Below, in pieces: positions 1 through 64,000 of a stretch of DNA of 64,000 nucleotides. Position 1 is the stretch's first letter; each line of letters starts with the position of its first letter. The DNA is from Isurus oxyrinchus (taxonomy: Eukaryota): positions 4,526,001 through 4,590,000 of the forward strand of contig JANJGN010000034.1 in assembly GCA_026770705.1 (NCBI GenBank), written 5' to 3'. The notes under the pieces are model-generated. The model was not told the origin of the DNA and did not search any database. It saw only the letters and a list, made by a program, of their open reading frames with translations. The translations under genes were made by a program, and so were the position numbers.

Positions 1-2390
1 CCCCAGGTAGTCAGAGGGAAATTTAGGAGCACATATGTGTACACGTTGTGGAATTGTGTAAAAATAATAGCAGTACGGGCATTTCTACTTTGCCAACATT
101 AATTGGGGCTGACAAATTGTTAAGTGCTTGGGTAGTGGATTTCTTCAAATGTGTAAAGCAGAATGTTTAGATCAATATGTAGATTGTCCAGCAAGTGGCG
201 GTACATTACTCGACTTAATTCTAGGGAATGAATCCAGACAGGTGGCTGAGGAGCTGGTGGGCGAGCATCTTAGCAGTAACGACCACAACATGATGAATTC
301 TAAGTTAGTATTGGACAAAGAAATCAATAGCTTGCAAAAAAAAAAAAATGATTCGGGTTGGGGAAAGTGGATTTTAGTAAAACAAGGCAGCACCAGGCCA
401 AGTTAGGGAAATGTTACTTGTTGTGAGCTCTACAGAAAAACTGTTGTGGCAGTTGAAAAATGAAATGGAGCAGGCACAGGCTCACCATGTTACCTCCAGG
501 GTGATAGGAAGTACTAACAAGCCCAGTATAGCATGGATGGCTTGATATATTCAGACTGTGATGAGAAACAAAATATAGGCTTTTAGCAGGGGAAAGGGAA
601 GCAACTCAGCAAAAGCATTAGTGGAGTACAGACAGTGTAGGGTGCAGGTTAAGAAAACAATTTGGAGTGCAAATGCGGAAAGGAGAATGCTGTGGCAGGT
701 AAAAGTAGGGAAAATTCCAAGATAAATTATCAGTATTACAATGGGAATATGATAATCAGCGAAATAGTAGGGTCCTTATGGGGCCAAGGGAGCAATATAT
801 TGGTAGAGCCAAAGGAAATCGCTAGAGAATTCAATGAATACTTCACCTCCATCTTTACCCAAGAGAATGAGAATGGAGGTTTCGAACTCGGGGAGAGAGA
901 CTGCGAGCTTCTTATGCAAATTGATCTAGGGAGTGACAAGGTATTGCAGCCATAAATTTGGACACATCTCCAGATCCCGGTTATTAGTGTCCCAGACTGC
1001 AGAGGTAGGCAAAGGAGGAGATCGCAGTGGCTCTGACACGAATTATTACATGCTCTCCCGCCACGGGGGAGGTGCCAGACGTTTGGAGATCCGTTGATGC
1101 GGTTCTGCTCTTTAACAAAGGTTGTAGAGATAAGTCAGGGAAATTCAGGGAAGTGGGCCTCAAATCAGTGGCAGGGAATCTTTTGTAGAAAGTTCTGAAG
1201 GTGAGTATCTATCTCCACTTGGAGAGCCAACGTTTTATAAGGGATAGCCAGCATGACTTTCTCAGAGTGAGATCATGTCTATCAAATTTGTTTATTTTTT
1301 TTGAGGAGGTGACCAAGTGTGTAGATGAGAGTAGAGCAAATGATGCAGTTTATATCCATCTGAGTGAAGACTTTGACAATGCCCCACATGGGATATTTAT
1401 AAAGAAGGCAACTGCACATGGGACAAAGGGTATTTTGATAAGATAGATTCAAATTTTGCTTAGTTGTCGGAAGCAGAGTGTGATGACAGAAGGATGCTTT
1501 ATTTATTGGAAGCCATTGATGATTTGCGTAACACAGGGCTCTGTGTTCGGTCCCCTCATCATTTATCATTTATATAAATGACATAAATGCTTCCTTCGGG
1601 ATTGGACCAGTGTGCTTGCGGGTGACAAAAATATTGGCCGGTTTGTTGAATGTGAGGTTCAGTGAATTGCGATACAGGAAGATATAGTCATGATGATTAA
1701 ATGTGCAGATAAGTAGGAGTTGGAATTTAACCCTGAAAATTGCGAGCTGATACACTTTGGATGGATTATCTGACAAGGATGTATTCAATGAAAGGTTTGG
1801 CACTAGGACGTTTCGAGGAACACAGGGACCTTGGCGCTTGTGTCCATATATATCTGCAGACAGGGGGGCACATTAGTGGCGTGATGAAAAGGTCATATGG
1901 GGCAAGTGCCTTTATTATTCGAGCTGTAGTTTACAAAAGTAGGGAGGACAAGTTGGAGTTTTAAGAAACTTTGCGATGCCATAGCTGGAGTGCTGTGTAA
2001 AGTGTGCAGTTCTGGTCTTTCACATTATAGGAAGGAAATTATTTCACTGAAAAGGGTGCAGCAGAGTTTCACCAGGATGCTGCCTCAGGTGAATGACGTA
2101 TGTTAAGAAGAGAGGTTTGATAGGCTAGGGTTGTTTTCATTGGAGCAGATAGGAATGAAGGGCGACCTGATCGAGGTTTACCTGATCTTGAGGGACACAG
2201 CTAGAGTGGATAGGGAGCAGCTGTTTCTCGTAGTTGACGGGTCAGGCACACGGAGGCATAAGTTCAAGGTGAGGGGCCGGGGTTTAACGGGGACTGTGAG
2301 GAAAAATAATTTTTACTCAGAGCGTGGGGACGGTCTGGAATGCACTGCCAGGGAATCTTTCGGAGGCGGGTTGCTTCACATCCTTAGCGT
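1..2390 (+). mobile_element. Decayed CR1-type LINE (ORF2 endonuclease end, reverse transcriptase, C-terminus)
   Basis: ORF fragments LLDLILGNE..HLSSNDHN, RDSQHDFLRVRSCLSNL..FFEEVTKCVD..DAVY..FDNAPHG and FSLEQ..GDLIEVY, broken by frameshifts and stops. Confidence 0.9.
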
Positions 2391-3547
2391 TACCTCACAT
2401 CAAAGCGTTAATCACTGCTGATCCCACAGCACATTTTTCAGCCCAATCTACCATTGTAGTTCTGACCATCTAATTTGTTCTAATGGGTGCAGTTTGACGC
2501 AGAACATGCTGAAAAGCGGCCATGAAAAATTAACTTGCATATTGGTAGGGAAAGTGCCAAACATCACGGCTAATTGGAGCAAGAAGCGTGACCTGATTCC
2601 GCAATTTGCATTATTTCTTCAAGTCTGCTAATCTTTAAACAACTATCTACCTCGGCTTCATTGCATTACAGAGGTGTGCATCGTTGAAACAGATCATTAG
2701 TTTCAAACGGCCTATGCCTCATATTTCTTTTGCCCCATTCGAGTCAATAATGACACGCTTGTGCACTTTATTAGGAGTACTGCTGTGGATTTCGACAAGG
2801 TGGGTGGAAATCAGGTTTTTCCCTAAGCTTTTCAGTGTTTAACTCTTCTCCATTTCCCCTGTCTCCTTTTTCCTTGGAACTTGAGGAAACCAATTACTCT
2901 CCCACAAAGCCTCTTTGGTAGGTAACAAAATGACCACTGAATCAAACTAATTAAACCGCGGGCTGTGTGTGAGATGGTGCGATGCTGGAGCGGGAGGGCG
3001 AGACGGGGTGGTGGCATTAGGAATTTGGCTATAGTGATGCCCTGATAGCGAGCTGTAATGAAAATCAAAGTATCAGAGGTCACTGACAAATTCAATAAAA
3101 TAAAAACACTCCCAGGAGTGATGATGCACCGCAGCCCCCGTGGTGCTGCCAATCCAGGAAGGCCAAATCTCTGACATATTTGCATTACTGCCATACTGAT
3201 TACTGGTATGTCACAGCTTTCCGTCAGTTTACAACTCTGGCTGAATCTCCAGCCGTTTAGGTTATGACCACTGCAATTGCTTCCGTAAAGCCTTTTCTAA
3301 GCTATGGTTATCTATGAAAAGACAATATTGATAAGCTACATTTTTAAATAATATTTTTTGCCAAAATATCACGGCTGCTTTTTGCCGTTTTGCTGAATCT
3401 GTTACCCACAACTTGTTGAGTCCGATTCTCTGTCATTTGCTAATAAATTTGAAGAACGGTTGGAAGTTAATGTCGTTATATATGAAGGTGATTTATTTAC
3501 AATTGTAAGTAATTAATGTTCTCAAAAATTCCTTTTCCTCTTCTCAG

Positions 3548-3583
3548 AGCTGACGGCATGCAAGAAATCCTTGAAAGAGTTAG
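3548..3583 (+). CDS. Micro-exon A1 (ELTACKKSLKEL)
   Basis: ttcctcttctcag|AGCTGACG..GAGTTAG|gtgaga, 36 nt. Confidence 0.85.
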
Positions 3584-6500
3584 GTGAGAAAAAGAGCATG
3601 TAGTTTACCTTTTCTCGCACCAAAGCACGGGAACAAGTTCTTTTCTTAAAGAAACGGAGCACATCTGACAAGGTTCTGGCTGTCTGTTCTGATCAGGGCA
3701 CATTATTGTTATGATTGACGTCTACAGATTTGAGAGGATTGTTTTACAGGAGATCTGCAAAATGTCATTAATTTACCACTTTCGTCCTAGTGGTATTGGT
3801 AAGGGGCATGAATAAATGCAGTGATGTAATATCTAGGTTACCATTCACTCCATCGTTGGCCTTTCAGCCATTTAATGGGAAAATGATCAGCAACCGCTAG
3901 TGCTTTCCAGAATTGTCTTTATGGTGATTAAATTTGCTTTTGCCTCCAAACGCCAATAATTTCTACTTTACAGAAGATAAGCTGAAGAGAAAGCAAAACG
4001 GTTTTATGTTTATAAATTCAACTCTTATAACCGCTTTCAAAGCCGTGTCTGCAATGGAGTGGAACAGTGGGAGGCAATTCAATTAGATGTACCACTTATT
4101 TTAATACATACATTTATTCATAATGTGTTAATATTCAGGAACAATAAATATTTCAAGAACAGCGGGAATCGTCCATCATGGCAATTACTATAAGCTTTTG
4201 ATGTTGCTGGTGATAATTGCGAAGATGTGAACGATGGTTACTACAGAATTTTAGATTTTCTTTTTAACATAAACAAATATACGATTTTGAACATGTATTG
4301 CAAAACCGTGGCGGAAATTAACTTTAATTATTTATAACTACTTAATACCTTAGAAGTTTCTATCGTTATTCTGAAAGGGTCAGTGTACTCGATCTCGGAG
4401 GCATGTGACTTGTTTACAGGCGAACAAAAATACATCTATTTGCCTTCATTGGAAAAGGGGAATGAAGGGAATTATAAAGTAGGTAACATCCAATAGATAC
4501 ACAAAAGTGATTGCATTAACACGGCAACATTATTTATTTATTTTGAGATGTTACAAGAAATTAATATCATAACGTGCTTATCTGCACGAGTGCTGAATAA
4601 TATTTCATATCGGCCACCAATGCCTTTGGCCTGCTGTGCAGGAGGAAACATATTCGTGAATATGCTTCCACGGTTTATTATTTACCTTCCAGAACTGGAC
4701 GATATCAAAACAGCCACCAATGGCTCAGGTGAGTAACCATGGAGGACTGGATTGGGTATCCCAATTGGTCAACAAATCCAAATTGACGAGTGCAGTTCCG
4801 CAAGCAGATTCTGAGGTGAAATTACCTCAATGAAAGAGACTGTCTGCTGGGGTTTGTGAGTGATTTATTTTGTGCAAATATTTGAGACAAAAACAACGTG
4901 GAGTTCTCCTGAAATTTAGCTGATCGCTCATATTTATTTCAGGTAACAAATGAATCAACAGTGAGGAGGCAGTTGGCTGGGTTTAGTTTGGCATTGCAAA
5001 TTCACTTCTGTCAACTGTTATATTGCAACGTAAAATGTTGACGTTGAGGGAAATGAGAAATAGGAGATGAGTGCAAAATGTCATTGATGAAGATTCTACC
5101 CTGTCTGACAAAATGACAAATTCCAACAGGAAATACTGAAGAGCAAATAATATGAAGCTTTTAGAGCATGAATCATTTGGCATGAACAAACACTCTTCAG
5201 ATGGACATTCCCCAGCAGAAATTGATATGTCACGAATAAAGATTGCAAAATATGTTTGTAGACGTCCAACCGCTCAGATGACGGAATGTAACCCAAGGTG
5301 GCATTTTGGGGAAAACCCCAAAAGCTTTTCTGGCGTTATGGGCTGCATAAGAACGTAATAAATATGAACAGGAGCAGACCATTTTGAAGCACGAGCCTCT
5401 TCCGCCATTCCTAAGGTCATGCCTAATCTTCTTGTGTTCGATGTCCACATTCCCTTTGAACCGCGATAATCTTTGTTTGCCTTGCCTAAATGCAATTTTT
5501 CTAAAACTACCTTAAAAGCATAAAAGACACCGCATCCAACAACTGCTAATGCATAAGGTCCGAAGTCGCACAACCCACTGAGGGGCAAAGGATCTCCTGA
5601 TCTCTGCCCTAAAACAAGGAACCTACTTTACAATAAAAAGAAATCCCTCCTAGTTATGATCTCACACACAAGAGTATGCATTCTTTCGACGTTCACTTTG
5701 TCAAGGCCATTCAGGATTAAGGGATTAAGTAATCTTCAATAAAATCACCCCTCACTCTTCAGAACTCCAGTGAAAATAAGCCGAGCATGGCCAAACTTAG
5801 CTCATTATGACATCCCACTCCTCACTAGTGTCAAGCTAGTACACCTCATTTGAAACACCTCAAATACAATTGCACTGTTTCTTAAACAAAGAGACGAAAA
5901 CTGCACACAGTATTTGAGGTGCAGTCTGAGCAATGCCCGGTACACCTGAGGCATAACGTCCTCAATCCCTGCCATAATAAATAGCAACATTCCATTAGCC
6001 TACCCAATTCTAGCCTCACCTTAAAACTGACCTGTTTGACTAATGTGCTAGAACACCTCGGTTCCTCTGCACATCAGAATTGTGAACCCGATCTCCATTT
6101 AAGCAGCAATTGTTTTTATTTGTTGCTCACTCAGCCATACGTGAACAACTTCACATTTTTCTACATTTAACTCCATGTGCCAGGTCTTTGCCCCGTCGAT
6201 CAACCTACCTACATCTACCTGCAATTTCTTCAGGTCCTCGTCACAAAAAGACATTTCTACTTTTTTTGTGTCATCTGCAAAATTAGCTACCATGTCTTTA
6301 CACCACTCATCGAATTAATTCATGTAAATCATAAAAAGTTGAGGTCCGATTAGATAACCCTGTGGGACTCGACTCATCTTATTTCGCAAATTTGCAAAAT
6401 GGCCCAATTGTGCATTCTCTAAGATTTGTTCCAACCAGCCAACCTTCTGCCCATTTTGGTATTTTACACTCTTAACCATGCGTTTTTATTTTCCATAATA

Positions 6501-9500
6501 ACCTTTGATGTGGCATCTTATGAAATGTATCCTGAAAATCCAAGTGCAGCACACCCACACGCTCCCCTTTATCCACTGCGCATGCAACTTTTTAAAAAAA
6601 TCTTCAATAAATTGTTTAAAGGATATTTTTCTTTCACAATTCCATGATGAATCTTTCTGATTGCCTTGAACTTTTCTACGCGCCCAGCTAAATCCTCCTG
6701 AGTGATCGATTCAAATTTCTCCCCCGCGTCAAGTATGTTCCACCCCTTAACAACAGTACGGAGGTTAAATGTGCTAATCACTTATTCAGATTATTTTGTA
6801 CTCTTTTACTTCAAGCAAATTTAGAGTTTCGTTACAGATATTCACTCAGAGCCAACTTCGCAAAGCTAGCTACTTATTTATAAGCTGAAAACGTGAAGCC
6901 CTTGGGCCATCAGAGAAAATGCCGAAATATCATTTCCATTCTCTCAGTCTGAGTCTTTCCAATAAAAAGCGCCGGATCTTTAACAAGGCCGAAGTTCAGT
7001 TTCTTAATTCTTTCTTTTTGAAGGAAATTGATAAGTTTTTTTATCGTCACAATGCAGAATTTGAGGCTTGCAAAAAAATCTGCAGATTAAATATCGCTAT
7101 TCGTTGGTTCTTATTCATTCGAAAACTAACATTGCTTAACTCTATACACTTTTACCTTGACACCTCCTTCCAGTGTTCTTGTGTTGCAAAGCAAATGCAC
7201 ATCACATTTCTCTGTAACGCTTTTCCCCAAAGTCGTGTTGACCGAGATTTATACCCGTGGCATTCAGCCCTGTGAAGTTTGTTCTTGTGTTCGCATTGAT
7301 CTCTAGTTAAACACTTGTGGTTCCTCTCAGATAGACATCACGAGTATATATCGAGATGAGGCAAGTTATCCGCTCCAAAATTCACTTAGAATTTGGGAGG
7401 CCGGTGCTTAGCTGCAACTGTCTGTCTTGGCTTTGTTACTAATTGAAAACAACTATTGAAAAAAAAGGCCCAGTCTTGAAATTATGCGTTCACCACGATT
7501 TTCAATGATGCATGACGTTTGGGGTCGGGGGTGTGGGTGTGGGGGGTGGGGGGCGGGCGTGAGGTGGGGGGGTCGGGCGTGGGTGGGGGGCGGGCGTGAG
7601 GTGGGGGGGGGGGGAGTTGGGGGGGTGTTCTATTGTTTTCTCCGAACACCTATTGACCCAACAATTAGTCTGCATAAACTCTTGAGTTTATGTTTGTGTT
7701 TTCTTTTGTGTCATTATTTAATGTTTCGCCAATCAGTGGGAATTTCATCTAACCAACCAAATACTTCATTTTTGAGGAACACGTGAATTTGATCACCGAT
7801 CAGCTTTGTGTGCTCAAATTTATTTAGGGTTTTTACTGAAAATTCAATTGCATAAATGATTTTTTAAGACTCGTTCTTGTTTTGAATTTACAATCCACTC
7901 CATGGCTAATCAGATGCTGAGCCAGAACTGAAGGCAGGAACGTCAGTAGGGTAATATCACAGATCTCTTTAACTGAAATAGCAAGGTGCGTAGGAAATCA
8001 AAGTGTCGCAGGCACCTTTTTTTTGCACAATATTTGTCCTGTATTTTATTTTTTTTAAATACAATGTAAGAGAAAAATAAGCGACATCAAAAGAAGGAGA
8101 TGAAATGATTGTGATACCATTACTTAACAGCGGCAATGAAAGTCATAATGTTCTTGAATTTTCATCTTTGGATGAACAAGCTACGGAAATGATTTTTGGG
8201 GGAGATCAGTGGACGGGAGTTGTTGAAGTAAATGCTGCTTTTGCCGGTTTTGCCGGTCAGATGATGTTGTGCTTAGATCTGATCCGGCCTTCCTGCTTTA
8301 ATACTTTATGGCACTGTCCAGGACTTGTATGTTCACAGGATATGAAAGTAGAAGACTGTCAGCGTGATGCCTCCATTCAATTTAAAAGCTTTTGAGCCTG
8401 AATGGCAGCTAAAGCATTTTTATCGAAATGGGAGGGGGATTTTCAAAGACCTGAACGAATAGCTGCAGAGGGTCAGTAGCGTATGTGTTTTCGGAATTAG
8501 TGCATCAATCCAGAAACTTTCCAAGGATTCAATGCCAATTCCACCGCCCCACACCCATTACCAGCACCCCCCCCCCCCCCCCACCGCCCCACCCCGCCGC
8601 GTTCCCTCTTCCCTTTTCCAGGTAACTTACACAAATGCTCTAAAGGATATTTTGGCTGCTTCCGTATTCTCGCTGACATACACTTGACCAATGTCACCGT
8701 TGCCACAGGCTGTTTATAATCTGGTCGTTGGAACTGCTTCCCTGATATCTCCTCTTGGCATTTTATTGTAGATGTATTTCAACACTGCATATTAGCCAAG
8801 ATTTGGCCAGATATCCCATAATGTAAATTATGACTCTTTGTCACATCTGTTGCATATAAATTGACGTGTAGGGTTCTGTGCATTTTGCAATACATTTGAT
8901 TGGCTATTTTTTTTTGAGAAACCAATTTATGAACAGACATTGAAAATGCTGCAAATTAATATGTTCATAAGTTCCTTTTCCTAATTCCAGAGCTCACCAC
9001 ATGCAAAGAATCTTTGAAGGCATTAGGTGAGAACGTGGACATGGGTTATGTAAAATCTTGCCAGATGACATGGAGACGACTAATCTAAGAGAGAAACACA
9101 GCACAGATGGCATTGCTCTAGATTAGTTCTTTCTTGCACGGCGAAGAAATCTTAGTTCCATTGACTGCTAACAATCTAAATATCAGCCGATATTTATAAC
9201 AGATAGTCTGTAAGATGAGACCTTTTTACGACAATGGTCCAAGAGGTATCTGTGGGGTCACATGACTGACTACAGCGATGATTTATTGATTTCAGCAATA
9301 ACAACACATTGCTCTATATATTGTACAAGGCATAGAAATGCTCCGAAATTCTAACAGTTTTCTCCTTATACATCAATAGCGCTGCATTGTATTATTTTCT
9401 CTCAAAGTCAATTTGTTTAGCTTTGCAGAAGAAAAGCGAAAGCAAAACAAAATTGTATTAAAATTTGAAATTCAACTATTAGCAGTCCTCGCAAATAAAT

Positions 9501-12500
9501 TGCGCAGTAATTGTAATTCAAACAGCCCTGCAATTCAGCTTAATATGTAGAGTTAATTATACAACATTAATACTAACACAATAAATGTTGCCAGGTAAAA
9601 GCTAGGTCAGATGCTGGTGGCATTTGCCTGCTGAAGGAGGTGTTGCTGTAGGCGATCTGAATATGGGTCTATAACAAAATAGTGGGTAAATTTCGTCATA
9701 GCAAATTGCAGGAAACGAGACGATATTGCAAATTAAACAAAGAAAAATATTTTTGGTAACTGCTTCACACCTGAGAGATGCACACCGTTCATATGGAAGG
9801 TCACGTGCTACGTTCATCTTCAAAGGCAACATTAAAGTATATATGGCTTGGAATGCCTGAAGACAGTCGACCAAATTGCCCTTTCATTGACCAAAATGGA
9901 AAAAAATGAATAATGCTAAACACTTGAATACTTACTGATGAGGTGAGGATCAACTCATTTTAGTTACATAATTGATTAGAAGAAAATAAGCAGATATCGC
10001 AAACCATGGTAAGTCAATTGCTTAATTAATGCTATTGCATAATCAAACATCAGAATTCTGTTCTCTGCACTTATGCAAAAAGCTGACATCGTCCACCAAT
10101 GTTTGGGTCTGCTGTGCAGGAAAAAGGCAGGTTCGTACATATGCAATCTCTTGATTATTTATTTCTGAAACGATCTGTTCCTCATTCTTCAAGAGCTGGG
10201 AGAATTCAAAAAAGCCGCCGATAGACAAGGTTAGCAAATGAAGAAGATCGGGCACGGAATGGCTCCTGGTAAACTGATTGAAATGGTTGGACTGCAGAAT
10301 AGACGGCGATGTCAATGCAATTAAATCAACTATCTGATCCATGAGAGATCCGGTTATTTTTCTTTTTTACAAACTTACGAATGAAATTTGTATGGATGTT
10401 TAAATTTATTTCACATCCCAAAAGACCCAAAAGGGAGCAATTGTTTGTGACGGTTTGGGCGGGCGCGGCAAAGATGCAGATTCAACTTTGACAATTGTTA
10501 TGTGCGCACCCCACATGTTGACGTTAACCAAACTCAACTACGGGAGAAATCTCCAAGCACAAGCAATGGGTCTTTTTATCTTCTTATTTTTTCTCTTCCA
10601 ACAATGACAAATTTCACCGCTCTATGGTTGATGGAAATTAGATTTGAGCTGTTTTTCTCAGTATTAAATAGCATCAACAATGCAGTTCAGATTGACAGTC
10701 CATAAGATTAATTGACACATCCCAATTATAATTCAGAAATTTGATTATGCAAGTACAGCTGATCAGTTGAATTAATGAACAGACGGTAACATTTTGGAGT
10801 GGTACAAATAAGCATTCTGCCATTAGGGATATTTATCTTACATACATCCTCAGTAGCAACAGTGTGTTCCCTGCTCAATTATTCAATCAATTTCCCGTTA
10901 TTTTCTTTTGATGTGAGAAACATCGAAGAACTTTTTACAACATTGAATCAATTATTGATTTTCAAACGAAATTTTTTGACTGTGAACGGTTTCATGAAGG
11001 TTCTAGTGCTTATAACGACAGCATAGAAATACAGGATGTAGTGTGTGCTTATACCCAATAGAGAGCAGAGCAAGCTTCCGAAGCTTGGATATATGAAAAC
11101 TGTGTTTATGGTGGATTATCATAAATGGAACCAATGAATCACATATAAATGTCCTGTAGCGCATGGGAAAAAAAAATAGAAAACACATATGTGACGCCTG
11201 TTTATGCAATTTCAAAAGCCTACTCACATTCATGAAGCAGAACGAAGGTAGTGCAATTTAGCGACATCACAGTTCAACTAGATCGTCGGAAATCCCTAGT
11301 CAATTATTCCTGACCATCTTGTGATGTTTGTCTTCAAATCGCAGTATTAAATATCATGGTCTCCATTGTGAAATTGTGCACTTGACTTAACATTCATTGC
11401 TGTGCCTGTTCTATTCCATCACGTACCCGCTCTAGTCCCATCCCCACAACATCAGCGCACAACAATGACCATCTGGCATCACCTCGCGAAGTGTTATTCA
11501 TAACTTTAGCGAAGTTATTATTGTAGTATCACCCATGAGATGAATTTCCTTATGTCCATCAGAACTACCAAGTATTGCATTCATTTTGAAGACGTTTATT
11601 GGTTCACCCGATAACTATTGTTAGTGAAGTGAATTAATACATCTTCCTGTCTAACTGATTTGTGAGCAATTTCGAAATTCCTCTCCTTAATTGAGGTGAA
11701 TCTGCAGTACTTCATTTCCAGGTCACCTCCATGGTATACAGTTGCGGTATGGGTACTCCAAGCAGGATCATGAATTTGGTTGAACATGAATGAAATCTAA
11801 CTGCATAATTCAAATTACCCCCAAAGAATATATAAAAATTAATAATCTAATGCTCTTAAATTGACACAATATTGTCAAATTTATTTTTATTTAACTTCGC
11901 AGAGAAAGAAATAAAGTCAAAAAAAGGTGAACAATTATGATATCATGACTTTAAAACATTAATTCTTGTCATTTCCCTTTTACCCACAACTGAATAGCGT
12001 AGTATTGACTACTTTGTAGAGTCGTGGACGGGAGTTGGAAAACTGTTTTGAGAATTTTACGCTTTTTTTTTTAGATTCTGCTGAGCTTAGATCTCTGCAA
12101 TCTTTCCGTCTTTGATGTTGAACTTCACCGATGTCGGCTTCCATTGTAGGATGATAATCTTCTGCTGTGATGTATGTGAAATTCGTTCCTGCTTTGGTAA
12201 TTGGACGCAATCGATACTGAATGGCTGCAAAGACATTTCTCCTATTCTGAATGGGGAGGAAAATTCACGAATACCTAAGCTGATAAAGCAGGGGCAAGGC
12301 TCTGTCATTTTCTCGAAATTGTTACTACATTGTTCATAATCTATTACCGCCTAACTAGGTAGCGTATGCTGATATTTGTGAAAATGCATTAGGGAAACAC
12401 GGCAAGTGATTCAAACGATCAATGTCTGAGATTGGCGTTGACCAACACGCCCCCCTTGACAATTTAATGAGATTCATTGTTAGCAAAAAGTTGAAGCGTT

Positions 12501-15500
12501 CCTGATAATTGGAACAAAGACAACATCTCCCCACATTGCAGAAGCTGTCAAATCCTTCCATGCCATCCGACCCTCTTTCCTTGGAACTTAAAAAAAGAGA
12601 ATAACGTTCATATATTTGCACTCATCCAATCCTGACCAGTTGTCTATCACTGATTGCAGGTATTGTAATATGTCCGCCATACAAGTCTGTTTCGATGTTT
12701 ATCGCTCTTATGTTGTGGAATTCCTGATCAGACATGCCTTTGAGTAAATTTTGACCTCATGTTCCAAAACGACTGTGCTTTTTTCACACTTGTTGACCTC
12801 TGTAATTCTTTCAGTTCCTTTATGTTCCTTTAAAATGATTATTTATTGCAAGTTTTGCCATTAGCACTCAAGTTAATCATTGCGCAAATGAGTATGCTCA
12901 TAGGTGTCTTTTCTTCTTTCCTGAACTCAACTCATGTAAAGAATATTTGAAAGAATTAGGTATGAAAATTACCAAATGATATGAAGATACTCACACTGCG
13001 ACACGTTTTTGTTTAATCTGGATCGGGAACATAGTGCAAGTGATATTGTTTTAACAACGTTTCTCAACATGTCCCATTCATTTTAGCATTCACTTCTCTG
13101 CAATTAAATATCATGCGGAGTGGAACCAGGTGGTAACTAACATATTTCACCACATTTCCACTTCCCTTTAGCTCTGAAGAAGTCATACGAATTTCAAAAG
13201 TTAACTCTGTATTTCGGTCCATGGATGCCCTCAGACCAGCTGATTTTTCCAAGATTTTGTGTATTTTTTGTAAATAACATTTCACACATTTAGCACGTTG
13301 CCCTATTTGAAATTGATAGGAGCACATGGCTGAATTTAATGACTCTTTGTTCAGTACAACATCTCTTTGGCCTGTATTCCATGTGGGGCAGAAATACTCA
13401 GCAATTGTAATTTCCTTTGCAATTACATTTATGGCGATAAACTCTTTCCATCAAAGTGAATCAATTCTGCATTGCAGATATAAAGCTGAACGAAAAGGAA
13501 AAGTGTATTAAGTTTTGACATTCATTTATTATAAGGGTATGGATACCGCTGCTCGCACAAGGCGGCACAAGGGATTTTAACTCAATGATTCGTGCCATTC
13601 AGCTCAATAAGCATATTTAATTGTAGTTTGCAAATACTGAATTGCAATACATGTTTCAAAAGGAAGAAAAAATTATCCAAGCTCAATGCCATTTAACCTG
13701 ATACTCGGAATGTTGATGGTAACCCGATTATTTATAAAATTGACTTGCTTGCAACACACAATTAATCGATTTGGAACTAACGTTGAGAAATGAACCTTTG
13801 CAGTCTTAGTAATGGAAAATTCACTGTCATGATCTTTGGATATTTTTCGGGCTGAGGGAATATTGGTAGTGGAGTTCCACAGGGCTTAGTCTTGGGACAC
13901 TTCTTTTACTTTATACATTTATTAAATATCAGGACCTTGGTTTGCAGGGGAGAAATTCCAAATTTGACGATGATGGGAAACTTGTCAACATTGCAAAATG
14001 TGAAAGGGCAGTATAAATCCTCAAAAGGGCAGAGGCATGCAGGTGGAGCAGGCATATTGGCGTTAAATGAATTTCAATTCAGAACAAAAACCTGTGAACA
14101 TGTTAATTCCGGTGGGAAGAGCACGGTGAGAAAACACAAAATGACGGATGTAATAGCTGAAGGTGTGCAGGAGCAGAAGGAACTGTGTGTATATGCTGAA
14201 AGATAAATCAAGGTTGCAGCAGAGGTGGAGAAAGCAGCTGATACAACATACGTCATCCTGGGCTGTATCAATTTGAGCCTAGAGTACATGGGCAGGGTAG
14301 TTCTGCTGAATTTATGAAAAACTTTAAATGAGTAAAGGAATGTTTACACACAGCGACTTGCTCGCGTTTGGGATACAGTGCCTGGGAGTGTGCTGGAGGC
14401 ATTTTCAATCGAGACCAGTTGCTGATTATTTGAATAGAAACAACATAGAAGGGCACAGAAAACAGTAGCAGGATCACGGCAATAAGCAATGATGCTCATT
14501 TGTTGAGCCGGTGCAGACAAGTTGGGCTGAATGGCCTTCTTCTGCATCGAAAAAATGTTGTGATTCCGTTAAAACACTTAAACATCTGAATTGCCACTTT
14601 AGACCTGAGAGTTGGACATCAATCGTGTGAAAGGCGAAGTGTTATATTCATCTTCAGAGACAACTATATTTATGTTTATTGCTTCGAAAGTTTGCTTGCA
14701 GCCGGCACTGTTATACTTTCAGTCATCATCAATTGGAAAGCTCAATAATTGAAAATATTTGATCATTCACCAATTACATGTTTTCAGATGCATTTGATAT
14801 TCATAGGTGATTGGATATGCACAACAAATATTTTCTCTGAAATACGCAATAAATTGAGGTATATCATGCTGTTATGGCAAAGGAGCATCAAGTTGCTTTT
14901 CAATGCACTGTTGTCAAGCCGAATCTTTCTTTCAGCTACCGAGAGATTCGCCCTGATATGCAGCACGATGCAGGCTCTTCAAGTTACAGTCTATTGACTT
15001 GTTCATATCTGCTGTGACTTGTTCTTCTTGCCTCCTGAACTGGACGACGTTGCAAAAGCCGCCGGAAGCTCAGGTTGGCAAATAAAGAGGGCTCGCGGGA
15101 AATCAATCCTGGTAAACACAACGAAATGGAGGAGCCTAGTTTTGGCTACAGATTGTAAAGTGATATTGATGCAATGAAACCGAATGCAGGATGTGAGTCT
15201 TTTAGCAAGCGCCTGAGCCGCAAACAGAAACATGCAGTTCTACGAAAATCTTTGGGAAACTTCTCATTTAAAGTGCATTCTATTTGCCTCAACAGAAAAA
15301 AATGGTATTCGGGAGAGCTTGGGAGGGTGTTCTAAATATAGAGATTAATGTTTGACAATAATTACACGTACAACCAAAACTTTGACGTTAACAGAACTGA
15401 GCAGTGGGGGAAACCTGCAAGCGTTCATTGATGACGGAACTTTCGGTTTCTTTTTTCGTTCTCGTCCACCAATGACAAATTTCATCAGCACAAATCTGAT

Positions 15501-18500
15501 GGGAATTAGAATTAAGATTTTATTGCAGTAGTTAGTGGGATGAAAAATGCAGTTCAAGCACATAGTCCAGAGGAGAAATTTGCACCTTACTAATGACAAT
15601 TCAGTGATCTGTTTATGGTAATGCATTATACCAGATGAGAGAACGGATCCTGAGGCTACCTTTCGTAGAGGAGCACATGAGCATTAAGGAGATTGACATT
15701 ATTTTCTTCCCTTCTGTCAAGCAATCTCAGTAGGAGAAATTTATGTGCTGCTCAAATATTTAATTAACTTCAAGTTCTTGTTCCCTATGTGAAAATTCCT
15801 AGAATCATGTCCAACATTGAATTAAGGATCCATTTTCAAGCATACAACTCTGTTTGTAAAGCCAGTTTTTTTTATTATTTTGTGGATGTCCCTGTGCCTA
15901 GTAAGGCTATATAGAAATGCAAATAATACCGTGTTTCTAAACAGGAAGCAGAGAACATTTAACAAACCTGGAGAGATATAAGCTTAGATTGTGAGTTTCC
16001 CTTCCAAGGGTACAGATGAAATATTTTATTTTCTATAATGGAGAAATCAGGGCATGCAAATGCGGTTTAAAGAATGCAGCTAAGTGGTGTGTTCATATCA
16101 CTTCAAATCTGTTACACCATAATTCATTAAACAAATGCATCAGTAGCGAAACAAAATATTAGGCCCCTTTGCTTTGAATTTGTCAACAGGCATTGAGTCG
16201 ACGGCCCTACACATGCTTCATATTTTCTTTTCTGGATTGGATGTTTTCGTGCGTGTCACTGGTTTGGACAACTATTATGGATTATCCCACATATTAGGAT
16301 GGAATAAATCTGGAAATAGGGCGCAGAGCCTGAAAAAAATCAAATCACAATCTCTGACGTCTGATTATGACGCAGCACAATCCAACTGAAACGGGATGAA
16401 GATGGGGCATTTTAGCGGCTCACCATTCAATAAGTTCATTGAATACGTGCACTTATCTCCAATATTTCGTTCTGGTTCTGTTCTTCTTCGATATCGCATA
16501 ATTAGCTATGAGTATCTCGTTTTTGAATGCTACACAGGCGCCAACGTTTATTTTTGACGATTGTTCCATTCCAAAGTCTAGCTGCTCTACCCCAAGCATT
16601 TCAAGACCTGTGCACAAAAAATACTTTTGACATCACCTCGCCAAGCGTTATTAATCATTTCAGTTAAGTTACTCGTTTAGTTTCGCCAATCAGTAGATTT
16701 ATTTTATGTCCATTTAAAGTACAGAATATGTCATACCTTTTGTAGTCCTGAGTTGACTCACCTATTCATGTTCGATACTCAAGTGAATTTATGCATCTTC
16801 CTGAACAATTGATTCACGAATTACTGTTAAATTTTTCTCAATAACTGAGGTGAATCTGCAGTTAGTTACTTACGAGTCACCATCATCCTATGTTGGCTGC
16901 GGTGGCGCAACTGAAAGCAGGGTCATAAATGCGATTAAATCTGAAAGTGACCTAACTGGATAGCTGAGGTTTCCAACATTTCAAGAAATCTCCAAATTCT
17001 CTTAAATTGGTGCAATATTCCCCAATTGGTGTTGATTCACCTTAAGAAAAGAAATTAAACCAAATATCTAGGTAAATTATTGTTAAATCATGGCTTATAA
17101 ACATTAATTCAATTCAAGTTGTTCTTTGTCACCCGGAATGGGTTAGATGGAATGTCGATTTTGTTTAGGAGTGGGCTGGAGTTGGGTAAATTTTGGTGTT
17201 TTTTTTTTCTTTCCTTTTCTTTCGTCCTTTAAAGCTTGACTTTACCGCCATAGTCTTGCATTTTAGGACGGATCCCAGTGCAGTACTGAAACTGTATTTT
17301 CTTTGTCCTGCTCATGCAATTTGACACAATGACTCTGAATGGATGCTACAACAGTTTTCTAGTTCAGAGTTGGGGGGATAATTCCCAAAGACCTCAATTA
17401 CCAAGAGCAGGGACCGTTTCGTGCTTCTCGACTGGATATTGGTACCTCAATTTTCATAATCCACAATCAGCTGCCTACATAGCATATGCTGAAAAACGTG
17501 AATCCGCCTTAGGTAAAGAAGTCAATCGATTCCAACGGATATTGTCGGAGTTTGTCTTAGGACAAGGCGCTGGCTTGGCAAAATAAAGAGTCCCATTATT
17601 AGCAGAAATGTGAGGAATTTCTGATCAGTTGAAAAAAAAAGCACGCCGTCACCTCTTCACGATCCCCACTCCCCCAAACCCCTCAACTGTGGAGGCTATC
17701 AAAACCGTCCATCCCTTCGGTTCCCTCCATCCATGGAACTAAATGCAAATGATCATTATTTTATGTTATTCCCATCCTGACCACTTGAACATCACTGATT
17801 GTGGCCATTGTTATTCCTACCCTTTTAAAATTTGTTTCGCTCTTTATGACTCTCTTCTGGAACTCCTGATCAGCCTTGCATTTGATTAACATTAACGTTT
17901 GGCCTCAGGTTCCATGACCTCATCTGCTGATTTTTTTTTTTCATTTTGGTTGAGAACAATGTCCTCTACACGTCTAGCTCTATTTTATGCTCTTTTTAAA
18001 GGAATGTTTTTGTGAGTGTCGCGATCAGAATTCAAGTTAATCATACAGCAAAAGGAACATGCTCATATGTATCTTTTCCACTTCTCAGTGCACAACCCGT
18101 GCAAAGAATCTCTGAAGGGATTAGATACGAAAAGTATCAGGTATAATGAATGCATCGGCAGGATGACAGGGCATCATTTCTTCTGGGTCAGAAACGTTGC
18201 GCAATTGATATTGTTTTGACCGTAGATGTTACCACGGCGCCTTTCAGCTTCATATTCACTTCTACGAATTTAAATATCAAGCGAATTGTAAAGCAGCAGC
18301 AGGATGGATTGGTGGGTGGCACTCGTCATAATAATACTTCATCTGTGTATTACATTTGTCTGCGTGAAACCTACACTGGGCAATGGCTGAATGTGATGAC
18401 TCTTTGTTCAAGTAATCAACTACCATTTATTTGTCTTATAAACCATGTGGTACAAAAATGTTCAGCAATTATAATTTCTTCCAAAATTTCATTTCTGCCA

Positions 18501-21500
18501 TAAATATATTCCTTTCTTTCAAAGTCAGTGATATACTGGGACTAAGATGATTGATCTCAAAAAAAATCAATGACGTTCCTTTGTGCAATGTATGACTCCA
18601 ACAGCGAGGAGGTCCTTTTTAAACCCCTTATCCCCCTGACTCAAGTTTAGCTTGGCATTTTTGCGCCAACGCTTGATCAAAAGCTGTCTGTGAATGAAGT
18701 TGACTCAAACCTCAATTCCTGATTTCACTTTTCTCCCCCGTTGTTGCACTAAACTTAGCATTCTTTAGCAGATTATTGCTGACTGCTTGATAGCTCTGTA
18801 CCCTCTTTCAAAATTTTGTTGATGATTACCGTAAGCTGCTATGCCAGTAATTAGATTTCTTTGACTCCTTGTATAGCAGTCAAACTGGCGAAATTTTCTA
18901 CATTGCTGATTCCATTGCTGTAACTGGAATTTCTTGTCTCAGGGCACAGCTTCTTTTGGTGAATGTGCATGCAATATCATTGCCCGAATGTCGTCAGGGC
19001 CCTCAGCCTTTACAGTATTGGTTAACTTTATTCTCTTCTTTTGTATCACGTGGAATGATGTGAATTCGCAGAAGACTGTCATCTGTGATGCTGTGGAGTT
19101 CAGGTGGGGAGTGGGGCGAGATGCATCATTTAATCTTCGCTTCTGGCTGAAGATGTTGCAAATGCATCAAATGTGTCTACTGGATGGAACCAAGGCCACA
19201 ACACATCCCCGCTCCAGTTTGATGTTTAACTATTCAATACCTTGCATGGCTCTTCGTTGCAAGTCTGCAGAGGTCAGGCCCTTCCCAGGGGGAGCCCTTA
19301 ATTCTTTTCAGCATATTCCGCTTCAACAGCTTGGCATACAAGACATCAGGGGTTGCAGATTCATGATTTTGGCACCTAATTTTCTGGTATCGCCGGTGCT
19401 GCTCCTCGCATACCCTGCTAAACATTTCACTGAACTAGGTTTGAAACCATACTTGATGATAATGGTGGAGTGGGGTATATGCTGCACTTATGGATTTTGT
19501 GTTTCCTACAATTGAGCTGCTGCTGCTGATGCATGGTGCCGTGTTGGTGCCACGCTCTGAGATTCGAGATCTCATTGAAAGCTGTCCCGTTTTGCATAGA
19601 TGTAGTGCCAAACAACACGATGGATTGTTCACAAGTCATCGCTGGACTTCGGCCTCAAAAGGGCATTGAGTTGTTCACTCCAACCAGTAATGCCTTGAGC
19701 AGATATGCAGTTAGATTGGTGAGGACGATATCAAATAGCGATTTTCCGCTTCCTTATTGCCTCCCAACTGCAGCAAGTACAATGGAACTCAGTTAACTGT
19801 GGAGCTTCTAAGCCACTCTTGGTCATCGACGTTTACATAATTGAATTAGGTGATGTTGCTAACGACACGGCAGCTAAGTTATCTGATGACACAATAATAT
19901 GTTTGGAAGTTATGATTTGAAGGTGAAACGAGGAGATTGAAATGGATATATTCTGTTGACTGAGCGAGCAAATATCTGACAAATGTGGGTTAAAGTGTTA
20001 ATGAATGTAGTTTTTCACATTGGCAGGACGAACACCAAAAAGAACATTAATTTAATGGAGAACATCTGCATAATTCTGAGTTGCAGGGGGATCTCGGTAT
20101 TCAAGTAGGAGTGACAAAAAGTTTGTATGAATTAAAACAAGTAATGAAGAAAGAAAATACAATTCTATCCTTTATTACGAGAGGGATTGAGCATAAAATC
20201 AATGATGTTGTGCTTCAGTTTGCAAGGGCACCGGTGACACCGCACCTTGAAGCTGTATGCACTTTTGCTCTCCTTGTTTGAGGAAGGATGTAAATGCATC
20301 TCATGTGGTACAAAGAAAGTTTCCTAGATGATACCTCGAATGAGCAAGGTCTTTGTTTGTTTTGGTTGGAGTTTAGAATAGTGAGGGTCAGCTTGAAGCA
20401 TTCAGGTCCTGCACATCCATGACAAGATGGGCATCGAAAGGTTGATACCTCTTGTAAGTCAGTGCAGAACTAGGGGGCACTGCTTCAAAATTAGCAGTGG
20501 CCCTTTTAGGACAGATATTAGGACATTTCCTGTTCGCTCTCAGTGAGTTGACTGGCTTTGGAATTCTCGGCCACACAATGTGGTAAAGGCGGAGGAACTT
20601 TTGAGGACTCTGGATCTGTACTCGATGTAGGATAGAAGGATGAGGGGGGATCTGAATGAAAATTACAGAACACTGAAAGGCCTGGATAGAATGGATGTGG
20701 GGAAGATGCTTCAATTAATAGGAGGGACTAGGACCCGAGGGCAGATCCTCAGAGTAAAGAAAATACATTTTAGAACAGAGGTGAGGACAAACATATTTTG
20801 CCAGAGAGTGGTGAATCTATGAAATTCATTGCCCCAGAAGGCTGTGCAGGCCAAGTCATTGAGTGTATTAAGACTGAGATGGATAAGTTCTTGATATCTA
20901 AGGGAGTCAAAGGTTACCGCAAAAGGCGGGAGAATAGGGATGGGATACTTATTTGCCATGACTAAATGGCCTGGCAGACTCGATTGGCTGAATGGTATAA
21001 TTTGTACAACAAGGTCTTATGGTCATATGGCCTTATGGAGACTTTTGAATATTTTTAAGACACAGATAGATATATTTGTGATGGGCAAAGGAATCAACAG
21101 CGATGGTTAGTTAGGATTATTTATGTCTAAACACAAGGAGAGCAGCCATTTAATTTCGAGCCGTGTCTGGGAGCAGAAGTGTCTGATCCTGTTCTCATTT
21201 TATATGTTATTATATTCCTAGGACATTGCAATTTCACATTCAGAGCCCATTTTGTGCCAGTGCAATCCTCAGTTTTTCCTCCAACTGATGTTAAACATAG
21301 AGGATTTCTGAGTTATCAGCTGAGAGAGGCACCGGGAGGTAAGGGGGTAATGGGTGTTGATGGCATGATACTGGCAACCCGCAAAATGCTTCATTTCCCA
21401 TGTTTCACCTGGTGAGCTAAGGTGTTATATAGTCCAGGTTTGAAGTTGCGATCTTCCAGGTCAACTCCTTCCCGATCGTAACCCACTCTGCCACCAGCAC

Positions 21501-24500
21501 GGTTGGTGAGGTGCTTTCGGTGCGACAGGCCATCCCAAGGGATCGTTCAGCTGGAAACATAAATAGTGTTTGTCATTAATTATTCTGTGAGTATGACAAT
21601 GACAATTACTTGACCCCTAATTTCGGATAAAAACTGAAAACGTGAAAAATCTCACCAGGTCTTTCAGCATTTGTGGAGACGGAAACTGATTAAACACTTT
21701 GTGTCCTTATCGGCCTCCTTTCAGGGCCATCAATCTCCTCCCCCTCTCCACTCCCTGCAATACATTTGTTGAGTAATTGGATAAAGGTTTGTGAAGGAAA
21801 CAAATGAAATATTTATTTTCTGTTATGAAATATCTCAAAGCCTATAAATAATACACTAAATATATAGGTATGAGGGAGCTTATTTCAATTTAGTCCTAAA
21901 ATAGGGCAAAATAAATGTGGATCAAAACATCCTTGTAATGTTTCGTGAGCAAAAAGAAAGATAACATTCATTTTTGATCAAGAGTTTGTAGTTAATGTAG
22001 ACCCAGTGCCAATAATAACCTTGGAATTCAATTCAGTGGAGTCGATACTTACATGCGCATGCCAGCTGGGCCAATATTTGAGGCTAATTTCAAACTACAT
22101 TTCGAGTTTATACCTGTATATTTGCCGCAGTGCATTGCAAAATCATCATCCTGTAACTCCAAATAGAACATGAGATATTGTTAAGCACGTTACTGAGGCA
22201 GATAGGATCAGATGTACCGGAGGGAATGAAAACCCTTTAAAGTTCACTTTGTTGCCTCAAGACCTGTACTCACTCCAAATTATTCGGCCAGGTATCATTA
22301 ACATTAAATCTCGCCTGATAATAAAATGGTGGTTTCACTTTAGAAATGCTGCTCCAGATTCTGAGGTAGATTTTGGAGAATGATCGTCATCCCTGTACCC
22401 AACCCCGTCACAAACTGATTCGTCGTGTTTTTTTGAAATATCCTTACATGGGGATCAATTTTTGCTTTAGTTATGCTTGCTTTAGTGTGCTTGCTTTAAA
22501 TTTGTCAAATCTACCGAAAGTCACATTCCACTTGAACACTTGAATGTGATGATCCACAACTGTATATTATTGGGTGAATTCAAGAGCCTCCTTGAAAACA
22601 TTATTCTTAATGTAATTTTTAACATCAGTCTATAATTGAGCTGAATCTGCAGTGGAGCATTTCAAAGTCCATTCTGCTTGTAATGAATAGCGGTGCCAGA
22701 ACTGAAAGCAATAACCTCCATGTAGAAAAACCTGAGCTTTATATAATTGCATACTTGACCTGTGCAACAACTCAAAAAATCTCAAAACGTTGTTCCTTTT
22801 GAGCATTTTTCTGCTGTTAATTGAATTAAATGCACATTTAACAGAAAGAGAAATGAAAACGAAAGAAGAGGGTAAATAATAGTGAAATCATTTATTAATA
22901 AAACGATTATAATTAAAGTTGTCCTCCGTTTGTCTTGTTTTCCCAAGTGCGTGTTGTGGAAGTGACTGCTGACAAACTGATTGAAATAGACTTGCAGATA
23001 GAATTCCGACTTTGCTGGTATAGATTCGGCTGCTGGAAGGCAGACATATGAGAGAGCTTCACTGTTTAAGCGTGAACGGCACTTTATTAGGCTCTTTTGA
23101 TTAGACGAGACTCACATCCAGTTCCAAAAGTGTCATTGGGCCTATTGTACACATTTTCACGCAGTTAATGCAGAATCGCTGCAACGACAGTTTTTGTTCT
23201 GAACTGGGAAGTAAATTAATAAAGACAGCGACGAATGACCAGAGGGCAGTGCAGTGTTTTCCTTTTCGTTATCATTATCTCAATTGTTACATCCTGTAAC
23301 GGATATTGCCTATTTTCCGTCAGAACACTTGAATTTGAATCAGGAAACAGATCGAACCATCCAAATGCTCAATGTTGGAGTTTTGTTTTGGTCCATTCGC
23401 CCATTGGGCAAGGTGGTGGGGCACAACATTTGCTGCAACATAAGAAAGTTTGCGATGGAACACAAGTGGCTTTATTTACGAACTGTTCGCAGTTTTAAAC
23501 CCTTGCATCCCCTCTAACCTCTCTTTCCTTGGAGCTTATTTGGACATAAAACAGAAACTGCCGGAACTATGATTGCAGCACCTTGACAGCAGCGCATGTT
23601 GCTTTCAGCAGCTTAACAGCTGATCACTGGCAGCCTCTCCCCTAAATCTCTTTGCTTGGCAGTTTCTCGTTCTAGTGGCATCACTTTCCGTTGCTTTGTA
23701 GTATCTGTTACAAATGATAATCTGTTCAAGATTGTGTGACATTTTGAGTTCATTCTGATTGTTTTTATCTTCTGTCTGAAAGCCGGCACATGAAAGCTAT
23801 TTACTCATGTTCCAAAGGTCTGCGATCATAGGCGCATTTTCACAATTCCAGAGCTCTCCAAATGCAACGAGGCTTTGAAAGAACTGGGTGAGTAAACGGA
23901 TATGTATAATGAAAAGTCTTGCACAGGACAAGGTAGCAATTGCATCTCCAAAAGAAATACAGCAAGGTTGATCATGTTCAGGTTGTTCGTTTTACCGCAT
24001 GATGCATCCCTAATACAATTCACTACTACGAATTCCGATATGAAGAGGGGTTGAGAACAGATATCCTTAAAATACCACATGTTTAGTATTTTTGCTGGCG
24101 CGATTTGTTTTGGCAACATCCTGAAATGTAGCGACGTTTTGTTGAGGCAGCCTTCTTTTCGGTCAATATTCTATGTTGTGCAAAAATGCTCAGCAATTGT
24201 AGCTGCATACAACTCCTTGAAACTTACAACATTCTTATAGGGCGCGACAGGAGGGGTGTAGATATGATGTTTCCGTTGGCTGCTGGCTGTATCCATAACC
24301 AGGGGGCTAGATTTCAGAATAAGAGAAACAGCTTTTCATATTTATGTAAGGAGAAATGCCTTCACCCAACGGCTGTTGGCTCCTTGGAATTCCCAACCCA
24401 CAAGGTTGTGGAAGCTAAATCGGTGAGCATATTCAGAAGACAAATGGGTTGATTAAAGGTGGTCAATAACGCCACACAATATGTAGACAGCATGGGATGG

Positions 24501-27500
24501 AGGACACGAGATCGATTAGCATCCTTTGTTCTAATTTAACGGTGGAGAACTCTCGACAAGCTGGAGAGCGTTCTGCTTTTTCTTTGTTCGTAAAGTAGTG
24601 TTTATTTCCTGCATTACTTTTTTTTGGCAACAATCCTTACCGTGGCCTTTCAAAGTGAATAAACTCTGTTTTACAGAAGGAAAATTGAAAGCAAAGGAAA
24701 AAGGTATTGCGTTTTGCATTTTAATTTTGCAAAGTTATAAAGCTGTTAATGAGAGTGTTCAAGACAGCCCATAATTAGATCAGACGTGCCATTCAATATC
24801 TATGTATATTTAAGTATCAAGTGTTCAAACAACAAATAAAGAACGTATTCAAAGGCAACTGTAAACCCAAACGGAGCCGGTATCAGCTTGTGATATGTAT
24901 GCTGATGCCCGCAGTAGTGGCGATGGGACTGACGATTCGTAATAACATTTTATATTTTTTTCCATACATATTTATACGATTCTGAACAGTTACTGTAAAT
25001 GTAAAATGGAAATTACCTTTACATCTTAATGACAACTCCATGTCGGAAAGTTGCACATCCTACTTGTGAAAAGCAAATAGTTGTGCTCTACTAAAGAAGA
25101 AAAAACACATTTGCATGGCTGGCCATGACTATTTGCAACCTTTCCAATTATATTTGAATTGCAATCAAAGGCATAGGGGAATAATGCAAAACGCTGGCAC
25201 TCTTGCTAATAAATTGACATCAATTTATTGATATTCAGCATTGAATGACAATGTAATGTCATAAATGTAAAGACATAAAATTATTTTTATTAGCATTTGC
25301 CAGCTGAATGATTAACAAACTGCCATGCTATGAAGCCTTCTGAAATAAAATCTCAAATCCGACCATCAATGTTTTTCGACTGATGTGCAGGAAGAGTCAT
25401 TCCCGTGAATCTGCAATTTCTTCACTGTTTGCATCTGAAGTTGTCTGTTTCCCTTCCTTCCAGAACTGGGAAGTGTCAAAAAAGCCGCTGATCACTCAGG
25501 TTAGCACATGGCGAGCGCTACCTTGCAAATTCTTCTCGTACAATAAAGAAAAAATAAGGATTGCAGATTATCACCTGATGTTAAATCAATGAAACAGACT
25601 TCTTGCTGGGGGCCATAAATGAGTATTTTAGATAAAGATGCTGGAACAATAAGAGGTAGCCAGTTGTTCAGAAATTTTGTTGGAAATACACATTTCGTTT
25701 AGATCCCAACTGATTCAACGTATGGAGGTAATTGAGAGATCTTGGATCGGCCTGCTAAATGCGCAGGTTTGCGTTGGGCAATTGTTCAGTGTACAACAGG
25801 AATATTGACCTTAAATAAACTGTAAAATTGGAGAACAGTGTACCCACTCATTGATGAAGGAAATCCAGTTTTTAATGTCCAGCAATGACATATTTCAGCA
25901 CTTCAGATTTAATGCAAAATATAATCAAGGTGCAAGAGCAGCAATTCTCTGACATGACCAGATCCACGACAGATGCACAGGAGAATTTGCGCCCTTTTTG
26001 AATGAAGGTTTGAAACACTGTTTATGGCAATGCAGCTCAGTGACATATTTAATGGTATCAGTTCTGAGAAGATCACTGGATCCTTTCTGGTGTTAGTTGA
26101 TAACATGTTATCTTTTAAGTCAACTAGCCTCAGTAAAAGAGATTAATTGGCAGTTCAATTATTCATCGAAGCTCCTGTTAACTTATTTATGTTTTCTGTA
26201 CGCAATTGAACAGTATCGTTTCTAATAGGGAATCAGTGACAAATTGCCAAACTAATTATTTGCTTCTAAAGCGATTTTGGACGTCATTGTGAATGGAAAT
26301 TGTTTTTTTTTTCTTGTAATCTCATACAGCGCTGGACCACTGGTCAATAGACCAGCTTTTACAAACTTTCTGAGACCGTAGTTAAGAATGAAGGTTATTC
26401 TTCGAAAGAAAGAGTTTTTTTTATCCCTCGACAATGAACTGAAGGCACAAGATGTAGCTCCGCGGCAGAAGGGTGCTCCTTTATATTCAAAAGCCTAACC
26501 ACCATTTACTAAAGCACTACACATTCAAGGTTCACATTTTGCAAAGCAGAGTATACTCACTTTTCCTCTCCTCTATGGACTGCATGTATATTGTGGAAGT
26601 CCATTTAGTTCGATTGAGACGATCTTTTTAGTGCCTACGCTAGCTAGGCCAATACATGTGCTTTGCCCTAAAATGTCCAAGTGTGTAGACATGGAATATA
26701 TGGCTAGCGTAATATCAAAGCTGCGACAATGGATTGGCATAAAACACATTTCTACACACAGTACTGAATCTCTGCTTTGGAATATACGAATATAAGGATT
26801 TATACCGTTCAGGAACTGTTCTGGTCTCGAACCAACGCACCTAAGTTACATTATTATATATTATTGCCAAATTAAATTTTATGTCTAAATTTTCAATAGG
26901 CGCCGGAATCTCAAAAATGCATGTAGACTAGTGTCCCACTTTTACCTCCTCTTCCCCCCACCCTCCCTCCCTGCCATCGTCCCAAACAGTGACTTTCACA
27001 AAATATTGCTGGCATCAAACCTCGACACTGTATGGATAATTATACATTGGAATTTTTGTCACTTACTAACATCTGAGAAATTTGTTTATGCCCACTGAAC
27101 CTCTGGAATGTGCATTTCCTCAAACACACTTGCATGACGTCACACATTCAGTTTCTATTCCTAATTGAATTCAAGTGGCTTTCTGGAAACCTTAATCATA
27201 ATTTAAATCTTAACGCGTTACTGTAGTTTTTATGACAGGGCATAGCTTCACCTTTGATTATATTCCGTCGTTAATCAGTTGAGTTACCCGAACATGAAAC
27301 CGGAATCTAAATGTGGTCAAACTTGATCTTCATCTAACTGAGAAAAGGACATATGCAAAAGCTAAAGCAATCCCAAATGCTCTTCTCTCGTGCAATTGTT
27401 GCTGTCTATACTAAATGTTTTACGCCATTTTAACAGGAGATGAACTTAAAGCAAAAGAAGCGGGTAACTGATTTTGAAATCTTCACCTTCAAATAACAAT

Positions 27501-30500
27501 GGACGTCTGATTAATAGTGCTTCTTGTTGTCTTTTTCCCCGAGTCGATGGTCAGGATATTACTATTTGGTGGGATAAGTGGATGAGAATTGGCAAATACA
27601 ATAGCCTTTTTGCCTGCCCTGATTGAAATATGTGATCGGTTTACATCTGAACAAGGTTCCCTGGTTCAGAGCCAAACTGAACTGACGTCGACCTTTTTGC
27701 AAGGGGGCGTTCACGTTCAGCACTGAATGTGTGATTCCGTCTTACCATGGCATTTTGACCCCGTCGATGCTGTTCCGAATTGGGAATAACGTTTCCAAAT
27801 CCTCAGATTTTAAGAGCAAGTGGAGTGTACCGATTCTCTTTCCGAAATTATTACTTCATTGTCAACCTTCGTAAATGACTAACTGCTTAGATCATGTTCA
27901 ATCAAATCAATATGAATCGGACAAACAGGCCAAACAATCCAAATGGTCCATATCAGTTTCTTTAATGTCCCCACCACCACCCTCGCCCTGACAAACTAAA
28001 GGAGAATATTAACAGAAACAACATTACAAATCTCTGAAATGTGAAACAGAAAATATTTTGCCCATGCTCTTCGGTCATTAAGTCATACATACTAGCAGTG
28101 TCTTCTTTTCTTTGAAATTATAAGAACACAATGACTCTCTGAAATGTTTGAGTTCATCCAATTTAAAGCACGTGTGTTTCACCTGTTCCCGACACTTGAC
28201 AAATTACATCATTTTATTCAGCTGTCCACCAACTGATCACTGGAGTTTCTTTTGAAAACATCACTTCTTTGCTATTTATCAGCCTTATGTAATTGAATTC
28301 ATTATCAGCTATGCGCTTATATTTTATTTTGGCTTCATAAATTATTGCCTGTTGTATGCCTTGTTATATTCGTTGCGAATGAGTTATGGTACAAAACTGT
28401 CTTTCCTTCCCAAATATTTTTGAATGACATTTCCCTTATGCAATCCGCCATATAAAGACAAGTTACCCTTCTTGCAAATAAACGTACTGGCGTACTCCTT
28501 TTCTTCATTGCAGAGCTCATTGCATGCAAAGAATCTCTGCAGGGTTTAGGTGAGAAATCCGAGATGAATTTGCAAAAGGCTCACAGCAGGTCCGTCAACA
28601 GTTTCATCTGGGATTTAAAAAGCAGAACTGGTATTCTCGCATTGCCCGACTCTTTTTAACCATTGTGCTATTTGTGATAACAGTTACTTCTGGCGTTTTA
28701 AATATCAGGTGTAATTTCAAATACGCGGGAATAAAATAACACCCCTTTAGGACGTTCATCTGAGTGGTATTTATTGGGCTATATGACTGAATGTAATGGT
28801 GCTATAATGAGGTTATTTAAACTTTGATTCTGCGGTCGATTTTAAGAATCACCCGCCAGTGAAAATTGTTTACCTCAATCTAACATACATAAGGCCATTC
28901 CACCTGAATGAACCATATGATTATCCCCCTCTAATCAATTGAATAAATACACTCTTCCTGAAATAAATATTCATATCTTAATTCTCAGTCGTTCGCTAGG
29001 AATGTCATCAAACTACACGTGAATACAAGAAGGCGCTTCGAACTTTTACTACATCCTCAATTCATTCCGTGCCCACTAATGAAAGCGGTAAACAGGCATT
29101 CAAGTTTGAAAAGTATCGAACTTTCGAAAAAAGAAAACCTCAAAACGACCCTACAGTTGCTAAAGTGCTTACTGTGTACTCTAATTACTTCCAATGCATT
29201 TCAACAGAAGGAAAATTGAAAATAAAAGAGGAGGGTAATTTATTGTATGATTTTTGTTTTACAGTAGTAACGAAGTCGTATTTTTCTTTTTACTGAGCCC
29301 CAAACAAGATTTTGCCAAAAATAGTTATGGGGGAACTTCGGGATGGGAACGCGGGAAGCGATTCAGTTTCCACTCATTAGTCTGATCTTACCAGGAGGAA
29401 ATTGGCGTGAGATTTCCTCGTTAATGGTTGCACTGCAGTGACATCCGCTTGATAGTTACGTTAAATTTCCATTGCATTTTTGAATGGGCGTTTCGTGCCT
29501 GTAGATGCATGTTGGCACAGTTGATGCTGAATGCCTACAATACTAAATTGTGTTCTATGTTTTGAGGTGGGGGTTATCGGGGCCGGGAAATTTCCAAAGA
29601 TCACGCTGAACAAGAGCAGGGAGCTGTCCCAATTCATTTTTCTGTTTCAGTAACTCAATTATCACTATTTAAAATCTATTAGCTGGTTACTTGCCAGTGA
29701 TTTACACCAATGTGTATTTTGTAAATGGACGATTCGTTGCTAATGGATTATATCGAGGTTTGTTTTACCCCAATTGGAGAGACAAATCCACGGCATTGTA
29801 TGCAGAATTTTTAGGGGTCTCTGAAAGGAAGAAGAAACCCTATTTCTACTCTGCATGGCCATCATTTAAGATGTCTCCTGTCTGGTCTCGTCTTCCACTT
29901 GAACATTAGCGAGAATGATATCCATGCGAGAGATTTAGTTTTATCGAATTGTGACCAATTTTGCTTCAGCAATATCAGTCACTTCAGACTCCAAGCATTA
30001 GCTTCAGCTGTTTGGAAGATGATCGATGGGCTTCAACTTAGACAACACAACTTCAGTTTGTTTCTATCTAATCTCATGTATTCCATCAGCCCGATATTTT
30101 CGACGTAGGAATTAGCTACAATTCCCTTCACCTGCGTTTGTGCCTCGTTATCATAAATATGGTGTGTCGGTTGTTGTGTCAATTTGACTGCCCTTTTCCA
30201 ATACTTTTGAATGATGGTTTATTAGCATGGTGCCATGTATAGGCTCGTTAATCTTGTAGCAAATTAACGTGTCTATAGCTTCATTTTCCTCTTTCTAGAG
30301 CTGACTGCATGCAAAGAATCATTGAACATTTTAGGTGAGAAAGTAGCCTTATTCATGAAAGCATACAGACGGTAATGTGTCAAAATGTCATCAGAGAAGA
30401 ATTGCAGCCAAGTCGTGCGGTTTTGGCTTTTTATGGTTCTATTCACTTCTGTGAATTTAAAAATCGTGTGGAGTAGAGAACAAACTGTCCTCATAATGTC

Positions 30501-32349
30501 CGCCGTAAACTACTTTTTTCAGATAGTAATTTCCAAATCGCTATCACTCAAGGTAGTGGAATTGTATTGATGTTATCAATCACACGCCCTTTGGTCCATA
30601 TTCTGTAAGCTTCAGAAATTCTCTGCAATTCGATGTGCTTTCGAGAAAGCCGCTCTTAGCGAAAGTTAGATGTGAAACCTCAAACTGGTATCCTCTGATT
30701 TTGCTGGAGGAAAGTGACAACAAAGAAAAACAATACCATTTTTTGGAACTGACCTTTTAGTTACGCATTAAGATCAGTGTCAGCAACAAAATTGAAGAAG
30801 GGACTATCATTCAATCAGGCAGTCCATTTCCGTGATTTACGAGTATTTTTTTTTATAATATTGTGTTAAATCCAGGGCAATAGACAAAGGCACAAATAAT
30901 AATTAGAACAGAAACGCAAACCAGATAGTGATGGTGTTCAGCTAACGACGGAGTGTTTGGTGGTTGCTTTGGCAAGGGTGCTGAGTAATGCTCATTAATG
31001 AAATTAAGCCAGTAATGTTACATACTAACATGGACCTGACGGGATGTTGCAAAGTGGAAAGACAAATTACCATTTTCTATTTGGAGCCTGAAAGCAGGGC
31101 GACAGAAGACTGCCAGCAGGTATCCGAACGTTGGGCGATGGTAGAGGGCACTGCATGTCTCAAAGCACTATTAAAGGAGACAGATACAGTAATTCGAACA
31201 CAGTACCAAAGAACGAGAACATAGTGTCTGAAAAGAGTGTGCGAGATGCGAGAAGCATGTGACTGCAAATAACGTGAGAGGACAGAACAGCAGGAGCCAT
31301 AAAAGGGACCGGTTTGCATAGGAGGAGCTCAAAGCGTTGGCACAAAGAGTGCTGAGAAAATTCTGTGTGACATCACAGAAACAAAGGCAATTCATATGCC
31401 AATAGGTATCTTTTTCCACTTTTCCTTTCAAATCATTGGCAATTTATTACTATTTGTAAAGTGTGTTGGTAGAAATAATGTTTCTTATTATTTTTAAAAC
31501 AACCATCTGAACTCGGAGATAGTCATTAGAATGAAATATCAGCATTCAATTAATTAACACATAACAGAGATGGCAGTTCCGGTGTTGCGACTGCAGAATG
31601 CAGAAATACTAGAACCACCATTTTTTGCTCGCCAGTGACTTTTTGAGCCTTGAGGAGCTTCGGCTCAGTGCAATTATGCTCATGACCGTGATGCACGCAC
31701 TCGAGTGCTTCATTGAATGGGGATATTCATTCGACACTTTATTCACGGTGGCTTTCACAAGCTATCCAAATGATTCAGATTTGGTCAGCAGTCATGTACA
31801 CGAGGCTTTGCGTGCAAGTGAGTTTGGGAAGCTCATTTAGCAAATTGAAATAGTAGACCCTCAGCTTTGGCAATTCTCCAATAGTCTTGAATATGCTGCA
31901 GCCTAAATGGAGGAAAGCAGGTCTGCAAGATGGCTCACAAAAATGACATTATCACAGTCGTACCGGAAGCTATGCAATAAGGGTAGTTAATCGGAATGCA
32001 AAGTTAGAAGGCGACAGTATACTCTGGGAGTTAGATATCTAGCTCTTCAGGCTGGTGTAGTAGTCCTGAAGGCCGTGTTGCTTGACCAGTAGTACTTCTC
32101 GGGTGTCTGTTTATTGTTGGAGAGGCACTCACGAAGGGAGCGGGTTAATCCAGTGGCCATCTCCACGTGTCCAATGACAAAATTGATAGGGCAAGGATCT
32201 AGGTTCTGCTTAGAGATAATGAATAACAAGGGCTAAAGTAAAAAGCAGAACATACAACGTTATGCTCTAAGGTTTATTACCTGAACAACGAACACATTGG
32301 CATTGAGTAAATAAGAGTGTGTGTTTGCATGTGTGAGTTCTGGGCGGGT

Positions 32350-32388
<39 letters not shown>

Positions 32389-35300
32389 GGGGTTGGGATG
32401 AGTGTTTGCCGGCCCAAAACCTGGTCTGGGAGAAATATATTTTTCCGATTCCGGGACACTGGCACATTTACTTGTGAATTGATAACTGTACCGTTGGGAT
32501 TGCATTCACCTGGGTTGTGCTGGGACAAGTAGTCTACCGAGTCGTATAACCAGGGTGCCAGAGGGGGCTTCAATTATTGAGAAGAAGTTGATGGAAAGGA
32601 ATTATACTGTAAGACATACAGTAATCGGAAGGGGAACAACATGTTAAAAGGGAAGGGTAATGGTTTGGGTAATGATAACAATTGTAAGGTAGGGATGGTG
32701 AGACAGTAGAAACTTAAAGGAAGAGATTGGCAGAAATAGCAGCAACAATACAGACTTAAATGCTCTGCATCTAAAAGCTGACAAAATTATTAATGAATTG
32801 GTAGCTCTGATGGAAATGCATATTTATGCCATCATAACAATTACATGGAAACAGATTTTATCAGCCGAGGACTGGGACCACTAATGATGGAGTAGAAGAA
32901 TAACCATGATGCTGCAAGTGGAATATGCGAATCTTTTTCACTTGCATTATAAGGGCAGCTGCTAAGAGATTTGAAAAGGAATAGTGGAACTAAAGCGAAC
33001 ATTGTTCTTTAGAAAGTGGGCCTTTGGACATCATGAGGAAGGCAAGAAATGGGCAGAAGTATTGAAAACGTACGCTTTGTCCTCGTTGTAGAAAATTTAC
33101 CATCGTTCCCAAAGATTTTTCAAAATCAATAGGTGAAAAACATCCTCATATGTACATCTACAGTCAAATTCAGTATGGTTTATTTGAACTTCAACTTCAA
33201 TAAAAAGCAGCATTCCATTTGAATTCCTAATCATCAAAGCATCTTTATATGATTGCTGAAACAGGACACACATGCTCCAGTATATTCCTAGTTCTGTAAG
33301 TTATACCTTCATTTAAATATTAGGCTGCCCCTCTGTTCTTCCTGCCAATGTGGACAAGTTCAGTTTTGTTTCAGCGTTGTACCTGATGTGCCAATATTTT
33401 CCACAATCATGTCAATTTTCTACATCCCATTTCAGATTCAGTATCTTGACATCTTCCTTTCATAAATACATTGATGCAAAATTGAAAACCGTAAACGCGG
33501 TACTTCTTTCGAAATAATAGATGTAAATTGCAATCAGTTGAGGCCATAGCACTGATCGCTCCAGCACACTATTAGCATCCAATTTCCAACCGGAAGCAAC
33601 GCAATAGTTTCACAAAGCTCTCTTCCTGTTAGCTCAGCAATCTGCACAAATTCTAACTTGCTGCCCCCTCTAAGGTAAAATTTAATCTTGACTTGTAATC
33701 TTTGATCGCATAGCTTATCATGGCACTTCTGGAAATAAAATTACAACACATTGATAGCTTCTCCTCCCGTACTTTGCTTGATGTTTACACAAGAAGCTGT
33801 TAAATTTGATGCAAAGTCATTGCCCTTTGACCAACCCATCCGGGATCAGCCTGATAAGATTGTGATTTTCTAATAATGCCCCTACAACCTCTTAATAAAG
33901 GATTCGTCATATGATCAAATGTGAGGATAACTGGCGTGCAGTATAAGGCTTTGTCTCTGTCCTCTTTTCTTGACTGATGGTGTTGCACAAGCTATTTGCC
34001 AACCCAATGGGATCCTTCTAGAATCTATTGAATGTTTGGAAGATTAGAATCTATGGATGTTTTATCCCTGCATCCATTCTTTAAAGAAAGTCAGATGCAA
34101 TAATTTCCTCCTAGGAATTGTCAAGCATTATTTTCAATATTATTCTGACCAAATCAAAGTACTGTTGGGCAGTAGATTTATTTCCTCCATCTCTCAGTCG
34201 CCATTAGATTTCCAAGAACATTTGGGAAATATTCTAAACTTTATGCAATGAGTTAGAGATAAGATCCATGTTCATCACTTCCGCAATGTACATCTTTTAC
34301 AATATCGGATGTGAGAATCACCCTGCAGAAGACCAAAACTAGCATTAACTACACATTTTTTCCTACTCAAATACTTCCCGACGTTCTCCATTCTACTTTT
34401 GTTAACCTATCTGTCCAATCATAGTACAGATTAAAGATTGTTGGTGGTTATTGGAACGGGATGAAATATGAAACTGTGTAAATTTTCCTACAGCCGAATA
34501 GTGCACGAGCACAAATGGAACTGAGTGTAACATTTTTGTTTCCGTACTTGATGAAAATAAAAACTTGTGCCCAAAGCAGTTCAAAGAATGTTCATCCAAC
34601 TCATTTCCAGTTGAGATTGTTATCTCATGAATAAAGGTTGAGCAGCTTGGGGCTGTATTCGTTGGAGTTCAGAAGATTGAGTGGTGTTATCATTTGAACA
34701 TATAATATGTTGTGACGTGTGAAGCAGTCTATAACGAGACTGCCTCAATAGCAATGTCTCCATTTGAATACGTTGATGAGGCGATTAAAAAAATAAGGTC
34801 GTTAGTACATGGATTTCTCTTCACAAGAAAAACAATGTGTTCAAGTCATGAATTTATTCATGATGGCGTTAGAGATATATTCGATGGACACGTATTTGGG
34901 TTATGGTCTTCTGCAGGGTGATTCTGACATCGGAAAAGTGCCCAATGCCCAGTCAGCCATGAACTAATTGAATGTTGGTCACTGTCTCAAAGGGCTCTCT
35001 GGCCTACTGCTGTTCTTAACTAACATGTTCCTATGTGCCTCTGATTTTGATACCAATCTCATAGCTTAGTGATGCAAATTGTTTTTTTTTATGAAAGTTC
35101 AAGGATGACATCCGTCATTCGTGGAAAGAAAATTGTTTTCTACTGCCGGTTCATAGTCGACCTAATAATCTTTTCAATTGTTTTTGAGTGGAATGTGCGT
35201 TTCATTGAAAGTATCTGGTTGCTTACAGTTCAAAAGTGCTTTAATTCAATTAATTTTCATAATTGAATGTTAGTGGTGTTGAAAATGATAGCAGGAATGC

Positions 35301-38300
35301 ACGTAAAGTGTATATTTCTGAAGTGCTAGTATGATAATCTAATACCAAATATGATTCTCTGATGCCTTTTTGAACACAATTCCATGTCGACGAACAAAGC
35401 AGCAGGCCTGATGTGCAAGAATAGCCATGTCCATTACGTGGCAATCTCTTGAATGCGGATATTTAAAATGGACTCTTCTTCCTCCCTCTTGAACTGGACA
35501 AAGTTTAAAAAAGCCACTGATAACTTTGTGTCAGCAGACAACCAGTAGTATTGGTGTGGACATGGTTCTGGGTCAATCAATCCAAATTGATAAATGCAAT
35601 AATTGTCATATTTGCTGATGTTAGCTCAAAGAAATACGTATTTGTTGGGGTTTATAGCTATTCCCGTTCATTGGACGGTCCGAGAGCAAACATCTGTGCA
35701 GTGTTTTTATTAATTAGGAAGAGTGACGTTTAAATACGATTCAACTGGGATGACGTAATTGAGTGGGCTTGGGCAGGAATGGCTAAATGCCAGAGTCCCT
35801 TTTGGGGACCATTATGTGTGTACTGCAACTGTTGAAGTTAACAAAATCAGAACAGAGTAGAGGTTTGCAACAGCTGATCACTGAAAGAACTCCCAGTCTC
35901 CGTCTCCACCAATGGCAAATGTCAATCGAAGGCATCGTATGGGAAATAGAGTGCAGTTGACACGGCAATCACTGTGTATATGAAAAAGGCCAGATCAAGC
36001 AACCATATGATCGAAAGCACACGTTACACTTGCCCTAGATAAACTATGAACACGGGCTTGATAAACAGTTTATTGAATGTCAATCATTTAATTGAGGGAA
36101 CAATTCTTCTGCCAACATTGCGTAGACGGATACTGGAACGTCACTGTTGTCCTGGGGAATAGATATTCCAGAAACAAACATCAATAAAAAAGGCAAATAT
36201 AACATCCATTACTTTGAATACGTTACTTTTTATTTATTTTCCTTTGCACAAACGCAGGACTTCAGTGCAAAAATTGAAACACTGACAACATTTCAAGAAT
36301 AGATATTTAGCTGGAATAGGGTTTTGGCCGACTTCATTTCGAAAAAGGCAACATCAAAATGCAAGCTGTATTATGTCAGACCTTTTTCATCTCCATATTG
36401 TTTTCTTATATCTCCATACGTTTTCAACATACCAGGAGATTATTACTGCCTATTTCGAATGAAAGTTCTACTTCAAGTATTTCAGGCCACAAGCTAAGCA
36501 AAAATGCTTTGAAATATATAGCTAGGATAGGGGCAACAGCCTATTCAAAATTCTAAACATAATTTCCTAAACGGCAATATTATCTTTTGATTCATTCATT
36601 TGTTGTAATCAGAAAGATACAATGGCATTTGCTTTAGCCACTGAGTAGAGCTATAGAGTCGCACAATTACACTTGATGGCTACACCCCCCCGTAACGGTT
36701 TGTTGCTTTTATTATAGTCTTCGTCATAATTATTATTACTAACATTATCATCATCATATTATCATGCTTATCATCCTTACATTGTCATCGGTTGTGAACA
36801 TGTTTTCCTGACATCAGCACTGTAAATACATAGCAACATGGAATTTATTTCCTTTTACATTAGTTGTGTCCAAAACTCTACTAAATTAATTTTGGTCTTC
36901 GTGCTGCTTGCACTTTTTTTTCCTCCAGCATATTAACTGAAGGGAAGATTAAATCAGTAGAGGAGATAATTCAGTATGAACGTATTCGCCTACACCAGCA
37001 ATAAAAATCGATTGATTTCTTTTCCAAAGCGAATTCAAACGAAATGCCTGGTGGGGATATTAGTGTATTAAAGTTGGAGAAGTGATTGACGTGTTTTCCA
37101 GCTTTGATTCAACTAGTGGTTCTTCGATATTTAAGAGCACTTCCCGGGTTTTAGACGGCACTGCATTGACATCAACCTTAATGACAGTACGATATCCGAG
37201 GACATTGCCAAATGTCAGTTTCCTTGTTATTGTTGAAATTTCGATTTTGACAGAGTTCCAGAAGAATGGCTGTCAGGCCAATTTGAATCCGAATTGTAGT
37301 GGGAAATTCACAAGACTTTGGCGACCATAGCAGAGCAGTCTGCATGAGTATTTTTTGGGGCGGGGGTGGGAAGGAGTGGGGTGGAGGAGGGGGGAGTTGA
37401 TTGTTGGGGAGGGTGATAGGGGGGTTGAACTGGCCCGATCCTTCTTACAGTAGCATTGCTCAAAATGCCATTATCTCAACGACTCTCTGCTTATTTCGCA
37501 TCGAATGGTATAAATTTGATTTGGGGAAAAGGATGATGTAACCTATGCACAAATAGTTTTTTGTCACTCTCGCCTCCTTGCCAAAGAAAAGAGGGAGATT
37601 ATTAATACCAATTGAGAAATTTCCCAAAAGTTCAACAATCCCCATGCTTTTGTCCTCAAAAAGTTCATTTTCTCATAACACATACATCCCGTCGGACCCA
37701 TTTTTGAGTTTGTAAGTTGAAAAAATACGCTACCTGCAGAGTTTTTGGTGCTGCTCTTGCTCTGGCCATTTGGTTATCTATGATATTCATCTTTAAACGG
37801 ATTCCACCGAAACATTCAGCTGCTCAGGACACCATCACTGGAATTCGTCCCCTGAGCAACTTTTTCAACCTGACATTTGCCAATAGTCTGACACTCTTTA
37901 ACAACCAATTCTTTGACAAAGCTTTCGGTGATAAATTTCATTTGCTGCTTTGTGCTTCTTTTTCTCATATTTCTTGTGCAAATGTTGCAAAGTACAAATT
38001 GCGATGCACTTATTAAGTACTTCAACAAATTATAAATTTCAAAGCTACATTTCAATGCATGTTTCAAATAAATATGTTGGCAGGCTCTTTTTCAACTCAT
38101 TCCAGACATTACCACTTGCAAGGAGGATTTAAGAGACTTAGCTGAGAATAAATACTTTTTCCTGAAAACTCTCACACGGTCACATCATAAAAATTCCACG
38201 TGAGACTAGGACGTGGCTAAGTGATATTGGGTCCTCATCCTATTTTATCCACGGCCCAGGTTTTGTTCCATTAACTTTACAGATTTAAGTATTGAGAGGA

Positions 38301-41300
38301 ATGTAGAACAAAAAGTTCCTACATAATTGTCCATTCACCCATTTAACCACAGATGAAAATGTAACTGGATGAGGTGATGTTTTCTTGAGGCTACCGATCA
38401 CCATCACTATGCCATATATTCACTGCGACAGACAAATGATCAGCAATTACAACTGCTTTCACATCCGCTGCGATAAACCTTGCTGTTGAAAATCTAATTC
38501 GGAAAATTGTGCTTTACAGAAGCAGAGCTGAATGCAAAACAAGAAGGTGGGAAGTTTTCAGAATTAACTACTGGAAATGCATTAAACAAATAAGATGAAA
38601 ATGTTGTCATTTAAATGGGCATGCAATTCACATTGTTGGCGAATGTTTAATAATACCTCAATAAAGTTGAGGCGCAAAATATATCTTAGGAGAATATCTG
38701 ACAATGATATCATTAAGATATCACAAAGTAAAGAAATGATGTTCTTTGCTTATTGATACCCAACTTATATGTGCCAGATAACACAATACTTCTTGTGAAT
38801 GAAAAAGTGCGGGATTTGTTCTGCGATTCAACAAAACTGTGTTTCACAACTCGTACCATCTAAAAAAAACACAGTCGACTAAATCAACATTTCATTTACC
38901 ACGAGTGTGAAATGGGGAACAAAGGGAAATATTAGATTTTATAGTAGTCAAATGAGTTTCAACACAAGTAACTTGAGGCATCAAATCAACGTACCAAAGG
39001 GAAATGGCCTCTAAGCAAGACGAACAATTTGTTTTTATGGCACATTGTTAGTATAATTTAACCTAAATTTGCATCGCCAGTTCATCATTAAACACAATCA
39101 ACATCGGGCAAGGATACATTTCATCATGTGCAAGAATTTGCTGAATTTTCAACCATTTGATTGCGGATAGCTGAAGTGGCCTGTTGTTCTTCCTTCCTTA
39201 ACTTGACAAAGTCAAAAAAGCCGCCGAGAGCTCAGGTTTGCACTCAACTAATACTGCTGACTTGGGAATACTTCTTGGCCTATAGACATAGAATGAGGAG
39301 TGCAATATTGACTGCAGATTATAACGGAATATTAAATGAAAGGATAATAATCTCCGCAGTTTTTGTAATAAACCAGTCTTTTTTTTTTGAAAGTTCGCAA
39401 AAAATAAAATTGCCTTCAACCCCTCTGCAAGTTAAAGTTCAAACAATTCAAATGTTATGAGGTCAGCGCAAGGGCATGTGCCAGTATGGCAAATTGGCAA
39501 AAAAAAAATGCAACTATAATATGTGTAAGAGGAATATTGAAGCTTATTGAACTTCAACGCGGGAGATATCTATAATCATTCACCCATAAAGGAAGGCTCG
39601 TGCGTCCATCTATAAGATTGGCAAACTTCATGGTTAATCTGATGAGAAATAAAATGAAGATGGTACCGCAGACACTCTCTGGCATGAACATATTCAGTAT
39701 AAGCACAGAATCCGGAAGTGAAATTGGCATTTACCAAAAATAATTCACAATTGTTTGACATGAATATAATCGCTCAGCTGATGGAACAGACCTCATGGCT
39801 TCATTCAGAGTGGAACGGAGACGCCTATTTGCTATTAGTGGATATATTTGCTTTTTTCAATTCACCAACCTCGGTAGAAATAATAAATCTGCTGGTCAAT
39901 AAGTTGATTAATTTTCTGCTCATTTTCCCCGCTCAAACGGAAAGCTTATTTTCCAACGTTAGATCGTTGGCAAATTTTCTGACGTAATTATTTGTCCATT
40001 TAACGCTCTTGAACGTCCGTTTGTCTGGAATGACGACATAGAATTGGAAGTTGTACTGTTGTATAATAACCTGTCTTCTCGCCGGAAATTTACACGTTTT
40101 AATAACGGTGGATTAATTGAAGTTAAAGCTATGTATATTTGTTCGAATGGAAGATGTCTTTTTATTTATTACAGACAATTCAGAACTCAAAACCTGTAAA
40201 GACACTGTGAAAGAGACAGGTACGGGTGGGACTCCTATCTATTCGAAACCAGTACATTAATTTCATAAATACTTTCAGATAAAAACAAAATTGCAATGTT
40301 TACAGTGCAGCAAAATAAATGTAACTCCATGGTTTGCTGGGGCATCTGTCCGCAGCTATAAAGTTGTCCTCATCCTATTTGATTACAATTCAGTTTAATG
40401 GCGTGGCGATTTTTAAAAGTTATCTACCGTTTAACGCACGTGAAAGTGGCTGCCTGTGTGAATATTTGTGGCTTATTCCAAATATCCCAAAATAATAGAA
40501 CTGGAAATGTAGCGTAATTTGGGAAAAGTAGCCCAGACTGTGAAGGCAGATTAGGATACAACACATTTCATCTGATATTAATGAAGGTGAAATTAAGAAC
40601 AATCGGTTATTAGGCAGTTTAGCCCCTACAAATTGAATTAGACTGTGAATGATCTGTGTTCAGTTATATCCAGTCGCTTTTGCACTGAATTAGTAATATC
40701 ATATTCAGGCAGAGCTTCAACAGTTCATGTCGGCTAATGTACGAATTTTCCACGAACGAGAGCGTTTCCAGCAGCCCTGAACATTGAATGCATAACTTAC
40801 TTTTGCTTTCCCTTTCTTTTAGGTTCGCCCATTAGTGGAAATAACTTATATCTATCTAACCGATGGAACATTTTTTTATGTCTTGTGCTCCTGAATGGGA
40901 ACACAAACCAACATTACACCTTGAAGTGAATGAAAGCTTCTTGAAATTCTCATTCATCAGGATTGATTTTAAAAAAAATCGTTATGTCTTTGGTACAAAT
41001 CTGCTCTGTCGTTTCCAACGCGACGCTATCCGTAATCGATTGCTCTCTACAGAACTGTAACCAGAAACCTGATCATGCACACAATGTTAGCTTTGTCTAA
41101 GTATAGAACTGAGGTATGCAAAATGTAAAAAAAAATCTCGGCTACTTTAGTACAATATTTGTTACCTTGCCTAAATGAATATCAGCACCCATTAACTTTC
41201 TTTATTCAGCTGAGCTCAAGCCTTCTCATCAAATTGATATTTATAATGCAATTCTTACAGCTTCATTATAATTTTGGTGAATATTTATAGCATTGATTCC

Positions 41301-44300
41301 AAGTGTACTCTATGGTCAATCAGCTTTTGTGTACGCAAATCAAGTCGAAATGTATTGCAACGTAACCTTTCTCTCGCTGTAACCTTTCTCTTGCTGTACA
41401 CAAGATGGGCGCAAAAGCTCAAAACGCTTGTCATGTTGTGCAGCTTTAGGGGTGCGTTCTAACTGCATTTTAATATGCTTTAACAGAAGAAAAAATGAAA
41501 TCAAAAGACGAAGGTAAATGATTATGCAATCATTATTTTACAACAGCAATGAACATAATTTTCCATGTGTGTGTTGGGGGTAAATATTCTGTGGAGATGA
41601 GTACACAGGGCTTAGAGAAGTCATTGGCAACTTTATTTCAGAGGCTTGCGTACTTATACCCGAGCGGACTTCCCGGTATTAAGCCTGAACAGCGCTGTTC
41701 TGGGTGCGTTTGGGAAGATTATAATCCTGCCCCGTACTGAAATTGTGATACGCTAATTTGGACAAACATTGACGCAGTTAATACTGAATGGCTGCCAAAT
41801 AATTTGGTTTCCGAATTGGGAGGCAGAACTAAAAAGGCCATGACGAATGCGACTAAGGGCTCTAATCCCCTTCAATTTTCGACATGGTTATTCTTATTCT
41901 CAGCATCCATAACATACTCTCTGTCTACTTTAAATTGAATTACATGAATGGGCATCAGCGAAACGAGTCATCCGATATAAACTGATTATCCTTCGCTTTT
42001 ATTTTGTGCTGCACTTGAAATATAACGTGCCACATAAGCAGCAGCAACGTTCAGAATTCCTGAAACGTGTAACAAAACCGATCTTTTCCAGAAACGATTC
42101 AAAGTTTCCGACATGCTCCTGCTTTCTGGCTTCTCAGTTCTTGAAGTTTGCACGAATAATTCTGAGCCATTTTCAATCACCAGTTGCTGCCACTTTATAA
42201 CTGTCTGCATTTTCTCCAGCCGCTTAGTAATTTATTGCACGAGCTCCTCCTCTAAAAATTATTGTTCGCTATGTATCATCCTTCTGATGGGTTTCCTGTC
42301 AGCCATATTTTTGAGGAATATTGTTGCCCTTACCCCATTGCTTTCGTGGTGGTCTTTGCAATGTTAGTATCACAGGTTGTGTTCTGTACGATTCGCTGTA
42401 TTTTTGCAATCTTTCTGAAAGTTATTTTTAACCGCACCATATAAAGACAGGTTAATCTTGTTGTAAAGGGATGCACTCATTTGTTCGTTTTCCTCATTGC
42501 AGAGCTCACCACATGCAAGAAATCATGGAAAAAATTAGGTGTGGAAACAACCATTTGTTAAGTAAAGCCTCACACGACGTCAGGTCAATGATATCATCTG
42601 GGTCAGAACTGCCGCACAAGGTCATATTGCTCTGGCTGTCCGTTTCACCACCAGAACATTTCTAATCTCCACCCAATTTTACGTTTTGAAATATCAAGCG
42701 CAGTGTAAGGCAGGGGTCAATAAAATATGCCCCAGATAATAATTGCACTCGAGTTGGTTTTATTGAGGCACAAGTATTAATGAGGTCACGTTCCGTTTAC
42801 CAATCAGCATCTCTTTGTATTCCATCCACTCCAGAAAGGCCCAACGTTTACACAATCACAGAAATGTTGCTTAACCAGAAGGAGTCCATCAGACCCATCG
42901 CATATGCACTGGCTCTTCGAGTGGGCTAGTCACATTGTGCCATTCTTCTGCCTTCTCTTCGCAACATAGTATATTAGATGCTTTTCAAATAATATTTTAA
43001 TTTCCTTCCGAATGCTTTGATAGTACATGCCTCTGGCACTCTGCCAGGCAACGGAATCCAGGCCATAACCATTCTCGGCATGGAATGCATTTTTTTAAAC
43101 TTTTTTTTATTTCTGTTTTCGATTTTCGTTATTTTGCAATTTTTAAAAAATATCTGTGAGCTGTGGCTCACGAACCTTTCATAAGTAGTGTCAATTTCTC
43201 CCTATTGCCCTGTCTAGAGGCTCCGTGATTTTGAATACCTCTATAAAAAATCTCCTCCCCTTCCTTTCGGCCGGAAGTGAAACAGACTTATCTTCTCTAA
43301 TACATCCTCATTCTTGATCTTCCCAATCTGTACAAACATCCTCGTGAACATTTTAATCACTCTTGCCATTGCCTCTCCCTAATGTGTTGGGCCCGGAACT
43401 GGCGCAAGTCTTCAGCTGAGGCTGAACGAGTGCGCTCTACTACATTAACGTCAGGTCCTTGTTCTTTTAAAAAAATATATATACCTATTCATGGGACGTA
43501 GGCTTTACTGGCTGTGCCAGCCTTTAATGCCCATCCTTATTTATCCTTGAGACGGTAGTGATGAGCTTCCTGCTTGAACCAGTGCAGTCCATGAAGTGTA
43601 TGTACATGCACAGAACTGTTACTATTTGGTCTTTCACTGAATGGCCATATTTATAAAATAGTTGTAATTTTGACTTTATTAGCAGTTCTGTAAAGCTACG
43701 TTGTCATATTCAATGACGTATTTAGACATATACAGCAACGTACCCCTCTTTGTGCACACCGTTTAAAGATTTATCTTTTGTTTTAGATTTTCATTTCATG
43801 CTCATCATACCAAAATCTATCAGAATACGTTTCAGACAATTATGACGAATATTACTTCAAAATTACAATGTTTTGCTCAGGTTTCTGATCGCCATGAGTT
43901 TGGCCTTTATTCCATTTTGTACAGTAATGCACAGCACAAATTGCTGCTTTTCAGAATAAAACTGTAGGCGACAAATGTTGCTGATAACTCTCAAAATCAT
44001 AATTCTGTTTTACACAAGAAAAGCTGAAAGGAAAACAAAACAGTATTACGTTTTGAAATTCTATTATTGTAAAGGCAATGAAATGAGCTCACAGTAAAAT
44101 TGAACACGAGTCCGTAATCTATTTGCTCGTGCCATTCAAATCAAACGTAGCATGTATTTTATTATGTTCCGAATGAGGAATGAAAATGTTTCAAGGGAAA
44201 CTTAAATTCGACCGTAGTGACATATAGCTGACATGGCAATGCTTTTATGAATCCTGCGAGTGGCGATGCGACAAATAACCTTTTTTTTTAAAAATTGGTT

Positions 44301-47300
44301 ATTGCCATACGAAATTATAGAATTTTGAAGAGATGTAGGAAATGAGAGAGGAAATTACTAACACTTGTGGAAAGACTTTACTTTGCACTTGTATCTTCTT
44401 GTGAAAGGTATAGTGCAGTTTGTCATGGAAGGCAACTGAAGCATTGCGGACTATGGCAGTTTATAATGCCGGCCATGAGTCTAATATGCAAATCATACAA
44501 ATTATTTGATCAATCACGAAATAAGTTTCAAAGCAATTAATAACCTCTGACTCGATGTAGCAAAAATGCTCATGAAAGAACAGGGCAATAATTAATTACG
44601 TTAACGTTGTTAAGATAATATATCACAAAGTGATTCTCTCCACCATTTTTAAACATCAGCTCAAACCGGGCCACCAATTCATTTGGCCTAATGTGTAGGA
44701 AGAGATATTTTGGAGAATTTGCAATCTCATCATTGGCTTTTGTGAAGTGGCCTCTTCTTGATCCTTCCAGAACTGGATGAAATCGAAAAAGCCGCCAATG
44801 ACTCAGGTTAGCACAAAACGACAGCTGGGTTGGGAATCCTACTTCGTCAACAAATCTAAATTGAAGACTTCAGTATTAACTACAGGTTATAGTCTGACGT
44901 AACCTCTACGAAGCAAAAAGCCTGACTGGAGGAATATGTGCTTCGTTTCATTCTAAGCTCTCAGAAAAACAAAAATATGTACAGCCTTGGAATGTTTGGT
45001 ATGAAGTTGATATTCAATTTGGTAATCAACTGATTCAGCACAGAAAAATTAATTGAGTTCTGCAGTGGGCATACAAAATATAACCATTAACCTTTAGCTA
45101 ACATTATGTGTCCAAACATAACGATGACGTTAACAAAACTGGGCAATGGTAGAATTTGATAACGCTTCATTGATGAAGGAACTTCCAGTTTTTGTTTCCA
45201 CCAATGATAAATTTCAGACATATATTTCCTGATGACAAATAGACCGAAGGTGCTAAAGCAGCAAATAATTAGCACAAACTATTAAAGGGCAAATGAATAG
45301 TTAATAAGATTAACTGGCACGTTACAAATAACAATTTGGAAATCTATTTATGCAAATACAATTGGATAGAAAGAAATTGGAATCTCATGGCAACATTCCA
45401 TAGAAGATTACGGGAGCCTCAATGTCGTTGGTGGATAACATGTTTCCAGTTGAGCCACTTGAGTGGAACTACTAAACGTCCATAGTGTATACAGTGTTCT
45501 TCAGATTTCTGTGAGAAAATGTAGCATTTCCCGCATAGAACCTGTGGCATTTATTGAAACATAGATTTTTGACTCACAATGGATTGTATATATCCTTCTG
45601 TTCAATTGTATTATCGAGCTATACGTGTTAGTATTCTCTCATACTGTTATTCTGCAATAATACTTGATGCGATTTTCAGAAGGTTGAAGAGACTGAAACA
45701 ATGATTGCGCCTTTCTCGTTGAAGCAAACAATTGATAGGTTTATTTCATGTAATGTCGAAGTCAAAACATGGAAATAATGTTTAAAGGTCTTACCTAAAA
45801 ACGGTGTTCTTCCCCATTCAAAATACAAACAAAATGATTTGCGAGGTAAATGCAGATGAAAACAGCTTTACAACATGTGCGCACCAAGTCAAAAGTAACG
45901 TCACAATGTGTTGTCGTTCATGCCTGCAGTTGCAGTGTCGACCCCATTTGATACCCTGTCATTTGGTGCTGTGGTTTGGAATGCTTGTTGGTGTATGTTT
46001 GGCTCGGCCAAAAATTTTGAGCTGTCATAAATTGCCTAAGAGAATAGAACTGAAATACTGCCGCAGTTCAACATGGAAGTTCCATCCTTTGATGCTTTAA
46101 CATGTTACTTTCTACATCACTGAATATTAAAAAAAAATGTTACGTGAAGTTGAAAAGACTTAGCGGTGAACCTTTAACTTCGTTATCAGAAGACTTGCAT
46201 CTACATCTGACCACCTTGCTTACTTTCCTATTTAATATCCCTTAGATAATAATTACATTCTCAGTTTGGAAGTGTTGATTTACCCATGAGCCTCATCAGT
46301 GCGTGCTGTTAAGCATTCCCCTTTGTACCCAACATCTTAATTTGATGATTTTTTTTTTTGGCATCACCCTTCCATGCTTTTTTCCATCATAAGCGTTTGG
46401 TATAGGTATTTTTTTACTTTCACTCATCATTGGAAATGGTTTATATTCATCCAAACTGTTAACCAATTAATTTCTTTCGAAAACTCGAAATGGATCTCCT
46501 GTCAATTTTCTGCACTCAAGTTCATTTAAGCATCGTATTGTAAGTTTTATTCATAAGAAAACTGTTAAATTCTCGCAAAAATCATGGTCAATCCGCAAAC
46601 CGTCATGTGCAACTCCACATCTTCGCTAATAGTTGTGATGGCCAAAAGTGAAGTAAGGAAGCTGAATGTATGAAATCAAAGCCTTCTCTAGTTGTCTTGC
46701 TTAAAATAACTCAACGAATCTCAAAGAAAACTGTTTAAGTTGTGCAATGTTTAATCTGCACGCTAAATGTTTCCAACGTTCTTCGACAGAAGAAAAAGCA
46801 AAATCAAAAGATAAAGGTAATTGAGTTTGAAACTATGATTCTCTGCCTTAAAAGTCATATTGTTCCGAATTCAACCACCATCAACAATGCCGCAGTACAC
46901 CAACCACCCCACACTCCCAGCACCCCAGCCCCAATGAGTGTCATGCTGTAATCACTGCCCGCAAGATTAGTTGACAGGAGCTGGAGAAAAGTTGGGCTAC
47001 TTTGCTAACATTCAGCCTAATGTTCTTGGGTGGACAACCGAGTGAAAATTCCTGTTTAGTGGCTCAACGGAGCTTACATCGGCTTGAAAGTTACGATAAT
47101 TGTGTGCTAGAGAATGTGCAACTTGTTCTTGCGGGTGTTTTGTGAAGCATTCGATGCCTAATGGCTGCCAGAACAAATTATGTTCAGGTTTGAAATGGAA
47201 ATTTCCAATAACCTCAGCGAATGAGAGCCACGGCCATGTTCCTGTCATCTTTCCGGTACTAATGCTTCAATTACTGTTAGCTGTACTCAGCCGCCTGCTG

Positions 47301-50300
47301 AGATTAGGTTGAATTGCTTAGGTGTGCATTAATGGGGACCTAAATGCGTTCGCAATTTTCTAATCCCAAGCCTTGTTCTCCTGCAATCATTCTCCTGACA
47401 CTAAATTTAACACATTGTTCTCATTAATTTTAGTTAACTCTGAAAGGATGAACAAAACAGTTTTCTGTTAAAACTGATCAAAGTTTCAATAATATTCAAC
47501 TGTCTCAGTTCCGTTTCATATTACGTTGCAAGAACATCATAGTTTTGCGAGCTTTTTGCGCTGCTCCATTTCTGGTCAATTGTGTATAACGGATTGACCA
47601 CACATAAGAGGCCTAGCATTGCCTCCAGTTGATTAAGACATGGGTTTATGAACATTAGGCTTAGGAGCAGGGAGAGGCCTATGAGCTCTCTACACCATTC
47701 AGTGTAATCATAGCTGATCTTGTTTTGTCATAAACCCCACTTTGCTATCTGCCCTCATGCCCTTTGATGGCGTTGTATAAGAAAAATTGATCTAACTTAG
47801 CCTTAAAGTAATTCAATGACCCCAATTCCACTCCTCACTGTGCGAGAGAATTACACATGCTGAGGGTCCTCCGAGATTTTAAATAAACACTTCCTCATCG
47901 AAGTGTTAAAGGGAAACCTCATATTATTAAACTGTGTGCCATAATTCTGTTCTCCTCCACCAGCTGAAACATTGGGCCAGTACCTTTCCTGTGAAATCCG
48001 CGTAAAAGTCATTGGAAATGATCCCTGAAACAAATATGTCTCCCTACTTTTCGTTCAGGCGTCATGGTGATCAGTTTCAACTACATTTATGACGAAACTG
48101 CTGACAAGAAACCACATCACCTGTCGTGTGACTCATTGCCATTTTTTTTGTTCATCCTTCACAGCGTATGATTGACCAATCTACAACTTTTGAGTTCATC
48201 TGCAATGTTCCATTTAGAATTAAGCTCATCTGTTTCAAATTAATGTTTCATAAACTCCTCTTCCTCATTCCAGAACTAAATGATTGCAAGAAATCTTTCA
48301 AAGTCTCAGGTGAGAGATGGGACATTTAAGCTGAAAACCCACACACGATCGCATGCAGAAAAAGGAACATAAAATAGACAGCCCTGCATTGTTTCCGATT
48401 TTGCCCTTTCACCGGAGATTTATTTCCAATTTTGCATGTCTAGATGTAGTGGTGTTTTATTGATTTGAAGAATCATTACATCATTGGGACATATCCCCTA
48501 TGGCACAGAAATGATCAACAAAAAATTAAACCTTTCTAGGGTGACATTCTCCACAATAAACTTGGTAATGAATCTCAAAGTCAACAAATTCTACTTTACA
48601 GAACAAAAATTAAAAGAAAAGCAAGAAGGTACTAAATTTTGAAATTTCACTTTAGAAACCGAAGGATTACCTTCTTACGAAATAAAAAAAGGTACAAAGT
48701 GTTGTCCTTCAAGCTGGCTTGTCATTTCCATTAGTTTCTTAACTCATAAAACATTGCTTACAAACTGAGCCGCCAATCATGTCACCAGGTAAACCTAAGC
48801 CACTGGAATTCCTCCCGAAACAAAGCATTTTGACATTCAGCTGATGATAAAGACTTTGGTGGTGATTGCAATGACGAAATAGATGACAATTATTCTGAGA
48901 ACCTAGTGTTTTAATGGGGCATATATAGGGGAGGCGGTGGCATGGCGGTATTGACAATGGTTTCGTGTTCCGACGAACACAGGCATTGCTTCCTGGACCT
49001 GGTTTCGAATTCCATTGCGTAAGAGTGAGAAAAATACATTAAATTACATGCCTGATCGTGTTTCTTCCAATAAACAATTCAAGTAGTTCATACTTGCTCT
49101 TAGGGATGAGCTCTACCATCCTTACGTGGCATGGACCATATGGGATTCTAGACACAGATTCTTAAATGCACTCTGGACAATTAGCGATGAGCCTTGAGTG
49201 CTGCCCTAACAAGCGACTCGCACATCCTTTCAAATAAAAAAATATAAAATAATAAAATTCAATGGAAATTGTAATGTAGAGGGGAGCATGATATTTACCT
49301 GTTAATGTATATGTATATACTCTCTCTGTGCCGCTTATGGCTTTTTATAGGCAATTTCGTTGTCATGAGCGGAAAAAAGGAAATGATGTGGAAGGTTTGC
49401 TCACTAAATACCTAAATGAGTTTCACTTCAACTGATATTCACCACTGAATGCATGCATGAAAGTTAAATAAACACATTATCATACGAAAGATATATGAAA
49501 CGCTATGCAAGTAACATAGCATTTAAATATTTGTATTGATAAAGAGCAAGTAAAAATGCACCAACATTGCATTTGGCCTGATGTTTAAGAAGAGGTCTAC
49601 ACGTTAATCAGCAATCTCCTTATTGTGGGTATCTGAAGAATGCTCTTCTCCTTCCTTCCAGAACTCGACATAGTCAGAAAAAATGCCGAAAACTCAGGTT
49701 GGCACTCACCAAATAGTGTTGGGTAGGATGTGTTTATTGGGCAAAAGAAAACAATTGAGGTGTAAAGGAGTGCCTAGAGTTTAGAAGGTGAAATTAAATC
49801 AGTGAAAGAGAATGCCTAGCATTGTTTAGAACAATTATTTTTGTTCAGTGTTTAGAAAAACTATTCTTGCTGTTCTTCTGAAATCTGAGGGCAAATTCAC
49901 ATTTAACTCCGATCAGTACAGGTTGAACAGAATGGGAGTGCTTTATAGACGTTGTTTGCCCATGGGAAGTTGGCAGAATGAGTTTGGAAAACTTTTCTGC
50001 AACACATATGTTTACATTATTGAATTAACGAGTGATATTTTTCATAACCGTCCATCGATTAAGAAAATCTGGTTGTCACCCCCATAAAAAACCGTTTTCA
50101 GGATTATAAACTCATGGGAAAAGTTTGAATGTTATGGAAGAGTAACCATCTTGAAAGAACAAACCCAGATTCGATAGACACTCCAGAAGAGAAATGAACA
50201 ATTTACGAATAACTGTTCGAAAATCTCTTTCTGGAAACCCTGCTGGGCAGCTCAAATGCCCGATTGCAGGGCAACATTTTATAGAAGAGCGGGGGAGTCC

Positions 50301-53300
50301 TTCTGACATTACGGGAAAATACCTATTTCACTCAACTAACTTCAATACAAATGCTAAATCCACGAGCCAATTAGGGTTTTTTTTAGTTTTGGAGCGTAAT
50401 CTCAGTGCTTCCTTTCAAACTGTAAATCAGGGACAAATTCTCAAACATAATTAATTGTCCACAAGCGGTGTTTTGACGTCTGTCCTTCAAAAAGACGTTA
50501 TAGGAATGGACATTGCATTATTGTCTGATAGTACCTCTTCGCAAGGTAAACTGATATTTTTTTTTTAACTCCGTGGAGCAAATCAGCTTAAGGTTGCGAA
50601 TTTCCTCGAAGAAAAGAGAAATAATGCTTTATTTCCGCTAATCCAGAAGTGAAGGCATAAAATTATTTTAAAAAGAGATGAAAAAGGGGCTGTCAAATCA
50701 ATTCGAAGCTCTGCCAAATTAATACCCAGCATGGCTTAAGATTAAAAACAAATTTATATATTACTGTGCAGGAAAAAAAGTTTTACATGCCATTTTGCTT
50801 AGCAGTTGTCTGCAGATATTTCGTCGGCCATATGCTTGATGTTCTGTTCCGTCAAGTAGATTTTATTTTATTATGGCCATTTTATGTTTTGCGGAAATTA
50901 GAATCGCTGATCTGGACATCAATGTAGCTTTTATTAAATATCCAAAGAGAATAAAGCCAGAAACGGGTCGGCGACTGTGTTCAGAGACCGGCACATTTCT
51001 ATACACATCAATGAAAAAACATGTTGGAAGAAAAGACGTTCAGGCATTTAGGTCCCTCAAACATTCACTCCGATTGTGGCTGTTGAGTACTCCAGTCCAT
51101 CTACCAGACTTTCTAATGTGACTGCTTAATACCGAAGAACATGGGAAAAATAAAAAGCCAGTCTCAGTTTTGAAAGTTTCTTCTGGGCCTAACCACAACA
51201 GTGCATTGCACGAACAGCGTGATTCTGTTGGATCACGACTCGAATCTTTATGTATAATTTTCTCTTGTTGGCAAATTATTATTTTCACCCATCAATGAAA
51301 GCAGTTCACTTCTGTCTAAGGGACTGAGTTCTTCAATCGTGTTCAAAAATGGTTTTGATTATCCATGAACTTTAATTACTCAAGTAAATCCAACGTCTTC
51401 ATTATGAAAAATGTAATTTAAGAAAATCTTTTGGCAGTGCAGCACTGGTGGATAGCTTAAGTAAAATGCATTTTTTGACGAAACAATTTCGCCTTCAGCT
51501 CCTTACGATAAGTTAGAAGATAATATAAAATATCAAGGGAAACAACAAAGTCACACTGCATGAATAGTGGCTGCTGACTACTTCACAACATTTTCTGCCT
51601 GGTGAAGAGGATATTATATGCAAGAAGACGGTTTATAGCAGCTAACACTTATCTGTTAAGCATTAATGGAAATTTATGCTAGGCAGCTGAATCTGATTGC
51701 TCATTACCTTGCTTTGGAGAATGGGCCAGTAGATGGATGTCAATTACTTTAATTGGCTGAAACAGACGAAATACCTGTCCATGTTCTTTATGTTTTCAAA
51801 GAACAATACCCGGTATAATAATATTTCTGGGCAAGCAATGTGCCACATTGTGATCCCGGCTCACAAACTTCTTTTGCTTTACAGCTAAATGTTTAGCAAT
51901 TGTCCCTGGCACATGGTAAACAGCTAAAGGGTTATGATGCTTCATATGATCGCCGAGTCCTTGGGAAGTACGGCCTACATTCCATCGTATCACACTGTTA
52001 ACGAAGTTCATATTCTACCTTATTAACTCATGAGATAGGCAGAATGTCGTGAATGCCTTGACGTCTGCATTTTTTCATGTCACATTATTCTCGCACAGCT
52101 ACGCCATAGTTGCAGTGTGAAACGACTAGCTTCATCAGTTGTGCTTTATTTTAGAAAACTTGCCCTTCCAGTTTAAGCTGAGGTAGGCTAGGCAATTTTT
52201 AGCAGATTAAATTTATTTCAACATCAAGCTTGCACGGTGAGAAAATGTCATCAAATACATTCTGCCGAAAAATTTGTACCAGGAGCAGACAATGTTTTCC
52301 TGCACAGCATGCAAACTCATGAACGGGGCCACAGCTATAAAATTCGTCCCTGTAAACTACCGGTTCTAGCAAACATTACCCTGGAAGTGCAAGGCATCTC
52401 AAATATTGAAGAATAGGTGAAGCTATCTGTTTAATGCTGCTACTCTGTAAGAGCGACATGACTACTGTTCGTCTCTTACAGTATAATGCCGTCAAGCCAA
52501 AAAGACAGTTGCTGATCGCATAAATACGTAACACATTACATCAATTTCAGAGCCAATGTTATGCTCGGTATGTAGCCGGTAGGCCATATCAAACAGCATA
52601 TTACTTCCTTTGTTTAAAATTTTAAAAAAGTTGCAGTTGTACCCAAGCAGTCCATGCTTGCACAACTCAAAACACAATGTCCAACATGAAAGGTGATTCC
52701 GCGATTTGACAACAATTTTTGGACAATCCCTATGACTTAGACTGACAACTAATGCAAGGTTATAAGTTTGGCTGCACTGTTGCACATCGGTATGTTGGAA
52801 AGTGAATGCAATGATCATATTCTTTGCAATCAAAAATAATATATATACAGATTTGCACGTTTCATTTAGAAAGAATTAATTGACAGGTATTCGCTGGCAC
52901 AATCACCTAAAAGGCTACCTTTTTGATATTTCAAAAAATATTGGGCAAAATGACCATCACCTGGTCCAGTCTCCATGGCAACGCCCCTGCCAAGCAGCAT
53001 CCACTTGCCAAATCACCAAGACTGCTTTCTCCTACAGCATAAATTTGCTGTCCACCCTGACATGGGAATTCTCTTGCGAATTGGCCTAATGAGTGCAATA
53101 GATGAAACATTGGAAAAATGTATTTTTCACTAATTCTCAAAACAATACTCGAATTGTGTTGAATCTGGACTCCGTCACCTTCAAAGCCAAGTTTCCGTTC
53201 TTCAGTTTGCAAAGGCCAGAGAAGAAAACTGGAGCCGATAGCTGATCAGCCTTCTACTTCACTTCATTGTTTACTTGACTTGAAAGAACGCATAATTAAC

Positions 53301-56300
53301 ATTTGCTGCAAGTTAAATTATTTTTTAAATTCACTTAATTAGTGGCAGAAACGAAATCAAAAGAAGCAGGTAATTGATCACTAAATTACTGCTCACTAAT
53401 GGTAATTGAATTCATATCGTTCCTGTTTATGCTCAAGTGAATTGTGCTGAAATGATTATTGCGGGCATGAGTCCACGACGTGGCCGACGTGGCATTATTC
53501 GCTCTGCGCTTATATATGAATGATTCCACACCCCCTCCACCCCCCACACCACCACCCTGATTTAAGGCCGAACTGTCCTGACTTCAGTCTTGTACGTTAG
53601 GATGATAATCAAGTGCAAAACTGAAAGTATGATTTTTTAAATCGGGCACATCGTATTGCGATGAATGGCAGCCACCAAAATTTGTTTACAGATTTGGAGA
53701 GGAACTTGGTGAATGCGAGCAAAAAGGTGCGTTCTCATTCATTGTCCGAAATTATTACCTTGATGGGCGTAGTCTATCCCCGACTTTTGCCGTATTTACG
53801 TTGAGATATATTAATGCGCATCAGCGTAAGAAGAAAATGCCATTCGAGAAAATAAGGGATCTGAGTGATGTTTTGTCCCACAGCCCTCACCCCATCTCCT
53901 TGGTAATATAATAATCACATTATTCACAGCAGTTTTAGGAAATTGTGGCACGTTTTAAAACATTGGTTCTTCCGATCTTGTTTAAGCTTCCGAAAACTAA
54001 CCTTGTTTTGTTTTGTTTTCTTCCCCTGGAACATAAAGAAACACCTCTATCTCTGAGACACTTGCAGTTCTCTAATGTTGATCTATTGCTTAGCATTGAT
54101 CGTTGCCAATTGGTAGCTGATGGCGGTACTGAAAGCTGTTTAGCATCGAATTCGAGGGCTCCTACCTAAAAAAGATGTGCATTGCATTTTCGTTCTCACA
54201 TTCTGGCACTCGCTTATCTCCCTTAACGGAGATGTTTACTAAATAACACCTTATGCATATTGCGGTTTGCTGTGTTATATTTTCCGAAGGATGTTGTGTC
54301 GAATTCTCTTTTTTTCCCGCACTTTTCTGTGAAGCTCTCTCTCTGAGGATAAGTTGCTCTTTCTGCAAATTAATGTGCGTTTTGCTTCATTGCAGAGCTT
54401 ACGGCATGCAAAAAATCTTTAAAAGACTTAGGTGAGAAAAAAGTTGTATTCTGAAAACTGACACATGAAGACCCTCTAAGAATTTCTTCAGATGAAGCAA
54501 CGCTGCACTGTTGATATTGTGCTAGTTGTCTGCTTTACACACCGCCACAATCTTAGTTACATTCACTTGGATGGATTAAATTATCAGGTGGTCCGTACAG
54601 CACTGTGTTCATAAAATGCTTCCCGTAAACACTTTTGTCCAAGTTGCATTTCTAGTGCGAGATGACTGAATGCTATGTCTTATACAGGTTACATCGCACC
54701 GTCAGTTGGGCATATTTTCAACAGGGCACAGATATTTCCAAAATTAGTAAGCGCTTTATAGGATTACAGTTTCTGCGGCAAGCTTTCATGTTGTGCTCAA
54801 AATCTATATATTTTGATTTACAGAAGAAAAGCTGAAAGCTAAGCAAAACGGTATTAAGATCATAAATGCAAATGTTATAATGTGAATGGTGCCAGCGGTC
54901 AGGTGACACTGCAAAAAAGAAAAGGAAAACTGCAAAGTAATTTAATCAGTCGCGCCATTTATCTCAATACATAAATTTAATCATATTTCATTAATCCTGG
55001 GGCCTAATGAAAGTTGCCAGAATAAACGCAATTCAGACCCTATTTGCTTTTAGTCGATAACAGGGATATTGACGGTGATAGTTGCAACGATTTGCATAGA
55101 ATTAATTAATGATACGGAGTTGCGGACTTAGGTAATTACATGGATTTCAACAAATATTGCGAAAGAGACAGGAAAACTATCTTTAATTGATGATAAATAT
55201 ATCTTGACCTGGTAAGGGCACATCATTCTTGTGAAATGGATAGTGCTGTCCACATCTTCAGTGGTGTAGAAAATGTGGGTTTTCTTTGCCTATAATGCCT
55301 GTTTACTGTCGACCTAATTATCAGTCCATTTGCCATGAATGAAAAAGTAACATCATGCAGAGTACGTGACTACTTACGAAGAAAATGATGTTTAACATAT
55401 ATGCCATTATTGAATGGGAATACCAAAATATAATGACATTAAAACAACAAGAATGATTTATTTATCATTTGCTGCATTAATTTTACGGCAAATAGTGGTT
55501 ATCTGGAACCTTGTAAAACTGAATCTCAAATTAGGCTGCCAATGGTCTTTGCCTAACGTATATGAGCAGGAATGTTCAAGAAATCACAACCTCTTGATTG
55601 CACATATCTGAAGTGGCTTGTTCAACCTTTGTTTTGATGTGGCAGATGGTGTGTGCCAAAGAGCGAAATTCATGAGGTTGAACTGTAAAATAGTTTTGCA
55701 ATTTATATTTGTTTTGCGATTCCTGCACTGAATTCTGTCTTAATTTGCTTCCAAAGCTTTTGGAGATATAAAGAAAAATATAAGTTGAAATTAATTGAAT
55801 GAAATGTGACAAACGCACAAATAAGACGATATTTATTACTATTATAATTCCAAAAAATGATAATTAATTTCGCTCCCAATTGCAACATCGTTAAGGCAAC
55901 GGTCCAAAAGTAGACTTCAGATTTTAAACAGATCCAGGAAATGAACCGTGGAGTTCCAAATGTTTTTTTCTCCAGCTTCAGTTCCAGTTGATAGCAAGTT
56001 TATTGACAGCAGGTTCATGCGCAAATGCTGGAGACATTTCCCACACTTCTCACAACACCGTCCCCTGACGTATAGCCTTGCTATTCCTTATATACGTTTC
56101 TTCCTTTTAAATAAGTAAATTTTATGTTTTCATATGATTTGACACTGCACCTGCGTCAAAATAGAAATGCTGCTGCTATATATTTTCAGTACTCTTTGGA
56201 AAAAAAACAAACATCCCTTGGTCTTGCTTATCTGGCTAGTTGTAAACAGACTAAAACCACTTTGAAATACAAATGTTACTTCATCTATCAAAAATGGAAA

Positions 56301-59300
56301 TTATCTTCACACGAATGCAAATGCAACATCCATTTTTACTAAAGTATGCCAAGCGTATAGCGTATTTTGATTAGATAAAGGTTGCAGTTCGCTTGATTCC
56401 AATGGAAATTAAATCACACAAATATGAACAACTGGACTCCCCCTCATAATCATACTCGACAACAAACCTGAAAGATATTACGCAATTAATTATACTTTCA
56501 TTTAATCCTTCTAGAACTGGACGATGCCAACAATACCACCATAGAGTCAGGTAAGCAACAATGAGAAATTGGTTTGGAATATTACTGCCATGACGATTGG
56601 TTGGTATCTCTCTTCGACATTTAACCTATACTTTTTCATCGCCATCCTTTTATCATCCGCTTATTAGTGGTAATCGTGTAATTGTCTTTAACAGGGCGAA
56701 TATTTCATTGCACTGGACCTCTTGAAATTAATCATCCATTAATGTTCTATTGCAAGTTAAATTAAAGGCTAATTTTGAAATCTTTATTCATGTTATATTT
56801 CTTAAAGCCTCCCTGCAATTATCGTGAAGACGCAGTGTGTCACTTTCAATTTCAGTCTTTCGTTAATCAATTGCAGTGCCAGAACTGAATAAGTGGTCCA
56901 ACCTCAGCTTTAAGTAGCTGCTTAACTGGCATATGCATAATCTCAAAGCATCTCAGAACGCTTTATATTCTAATTGGTTTTAACGAACTTAACAGATGAA
57001 AAAATGAAATCAAACGAGAAAGGTAATTCACTTTGAAAACAATACTTCATAAAAACAATGCAAATCATATTCTTACATTTATTTTTCAAGTGGTTGCTGC
57101 GGAAATGGCGGATCGGAAGATTAGTTAACGGGAGATTGAGAAGTCAATGACCATGTTATGTGTCTTGGTTCATTTGGTGGTGGGCTTACACCTTAGCGAG
57201 ATTTCTGTGTTTAATGCTAAGCTTCACTGGCTTTGGCTACTGTATCGGAACGTAATATTATTTCATCACTGAAAATGTGTTTCCTTCCTTCTGGCACATT
57301 TTTGGCTCAGTTTATGCTGAATTTCTGCCAAAAAAAACTTGCTTTTAATTAGGAAGTCAAATTCCAAACACCCCGCGAACAAGAGCAAATGTCCTGTCAC
57401 GAATCACTTTTTAAATTGACACCTCACATTTCATAATCTAAAACAGAACATCCGCGTAAATTATAATTAAAAATATTAATGAGTATGAGGACACATATCA
57501 TTCGATCTAAACACTCTATGTTTGATTTTGGCCTTGTCCCGCTCTTCCCTTCCACAATGCAGTGTCATACAATACTCGCAGTGATGCCCTGTGTCTCAGA
57601 AATTTGGAGTAATACCGACTTTCTTTCCCCAAAACTGTTCACAGTCGCTGAATAAAATTCCAGCAACTAACTCACTTACCAACAGCACTGTGGTCGTGCT
57701 TAAATTCACATGGACTGCAACAGTTCAAGTGCAACTGGGGATTGAGACAAAATGTTGGTCAGGCTATTGAAACCTCCATCCGTTCATGAATTTTTAAAAT
57801 ATTCTCGATATCTTCTTCCATTAGAACATAAAGGAATAACGGAACCCTCCAGGATAATTGCGTTTCTCCAATGATTTGGCCGCGTTACCTGCCCTCTGAT
57901 TCGCTTTCATATTTGTTTTTTGTCTAATTTTATCTCTAGTTTTGGATTAGTTTCCATGAACGTTTGTCATTCTTGTTGTGGTTAGCGCCATATGATGCCA
58001 AAATAATCTTGTTGCAAACAGATACTTTCTTTATTCCAGAGCTGGGTCAATGCAAAGAATCCTTGAAAGGCTTCGGTGAGAAAACATACACAGATTATGA
58101 AAGCCATCGGAAAACATCAGGGCAACAATTTATTCTGGAAAAGATATAAGTGCTGTTGATATTTTGGCCATCAGTTTTCTTCCAGGAAATTTGACTTATA
58201 TATATAAAACCATCAAGCAATAAATATAACAGGAGGTTAACGTAATACTAGACAGATTGTTATTTGTTCTTCCACATGCCTGAATGTAGTGACGTCCTAC
58301 TTAGGTAACCAATCAAATTCTCTTTGGTCTGTATCACATGCGGTAGAGCAATGCAAAACAACTGCATCTGTATTTGATAATTGTGTTGTTCACAGTAAAG
58401 AATGATGTTAAATGATAAAGTCATTATTTCTGTTTTACAGAAGAAAAACTTAAAGCAAAGCAAACCGGTAATATGCCTTGGTATTCAACTACTATAAATG
58501 CATTAATAAAATCTGTTAGCAATGAAATATTAGCAGAGGCTGTGATTCATTTTACCGTGGATTTTATGATTGGGATGTTGATGGTGATAGTTGCAAAGAC
58601 CCAAATGACGATCTGTCAGAAGATTGACTTTTATTCATGTTGCATAATGACACGATCTTGGACATGTATTCGAAATTTACAAGGAACAGTACCTTTATTT
58701 GTTAATACCTGCCTCATGCCTGAGGCAGACACGTCGTTATTGTGAAAAGTAAAGTGTGATTTTTGTCCGATATGATAATAAAAAAAGATTTTTTTTCCTG
58801 TGTAGCAGACCTTTTAGCAGTTGAACTAATTTTCCATTTGCCTTCAGTGGAGAAAGTGGAACAAACAGATGGAATTAATGTCAGCTCAAATAATACTCAC
58901 CATTGAATGGATGGATCTTCAAAAACGTATTGCAATAAGAAGCTGAAAATCAAATTAGTTATTTTTATAGTGGCAGTGTGATTCCAAATTTGGTTATCTG
59001 CTCCAATTGGATGCAGAATTTCACATCGGGTTACCAATACGTATGGACTGATGTGCACGGAACGATATGCTAAGAATTCCAAATCTCTCCATTGTCTATA
59101 GATGAAGTGATCTATTCTTCATCCTTCTAGAACTGGACGATGTTAAAAAGGCTGCCGATGGAACAGGTTAGCACACAGCAAAGGTTAAGGTTGGAACGCC
59201 TGTTGGTAATAGGCTGACATTGAGGATTACAACATTGAACACGTATTATAATTTTCTGTGAAGTCAATAAAGCAGTATCTCTGGTGAGGAATTTAAGCCA

Positions 59301-62300
59301 TTTATATTCTTCAATCGTCTGAGACAGAAAGGTTCTGCAGTCCTCCTGACATCATCGGGACCTTAACATTCAATTCAGAACTCAAATGAATCTGCAAAGT
59401 GGAGGTGATCAAAATGAATTAAAGAGGCATGGAATATAAGCAAACTAACTTCTTGCAACAATTACGTCTGCAATTGAACTGTCCAATTTAGCGAACTCAG
59501 CAATGGAAGGAGTCTGTAACAACTTATTGACGAATGAACTCCTGGCTATGAGAAGTATAAATTTCAAAGTTACATATCTGGGGGAAATATAATTAATATG
59601 TTGCAACAGCAACAATATGGCATGAAGAAGTCCAAGCCACATGCAAAGTCCGCAGAAGAAATTAACACGTAGCAAAAAATTATTCGGATTTTTCTTCACT
59701 CGAAATTTAATCGTTTAGTTGATGGAGCAGTGCCTGTGGAATCACAAAACTGAAATTCACAGAAGCCCCCCTGGCTTTCGAGGGAAATAGGTCTTTTTCA
59801 CTCAGCCAATCTCAGTAGAAATAATAAATGTGCTTGCATGCTATTTGTTTTTCATTTAAATTTTGTTTACTGTGTGCCAAAAATGAGAAATTCACTCCCA
59901 ACATTGCATCAGACACATATTTGCAAACATGTGTATCTGCCAGTAAAGCGTTTATGGACTGGCAGAAATACATTATACAGGTCACCAATAATGCTTCTGT
60001 CAAATAGGCAGCCATTAGTTTTGAAAAACCTTGAAGAGATGCATTCAAAGGTTTTGAGTTTCTCTTCGAAGTAAAGAGATGAAATGGTTTACTTCCACAA
60101 AAGCAGAATTCGAAGCATAAAAGTAATCTTTAAAATGTACACGTGAGAGGAATCTTGCTTACACTGACGACGCTAACACAGCTATCCACGAAATAAATGT
60201 TGAGTGAAACTGCGTTTCAATGATTCTATGTAGCAAAAGAGAGTTGTCATCATGTTTACTATAGTCCATGTCTACAGCAATAGCATCCACAGGCATTTAT
60301 AAGCTTCAAATTCAATTCTGTAGATTAGATTAATGCATGCCCATCACTGGCTTGATCAAAAATTTTTCCCAATCCCAAGCGAGCATAAATGAAAAAGTGC
60401 TGCTGTGCATAAGTGAGAGTCTACCCTATCAAGCTCGTTGAGATGCAGCTCATCTCTACCCACAATTATGAAGCTTAAAATAGGAACATACGAATAGGCA
60501 GCTTAGATGCTCAAATTTCACTTAAATCCGGGAAGATATGGACCGAGCTATTTTCAAAGCCATCTTCGTGGCTTTCGTACGTAACATTCTCTAATTTAAA
60601 ATAATGTTTGAAGTTCTGTAGCCAAGCACTGAGGGAGTCCCTAAAACATGCACATCAGTCGTTGATCAGTTTTCTCCTGTCTACATGCTCCCACGGCATT
60701 TTATTGACATCACCCCACGATGTTTTATAAATAATCTTAAACTGTTCTTTTTATAGCTTCCTAATCTTATATGGTGTAAAATTTTACTGCACTCGAGCCT
60801 TAAAACTGCTAGACCATTAACGTTCTATCCTGAAGCGATTTCAAGCTTTTTTTTTTTACCAAACGTTCATTCGTAATTCATATCTTAAAGCATCGCTGCA
60901 ATTTTGGTGAATCTCCAGTATATGTGATTTCCAGGTCCTGCCCATCTCTTTTCAGTTGTGGTACGACAACTCAAAACAAGGTTAAACATGATCATTATCT
61001 AAATGCATAACTGATATAAACACAAAAACTCAATTCATCACATAACGCCCTTCATATTTTTCAAAGTATACAGTCTGTTGTAATTAATATTCATGCACTT
61101 TTGCAGAGAAAGAACTGAAATCAAAAGAAGCGGGTAATTGATTGTAAAATCATTATGTCAGAACGGCATTGCAAGTGAAATGTTCCCATTCTTTTTTTGA
61201 GTGGATGCTGTGAAAATAGCTTTTTGGGAGATTGCTTACAAGGTGATGGAGAAACGAATATTATTACCCTCTTGATTCAAACGGTGCTGAGCATACATCT
61301 GAGCAAGGTTTCTTAGTTTTAGGCTGAACTGCACTCTCTTCGACTTGTGTGCAACTAATTTATTCTATTGCAGCATTGAGAATATGTTTCCTTGCTTCAG
61401 GCGCATTTTGACTCAGTTGAGTCTGAATTACCGTAAACGTACTTCAAGCCCCGATTGGAATTACAATTCAGAGGGATGTCGTCCAATCCTCTTTCCAAAT
61501 TAACAATTCAAATATCATAAACCATGACCTGCATAGTTTGCATTAAATTACACGAGGACAATAGGACAATCAAAATAAACTAAACATCTCTAAATTTTGT
61601 TTCCTCCCACTTTCCCAATTTATAATGGGTTTGGGAAACAATATTCGCAGTCCTGTTAGGAATGTCTGAAAGTTTCGGCAACATATATGTGTTCCCCCTA
61701 ACTGTTAAAGGTTAACATAAAAGCTCAATACTCTCCATCTGTTTTCTAGTACACAAAACAAACAAAACAGCCCTCTTACGTCCTTGCACTTCTCCAATAC
61801 TGCCAAATGTGCATCCAAAATGTACGCCCCCTGACAGCTGCCAACATTACTTTCAACTTGGTATAATCTGGAATTGCTCACTTGAGGAACTTTGCTTTGC
61901 TGTTTATCACTCCAATATGTTGGCATTATTTGTTAGTTCCATCCTTAACAAAAAAACATATCCACATAGACTCATTACCTGTCTCCTGCCACGTTGCTGT
62001 TTTTGTTGTGCACAGGTTTCTCTGTTAGAAGATACATAGCCCTCGAATGTATTTAACAAGCCTTTTTTGTTGAAGCTGCCAATATGGTGGCACGTTAAGC
62101 TTATCACAAATTAAAATGTTCCTCATTCCAGAGCTCACTGAATGCAAAGAGTCTTCGAAAGATTTAAGTAAGAAAACATACTTCTCACGTAAAATAACTC
62201 CATAGTAAAGGCAGGGCAGCAACGTCATATAGGACACTAAAGCAGGACAGGTGACAACGATTTATACGGAGCTTTTACCCTTTGGCCATTTTATAACAGA

Positions 62301-63197
62301 TAGGTCCTCCTCATCAGTATCGTATTTGAACAGTTGCTTGTCTGAATCTAATGGTGGCATATTGATGCGACCAATCTTCTTTGTGTTGGCCAATATTCCA
62401 ATTGCTGCAGGGATGGGCACAATTAGCCTGCTTTCTGGAAGTGCACTGTTCACACTGGAATTTGCCGTTGTCTCATGAAGACATTAATTTCTGATTTATA
62501 GAGGAAAAGTTGAAGGACGTTCAAAAAGGTATTTCATTTATCAATCCAACCGGCTAAGGAGGCATTACGAAGAGTGGTGTGAAGAACATACTGCAAGATG
62601 ATGAGAGTTGTGATGAAGTGAAGGTGGATTATTAATTACATTGAATTTTTTTTTCAATGCATAATTGAACGAACTTGAAAAGTTTTTTTTTATTTTCAAA
62701 TTTCTGCTTTAAATAACCTTTACATATTGATAGCTAGGTCATGCGAACAGATCCAATACATTTTTCTGAAAGTCCAGATGTGATCTCCGTCTTCTAAACC
62801 AAGGAATAATACACAAAATCATTTTTCTGGCGCGCCTGCTTCTAGTCGCCCCAAGTTTCGTGTTGTTTGTCATCAGGGGAAAAAGGAAATCATGCAACCT
62901 ATGCATCCAATGAATCTCAACTCAAAATTTGTTAATCACTGAATGGATATAGCATCAACCGTTCAATATAGCACGCAAGGGAAATGTGGTTGTTTAGTGC
63001 TATTCAGACAACAGCTTAAAATTAGGTTGTGTGCATCGTTGGAGCATAATTTTACATTGAACCACCTATGGATTTGGTCCGTTGTGGAGGAAGACGCATA
63101 TATGGAATTTGTAATATCTTGATTGTATATATCTGAAATGATCTATTCTTCCTTCTTCTAGGACTGGACGGTTTCAAAAAAGTTATTGGTGACTCAG
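3548..63197 (+). CDS. Internal part of a multi-exon gene: tandem array of 27/36-nt phase-1 micro-exons encoding a long Cys-containing heptad coiled coil; start and stop outside the window
   Basis: 48 homologous micro-exon copies of 4 types, most with polypyrimidine-AG acceptors and GT donors, lengths 27 or 36 nt, all phase 1-1. The joined translation is open, e.g. ELTACKKSLKDL-EEKLKAKQN-ELDDANNTTIES-DEKMKSNEK-ELGQCKESLKGF-EEKLKAKQT-ELDDVKKAADGT-EKELKSKEA. Confidence 0.85.
3974..4000 (+). CDS. Micro-exon B1 (EDKLKRKQN)
   Basis: ctttacag|AAGATAAG..AAAACG|gtttta, 27 nt, weak donor. Confidence 0.75.
4693..4728 (+). CDS. Micro-exon C1 (ELDDIKTATNGS)
   Basis: ccttccag|AACTGGAC..GGCTCAG|gtgagt, 36 nt. 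Confidence 0.85.
5680..6690 (-). mobile_element. Decayed CR1-type LINE fragment (RT and 3' part of ORF2)
   Basis: Minus-strand ORF pieces VANFADDTKK..LQVDVGRL..WHMELNVEKCEVVH and YRALLRLHLKYCVQFSS. Confidence 0.85.
7520..7626 (+). repeat. G-rich low-complexity tract
   Basis: Runs of G with repeated gggcgtgaggtggggggg units. Confidence 0.8.
8073..8099 (+). pseudogene. Dead micro-exon D1
   Basis: AA AAA TAA GCG ACA TCA AAA GAA GGA G|atgaaat: in-frame TAA and donor GT changed to AT; expected position ~0.9 kb before A2. Confidence 0.6.
8991..9026 (+). CDS. Micro-exon A2 (ELTTCKESLKAL)
   Basis: attccag|AGCTCACC..GCATTAG|gtgaga; intact but flanked by damaged exons. Confidence 0.7.
9429..9454 (+). 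pseudogene. Damaged micro-exon B2 (26 nt, frameshifting)
   Basis: ttgcag|AAGAAAAGC-GAAAGCAAAACAAAATT|gtatta; 1-nt deletion against the B consensus CTG. Confidence 0.7.
10194..10229 (+). CDS. Micro-exon C2 (ELGEFKKAADRQ)
   Basis: ttcttcaag|AGCTGGGA..AGACAAG|gttagc. Confidence 0.65.
11903..11926 (+). CDS. Micro-exon D2, shortened to 24 nt (EKEIKSKK)
   Basis: ttcgcag|AGAAAGAAATAAAGTCAAAAAAAG|gtgaac; original donor lost, a GT 3 nt upstream keeps frame. Confidence 0.6.
12924..12959 (+). pseudogene. Dead micro-exon A3 (ELNSCKEYLKEL)
   Basis: Acceptor cctg instead of ccag; donor gtatga. Confidence 0.7.
13165..13275 (-). repeat. Short interspersed repeat fragment
   Basis: Reverse complement reads aaaatcttggaaaaatcagctggtctgagggcatccatggaccgaaatacagagttaac, similar to the + copy at ~21630. 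Confidence 0.5.
13478..13504 (+). pseudogene. Micro-exon B3 (DIKLNEKEK) ending in T; would form a stop with the next exon
   Basis: ttgcag|ATATAAAGCTG..GAAAAGT|gtatta; T plus AA or AG gives TAA or TAG. Confidence 0.65.
13810..14550 (+). mobile_element. Highly decayed CR1-type LINE fragment
   Basis: gtggagttccacagggc..cttggg (RT region) and a 3' end gggctgaatggccttcttctg. Confidence 0.65.
15038..15073 (+). pseudogene. Dead micro-exon C3 (ELDDVAKAAGSS)
   Basis: Acceptor cctg instead of ccag; donor gttggc. Confidence 0.7.
17047..17071 (+). pseudogene. Damaged micro-exon D3 (25 nt, frameshifting)
   Basis: ttaag|AAAAGAAATTAAACCAAATATCTAG|gtaaat at the D position ~1 kb before A4. Confidence 0.55.
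18089..18124 (+). pseudogene. Dead micro-exon A4 (VHNPCKESLKGL)
   Basis: ttctcag acceptor intact; donor atacga (GT changed to AT). Confidence 0.7.
18600..19760 (-). mobile_element. Probable decayed LINE fragment inserted where exons B4/C4 are expected
   Basis: Higher-GC block that interrupts unit homology; family and orientation not firmly assigned. Confidence 0.4.
19830..21210 (+). mobile_element. Old CR1-type LINE 3' fragment with a nested younger copy
   Basis: QGDLGIQV..ILSFITRGIEHK..VVLQFARAPVTPHLE; continues after 21040. Confidence 0.8.
20605..21040 (+). mobile_element. Younger 5'-truncated CR1-type insertion with candidate 8-bp target-site duplication acttttga
   Basis: MRGDLNENYRTLKGLDRMDVGKM..RTRG; tail ggtcttat-ggtcatat-ggccttat; acttttga at 20597-20604 and 21041-21048. 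Confidence 0.75.
21628..21730 (+). repeat. Short interspersed repeat fragment
   Basis: aaaactgaaaacgtgaaaaatctcaccaggtctttcagcatttgtggagacggaaactgattaa, homologous to the minus copy at ~13200. Confidence 0.5.
22845..22871 (+). CDS. Micro-exon D4 (EREMKTKEE)
   Basis: tttaacag|AAAGAGAA..GAAGAGG|gtaaat. Confidence 0.85.
23852..23887 (+). CDS. Micro-exon A5 (ELSKCNEALKEL)
   Basis: attccag|AGCTCTCC..GAACTGG|gtgagt. Confidence 0.85.
24210..24540 (+). mobile_element. CR1-type LINE 3' fragment in the A5-B5 intron
   Basis: LLETYNILIGRDRRGVDMMFPL..VVEAKS. Confidence 0.7.
24677..24703 (+). CDS. Micro-exon B5 (EGKLKAKEK)
   Basis: ttttacag|AAGGAAAA..GAAAAAG|gtattg. Confidence 0.85.
25464..25499 (+). 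CDS. Micro-exon C5 (ELGSVKKAADHS)
   Basis: ccttccag|AACTGGGA..CACTCAG|gttagc. Confidence 0.85.
27437..27463 (+). CDS. Micro-exon D5 (GDELKAKEA)
   Basis: ttttaacag|GAGATGAA..GAAGCGG|gtaact. Confidence 0.85.
28514..28549 (+). CDS. Micro-exon A6 (ELIACKESLQGL)
   Basis: cattgcag|AGCTCATT..GGTTTAG|gtgaga. Confidence 0.85.
   Translation, partial: SSLHAKNLCRV
29208..29234 (+). CDS. Micro-exon D6 (EGKLKIKEE); this unit lacks B and C
   Basis: tttcaacag|AAGGAAAA..GAGGAGG|gtaatt with D-type flanks. Confidence 0.8.
30299..30334 (+). CDS. Micro-exon A7 (ELTACKESLNIL)
   Basis: ctttctag|AGCTGACT..ATTTTAG|gtgaga. Confidence 0.85.
30707..30732 (+). pseudogene. Dead micro-exon B7
   Basis: ttttgctg|GAGGAAAGTGACAACAAAGAAAAACA|at; both splice sites lost, at the expected distance from A7. 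Confidence 0.45.
32316..32388 (+). repeat. (TG)n/(AG)n microsatellite
   Basis: gtgtgtgt..gagagag run. Confidence 0.9.
32480..35040. mobile_element. Cluster of highly decayed CR1-type LINE fragments in both orientations
   Basis: + fragment ~32500-33100, - fragment ~33200-34000, + 3' fragment ~34430-35040 ending ggcctactgctgttcttaac; boundaries approximate. Confidence 0.55.
35492..35528 (+). pseudogene. Dead micro-exon C7
   Basis: Acceptor cttg; a 1-nt insertion gives AA CTG GAC AAA GTT TAA; donor altered. Confidence 0.65.
36940..36965 (+). pseudogene. Dead micro-exon D7 (EGKIKSVEE-like)
   Basis: ttaactg acceptor and ataatt donor, both mutated. Confidence 0.6.
38106..38141 (+). pseudogene. 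Dead micro-exon A8 (DITTCKEDLRDL)
   Basis: attccag acceptor intact; donor ctgaga (GT changed to CT). Confidence 0.7.
38520..38546 (+). CDS. Micro-exon B8 (EAELNAKQE)
   Basis: ctttacag|AAGCAGAG..CAAGAAG|gtggga. Confidence 0.8.
39200..39235 (+). pseudogene. Dead micro-exon C8 (ELDKVKKAAESS)
   Basis: Acceptor ttcctt (no AG); donor gtttgc. Confidence 0.7.
40184..40219 (+). CDS. Out-of-pattern A-like micro-exon (ELKTCKDTVKET); alternative acceptor at 40175 adds 3 codons
   Basis: ttattacag|acaattcag|AACTCAAAACCTGTAAAGACACTGTGAAAGAGACAG|gtacgg. Confidence 0.7.
41487..41513 (+). CDS. Micro-exon D8 (EEKMKSKDE)
   Basis: tttaacag|AAGAAAAA..GACGAAG|gtaaat. Confidence 0.85.
42503..42538 (+). CDS. Micro-exon A9 (ELTTCKKSWKKL)
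   Basis: cattgcag|AGCTCACC..AAATTAG|gtgtgg. Confidence 0.8.
   Translation, partial: SSPHARNHGKN
42850..43860 (-). mobile_element. CR1-type LINE 3' fragment with a second repeat nested at ~43480-43620
   Basis: LINE 3' end cacagaa..gaaggagtccatcagacccatcg; minus ORF WIPLPGRVPEACTIKAFGRKL; lengthens the A9-B9 intron. Confidence 0.65.
44019..44042 (+). CDS. Micro-exon B9 (EKLKGKQN) using a shifted acceptor
   Basis: Canonical acceptor mutated (ttacac at 44015); AAG 3 nt downstream gives an in-frame 24-nt exon; donor gtatta. Confidence 0.55.
44771..44806 (+). CDS. Micro-exon C9 (xLDEIEKAANDS)
   Basis: ccttccag|AACTGGAT..GACTCAG|gttagc. Confidence 0.85.
46790..46816 (+). CDS. Micro-exon D9 (EEKAKSKDK)
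   Basis: ttcgacag|AAGAAAAA..GATAAAG|gtaatt. Confidence 0.85.
47650..47995 (-). mobile_element. CR1-type LINE 3' fragment
   Basis: aacattaggcttaggagcagggagaggcc..tcatagctgatct..ttcaatgacccc, the reverse complement of a LINE tail. Confidence 0.65.
48274..48309 (+). CDS. Micro-exon A10 (ELNDCKKSFKVS)
   Basis: cattccag|AACTAAAT..GTCTCAG|gtgaga. Confidence 0.85.
48602..48628 (+). CDS. Micro-exon B10 (EQKLKEKQE)
   Basis: ctttacag|AACAAAAA..CAAGAAG|gtacta. Confidence 0.8.
48927..49250 (+). mobile_element. tRNA-derived SINE (decayed)
   Basis: 5' ggggaggcggtggcatggcggta (A-box-like), ggtttcgaattcc (B-box-like), A-rich tail. Confidence 0.6.
49662..49697 (+). CDS. Micro-exon C10 (ELDIVRKNAENS)
   Basis: ccttccag|AACTCGAC..AACTCAG|gttggc. 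Confidence 0.85.
53343..53369 (+). CDS. Micro-exon D10 (VAETKSKEA)
   Basis: ttaattag|TGGCAGAA..GAAGCAG|gtaatt. Confidence 0.7.
54396..54431 (+). CDS. Micro-exon A11 (ELTACKKSLKDL)
   Basis: cattgcag|AGCTTACG..GACTTAG|gtgaga. Confidence 0.88.
54824..54850 (+). CDS. Micro-exon B11 (EEKLKAKQN)
   Basis: atttacag|AAGAAAAG..CAAAACG|gtatta. Confidence 0.85.
56515..56550 (+). CDS. Micro-exon C11 (ELDDANNTTIES)
   Basis: ccttctag|AACTGGAC..GAGTCAG|gtaagc. Confidence 0.85.
56996..57022 (+). CDS. Micro-exon D11 (DEKMKSNEK)
   Basis: cttaacag|ATGAAAAA..GAGAAAG|gtaatt. Confidence 0.85.
58040..58075 (+). CDS. Micro-exon A12 (ELGQCKESLKGF)
   Basis: tattccag|AGCTGGGT..GGCTTCG|gtgaga. Confidence 0.85.
58441..58467 (+). 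CDS. Micro-exon B12 (EEKLKAKQT)
   Basis: ttttacag|AAGAAAAA..CAAACCG|gtaata. Confidence 0.88.
59131..59166 (+). CDS. Micro-exon C12 (ELDDVKKAADGT)
   Basis: ccttctag|AACTGGAC..GGAACAG|gttagc. Confidence 0.88.
61107..61133 (+). CDS. Micro-exon D12 (EKELKSKEA)
   Basis: ttttgcag|AGAAAGAA..GAAGCGG|gtaatt. Confidence 0.88.
62132..62167 (+). CDS. Micro-exon A13 (ELTECKESSKDL)
   Basis: cattccag|AGCTCACT..GATTTAA|gtaaga. Confidence 0.85.
   Translation, partial: SSLNAKSLRKI
62502..62528 (+). CDS. Micro-exon B13 (KEKLKDVQK)
   Basis: atttatag|AGGAAAAG..CAAAAAG|gtattt. Confidence 0.8.
63162..63197 (+). CDS. Micro-exon C13 (GLDGFKKVIGDS)
   Basis: tcttctag|GACTGGAC..GACTCAG|gttagc. Confidence 0.8.
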
Positions 63198-64000
63198 GTT
63201 AGCACACAAACAAGGCTGGGTTGGGGCTGCCTCTTGGTAATGGAACGAGATTGAGGATTGCAGTTTTGAGCGCAGGTTATTACCGATGCTGAATTAATGA
63301 CGCAGAATGCCTGAAATTATGTTTATACATTTCTTGTTATTTAAAATTCTGGAGACAATAAACTATGCAGCTCATCTGAAATATCGATGGAATTGAAGAT
63401 TCCATTCAGATTCCAATTGGCTCAAAGTGTTGAAAATAATGGAGAGATCTTGGGAATGTTAAATACGCAGTTTCACATTTGCAAACTATTATATTTCCAG
63501 CCCTCGATTGACGGTAGCAGACCTGAACAATGAAGCAGTTCTGCTACTAGGACATTGATGAAGGAACTCACGGTTTTGTTCTCGCCAAGTGCACGTTTCA
63601 ACCCTTTGTATCTGCTGTGAAGTAGAATTAACTTGTTTCAGCAGCAACAGTCCAGCATGAAGTTGTCGAATTTAGATGTGCATTCTACAGCAGAAATATG
63701 TTTATGGTAATTCAGCACGCAATTGAATGAACAGATCTCTTGGCAAAAATTTGGAGAAGAACTATCACGGCATGGGGTTGATATGCATTCAAACTTAGCC
63801 ATCCTCGGTGGAAAGTCTACATGCAGTGGTCAAACAATCAACACATTTTCTACTCGTTTGTGTGTGCAAATTCAGAGCTTTGTTTCAAACATTGAATCAG
63901 TGATATGTTTTGAATTGCCATTATTAGGCTGTAAATCGTTGCTCGATGTCCCAGTGTACAGAAAAAAAGACGAATTAGAATTGCAATTGTATTATTTCCT

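Follow-up and report, generated by a model that had tools for sequence, protein, structure and literature searches.

A predicted micro-exon gene for a long coiled-coil rod with a terminal B30.2 domain in Isurus oxyrinchus, with relatives in other cartilaginous fishes

TRIM coiled coils are encoded by two exons, of 96 and 234 nt, and the enterophilins of guinea pig combine a long heptad repeat with a B30.2 domain, without a known Ig or transmembrane part. According to published accounts, TRIM proteins join a coiled coil serving multimerisation to a B30.2 domain encoded by a single exon (PMC2657112), the cytoplasmic part of butyrophilins consists of heptad repeats followed by B30.2 (PMC4046983, PMC12841164), and enterophilin-1 is a partner of sorting nexin 1 (PMC13749957). 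Chicken BG genes have many small exons of 7 (sometimes 8) residues that are presumed to form a coiled coil and are alternatively spliced (PMC4046983), and schistosome MEGs spread their coding sequence over very short exons, mostly multiples of three in length, again with alternative splicing (PMC10526429). A literature search, with subscription papers and supplements outside its scope, found no description of the family reported here.

The window analysed is a stretch of 64,000 nt, positions 4,526,001-4,590,000 of contig JANJGN010000034.1 (C34), from the 4.98-Gb genome of Isurus oxyrinchus; long coordinates below are those of the contig.

The micro-exon array and its host gene

Position-weight models placed 51 copies of 36- and 27-nt exons on the + strand of the window, between 3548 and 63197 (Table 1); 10 shuffles of the window and the minus strand of 464 kb gave zero above-threshold matches to the same weight-matrix models. 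A repeat search of the window returned short conserved blocks in four families, with AG/GT-like sites at their ends and with intron flanks duplicated along with the exons. An earlier sequence-only reading had claimed about 48 tandem exons of four recurring types. The array, its strand and its order hold, with the count at 51, and so do types A, B, C and D (13, 10, 11 and 10 copies), but a fifth, 36-nt slot, E (7 copies), had been missed. The cassette has five slots in the order A36-B27-C36-E36-D27, with slot E mostly dead in the window, where one copy is live. All copies are in phase 1-1 and 36 of the 51 keep AG/GT, in line with what had been proposed; 35 of these 36 are open, one keeps both sites and has stops, and the remaining 15 copies have lost AG or GT. 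From 22845 to 63197, where some 30 usable exons and 315 residues had been expected, 29 model exons join into 305 stop-free residues, or 30 exons into 314 residues if an extra exon at 53700 is admitted; that exon has a weak acceptor and is probably false. The measured coding share of 1.8% agrees with the earlier figure of about 2%. Exon 13478 ends in T and with 22845 gives TAA at the junction, so that 13478 must be skipped.

Table 1. Exons of the window (weight-matrix models; window positions) and terminal exons of the host gene (contig positions)
Exon	Position	Strand	State or remark
Likely non-coding first exon	ends 3,998,627	+	strong donor, common to next paralog
111-nt exon	4,005,537-4,005,647	+	most 5' coding candidate
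Most 5' 36-nt exon candidate	4,010,266	+	recurs in next paralog
A, 36 nt	3548..3583	+	AG/GT, open
B, 27 nt	3974..4000	+	AG/GT, open
C, 36 nt	4693..4728	+	AG/GT, open
D	8073..8099	+	donor broken, stop
A	8991..9026	+	intact
B	9429..9455	+	broken; donor shifted one base
C	10194..10229	+	intact
D	11903..11929	+	donor broken
A	12924..12959	+	acceptor broken
B	13478..13504	+	AG/GT, open; junction stop with next intact exon, likely skipped
C	15038..15073	+	acceptor broken
E	16044..16079	+	donor broken
A	18089..18124	+	donor broken
E	21832..21867	+	acceptor broken, stop
D, 27 nt	22845..22871	+	intact
A	23852..23887	+	intact
B	24677..24703	+	intact
C	25464..25499	+	intact
D	27437..27463	+	intact
A	28514..28549	+	intact
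D	29208..29234	+	intact
A	30299..30334	+	intact
C	35492..35527	+	acceptor broken, stops
E	36486..36521	+	donor broken
A	38106..38141	+	donor broken
B	38520..38546	+	intact
C	39200..39235	+	acceptor broken
E	40184..40219	+	intact; sole live E of window, C partner dead
D	41487..41513	+	intact
A	42503..42538	+	intact
B	44016..44042	+	acceptor broken
C	44771..44806	+	intact
E	45759..45794	+	acceptor and donor broken, stop
D	46790..46816	+	intact
A	48274..48309	+	intact
B	48602..48628	+	intact
C	49662..49697	+	intact
E	50647..50682	+	donor broken, stops
D	53343..53369	+	intact
A	54396..54431	+	intact
B	54824..54850	+	intact
C	56515..56550	+	intact
D	56996..57022	+	intact
A	58040..58075	+	intact
B	58441..58467	+	intact
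C	59131..59166	+	intact
E	60107..60142	+	AG/GT kept, two in-frame stops; likely skipped
D	61107..61133	+	intact
A	62132..62167	+	intact
B	62502..62528	+	intact
C	63162..63197	+	intact
27-nt linker exon, Trp at position 2	4,814,251-4,814,277	+	precedes B30.2 exon
Terminal B30.2 (PRY-SPRY) exon, 173 codons with stop	4,816,507-4,817,027	+	Pfam, profile and model

Other features of the window lie in its introns: a G-rich tandem repeat (7523-7624) and a C-rich counterpart (8541-8595) in the intron around a dead D exon, and high-copy interspersed repeats (contig depth in the hundreds to thousands) at ~52,200-53,100 and 55,900-56,300. In two sequencing runs guessed to be RNA, window positions 44001-64000 were covered on repeats only and no exon joint was seen, which gives no evidence on expression. 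A search for RNA runs containing the B30.2 exon and its 3' flank listed none.

The window is the middle segment of a host unit of ~0.81 Mb on the + strand, and micro-exons run on both sides of it, from 4,010,266 to 4,811,964. A scan of 811 kb gave 40 candidates of 21 nt, 105 of 27 nt and 91 of 36 nt on the + strand vs 2, 1 and 0 on the minus strand, scored with splice and composition models that were trained on the same exons. The non-overlapping gene model has 228 exons; without 13478, the site of its sole junction stop, 227 exons give 2,236 stop-free residues with a net charge near zero (519 K+R, 542 D+E). The median intron is ~2 kb, and a block of 21-nt exons lies at ~4.07-4.18 Mb, the 5' block containing 35 of them. 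Tandem duplication units of 26.7, 7.45 and 1.25 kb were found in the gene. A 7.45-kb tandem copy, 99.2% identical and carrying one 27- and one 36-nt exon, lies outside the window (window-relative 99,475-114,371) and is either a very recent duplicate or an assembly duplication.

Of 182 steps along the array, 145 switch between a long and a short exon and 37 break this alternation; in 5,000 shuffles the mean is 90.8 and the maximum 117. The strongest hydrophobic period is 3.5; it scores 0.82 with the true exon order, and none of 200 shuffled orders exceeds 0.64. Across 74 long-short pairs, the six core positions are apolar in 93, 88, 77, 51, 89 and 9% (consensus L, C/L, L, L, L, K), and the g-e' positions are mostly E/K, S/E and K/E, charge-complementary as in parallel coiled coils. 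The 21-residue unit had been read as three heptads, and heptads do cross the exon junctions, but the sixth core position is Lys in 52 of the 74 pairs and not hydrophobic. Cys occupies exon position 5 in 34 of 88 36-nt exons and in 12 of 35 21-nt exons.

Ends of the gene and its family

The terminal exon of the gene lies ~227 kb beyond the window. B30.2 was one of several termini that had been suggested, along with C-type lectin, fibrinogen and Ig domains, and it is the one found at the 3' end: the exon matches Pfam SPRY (E 2.9e-14) and, by profile, the BTN3A1 B30.2 (E 2.2e-32), and its structural model (pLDDT 80.5) has TRIM7 and BTN3 B30.2 as top folds (TM ~0.77). The best named word-search matches are shark TRIM-type proteins at 33-36%, and the 27-nt phase 1-1 Trp linker exon also occurs in a shark gene that carries an IgC exon. 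In the 724 kb tested there is a single B30.2 exon, which together with one 111-nt exon brackets the array.

At the 5' end, a strong donor common to this gene and the next paralog (3,998,628 and 4,848,607) has no ATG-led open frame before it. The next paralog opens, 42 kb past the stop of this gene, with copies of the 111-nt exon and the most 5' 36-nt exon in the same order; neither has a second copy inside the gene. The paralog of the 111-nt exon was found by DNA search and missed by protein search. Both 111-nt exons have an in-frame ATG (codon 10 in this gene, codon 2 in the paralog), and such an ATG after a likely non-coding first exon favours a predicted cytosolic protein. Before the ATG of this gene stand eight apolar codons that the paralog conserves in frame; 4 of the 5 differences fall at third positions, a hint that a leader exon was missed. 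No leader exon common to both paralogs was found; a nine-codon candidate at 3,981,461 was discarded, lying in a dispersed repeat (40/40 scored matches).

Among 142 upstream open frames of 68+ residues from the two paralogs, a set that includes the closed 42-kb interval before the next paralog and leaves out frames crossing 10-kb fetch borders, none matches Ig, RING, B-box or other Pfam domains. C2-set_3 (IgC) has no match on C34 below 16 Mb (110/110 candidates scored), while the V-set search scored 150 of 3,319 candidates only. No 57-239 nt exon candidate in either 5' region encodes a 19-residue apolar stretch for a transmembrane helix, in a search of single exons from which a helix split over two small exons would escape. 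Six shark TRIM-type queries against the 724 kb matched the B30.2 exon alone, the 5' region had no real match to the N-terminal portions of eight relatives, and N-glycosylation sequons are not in excess (9 vs 8.6 expected). With Ig, transmembrane, RING and B-box exons not found at its 5' end, the gene is therefore neither butyrophilin nor TRIM.

Five such genes lie in 4.8 Mb of C34, with related B30.2 exons from 2.71 to 7.50 Mb (40-58% to this one). The 27-nt exon pattern has 27 genomic matches: 24 in the C34 cluster on the respective gene's strand, one beside a related B30.2 on contig C21, and two elsewhere; the reversed control has 9. We note some particular members: (i) The next paralog (4,848,600-6,396,330) starts ~31 kb past the stop and may span ~1.5 Mb, the next B30.2 being found at 6.396 Mb; at 5.79-5.82 Mb it has exons similar to types A and D. 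(ii) A head-to-head paralog occupies 3,474,125-3,974,961 on the minus strand, with candidate micro-exons to ~24 kb from the likely first exon, and a shared promoter region is possible. (iii) The B30.2 exons at 6,395,827 and 7,496,450, 1.1 Mb apart, are nearly identical and their linker exons identical, through recent duplication or conversion of the 3' ends. (iv) On C21, at 89.72 and 91.33-91.35 Mb, two family members with 27-nt micro-exons sit inside a large TRIM/butyrophilin cluster.

Profile searches found relatives in skate, ray, sharks and chimaera under generic names (TRIM69-like, TRIM39-like, TRIM58, A33-like, BTN3A1-like, nuclear-pore anchor-like). They include XP_055510696.1 of skate ('TRIM69-like'), XP_042192744.1 of chimaera ('nuclear-pore anchor-like'), the catshark RefSeq models XP_038668997.1, XP_038671249.1 and XP_038672306.1, and two further RefSeq models of cartilaginous fishes, XP_069775384.1 and XP_078422387.1. 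The suggestion of a micro-exon-encoded coiled coil in a lineage-specific protein is supported by sequence, but the protein is not wholly unseen. Relatives have 175-1,722 residues, i.e. 175-460 for most named ones, 945 for one catshark model and 1,697-1,722 in chimaera. Pfam finds only SPRY/PRY, without RING, B-box or Ig, in 8/8 relatives scanned, and a coiled coil lies in front. Of 18 gaps between isoforms or re-annotations, 11 are of 9 or 12 residues, and three consecutive 9-residue units of the 945-residue catshark model match three predicted 27-nt exons, in order (the C21 ortholog); skate-protein matches to the 3' exons keep the order only partly. The RefSeq relative models presumably rest on RNA. 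In chimaera, a non-heptad insert of some twelve 8-residue Thr/Ser/Asp/Pro repeats interrupts the rod, and this gene's model shows none; a search with the chimaera rod returned only itself, and an atlas search with the chimaera N-terminus had no match. The skate protein, whose single-sequence fold is poor (pLDDT 45), hit SPRY clusters in the atlas; in one of these, of 1,579 residues, 34% of members carry a coiled-coil family (at 0.84), which is taken as a lead only.

A B30.2 tree of 63 rows was built with isoforms and duplicates left out and with 25 further rows picked by profile score. A long 100/100 branch separates the 17 family rows, all on one side of it, from shark TRIM and butyrophilin domains; the seven 'BTN' rows were labelled by nearness to an IgC exon only, and no non-chondrichthyan protein among the 63 rows falls in the family clade. 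Because the tree is midpoint-rooted only, an origin from TRIM or butyrophilin is not fixed.

Constraint on the exons and competing readings

Between -100 and +98 kb, 1 of 89 splice-intact copies has stops, compared with 10 of 32 splice-broken ones (Fisher p 5e-6); for the window alone the counts are 1 of 36 vs 5 of 15 (p 0.006). Conservation among window copies peaks on exons and splice sites. The pairwise identity of intact copies is 0.65-0.70 in exons and 0.27-0.39 in introns at 40-60 nt in, a contrast inflated because the comparison is ungapped; in the gapped 26.7-kb duplicate, exons have 23 differences in 252 nt (9%) vs 17% overall. The expectation of exons better conserved than introns holds for identity; at the amino-acid level constraint is uneven. 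Between paralogous copies, dN/dS lies at 0.22-0.39 in slot A and 0.25-0.33 in slot B, but comes to ~1.1 in C and 0.64-0.93 in D, and the 26.7-kb duplicate gives ~0.8 on few sites (5/44.5 synonymous and 16/183.5 non-synonymous sites changed). Constraint on single residues is thus weak in half the exons; what is kept is the frame, the splice sites and the core positions, while most surface residues drift. Among the 13 cassettes in which both C and E were seen, C is kept in 6, E in 4, neither in 3 and both in none (one-sided p 0.049, the cassettes not being independent); loss of C or E retains the 12+9 rhythm.

We consider it fairly likely that the exons of the window are spliced into a predicted cytosolic, parallel homo-oligomeric rod of at most ~2,450 residues with B30.2 heads at one end; splicing into one mRNA, a start codon within the 111-nt exon, behind a first exon that is non-coding, and the oligomer state are what we infer. 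Each 36+27-nt pair would add three heptads and each 21-nt exon one, so the rod would grow by tandem cassette duplication and shrink by splice-site loss or skipping, without frameshift and with register mostly kept. At the coiled-coil rise of 0.148 nm per residue, an unbroken rod would measure ~330 nm. By analogy with TRIM and butyrophilin tails (PMC2657112, PMC4046983), the rod would multimerise and space the B30.2 heads, which would bind ligand avidly, and it may serve as a spacer or scaffold presenting them.

Perhaps instead a small upstream exon starts a signal peptide or anchor, making the protein a secreted or membrane-tethered, disulfide-linked extracellular fibre, structural or for recognition, with Cys at core d. 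We find this unlikely, although the frequent Cys at exon position 5 (34/88 and 12/35) would suit it, as would the in-frame conservation of the apolar eight-codon stretch of the 111-nt exon in both paralogs and the apolar starts of the relatives: in both chimaera models two R-x-K-R motifs follow an opening stretch of ~15 apolar residues, and the skate model is also apolar at its start. The skate and epaulette-shark apolar starts may, however, be intron read-through, because their ends fit the residues that an AG acceptor gives. There is also no leader exon common to the two paralogs, the best candidate being a dispersed repeat, no excess of sequons and no transmembrane exon candidate. That the middle of the gene is instead a largely skipped, decaying store of exons, with working mRNAs joining a short 3' rod to B30.2, seems quite unlikely to us. 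It would account for the 16 dead copies of the window's 51, for dN/dS near 1 in C, D and E and for the shortness of most named relatives (175-460 residues), but splice-intact copies are almost free of stops, the array keeps its alternation and heptad register, C and E are never both alive in 13 cassettes (the p of 0.049 again being for non-independent cassettes), and long models of 945 and 1,697-1,722 residues exist.

A decayed non-coding repeat or an assembly artefact mimicking exons we regard as highly improbable. Intron flanks are duplicated too, and a tandem copy of 7.45 kb beyond the window reaches 99.2% identity, but the strand-specific excess is of exactly 21, 27 and 36 nt, conservation peaks on exon and splice site, and the B30.2 end is intact. 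Moreover, a contig of another organism is colinear with window positions 56239-64000, with 603 differences in 7,729 letters (~8%); the array is no assembly artefact, since such a contig exists at this divergence.

For the rod with B30.2 heads, we offer a wider proposal tentatively, at somewhat less than even chances: an unrecognised cartilaginous-fish family of megabase genes built almost wholly from heptad-preserving micro-exons, older than the shark-chimaera split, with free rods of several hundred nm and a private B30.2 class, in which length would be set by exon birth, death and skipping, i.e. a tunable molecular ruler serving recognition or scaffolding. This gene, with ~230 exons, would then be among the most exon-rich of vertebrates. 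The array and its paralogs point to ~4.8 Mb of shark genome taken up by five genes which standard annotation would overlook or mislabel, and to a B30.2 clade found here in cartilaginous fishes only. The genes would be a natural experiment in splicing fidelity over ~230 micro-exons and in selection that keeps coiled-coil register by killing whole exons, and they bear on how butyrophilin and BG tails and TRIMs share one exon toolkit. Should the gene prove to be expressed at full length, both the ligand bound by the head and the tissue could be tested directly.

Comparison with known systems

Chicken BG genes resemble this one in the 35 21-nt exons of its 5' block. They differ in having signal, IgV and transmembrane exons and a 3'UTR exon last, whereas this gene ends in B30.2, consists mainly of 12+9-residue pairs and spans 0.81 Mb. 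TRIM proteins (shark 'nuclear factor 7'/A33-like, finTRIM) share the combination of coiled coil, here by sequence pattern, and B30.2; this gene has no detected RING or B-box, and micro-exons take the place of the two coiled-coil exons. Schistosome MEGs have 10-20 exons, are secreted and have no known homology and no heptads or B30.2, compared with ~230 exons here. The enterophilins, alike in architecture, are mammalian and far shorter. The RefSeq models of cartilaginous fishes, compared by protein sequence only, share the B30.2 clade, the coiled coil and gaps of 9 or 12 residues. Butyrophilins share phase 1-1 heptad micro-exons, the 27-nt Trp linker and a single-exon terminal B30.2. They differ in that this gene has no detected Ig or transmembrane exon, ~320 heptads rather than a few, and a B30.2 in a clade separate from that of shark butyrophilins (63-row tree). 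By analogy, the gene would work like a butyrophilin or BG cytoplasmic tail set free and expanded ~hundredfold.

Follow-up and report, generated by a model that had tools for sequence, protein, structure and literature searches.

The exon array and its terminal B30.2 exon

The window is the whole stretch of DNA that was analysed, 64,000 nucleotides of a 4.98-Gb shark genome (JANJGN010000034.1:4526001-4590000); positions outside it are counted relative to the window. It contains 55 copies of 27- and 36-nt exons, which belong to an array of phase-1 microexons (21, 27 or 36 nt) that continues past both ends of the window and spans ~800 kb, from about -512 kb to about +286 kb. With a strong-site filter, 209 exons of 21, 27 or 36 nt were retained across the array (seven of them on the reverse strand), amounting to about 2,070 aa.

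The array terminates in a 27-nt exon and then, at +290.5 kb and thus 227 kb beyond the window, a B30.2 exon that is intact and encodes 172 aa. The SPRY half of this exon matches PF00622 (E=2.9e-14), and for the PRY half no Pfam match was obtained at E<=0.001. Its closest database matches are unnamed shark proteins, 61% (catshark) and 51% identical, whereas the identity to named TRIM domains is 29-35%. Related B30.2 exons lie on the same contig at 2.71, 3.47, 6.40 and 7.50 Mb (five in total), with no further one reported between 3.47 and 4.82 Mb. The gene at 3.47 Mb, a paralog arranged head-to-head with the one studied here, has a 27/36-nt array of its own on the opposite strand. Because this paralog begins at -551 kb, the gene studied here is bounded on its 5' side. 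The window is likely part of one ~800-kb shark gene with ~200 tiny exons, encoding a predicted coiled-coil rod and a terminal B30.2 domain. The whole array, including the window exons and the B30.2 exon, would then be carried in one transcript.

A start exon was not identified in the array. No Ig motif was found in the ORFs from -860 to -450 kb, none of the 107 ORFs chosen from longer lists between -560 and -460 kb gave a Pfam match, and between the two head-to-head genes a RING was absent (motif or Pfam match) and a B-box was not found either. The sole plus-strand transmembrane-like candidate was rejected, as it is a dispersed repeat that occurs many times in the genome. In genome-wide scans for V-set and SPRY, none of the 150 candidates scored in each lay at the locus, and no full-length homologue was found among proteins of 302-2000 aa or cluster representatives. 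The searches of RNA data have no bearing on expression: two possible RNA runs covered short repeat pieces or nothing of the 22.7-42.6 kb interval, and the run search for the B30.2 exon returned no RNA dataset among those listed.

From -99 to +98 kb, the repeating unit is composed of five exon classes: A (36 nt), B (27 nt), C (36 nt), E (36 nt) and D (27 nt). The copies in the window are given below, where live denotes AG..GT and no stop, as called from DNA only. "Break" marks a junction at which the alternation of long (36-nt) and short (27-nt) live exons fails.

3548..3583, + strand: A1, 36 nt, live
3974..4000, + strand: B1, 27 nt, live, weak donor
4693..4728, + strand: C1, 36 nt, live; following live exon also long (break)
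7058..7093, + strand: E1, dead relic
8073..8099, + strand: D1, dead (donor absent, stop)
8991..9026, + strand: A2, 36 nt, intact, strong; break on each side
9429..9454, + strand: B2, 26 nt between AG and GT, frameshifting
10194..10229, + strand: C2, 36 nt, live, AAG acceptor
11903..11929, + strand: D2, dead at 27 nt; good donor available for 24 nt
12924..12959, + strand: A3, acceptor dead
13478..13504, + strand: B3, 27 nt, AG..GT, donor the weakest in the set; followed by D4 as the next live exon, again short (break)
15038..15073, + strand: C3, acceptor dead
16044..16079, + strand: E3, donor dead
17045..17071, + strand: D3, dead relic
18089..18124, + strand: A4, donor dead
21832..21867, + strand: E4, acceptor dead, stop
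22845..22871, + strand: D4, 27 nt, live here; donor G altered in related species
23852..23887, + strand: A5, 36 nt, live
24677..24703, + strand: B5, 27 nt, live
25464..25499, + strand: C5, 36 nt, live
27437..27463, + strand: D5, 27 nt, live here; lost for the most part in related species through a 126-nt deletion
28514..28549, + strand: A6, 36 nt, live; intact in related species too
29208..29234, + strand: D6, 27 nt, live; A6-D6 interval without B, C or E copy
30299..30334, + strand: A7, 36 nt, live
30706..30732, + strand: B7, dead at both ends
35492..35527, + strand: C7, dead (acceptor, insertion, stops)
36486..36521, + strand: E7, donor dead; absent from the initial annotation
36940..36966, + strand: D7, faint dead relic
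38106..38141, + strand: A8, donor dead
38520..38546, + strand: B8, 27 nt, live
39200..39235, + strand: C8, acceptor dead
40184..40219, + strand: E8 (earlier named A'), 36 nt, live class E replacing C8; weak acceptor
41487..41513, + strand: D8, 27 nt, live
42503..42538, + strand: A9, 36 nt, live
44016..44042, + strand: B9, AC at acceptor; 24-nt rescue site very weak; sole break from D4 on
44771..44806, + strand: C9, 36 nt, live
45759..45794, + strand: E9, dead
46790..46816, + strand: D9, 27 nt, live
48274..48309, + strand: A10, 36 nt, live
48602..48628, + strand: B10, 27 nt, live
49662..49697, + strand: C10, 36 nt, live
50647..50682, + strand: E10, dead
53343..53369, + strand: D10, 27 nt, live
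54396..54431, + strand: A11, 36 nt, live
54824..54850, + strand: B11, 27 nt, live
56515..56550, + strand: C11, 36 nt, live
56996..57022, + strand: D11, 27 nt, live
58040..58075, + strand: A12, 36 nt, live
58441..58467, + strand: B12, 27 nt, live
59131..59166, + strand: C12, 36 nt, live
60107..60142, + strand: E12, AG..GT intact, in-frame stop
61107..61133, + strand: D12, 27 nt, live
62132..62167, + strand: A13, 36 nt, live
62502..62528, + strand: B13, 27 nt, live
63162..63197, + strand: C13, 36 nt, live

A repeat search and position-weight scans recovered every exon named in the initial annotation at the place given there, from the start of D4 (22845) to the end of C13 (63197) and always with phase-1 ends; what did not survive is the description of their alternation as strict. 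The same scans yielded nothing comparable on the reverse strand of the window. In the zone 22845-63197, 29 of 39 copies have AG..GT and are free of stops. Among all copies counted, dead ones account for about a third of those of 27/36 nt and about half of those of 21 nt. Unit 6 indeed lacks B and C, as had been noted: over the 694 bp from A6 to D6, there is no copy of either. The splice dinucleotides in the dead run B7, C7, D7, A8 are broken as reported, but with E7 this run comprises five copies and not four. Likewise, the 36-nt exon at 40184 is intact and the preceding C8 broken, but this exon is no extra one and represents class E of unit 8.

It had also been proposed that B9 is used as a 24-nt exon. 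This rescue is doubtful, with an alternative acceptor scoring -0.5 (live minimum 2.5) and a donor scoring 0.0 (live 5th percentile 3.9), and B9 is therefore more likely skipped. The heptad phase is shifted there in both cases. In-frame rescue by cryptic sites passed the thresholds in three of 47 dead copies (-50843, 11903 and 76683), and B9 failed. A marginal hit at -63146 was dropped before counting, and live exons of unmodelled classes at -76681, -37826 and -32835 were included in the final counts. Ten extra candidates were excluded as noise, since the reverse strand gave 26 comparable hits. The candidate at 53700 in the window, which is among these ten, looks coil-like.

Heptad register and coding state

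One long and one short exon together encode 21 residues with a hydrophobic period of 3.5. The core positions within this pair are 2, 5, 9, 12, 16 and 19. Leu occupies positions 2 (44/47), 9 and 16 (30/47); position 5 is mostly Cys, position 12 is Leu or Ser, and position 19 is Lys. Period analysis showed that the 3-4 hydrophobic spacing is carried over the exon junctions. The 61-exon chain starting from D4 (637 aa) contains no stop and a single proline, and its period also peaks at 3.5. A heptad coil is thereby supported as the predicted form of the rod. When one random exon was dropped from the 48-exon part after B9, the signal fell from 10.9 to a median of 3.4.

The arithmetic of the initial annotation, according to which loss of 9 or 12 aa shifts the heptad phase and loss of a 21-aa pair preserves it, was confirmed. 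At 720/7 degrees per residue, loss of 9 or 12 residues rotates the hydrophobic stripe by ~154 degrees, the worst possible shift, whereas a 21-residue loss rotates it by zero. The 24-nt form of B9 would rotate it by ~103 degrees.

Class E is present in nearly every unit, in most cases ~1 kb after C, and dead E copies occur in the window at 7058, 16044, 21832, 36486, 45759, 50647 and 60107. Among the 18 units in which both C and E are recognisable, none has both live, 14 have exactly one live and four have neither (p=0.013). This exclusivity still holds without two recently duplicated units (p=0.034). The tree of units is star-like, so that the units can be treated as near-independent replicates, and the lesions in E mostly vary between units. 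The differing lesions and the star-like tree suggest that the redundancy of C and E was resolved by each unit separately.

The claim that the gene is functional was borne out by several observations. Stops are found in one of 95 splice-intact copies vs 11 of 46 splice-broken copies (p=1.6e-5). When the live exons from D4 on are compared with their class, 79 of 502 second codon positions differ (16%), against 158 of 502 third positions (31%, p=5e-9). Together with the intact B30.2 exon, the purged stops and the third-position excess make it very likely that the gene is functional. That the array is a pseudogene, or that its dead sites are assembly errors, is extremely improbable. The many dead copies and the start exon that was not identified would fit such an account, which is opposed by the terminal B30.2 exon with its 61% identity to a catshark protein, by the coding signature of the splice-intact copies, and by a related species. 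Contigs of this species, which is ~92% identical, run colinear with the window across A6-D6-A7 and across 32.4-42.6 kb, so the exons missing from unit 6 are not an assembly error. Several dead copies moreover bear several lesions, which speaks against assembly errors in the dead splice sites as well.

Paired loss and the alternation of short and long exons

The random-loss simulation suggested by the initial annotation was run with a conservative null, in which C and E were merged as one slot and the live/dead labels were shuffled. From D4 to +118 kb (95 kb), alternation breaks at one of 59 junctions vs 8.0 under random loss (P=3e-4). The out-of-sample part of this block, from 63162 to +118 kb (55 kb), has no break at 31 junctions where 4.3 were expected (P=0.003), even though it holds eight dead copies and four further register-keeping losses. 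In the zone 22845-63197 itself, there is one break at 28 junctions if B9 is skipped (P=0.053) and none at 29 if it is used at 24 nt (P=0.011). Alternation from D4 onward is thus beyond chance, but on the strict count the originally described zone does not establish this by itself.

Upstream of D4 the pattern is different. From -99 kb to D4, seven of 37 junctions are broken vs 10.25 under the null (P=0.14), which is indistinguishable from random loss, and in the window ahead of D4 (1-22845) three of six junctions break. Here C1-A2-C2 form three successive intact long exons, with C1 and A2 both strong. The break rates upstream and downstream of D4 differ (p=0.005). Over the full stretch from -99 to +118 kb, breaks occur at eight of 96 junctions against 20.0 expected (P=1.4e-4). 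Counted as loss events, register is kept in seven of eight from D4 on, in three of 10 upstream and in 10 of 18 overall; the downstream figure exceeds a coin toss (p=0.035). Should runs of dead exons come free, the overall 10 of 18 would be no better than a coin toss, and significance would be limited to the downstream block. In the 95 kb that begin at D4, losses are indeed paired more often than chance allows, yet the pattern is soft and local.

An exon with a donor score <4.5 is present at four of seven breaking junctions and at 12 of the remaining 86 (Fisher p=0.015; rank test p=0.11); taken together, the exons flanking breaks are neither weaker nor more diverged (p=0.26-0.97). A recent 27-kb upstream duplication juxtaposed three short exons, one of which later lost its donor, whereas the donor of its twin is preserved. 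Two short exons are left at this boundary, and one short-short junction persists. In older parts of the array, same-length junctions amount to 13 of 44 and nine of 25, many of them 27-27, as counted at a fixed threshold under which some exons go undetected. The head-to-head paralog alternates as well, with clear breaks.

An internal control is provided by a block of 21-nt exons between -455 and -331 kb. It comprises 70 copies of two alternating classes, 33 of them live. Over all 70 copies, the classes mostly alternate (same-class junctions 12/69), whereas among the 33 live exons 16 of 32 junctions join the same class vs 12.2 by random loss; losses in this block are unpaired. One class corresponds to the first seven residues of the long exon and the other to the last seven of the short exon, both in the same phase, and the 21-nt and 27/36-nt layouts therefore differ by exactly one heptad. 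Each exon of this block amounts to one heptad, and the fact that its losses are unpaired supports a background in which exons are lost independently. However, the coding signature of this block is marginal (second vs third codon position, p=0.18), so that it may be freely decaying, which weakens the control. The core residue is found in 32 of 33 live and in 26 of 33 dead 21-nt exons (p=0.054).

In the related species, the D4 donor is changed and a 126-nt deletion has removed most of D5, as seen in the runs of two studies; the comparison displays 40 of 1,456 differences, and the dead dinucleotides and C5 fall outside the displayed part. The loss of D4 would remove the short-short junction B3-D4 and could be read as saving the register rule. 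The deletion in D5 might save the rule as well, since it would leave a 6-nt exon (donor 6.1; nine minus seven residues) if the flanks match those in the window. The expectation that A6 would be dead in this D5-less species failed, as A6 is intact in four of four runs. A lost D5 next to a retained A6 counts against the register rule.

Probable selection on register, rival readings and known systems

The proposal of the initial annotation that selection acts on register is supported from D4 to +118 kb, where one break in 59 junctions and the unpaired 21-nt losses speak for it, and does not extend to the upstream part with its seven breaks in 37. Restricted to this 3' block, selection on the heptad register is the best reading and is held to be reasonably probable. 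In the proposed mechanism, a point lesion would kill a single exon and thereby create a mildly harmful out-of-register junction. Such a lesion would survive mainly where an adjacent exon of the opposite length drops out too, by loss or by skipping. Removal of out-of-register rods by selection would leave the losses from D4 to +118 kb paired. The constraint would be soft, with B9 and seven upstream junctions out of register and either awaiting compensation or under relaxed selection. By analogy with the architecture of butyrophilins, BG and TRIM proteins, the rod may oligomerise and hold the B30.2 domain at a distance.

The main rival is splicing coupling and parity. Recognition of a microexon might require its neighbours, or whole stretches might be silenced by insertions and deletions, so that exons die in runs of which about half would be even by chance, and duplication of even-numbered units would preserve alternation for free. 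Such a combination of mechanics and luck is possible but rather unlikely. It is in line with the 10 of 18 register-keeping events and with the upstream part doing no better than random, as well as with a D4 boundary that was picked post hoc; two loss events are clean deletions, and the dead run B7-A8 encloses a ~4-kb repeat-rich insertion. However, A and B lie closest together (~400 bp) and show no two-exon loss, the paired losses being mostly B+C or D+A, and the similarly spaced 21-nt block shows unpaired losses. Most dead exons bear separate point lesions, and the downstream events keep register in seven of eight cases, including all four outside 22845-63197. Parity also leaves the exclusivity of C and E unexplained.

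Alternatively, the gene may be functional with transcripts that freely skip single microexons. Alternation would then be ancestral, the rod would tolerate kinks, and selection would act on frame and length only. Database isoforms of homologues (Narcine X3, Callorhinchus X2), which are predicted models, do lack single 9-aa segments. The tolerated breaks (B9 and the seven upstream), the related species that lost D5 and kept A6, and the older array parts without strict alternation point the same way. Free skipping nevertheless fails to explain why the out-of-sample stretch has no break at 31 junctions despite eight dead copies, or why C and E are never both live, and it is considered distinctly improbable.

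Beyond selection on register, a more speculative proposal can be put forward tentatively: the gene would belong to a giant, barely annotated family of cartilaginous fish in which half-modules of 9 and 12 residues make up the rod and the short-long pair is the unit of both evolution and splicing. C and E would be mutually exclusive alternatives, pairs would be skipped together, and rod length would be tuned in steps of 21 residues. Exon gain and loss are usually judged by the three-base frame. Here, each exon is frame-neutral and only pairs are structure-neutral; if the pair is the unit, a second "reading frame" of seven residues would be imposed on exon gain and loss. With ~20 near-independent units and a structure-neutral 21-nt control, selection on register becomes directly testable over shark genomes.

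The rule that heptads tolerate loss in pairs is already known from dystrophin. In the portion of that work consulted here, in-frame loss of two exons, or multiples thereof, keeps the heptad pattern and other in-frame losses do not (PMC3748829). It concerns a structural model of patient deletions in spectrin repeats, whereas in the shark array, losses fixed during evolution would have left their footprint in the microexons of a plain coiled coil. As an evolutionary pattern, no paper on paired exon loss was found in the literature searched, nor one on the shark family; most subscription journals lay outside this search.

The closest known architectures are found in the butyrophilin family. According to excerpts of two papers, chicken BG consists of an IgV domain, a transmembrane segment and a tail of 27-37 mostly 21-nt exons, in contrast to the mammalian butyrophilins that end in B30.2 (PMC5938342, PMC4046983). 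The shark array resembles the BG tail as excerpted there in that a long heptad coiled coil is built from many tiny split-codon exons of variable number, and a block of 21-nt exons is found in both. It differs in its ~200 exons, mostly of 27 and 36 nt, and in its terminal B30.2 exon; in addition, no Ig or transmembrane exon was found in the array, and its single exons are not register-neutral. With butyrophilins such as BTN3A1 (PMC7348870, in extract) and the B30.2 TRIM proteins, the shark gene shares a coiled coil followed by a terminal B30.2/SPRY exon. As described in that extract, these proteins have few heptads combined with IgV-IgC-TM or with RING and B-box, none of which were found in the shark gene. 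By predicted architecture, the gene would thus join a BG-like tail to a B30.2 domain of butyrophilin/TRIM type and falls outside both groups.

The analysis exposes a coiled-coil/B30.2 gene family of ~2,000 residues for which database searches returned short models only. Four chondrichthyan models named "TRIM39/58/69-like" or "A33-like" (XP_038668997.1, XP_042191566.1, XP_055510696.1 and XP_069775384.1) carry the same divergent B30.2 subfamily after a K/E/L-rich helical segment. Despite the TRIM names, no RING or B-box motif is visible in their sequences. At 200-380 aa, they are without the giant rod and may be truncated predictions or short relatives. Their isoforms vary by pieces of 6-9 aa.

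Core cysteines and unusual exons of the array

Cysteine occupies core position 5 in 31 of the 47 live long exons (36 nt, with AG..GT boundaries and no stop), namely in A and E exons throughout the array. Along the predicted coiled-coil rod, these residues would form a regular cysteine ladder.

E12, the class E exon of unit 12 (window 60107-60142), retains both AG and GT, with an acceptor score of 7.7 and a donor score of 4.2, and carries an in-frame stop; it could serve as a poison exon if included. Between D10 and A11 lies a 27-nt AG..GT candidate exon (window 53700-53726) with a weak acceptor and a coil-like peptide. Its use would create one extra junction between two short exons. Outside the window, the A exon at window-relative 83338-83373 (neighbouring piece L013) looks internally frameshifted, while its length of 36 nt, its open frame and its hydrophobic core positions are all kept.

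Numerous runs of the form 27-27-36, containing 27-nt exons of the long type, occur where the array is older, at window-relative -330 to -100 kb and at +118 to +286 kb. They hint at either a non-heptad period or missed exons.

Duplications and repeats around the array

A 7.4-kb tandem duplication spans window-relative 100732-114124 (L014-L016). The short and long exons are identical between its copies, and it is either a duplication that kept the register or an artefact of the assembly. A repeat copy located 8 kb ahead of the 21-nt exon block (L100:6250-6650) matches G000:C34:3405123-3405514, on the same contig at 3.405 Mb, at 82%, whereas its other copies are less close (~71%). This closeness hints at a local segmental duplication.

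The B7-C7 intron (window 30750-35450), which falls within the run of five dead exons, exceeds the usual length by ~4 kb and contains high-copy repeats and a GT microsatellite. An ORF of 199 aa is present at L085:7815-8411; it looks like a possible retroviral envelope remnant.

Head-to-head paralog and further B30.2 exons

A paralog lies head-to-head with the array of the window:

G000:C34 ~3.47-3.97 Mb (L122-L140, L101-L120, L081-L091), minus strand, microexon paralog

It comprises ~100 microexons of 27/36 nt and ends with its own B30.2 exon. Between a long and a short exon lie two 21-nt exons, which are register-neutral at that location. Exons of 30 nt are likewise present.

Further B30.2 exons belonging to this subfamily, all intact and with 36-59% identity, are located at:

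G000:C34 6.40 Mb
G000:C34 7.50 Mb
G000:C34 2.71 Mb
C21 (another contig) 89.7 Mb

These are likely the ends of further giant genes.
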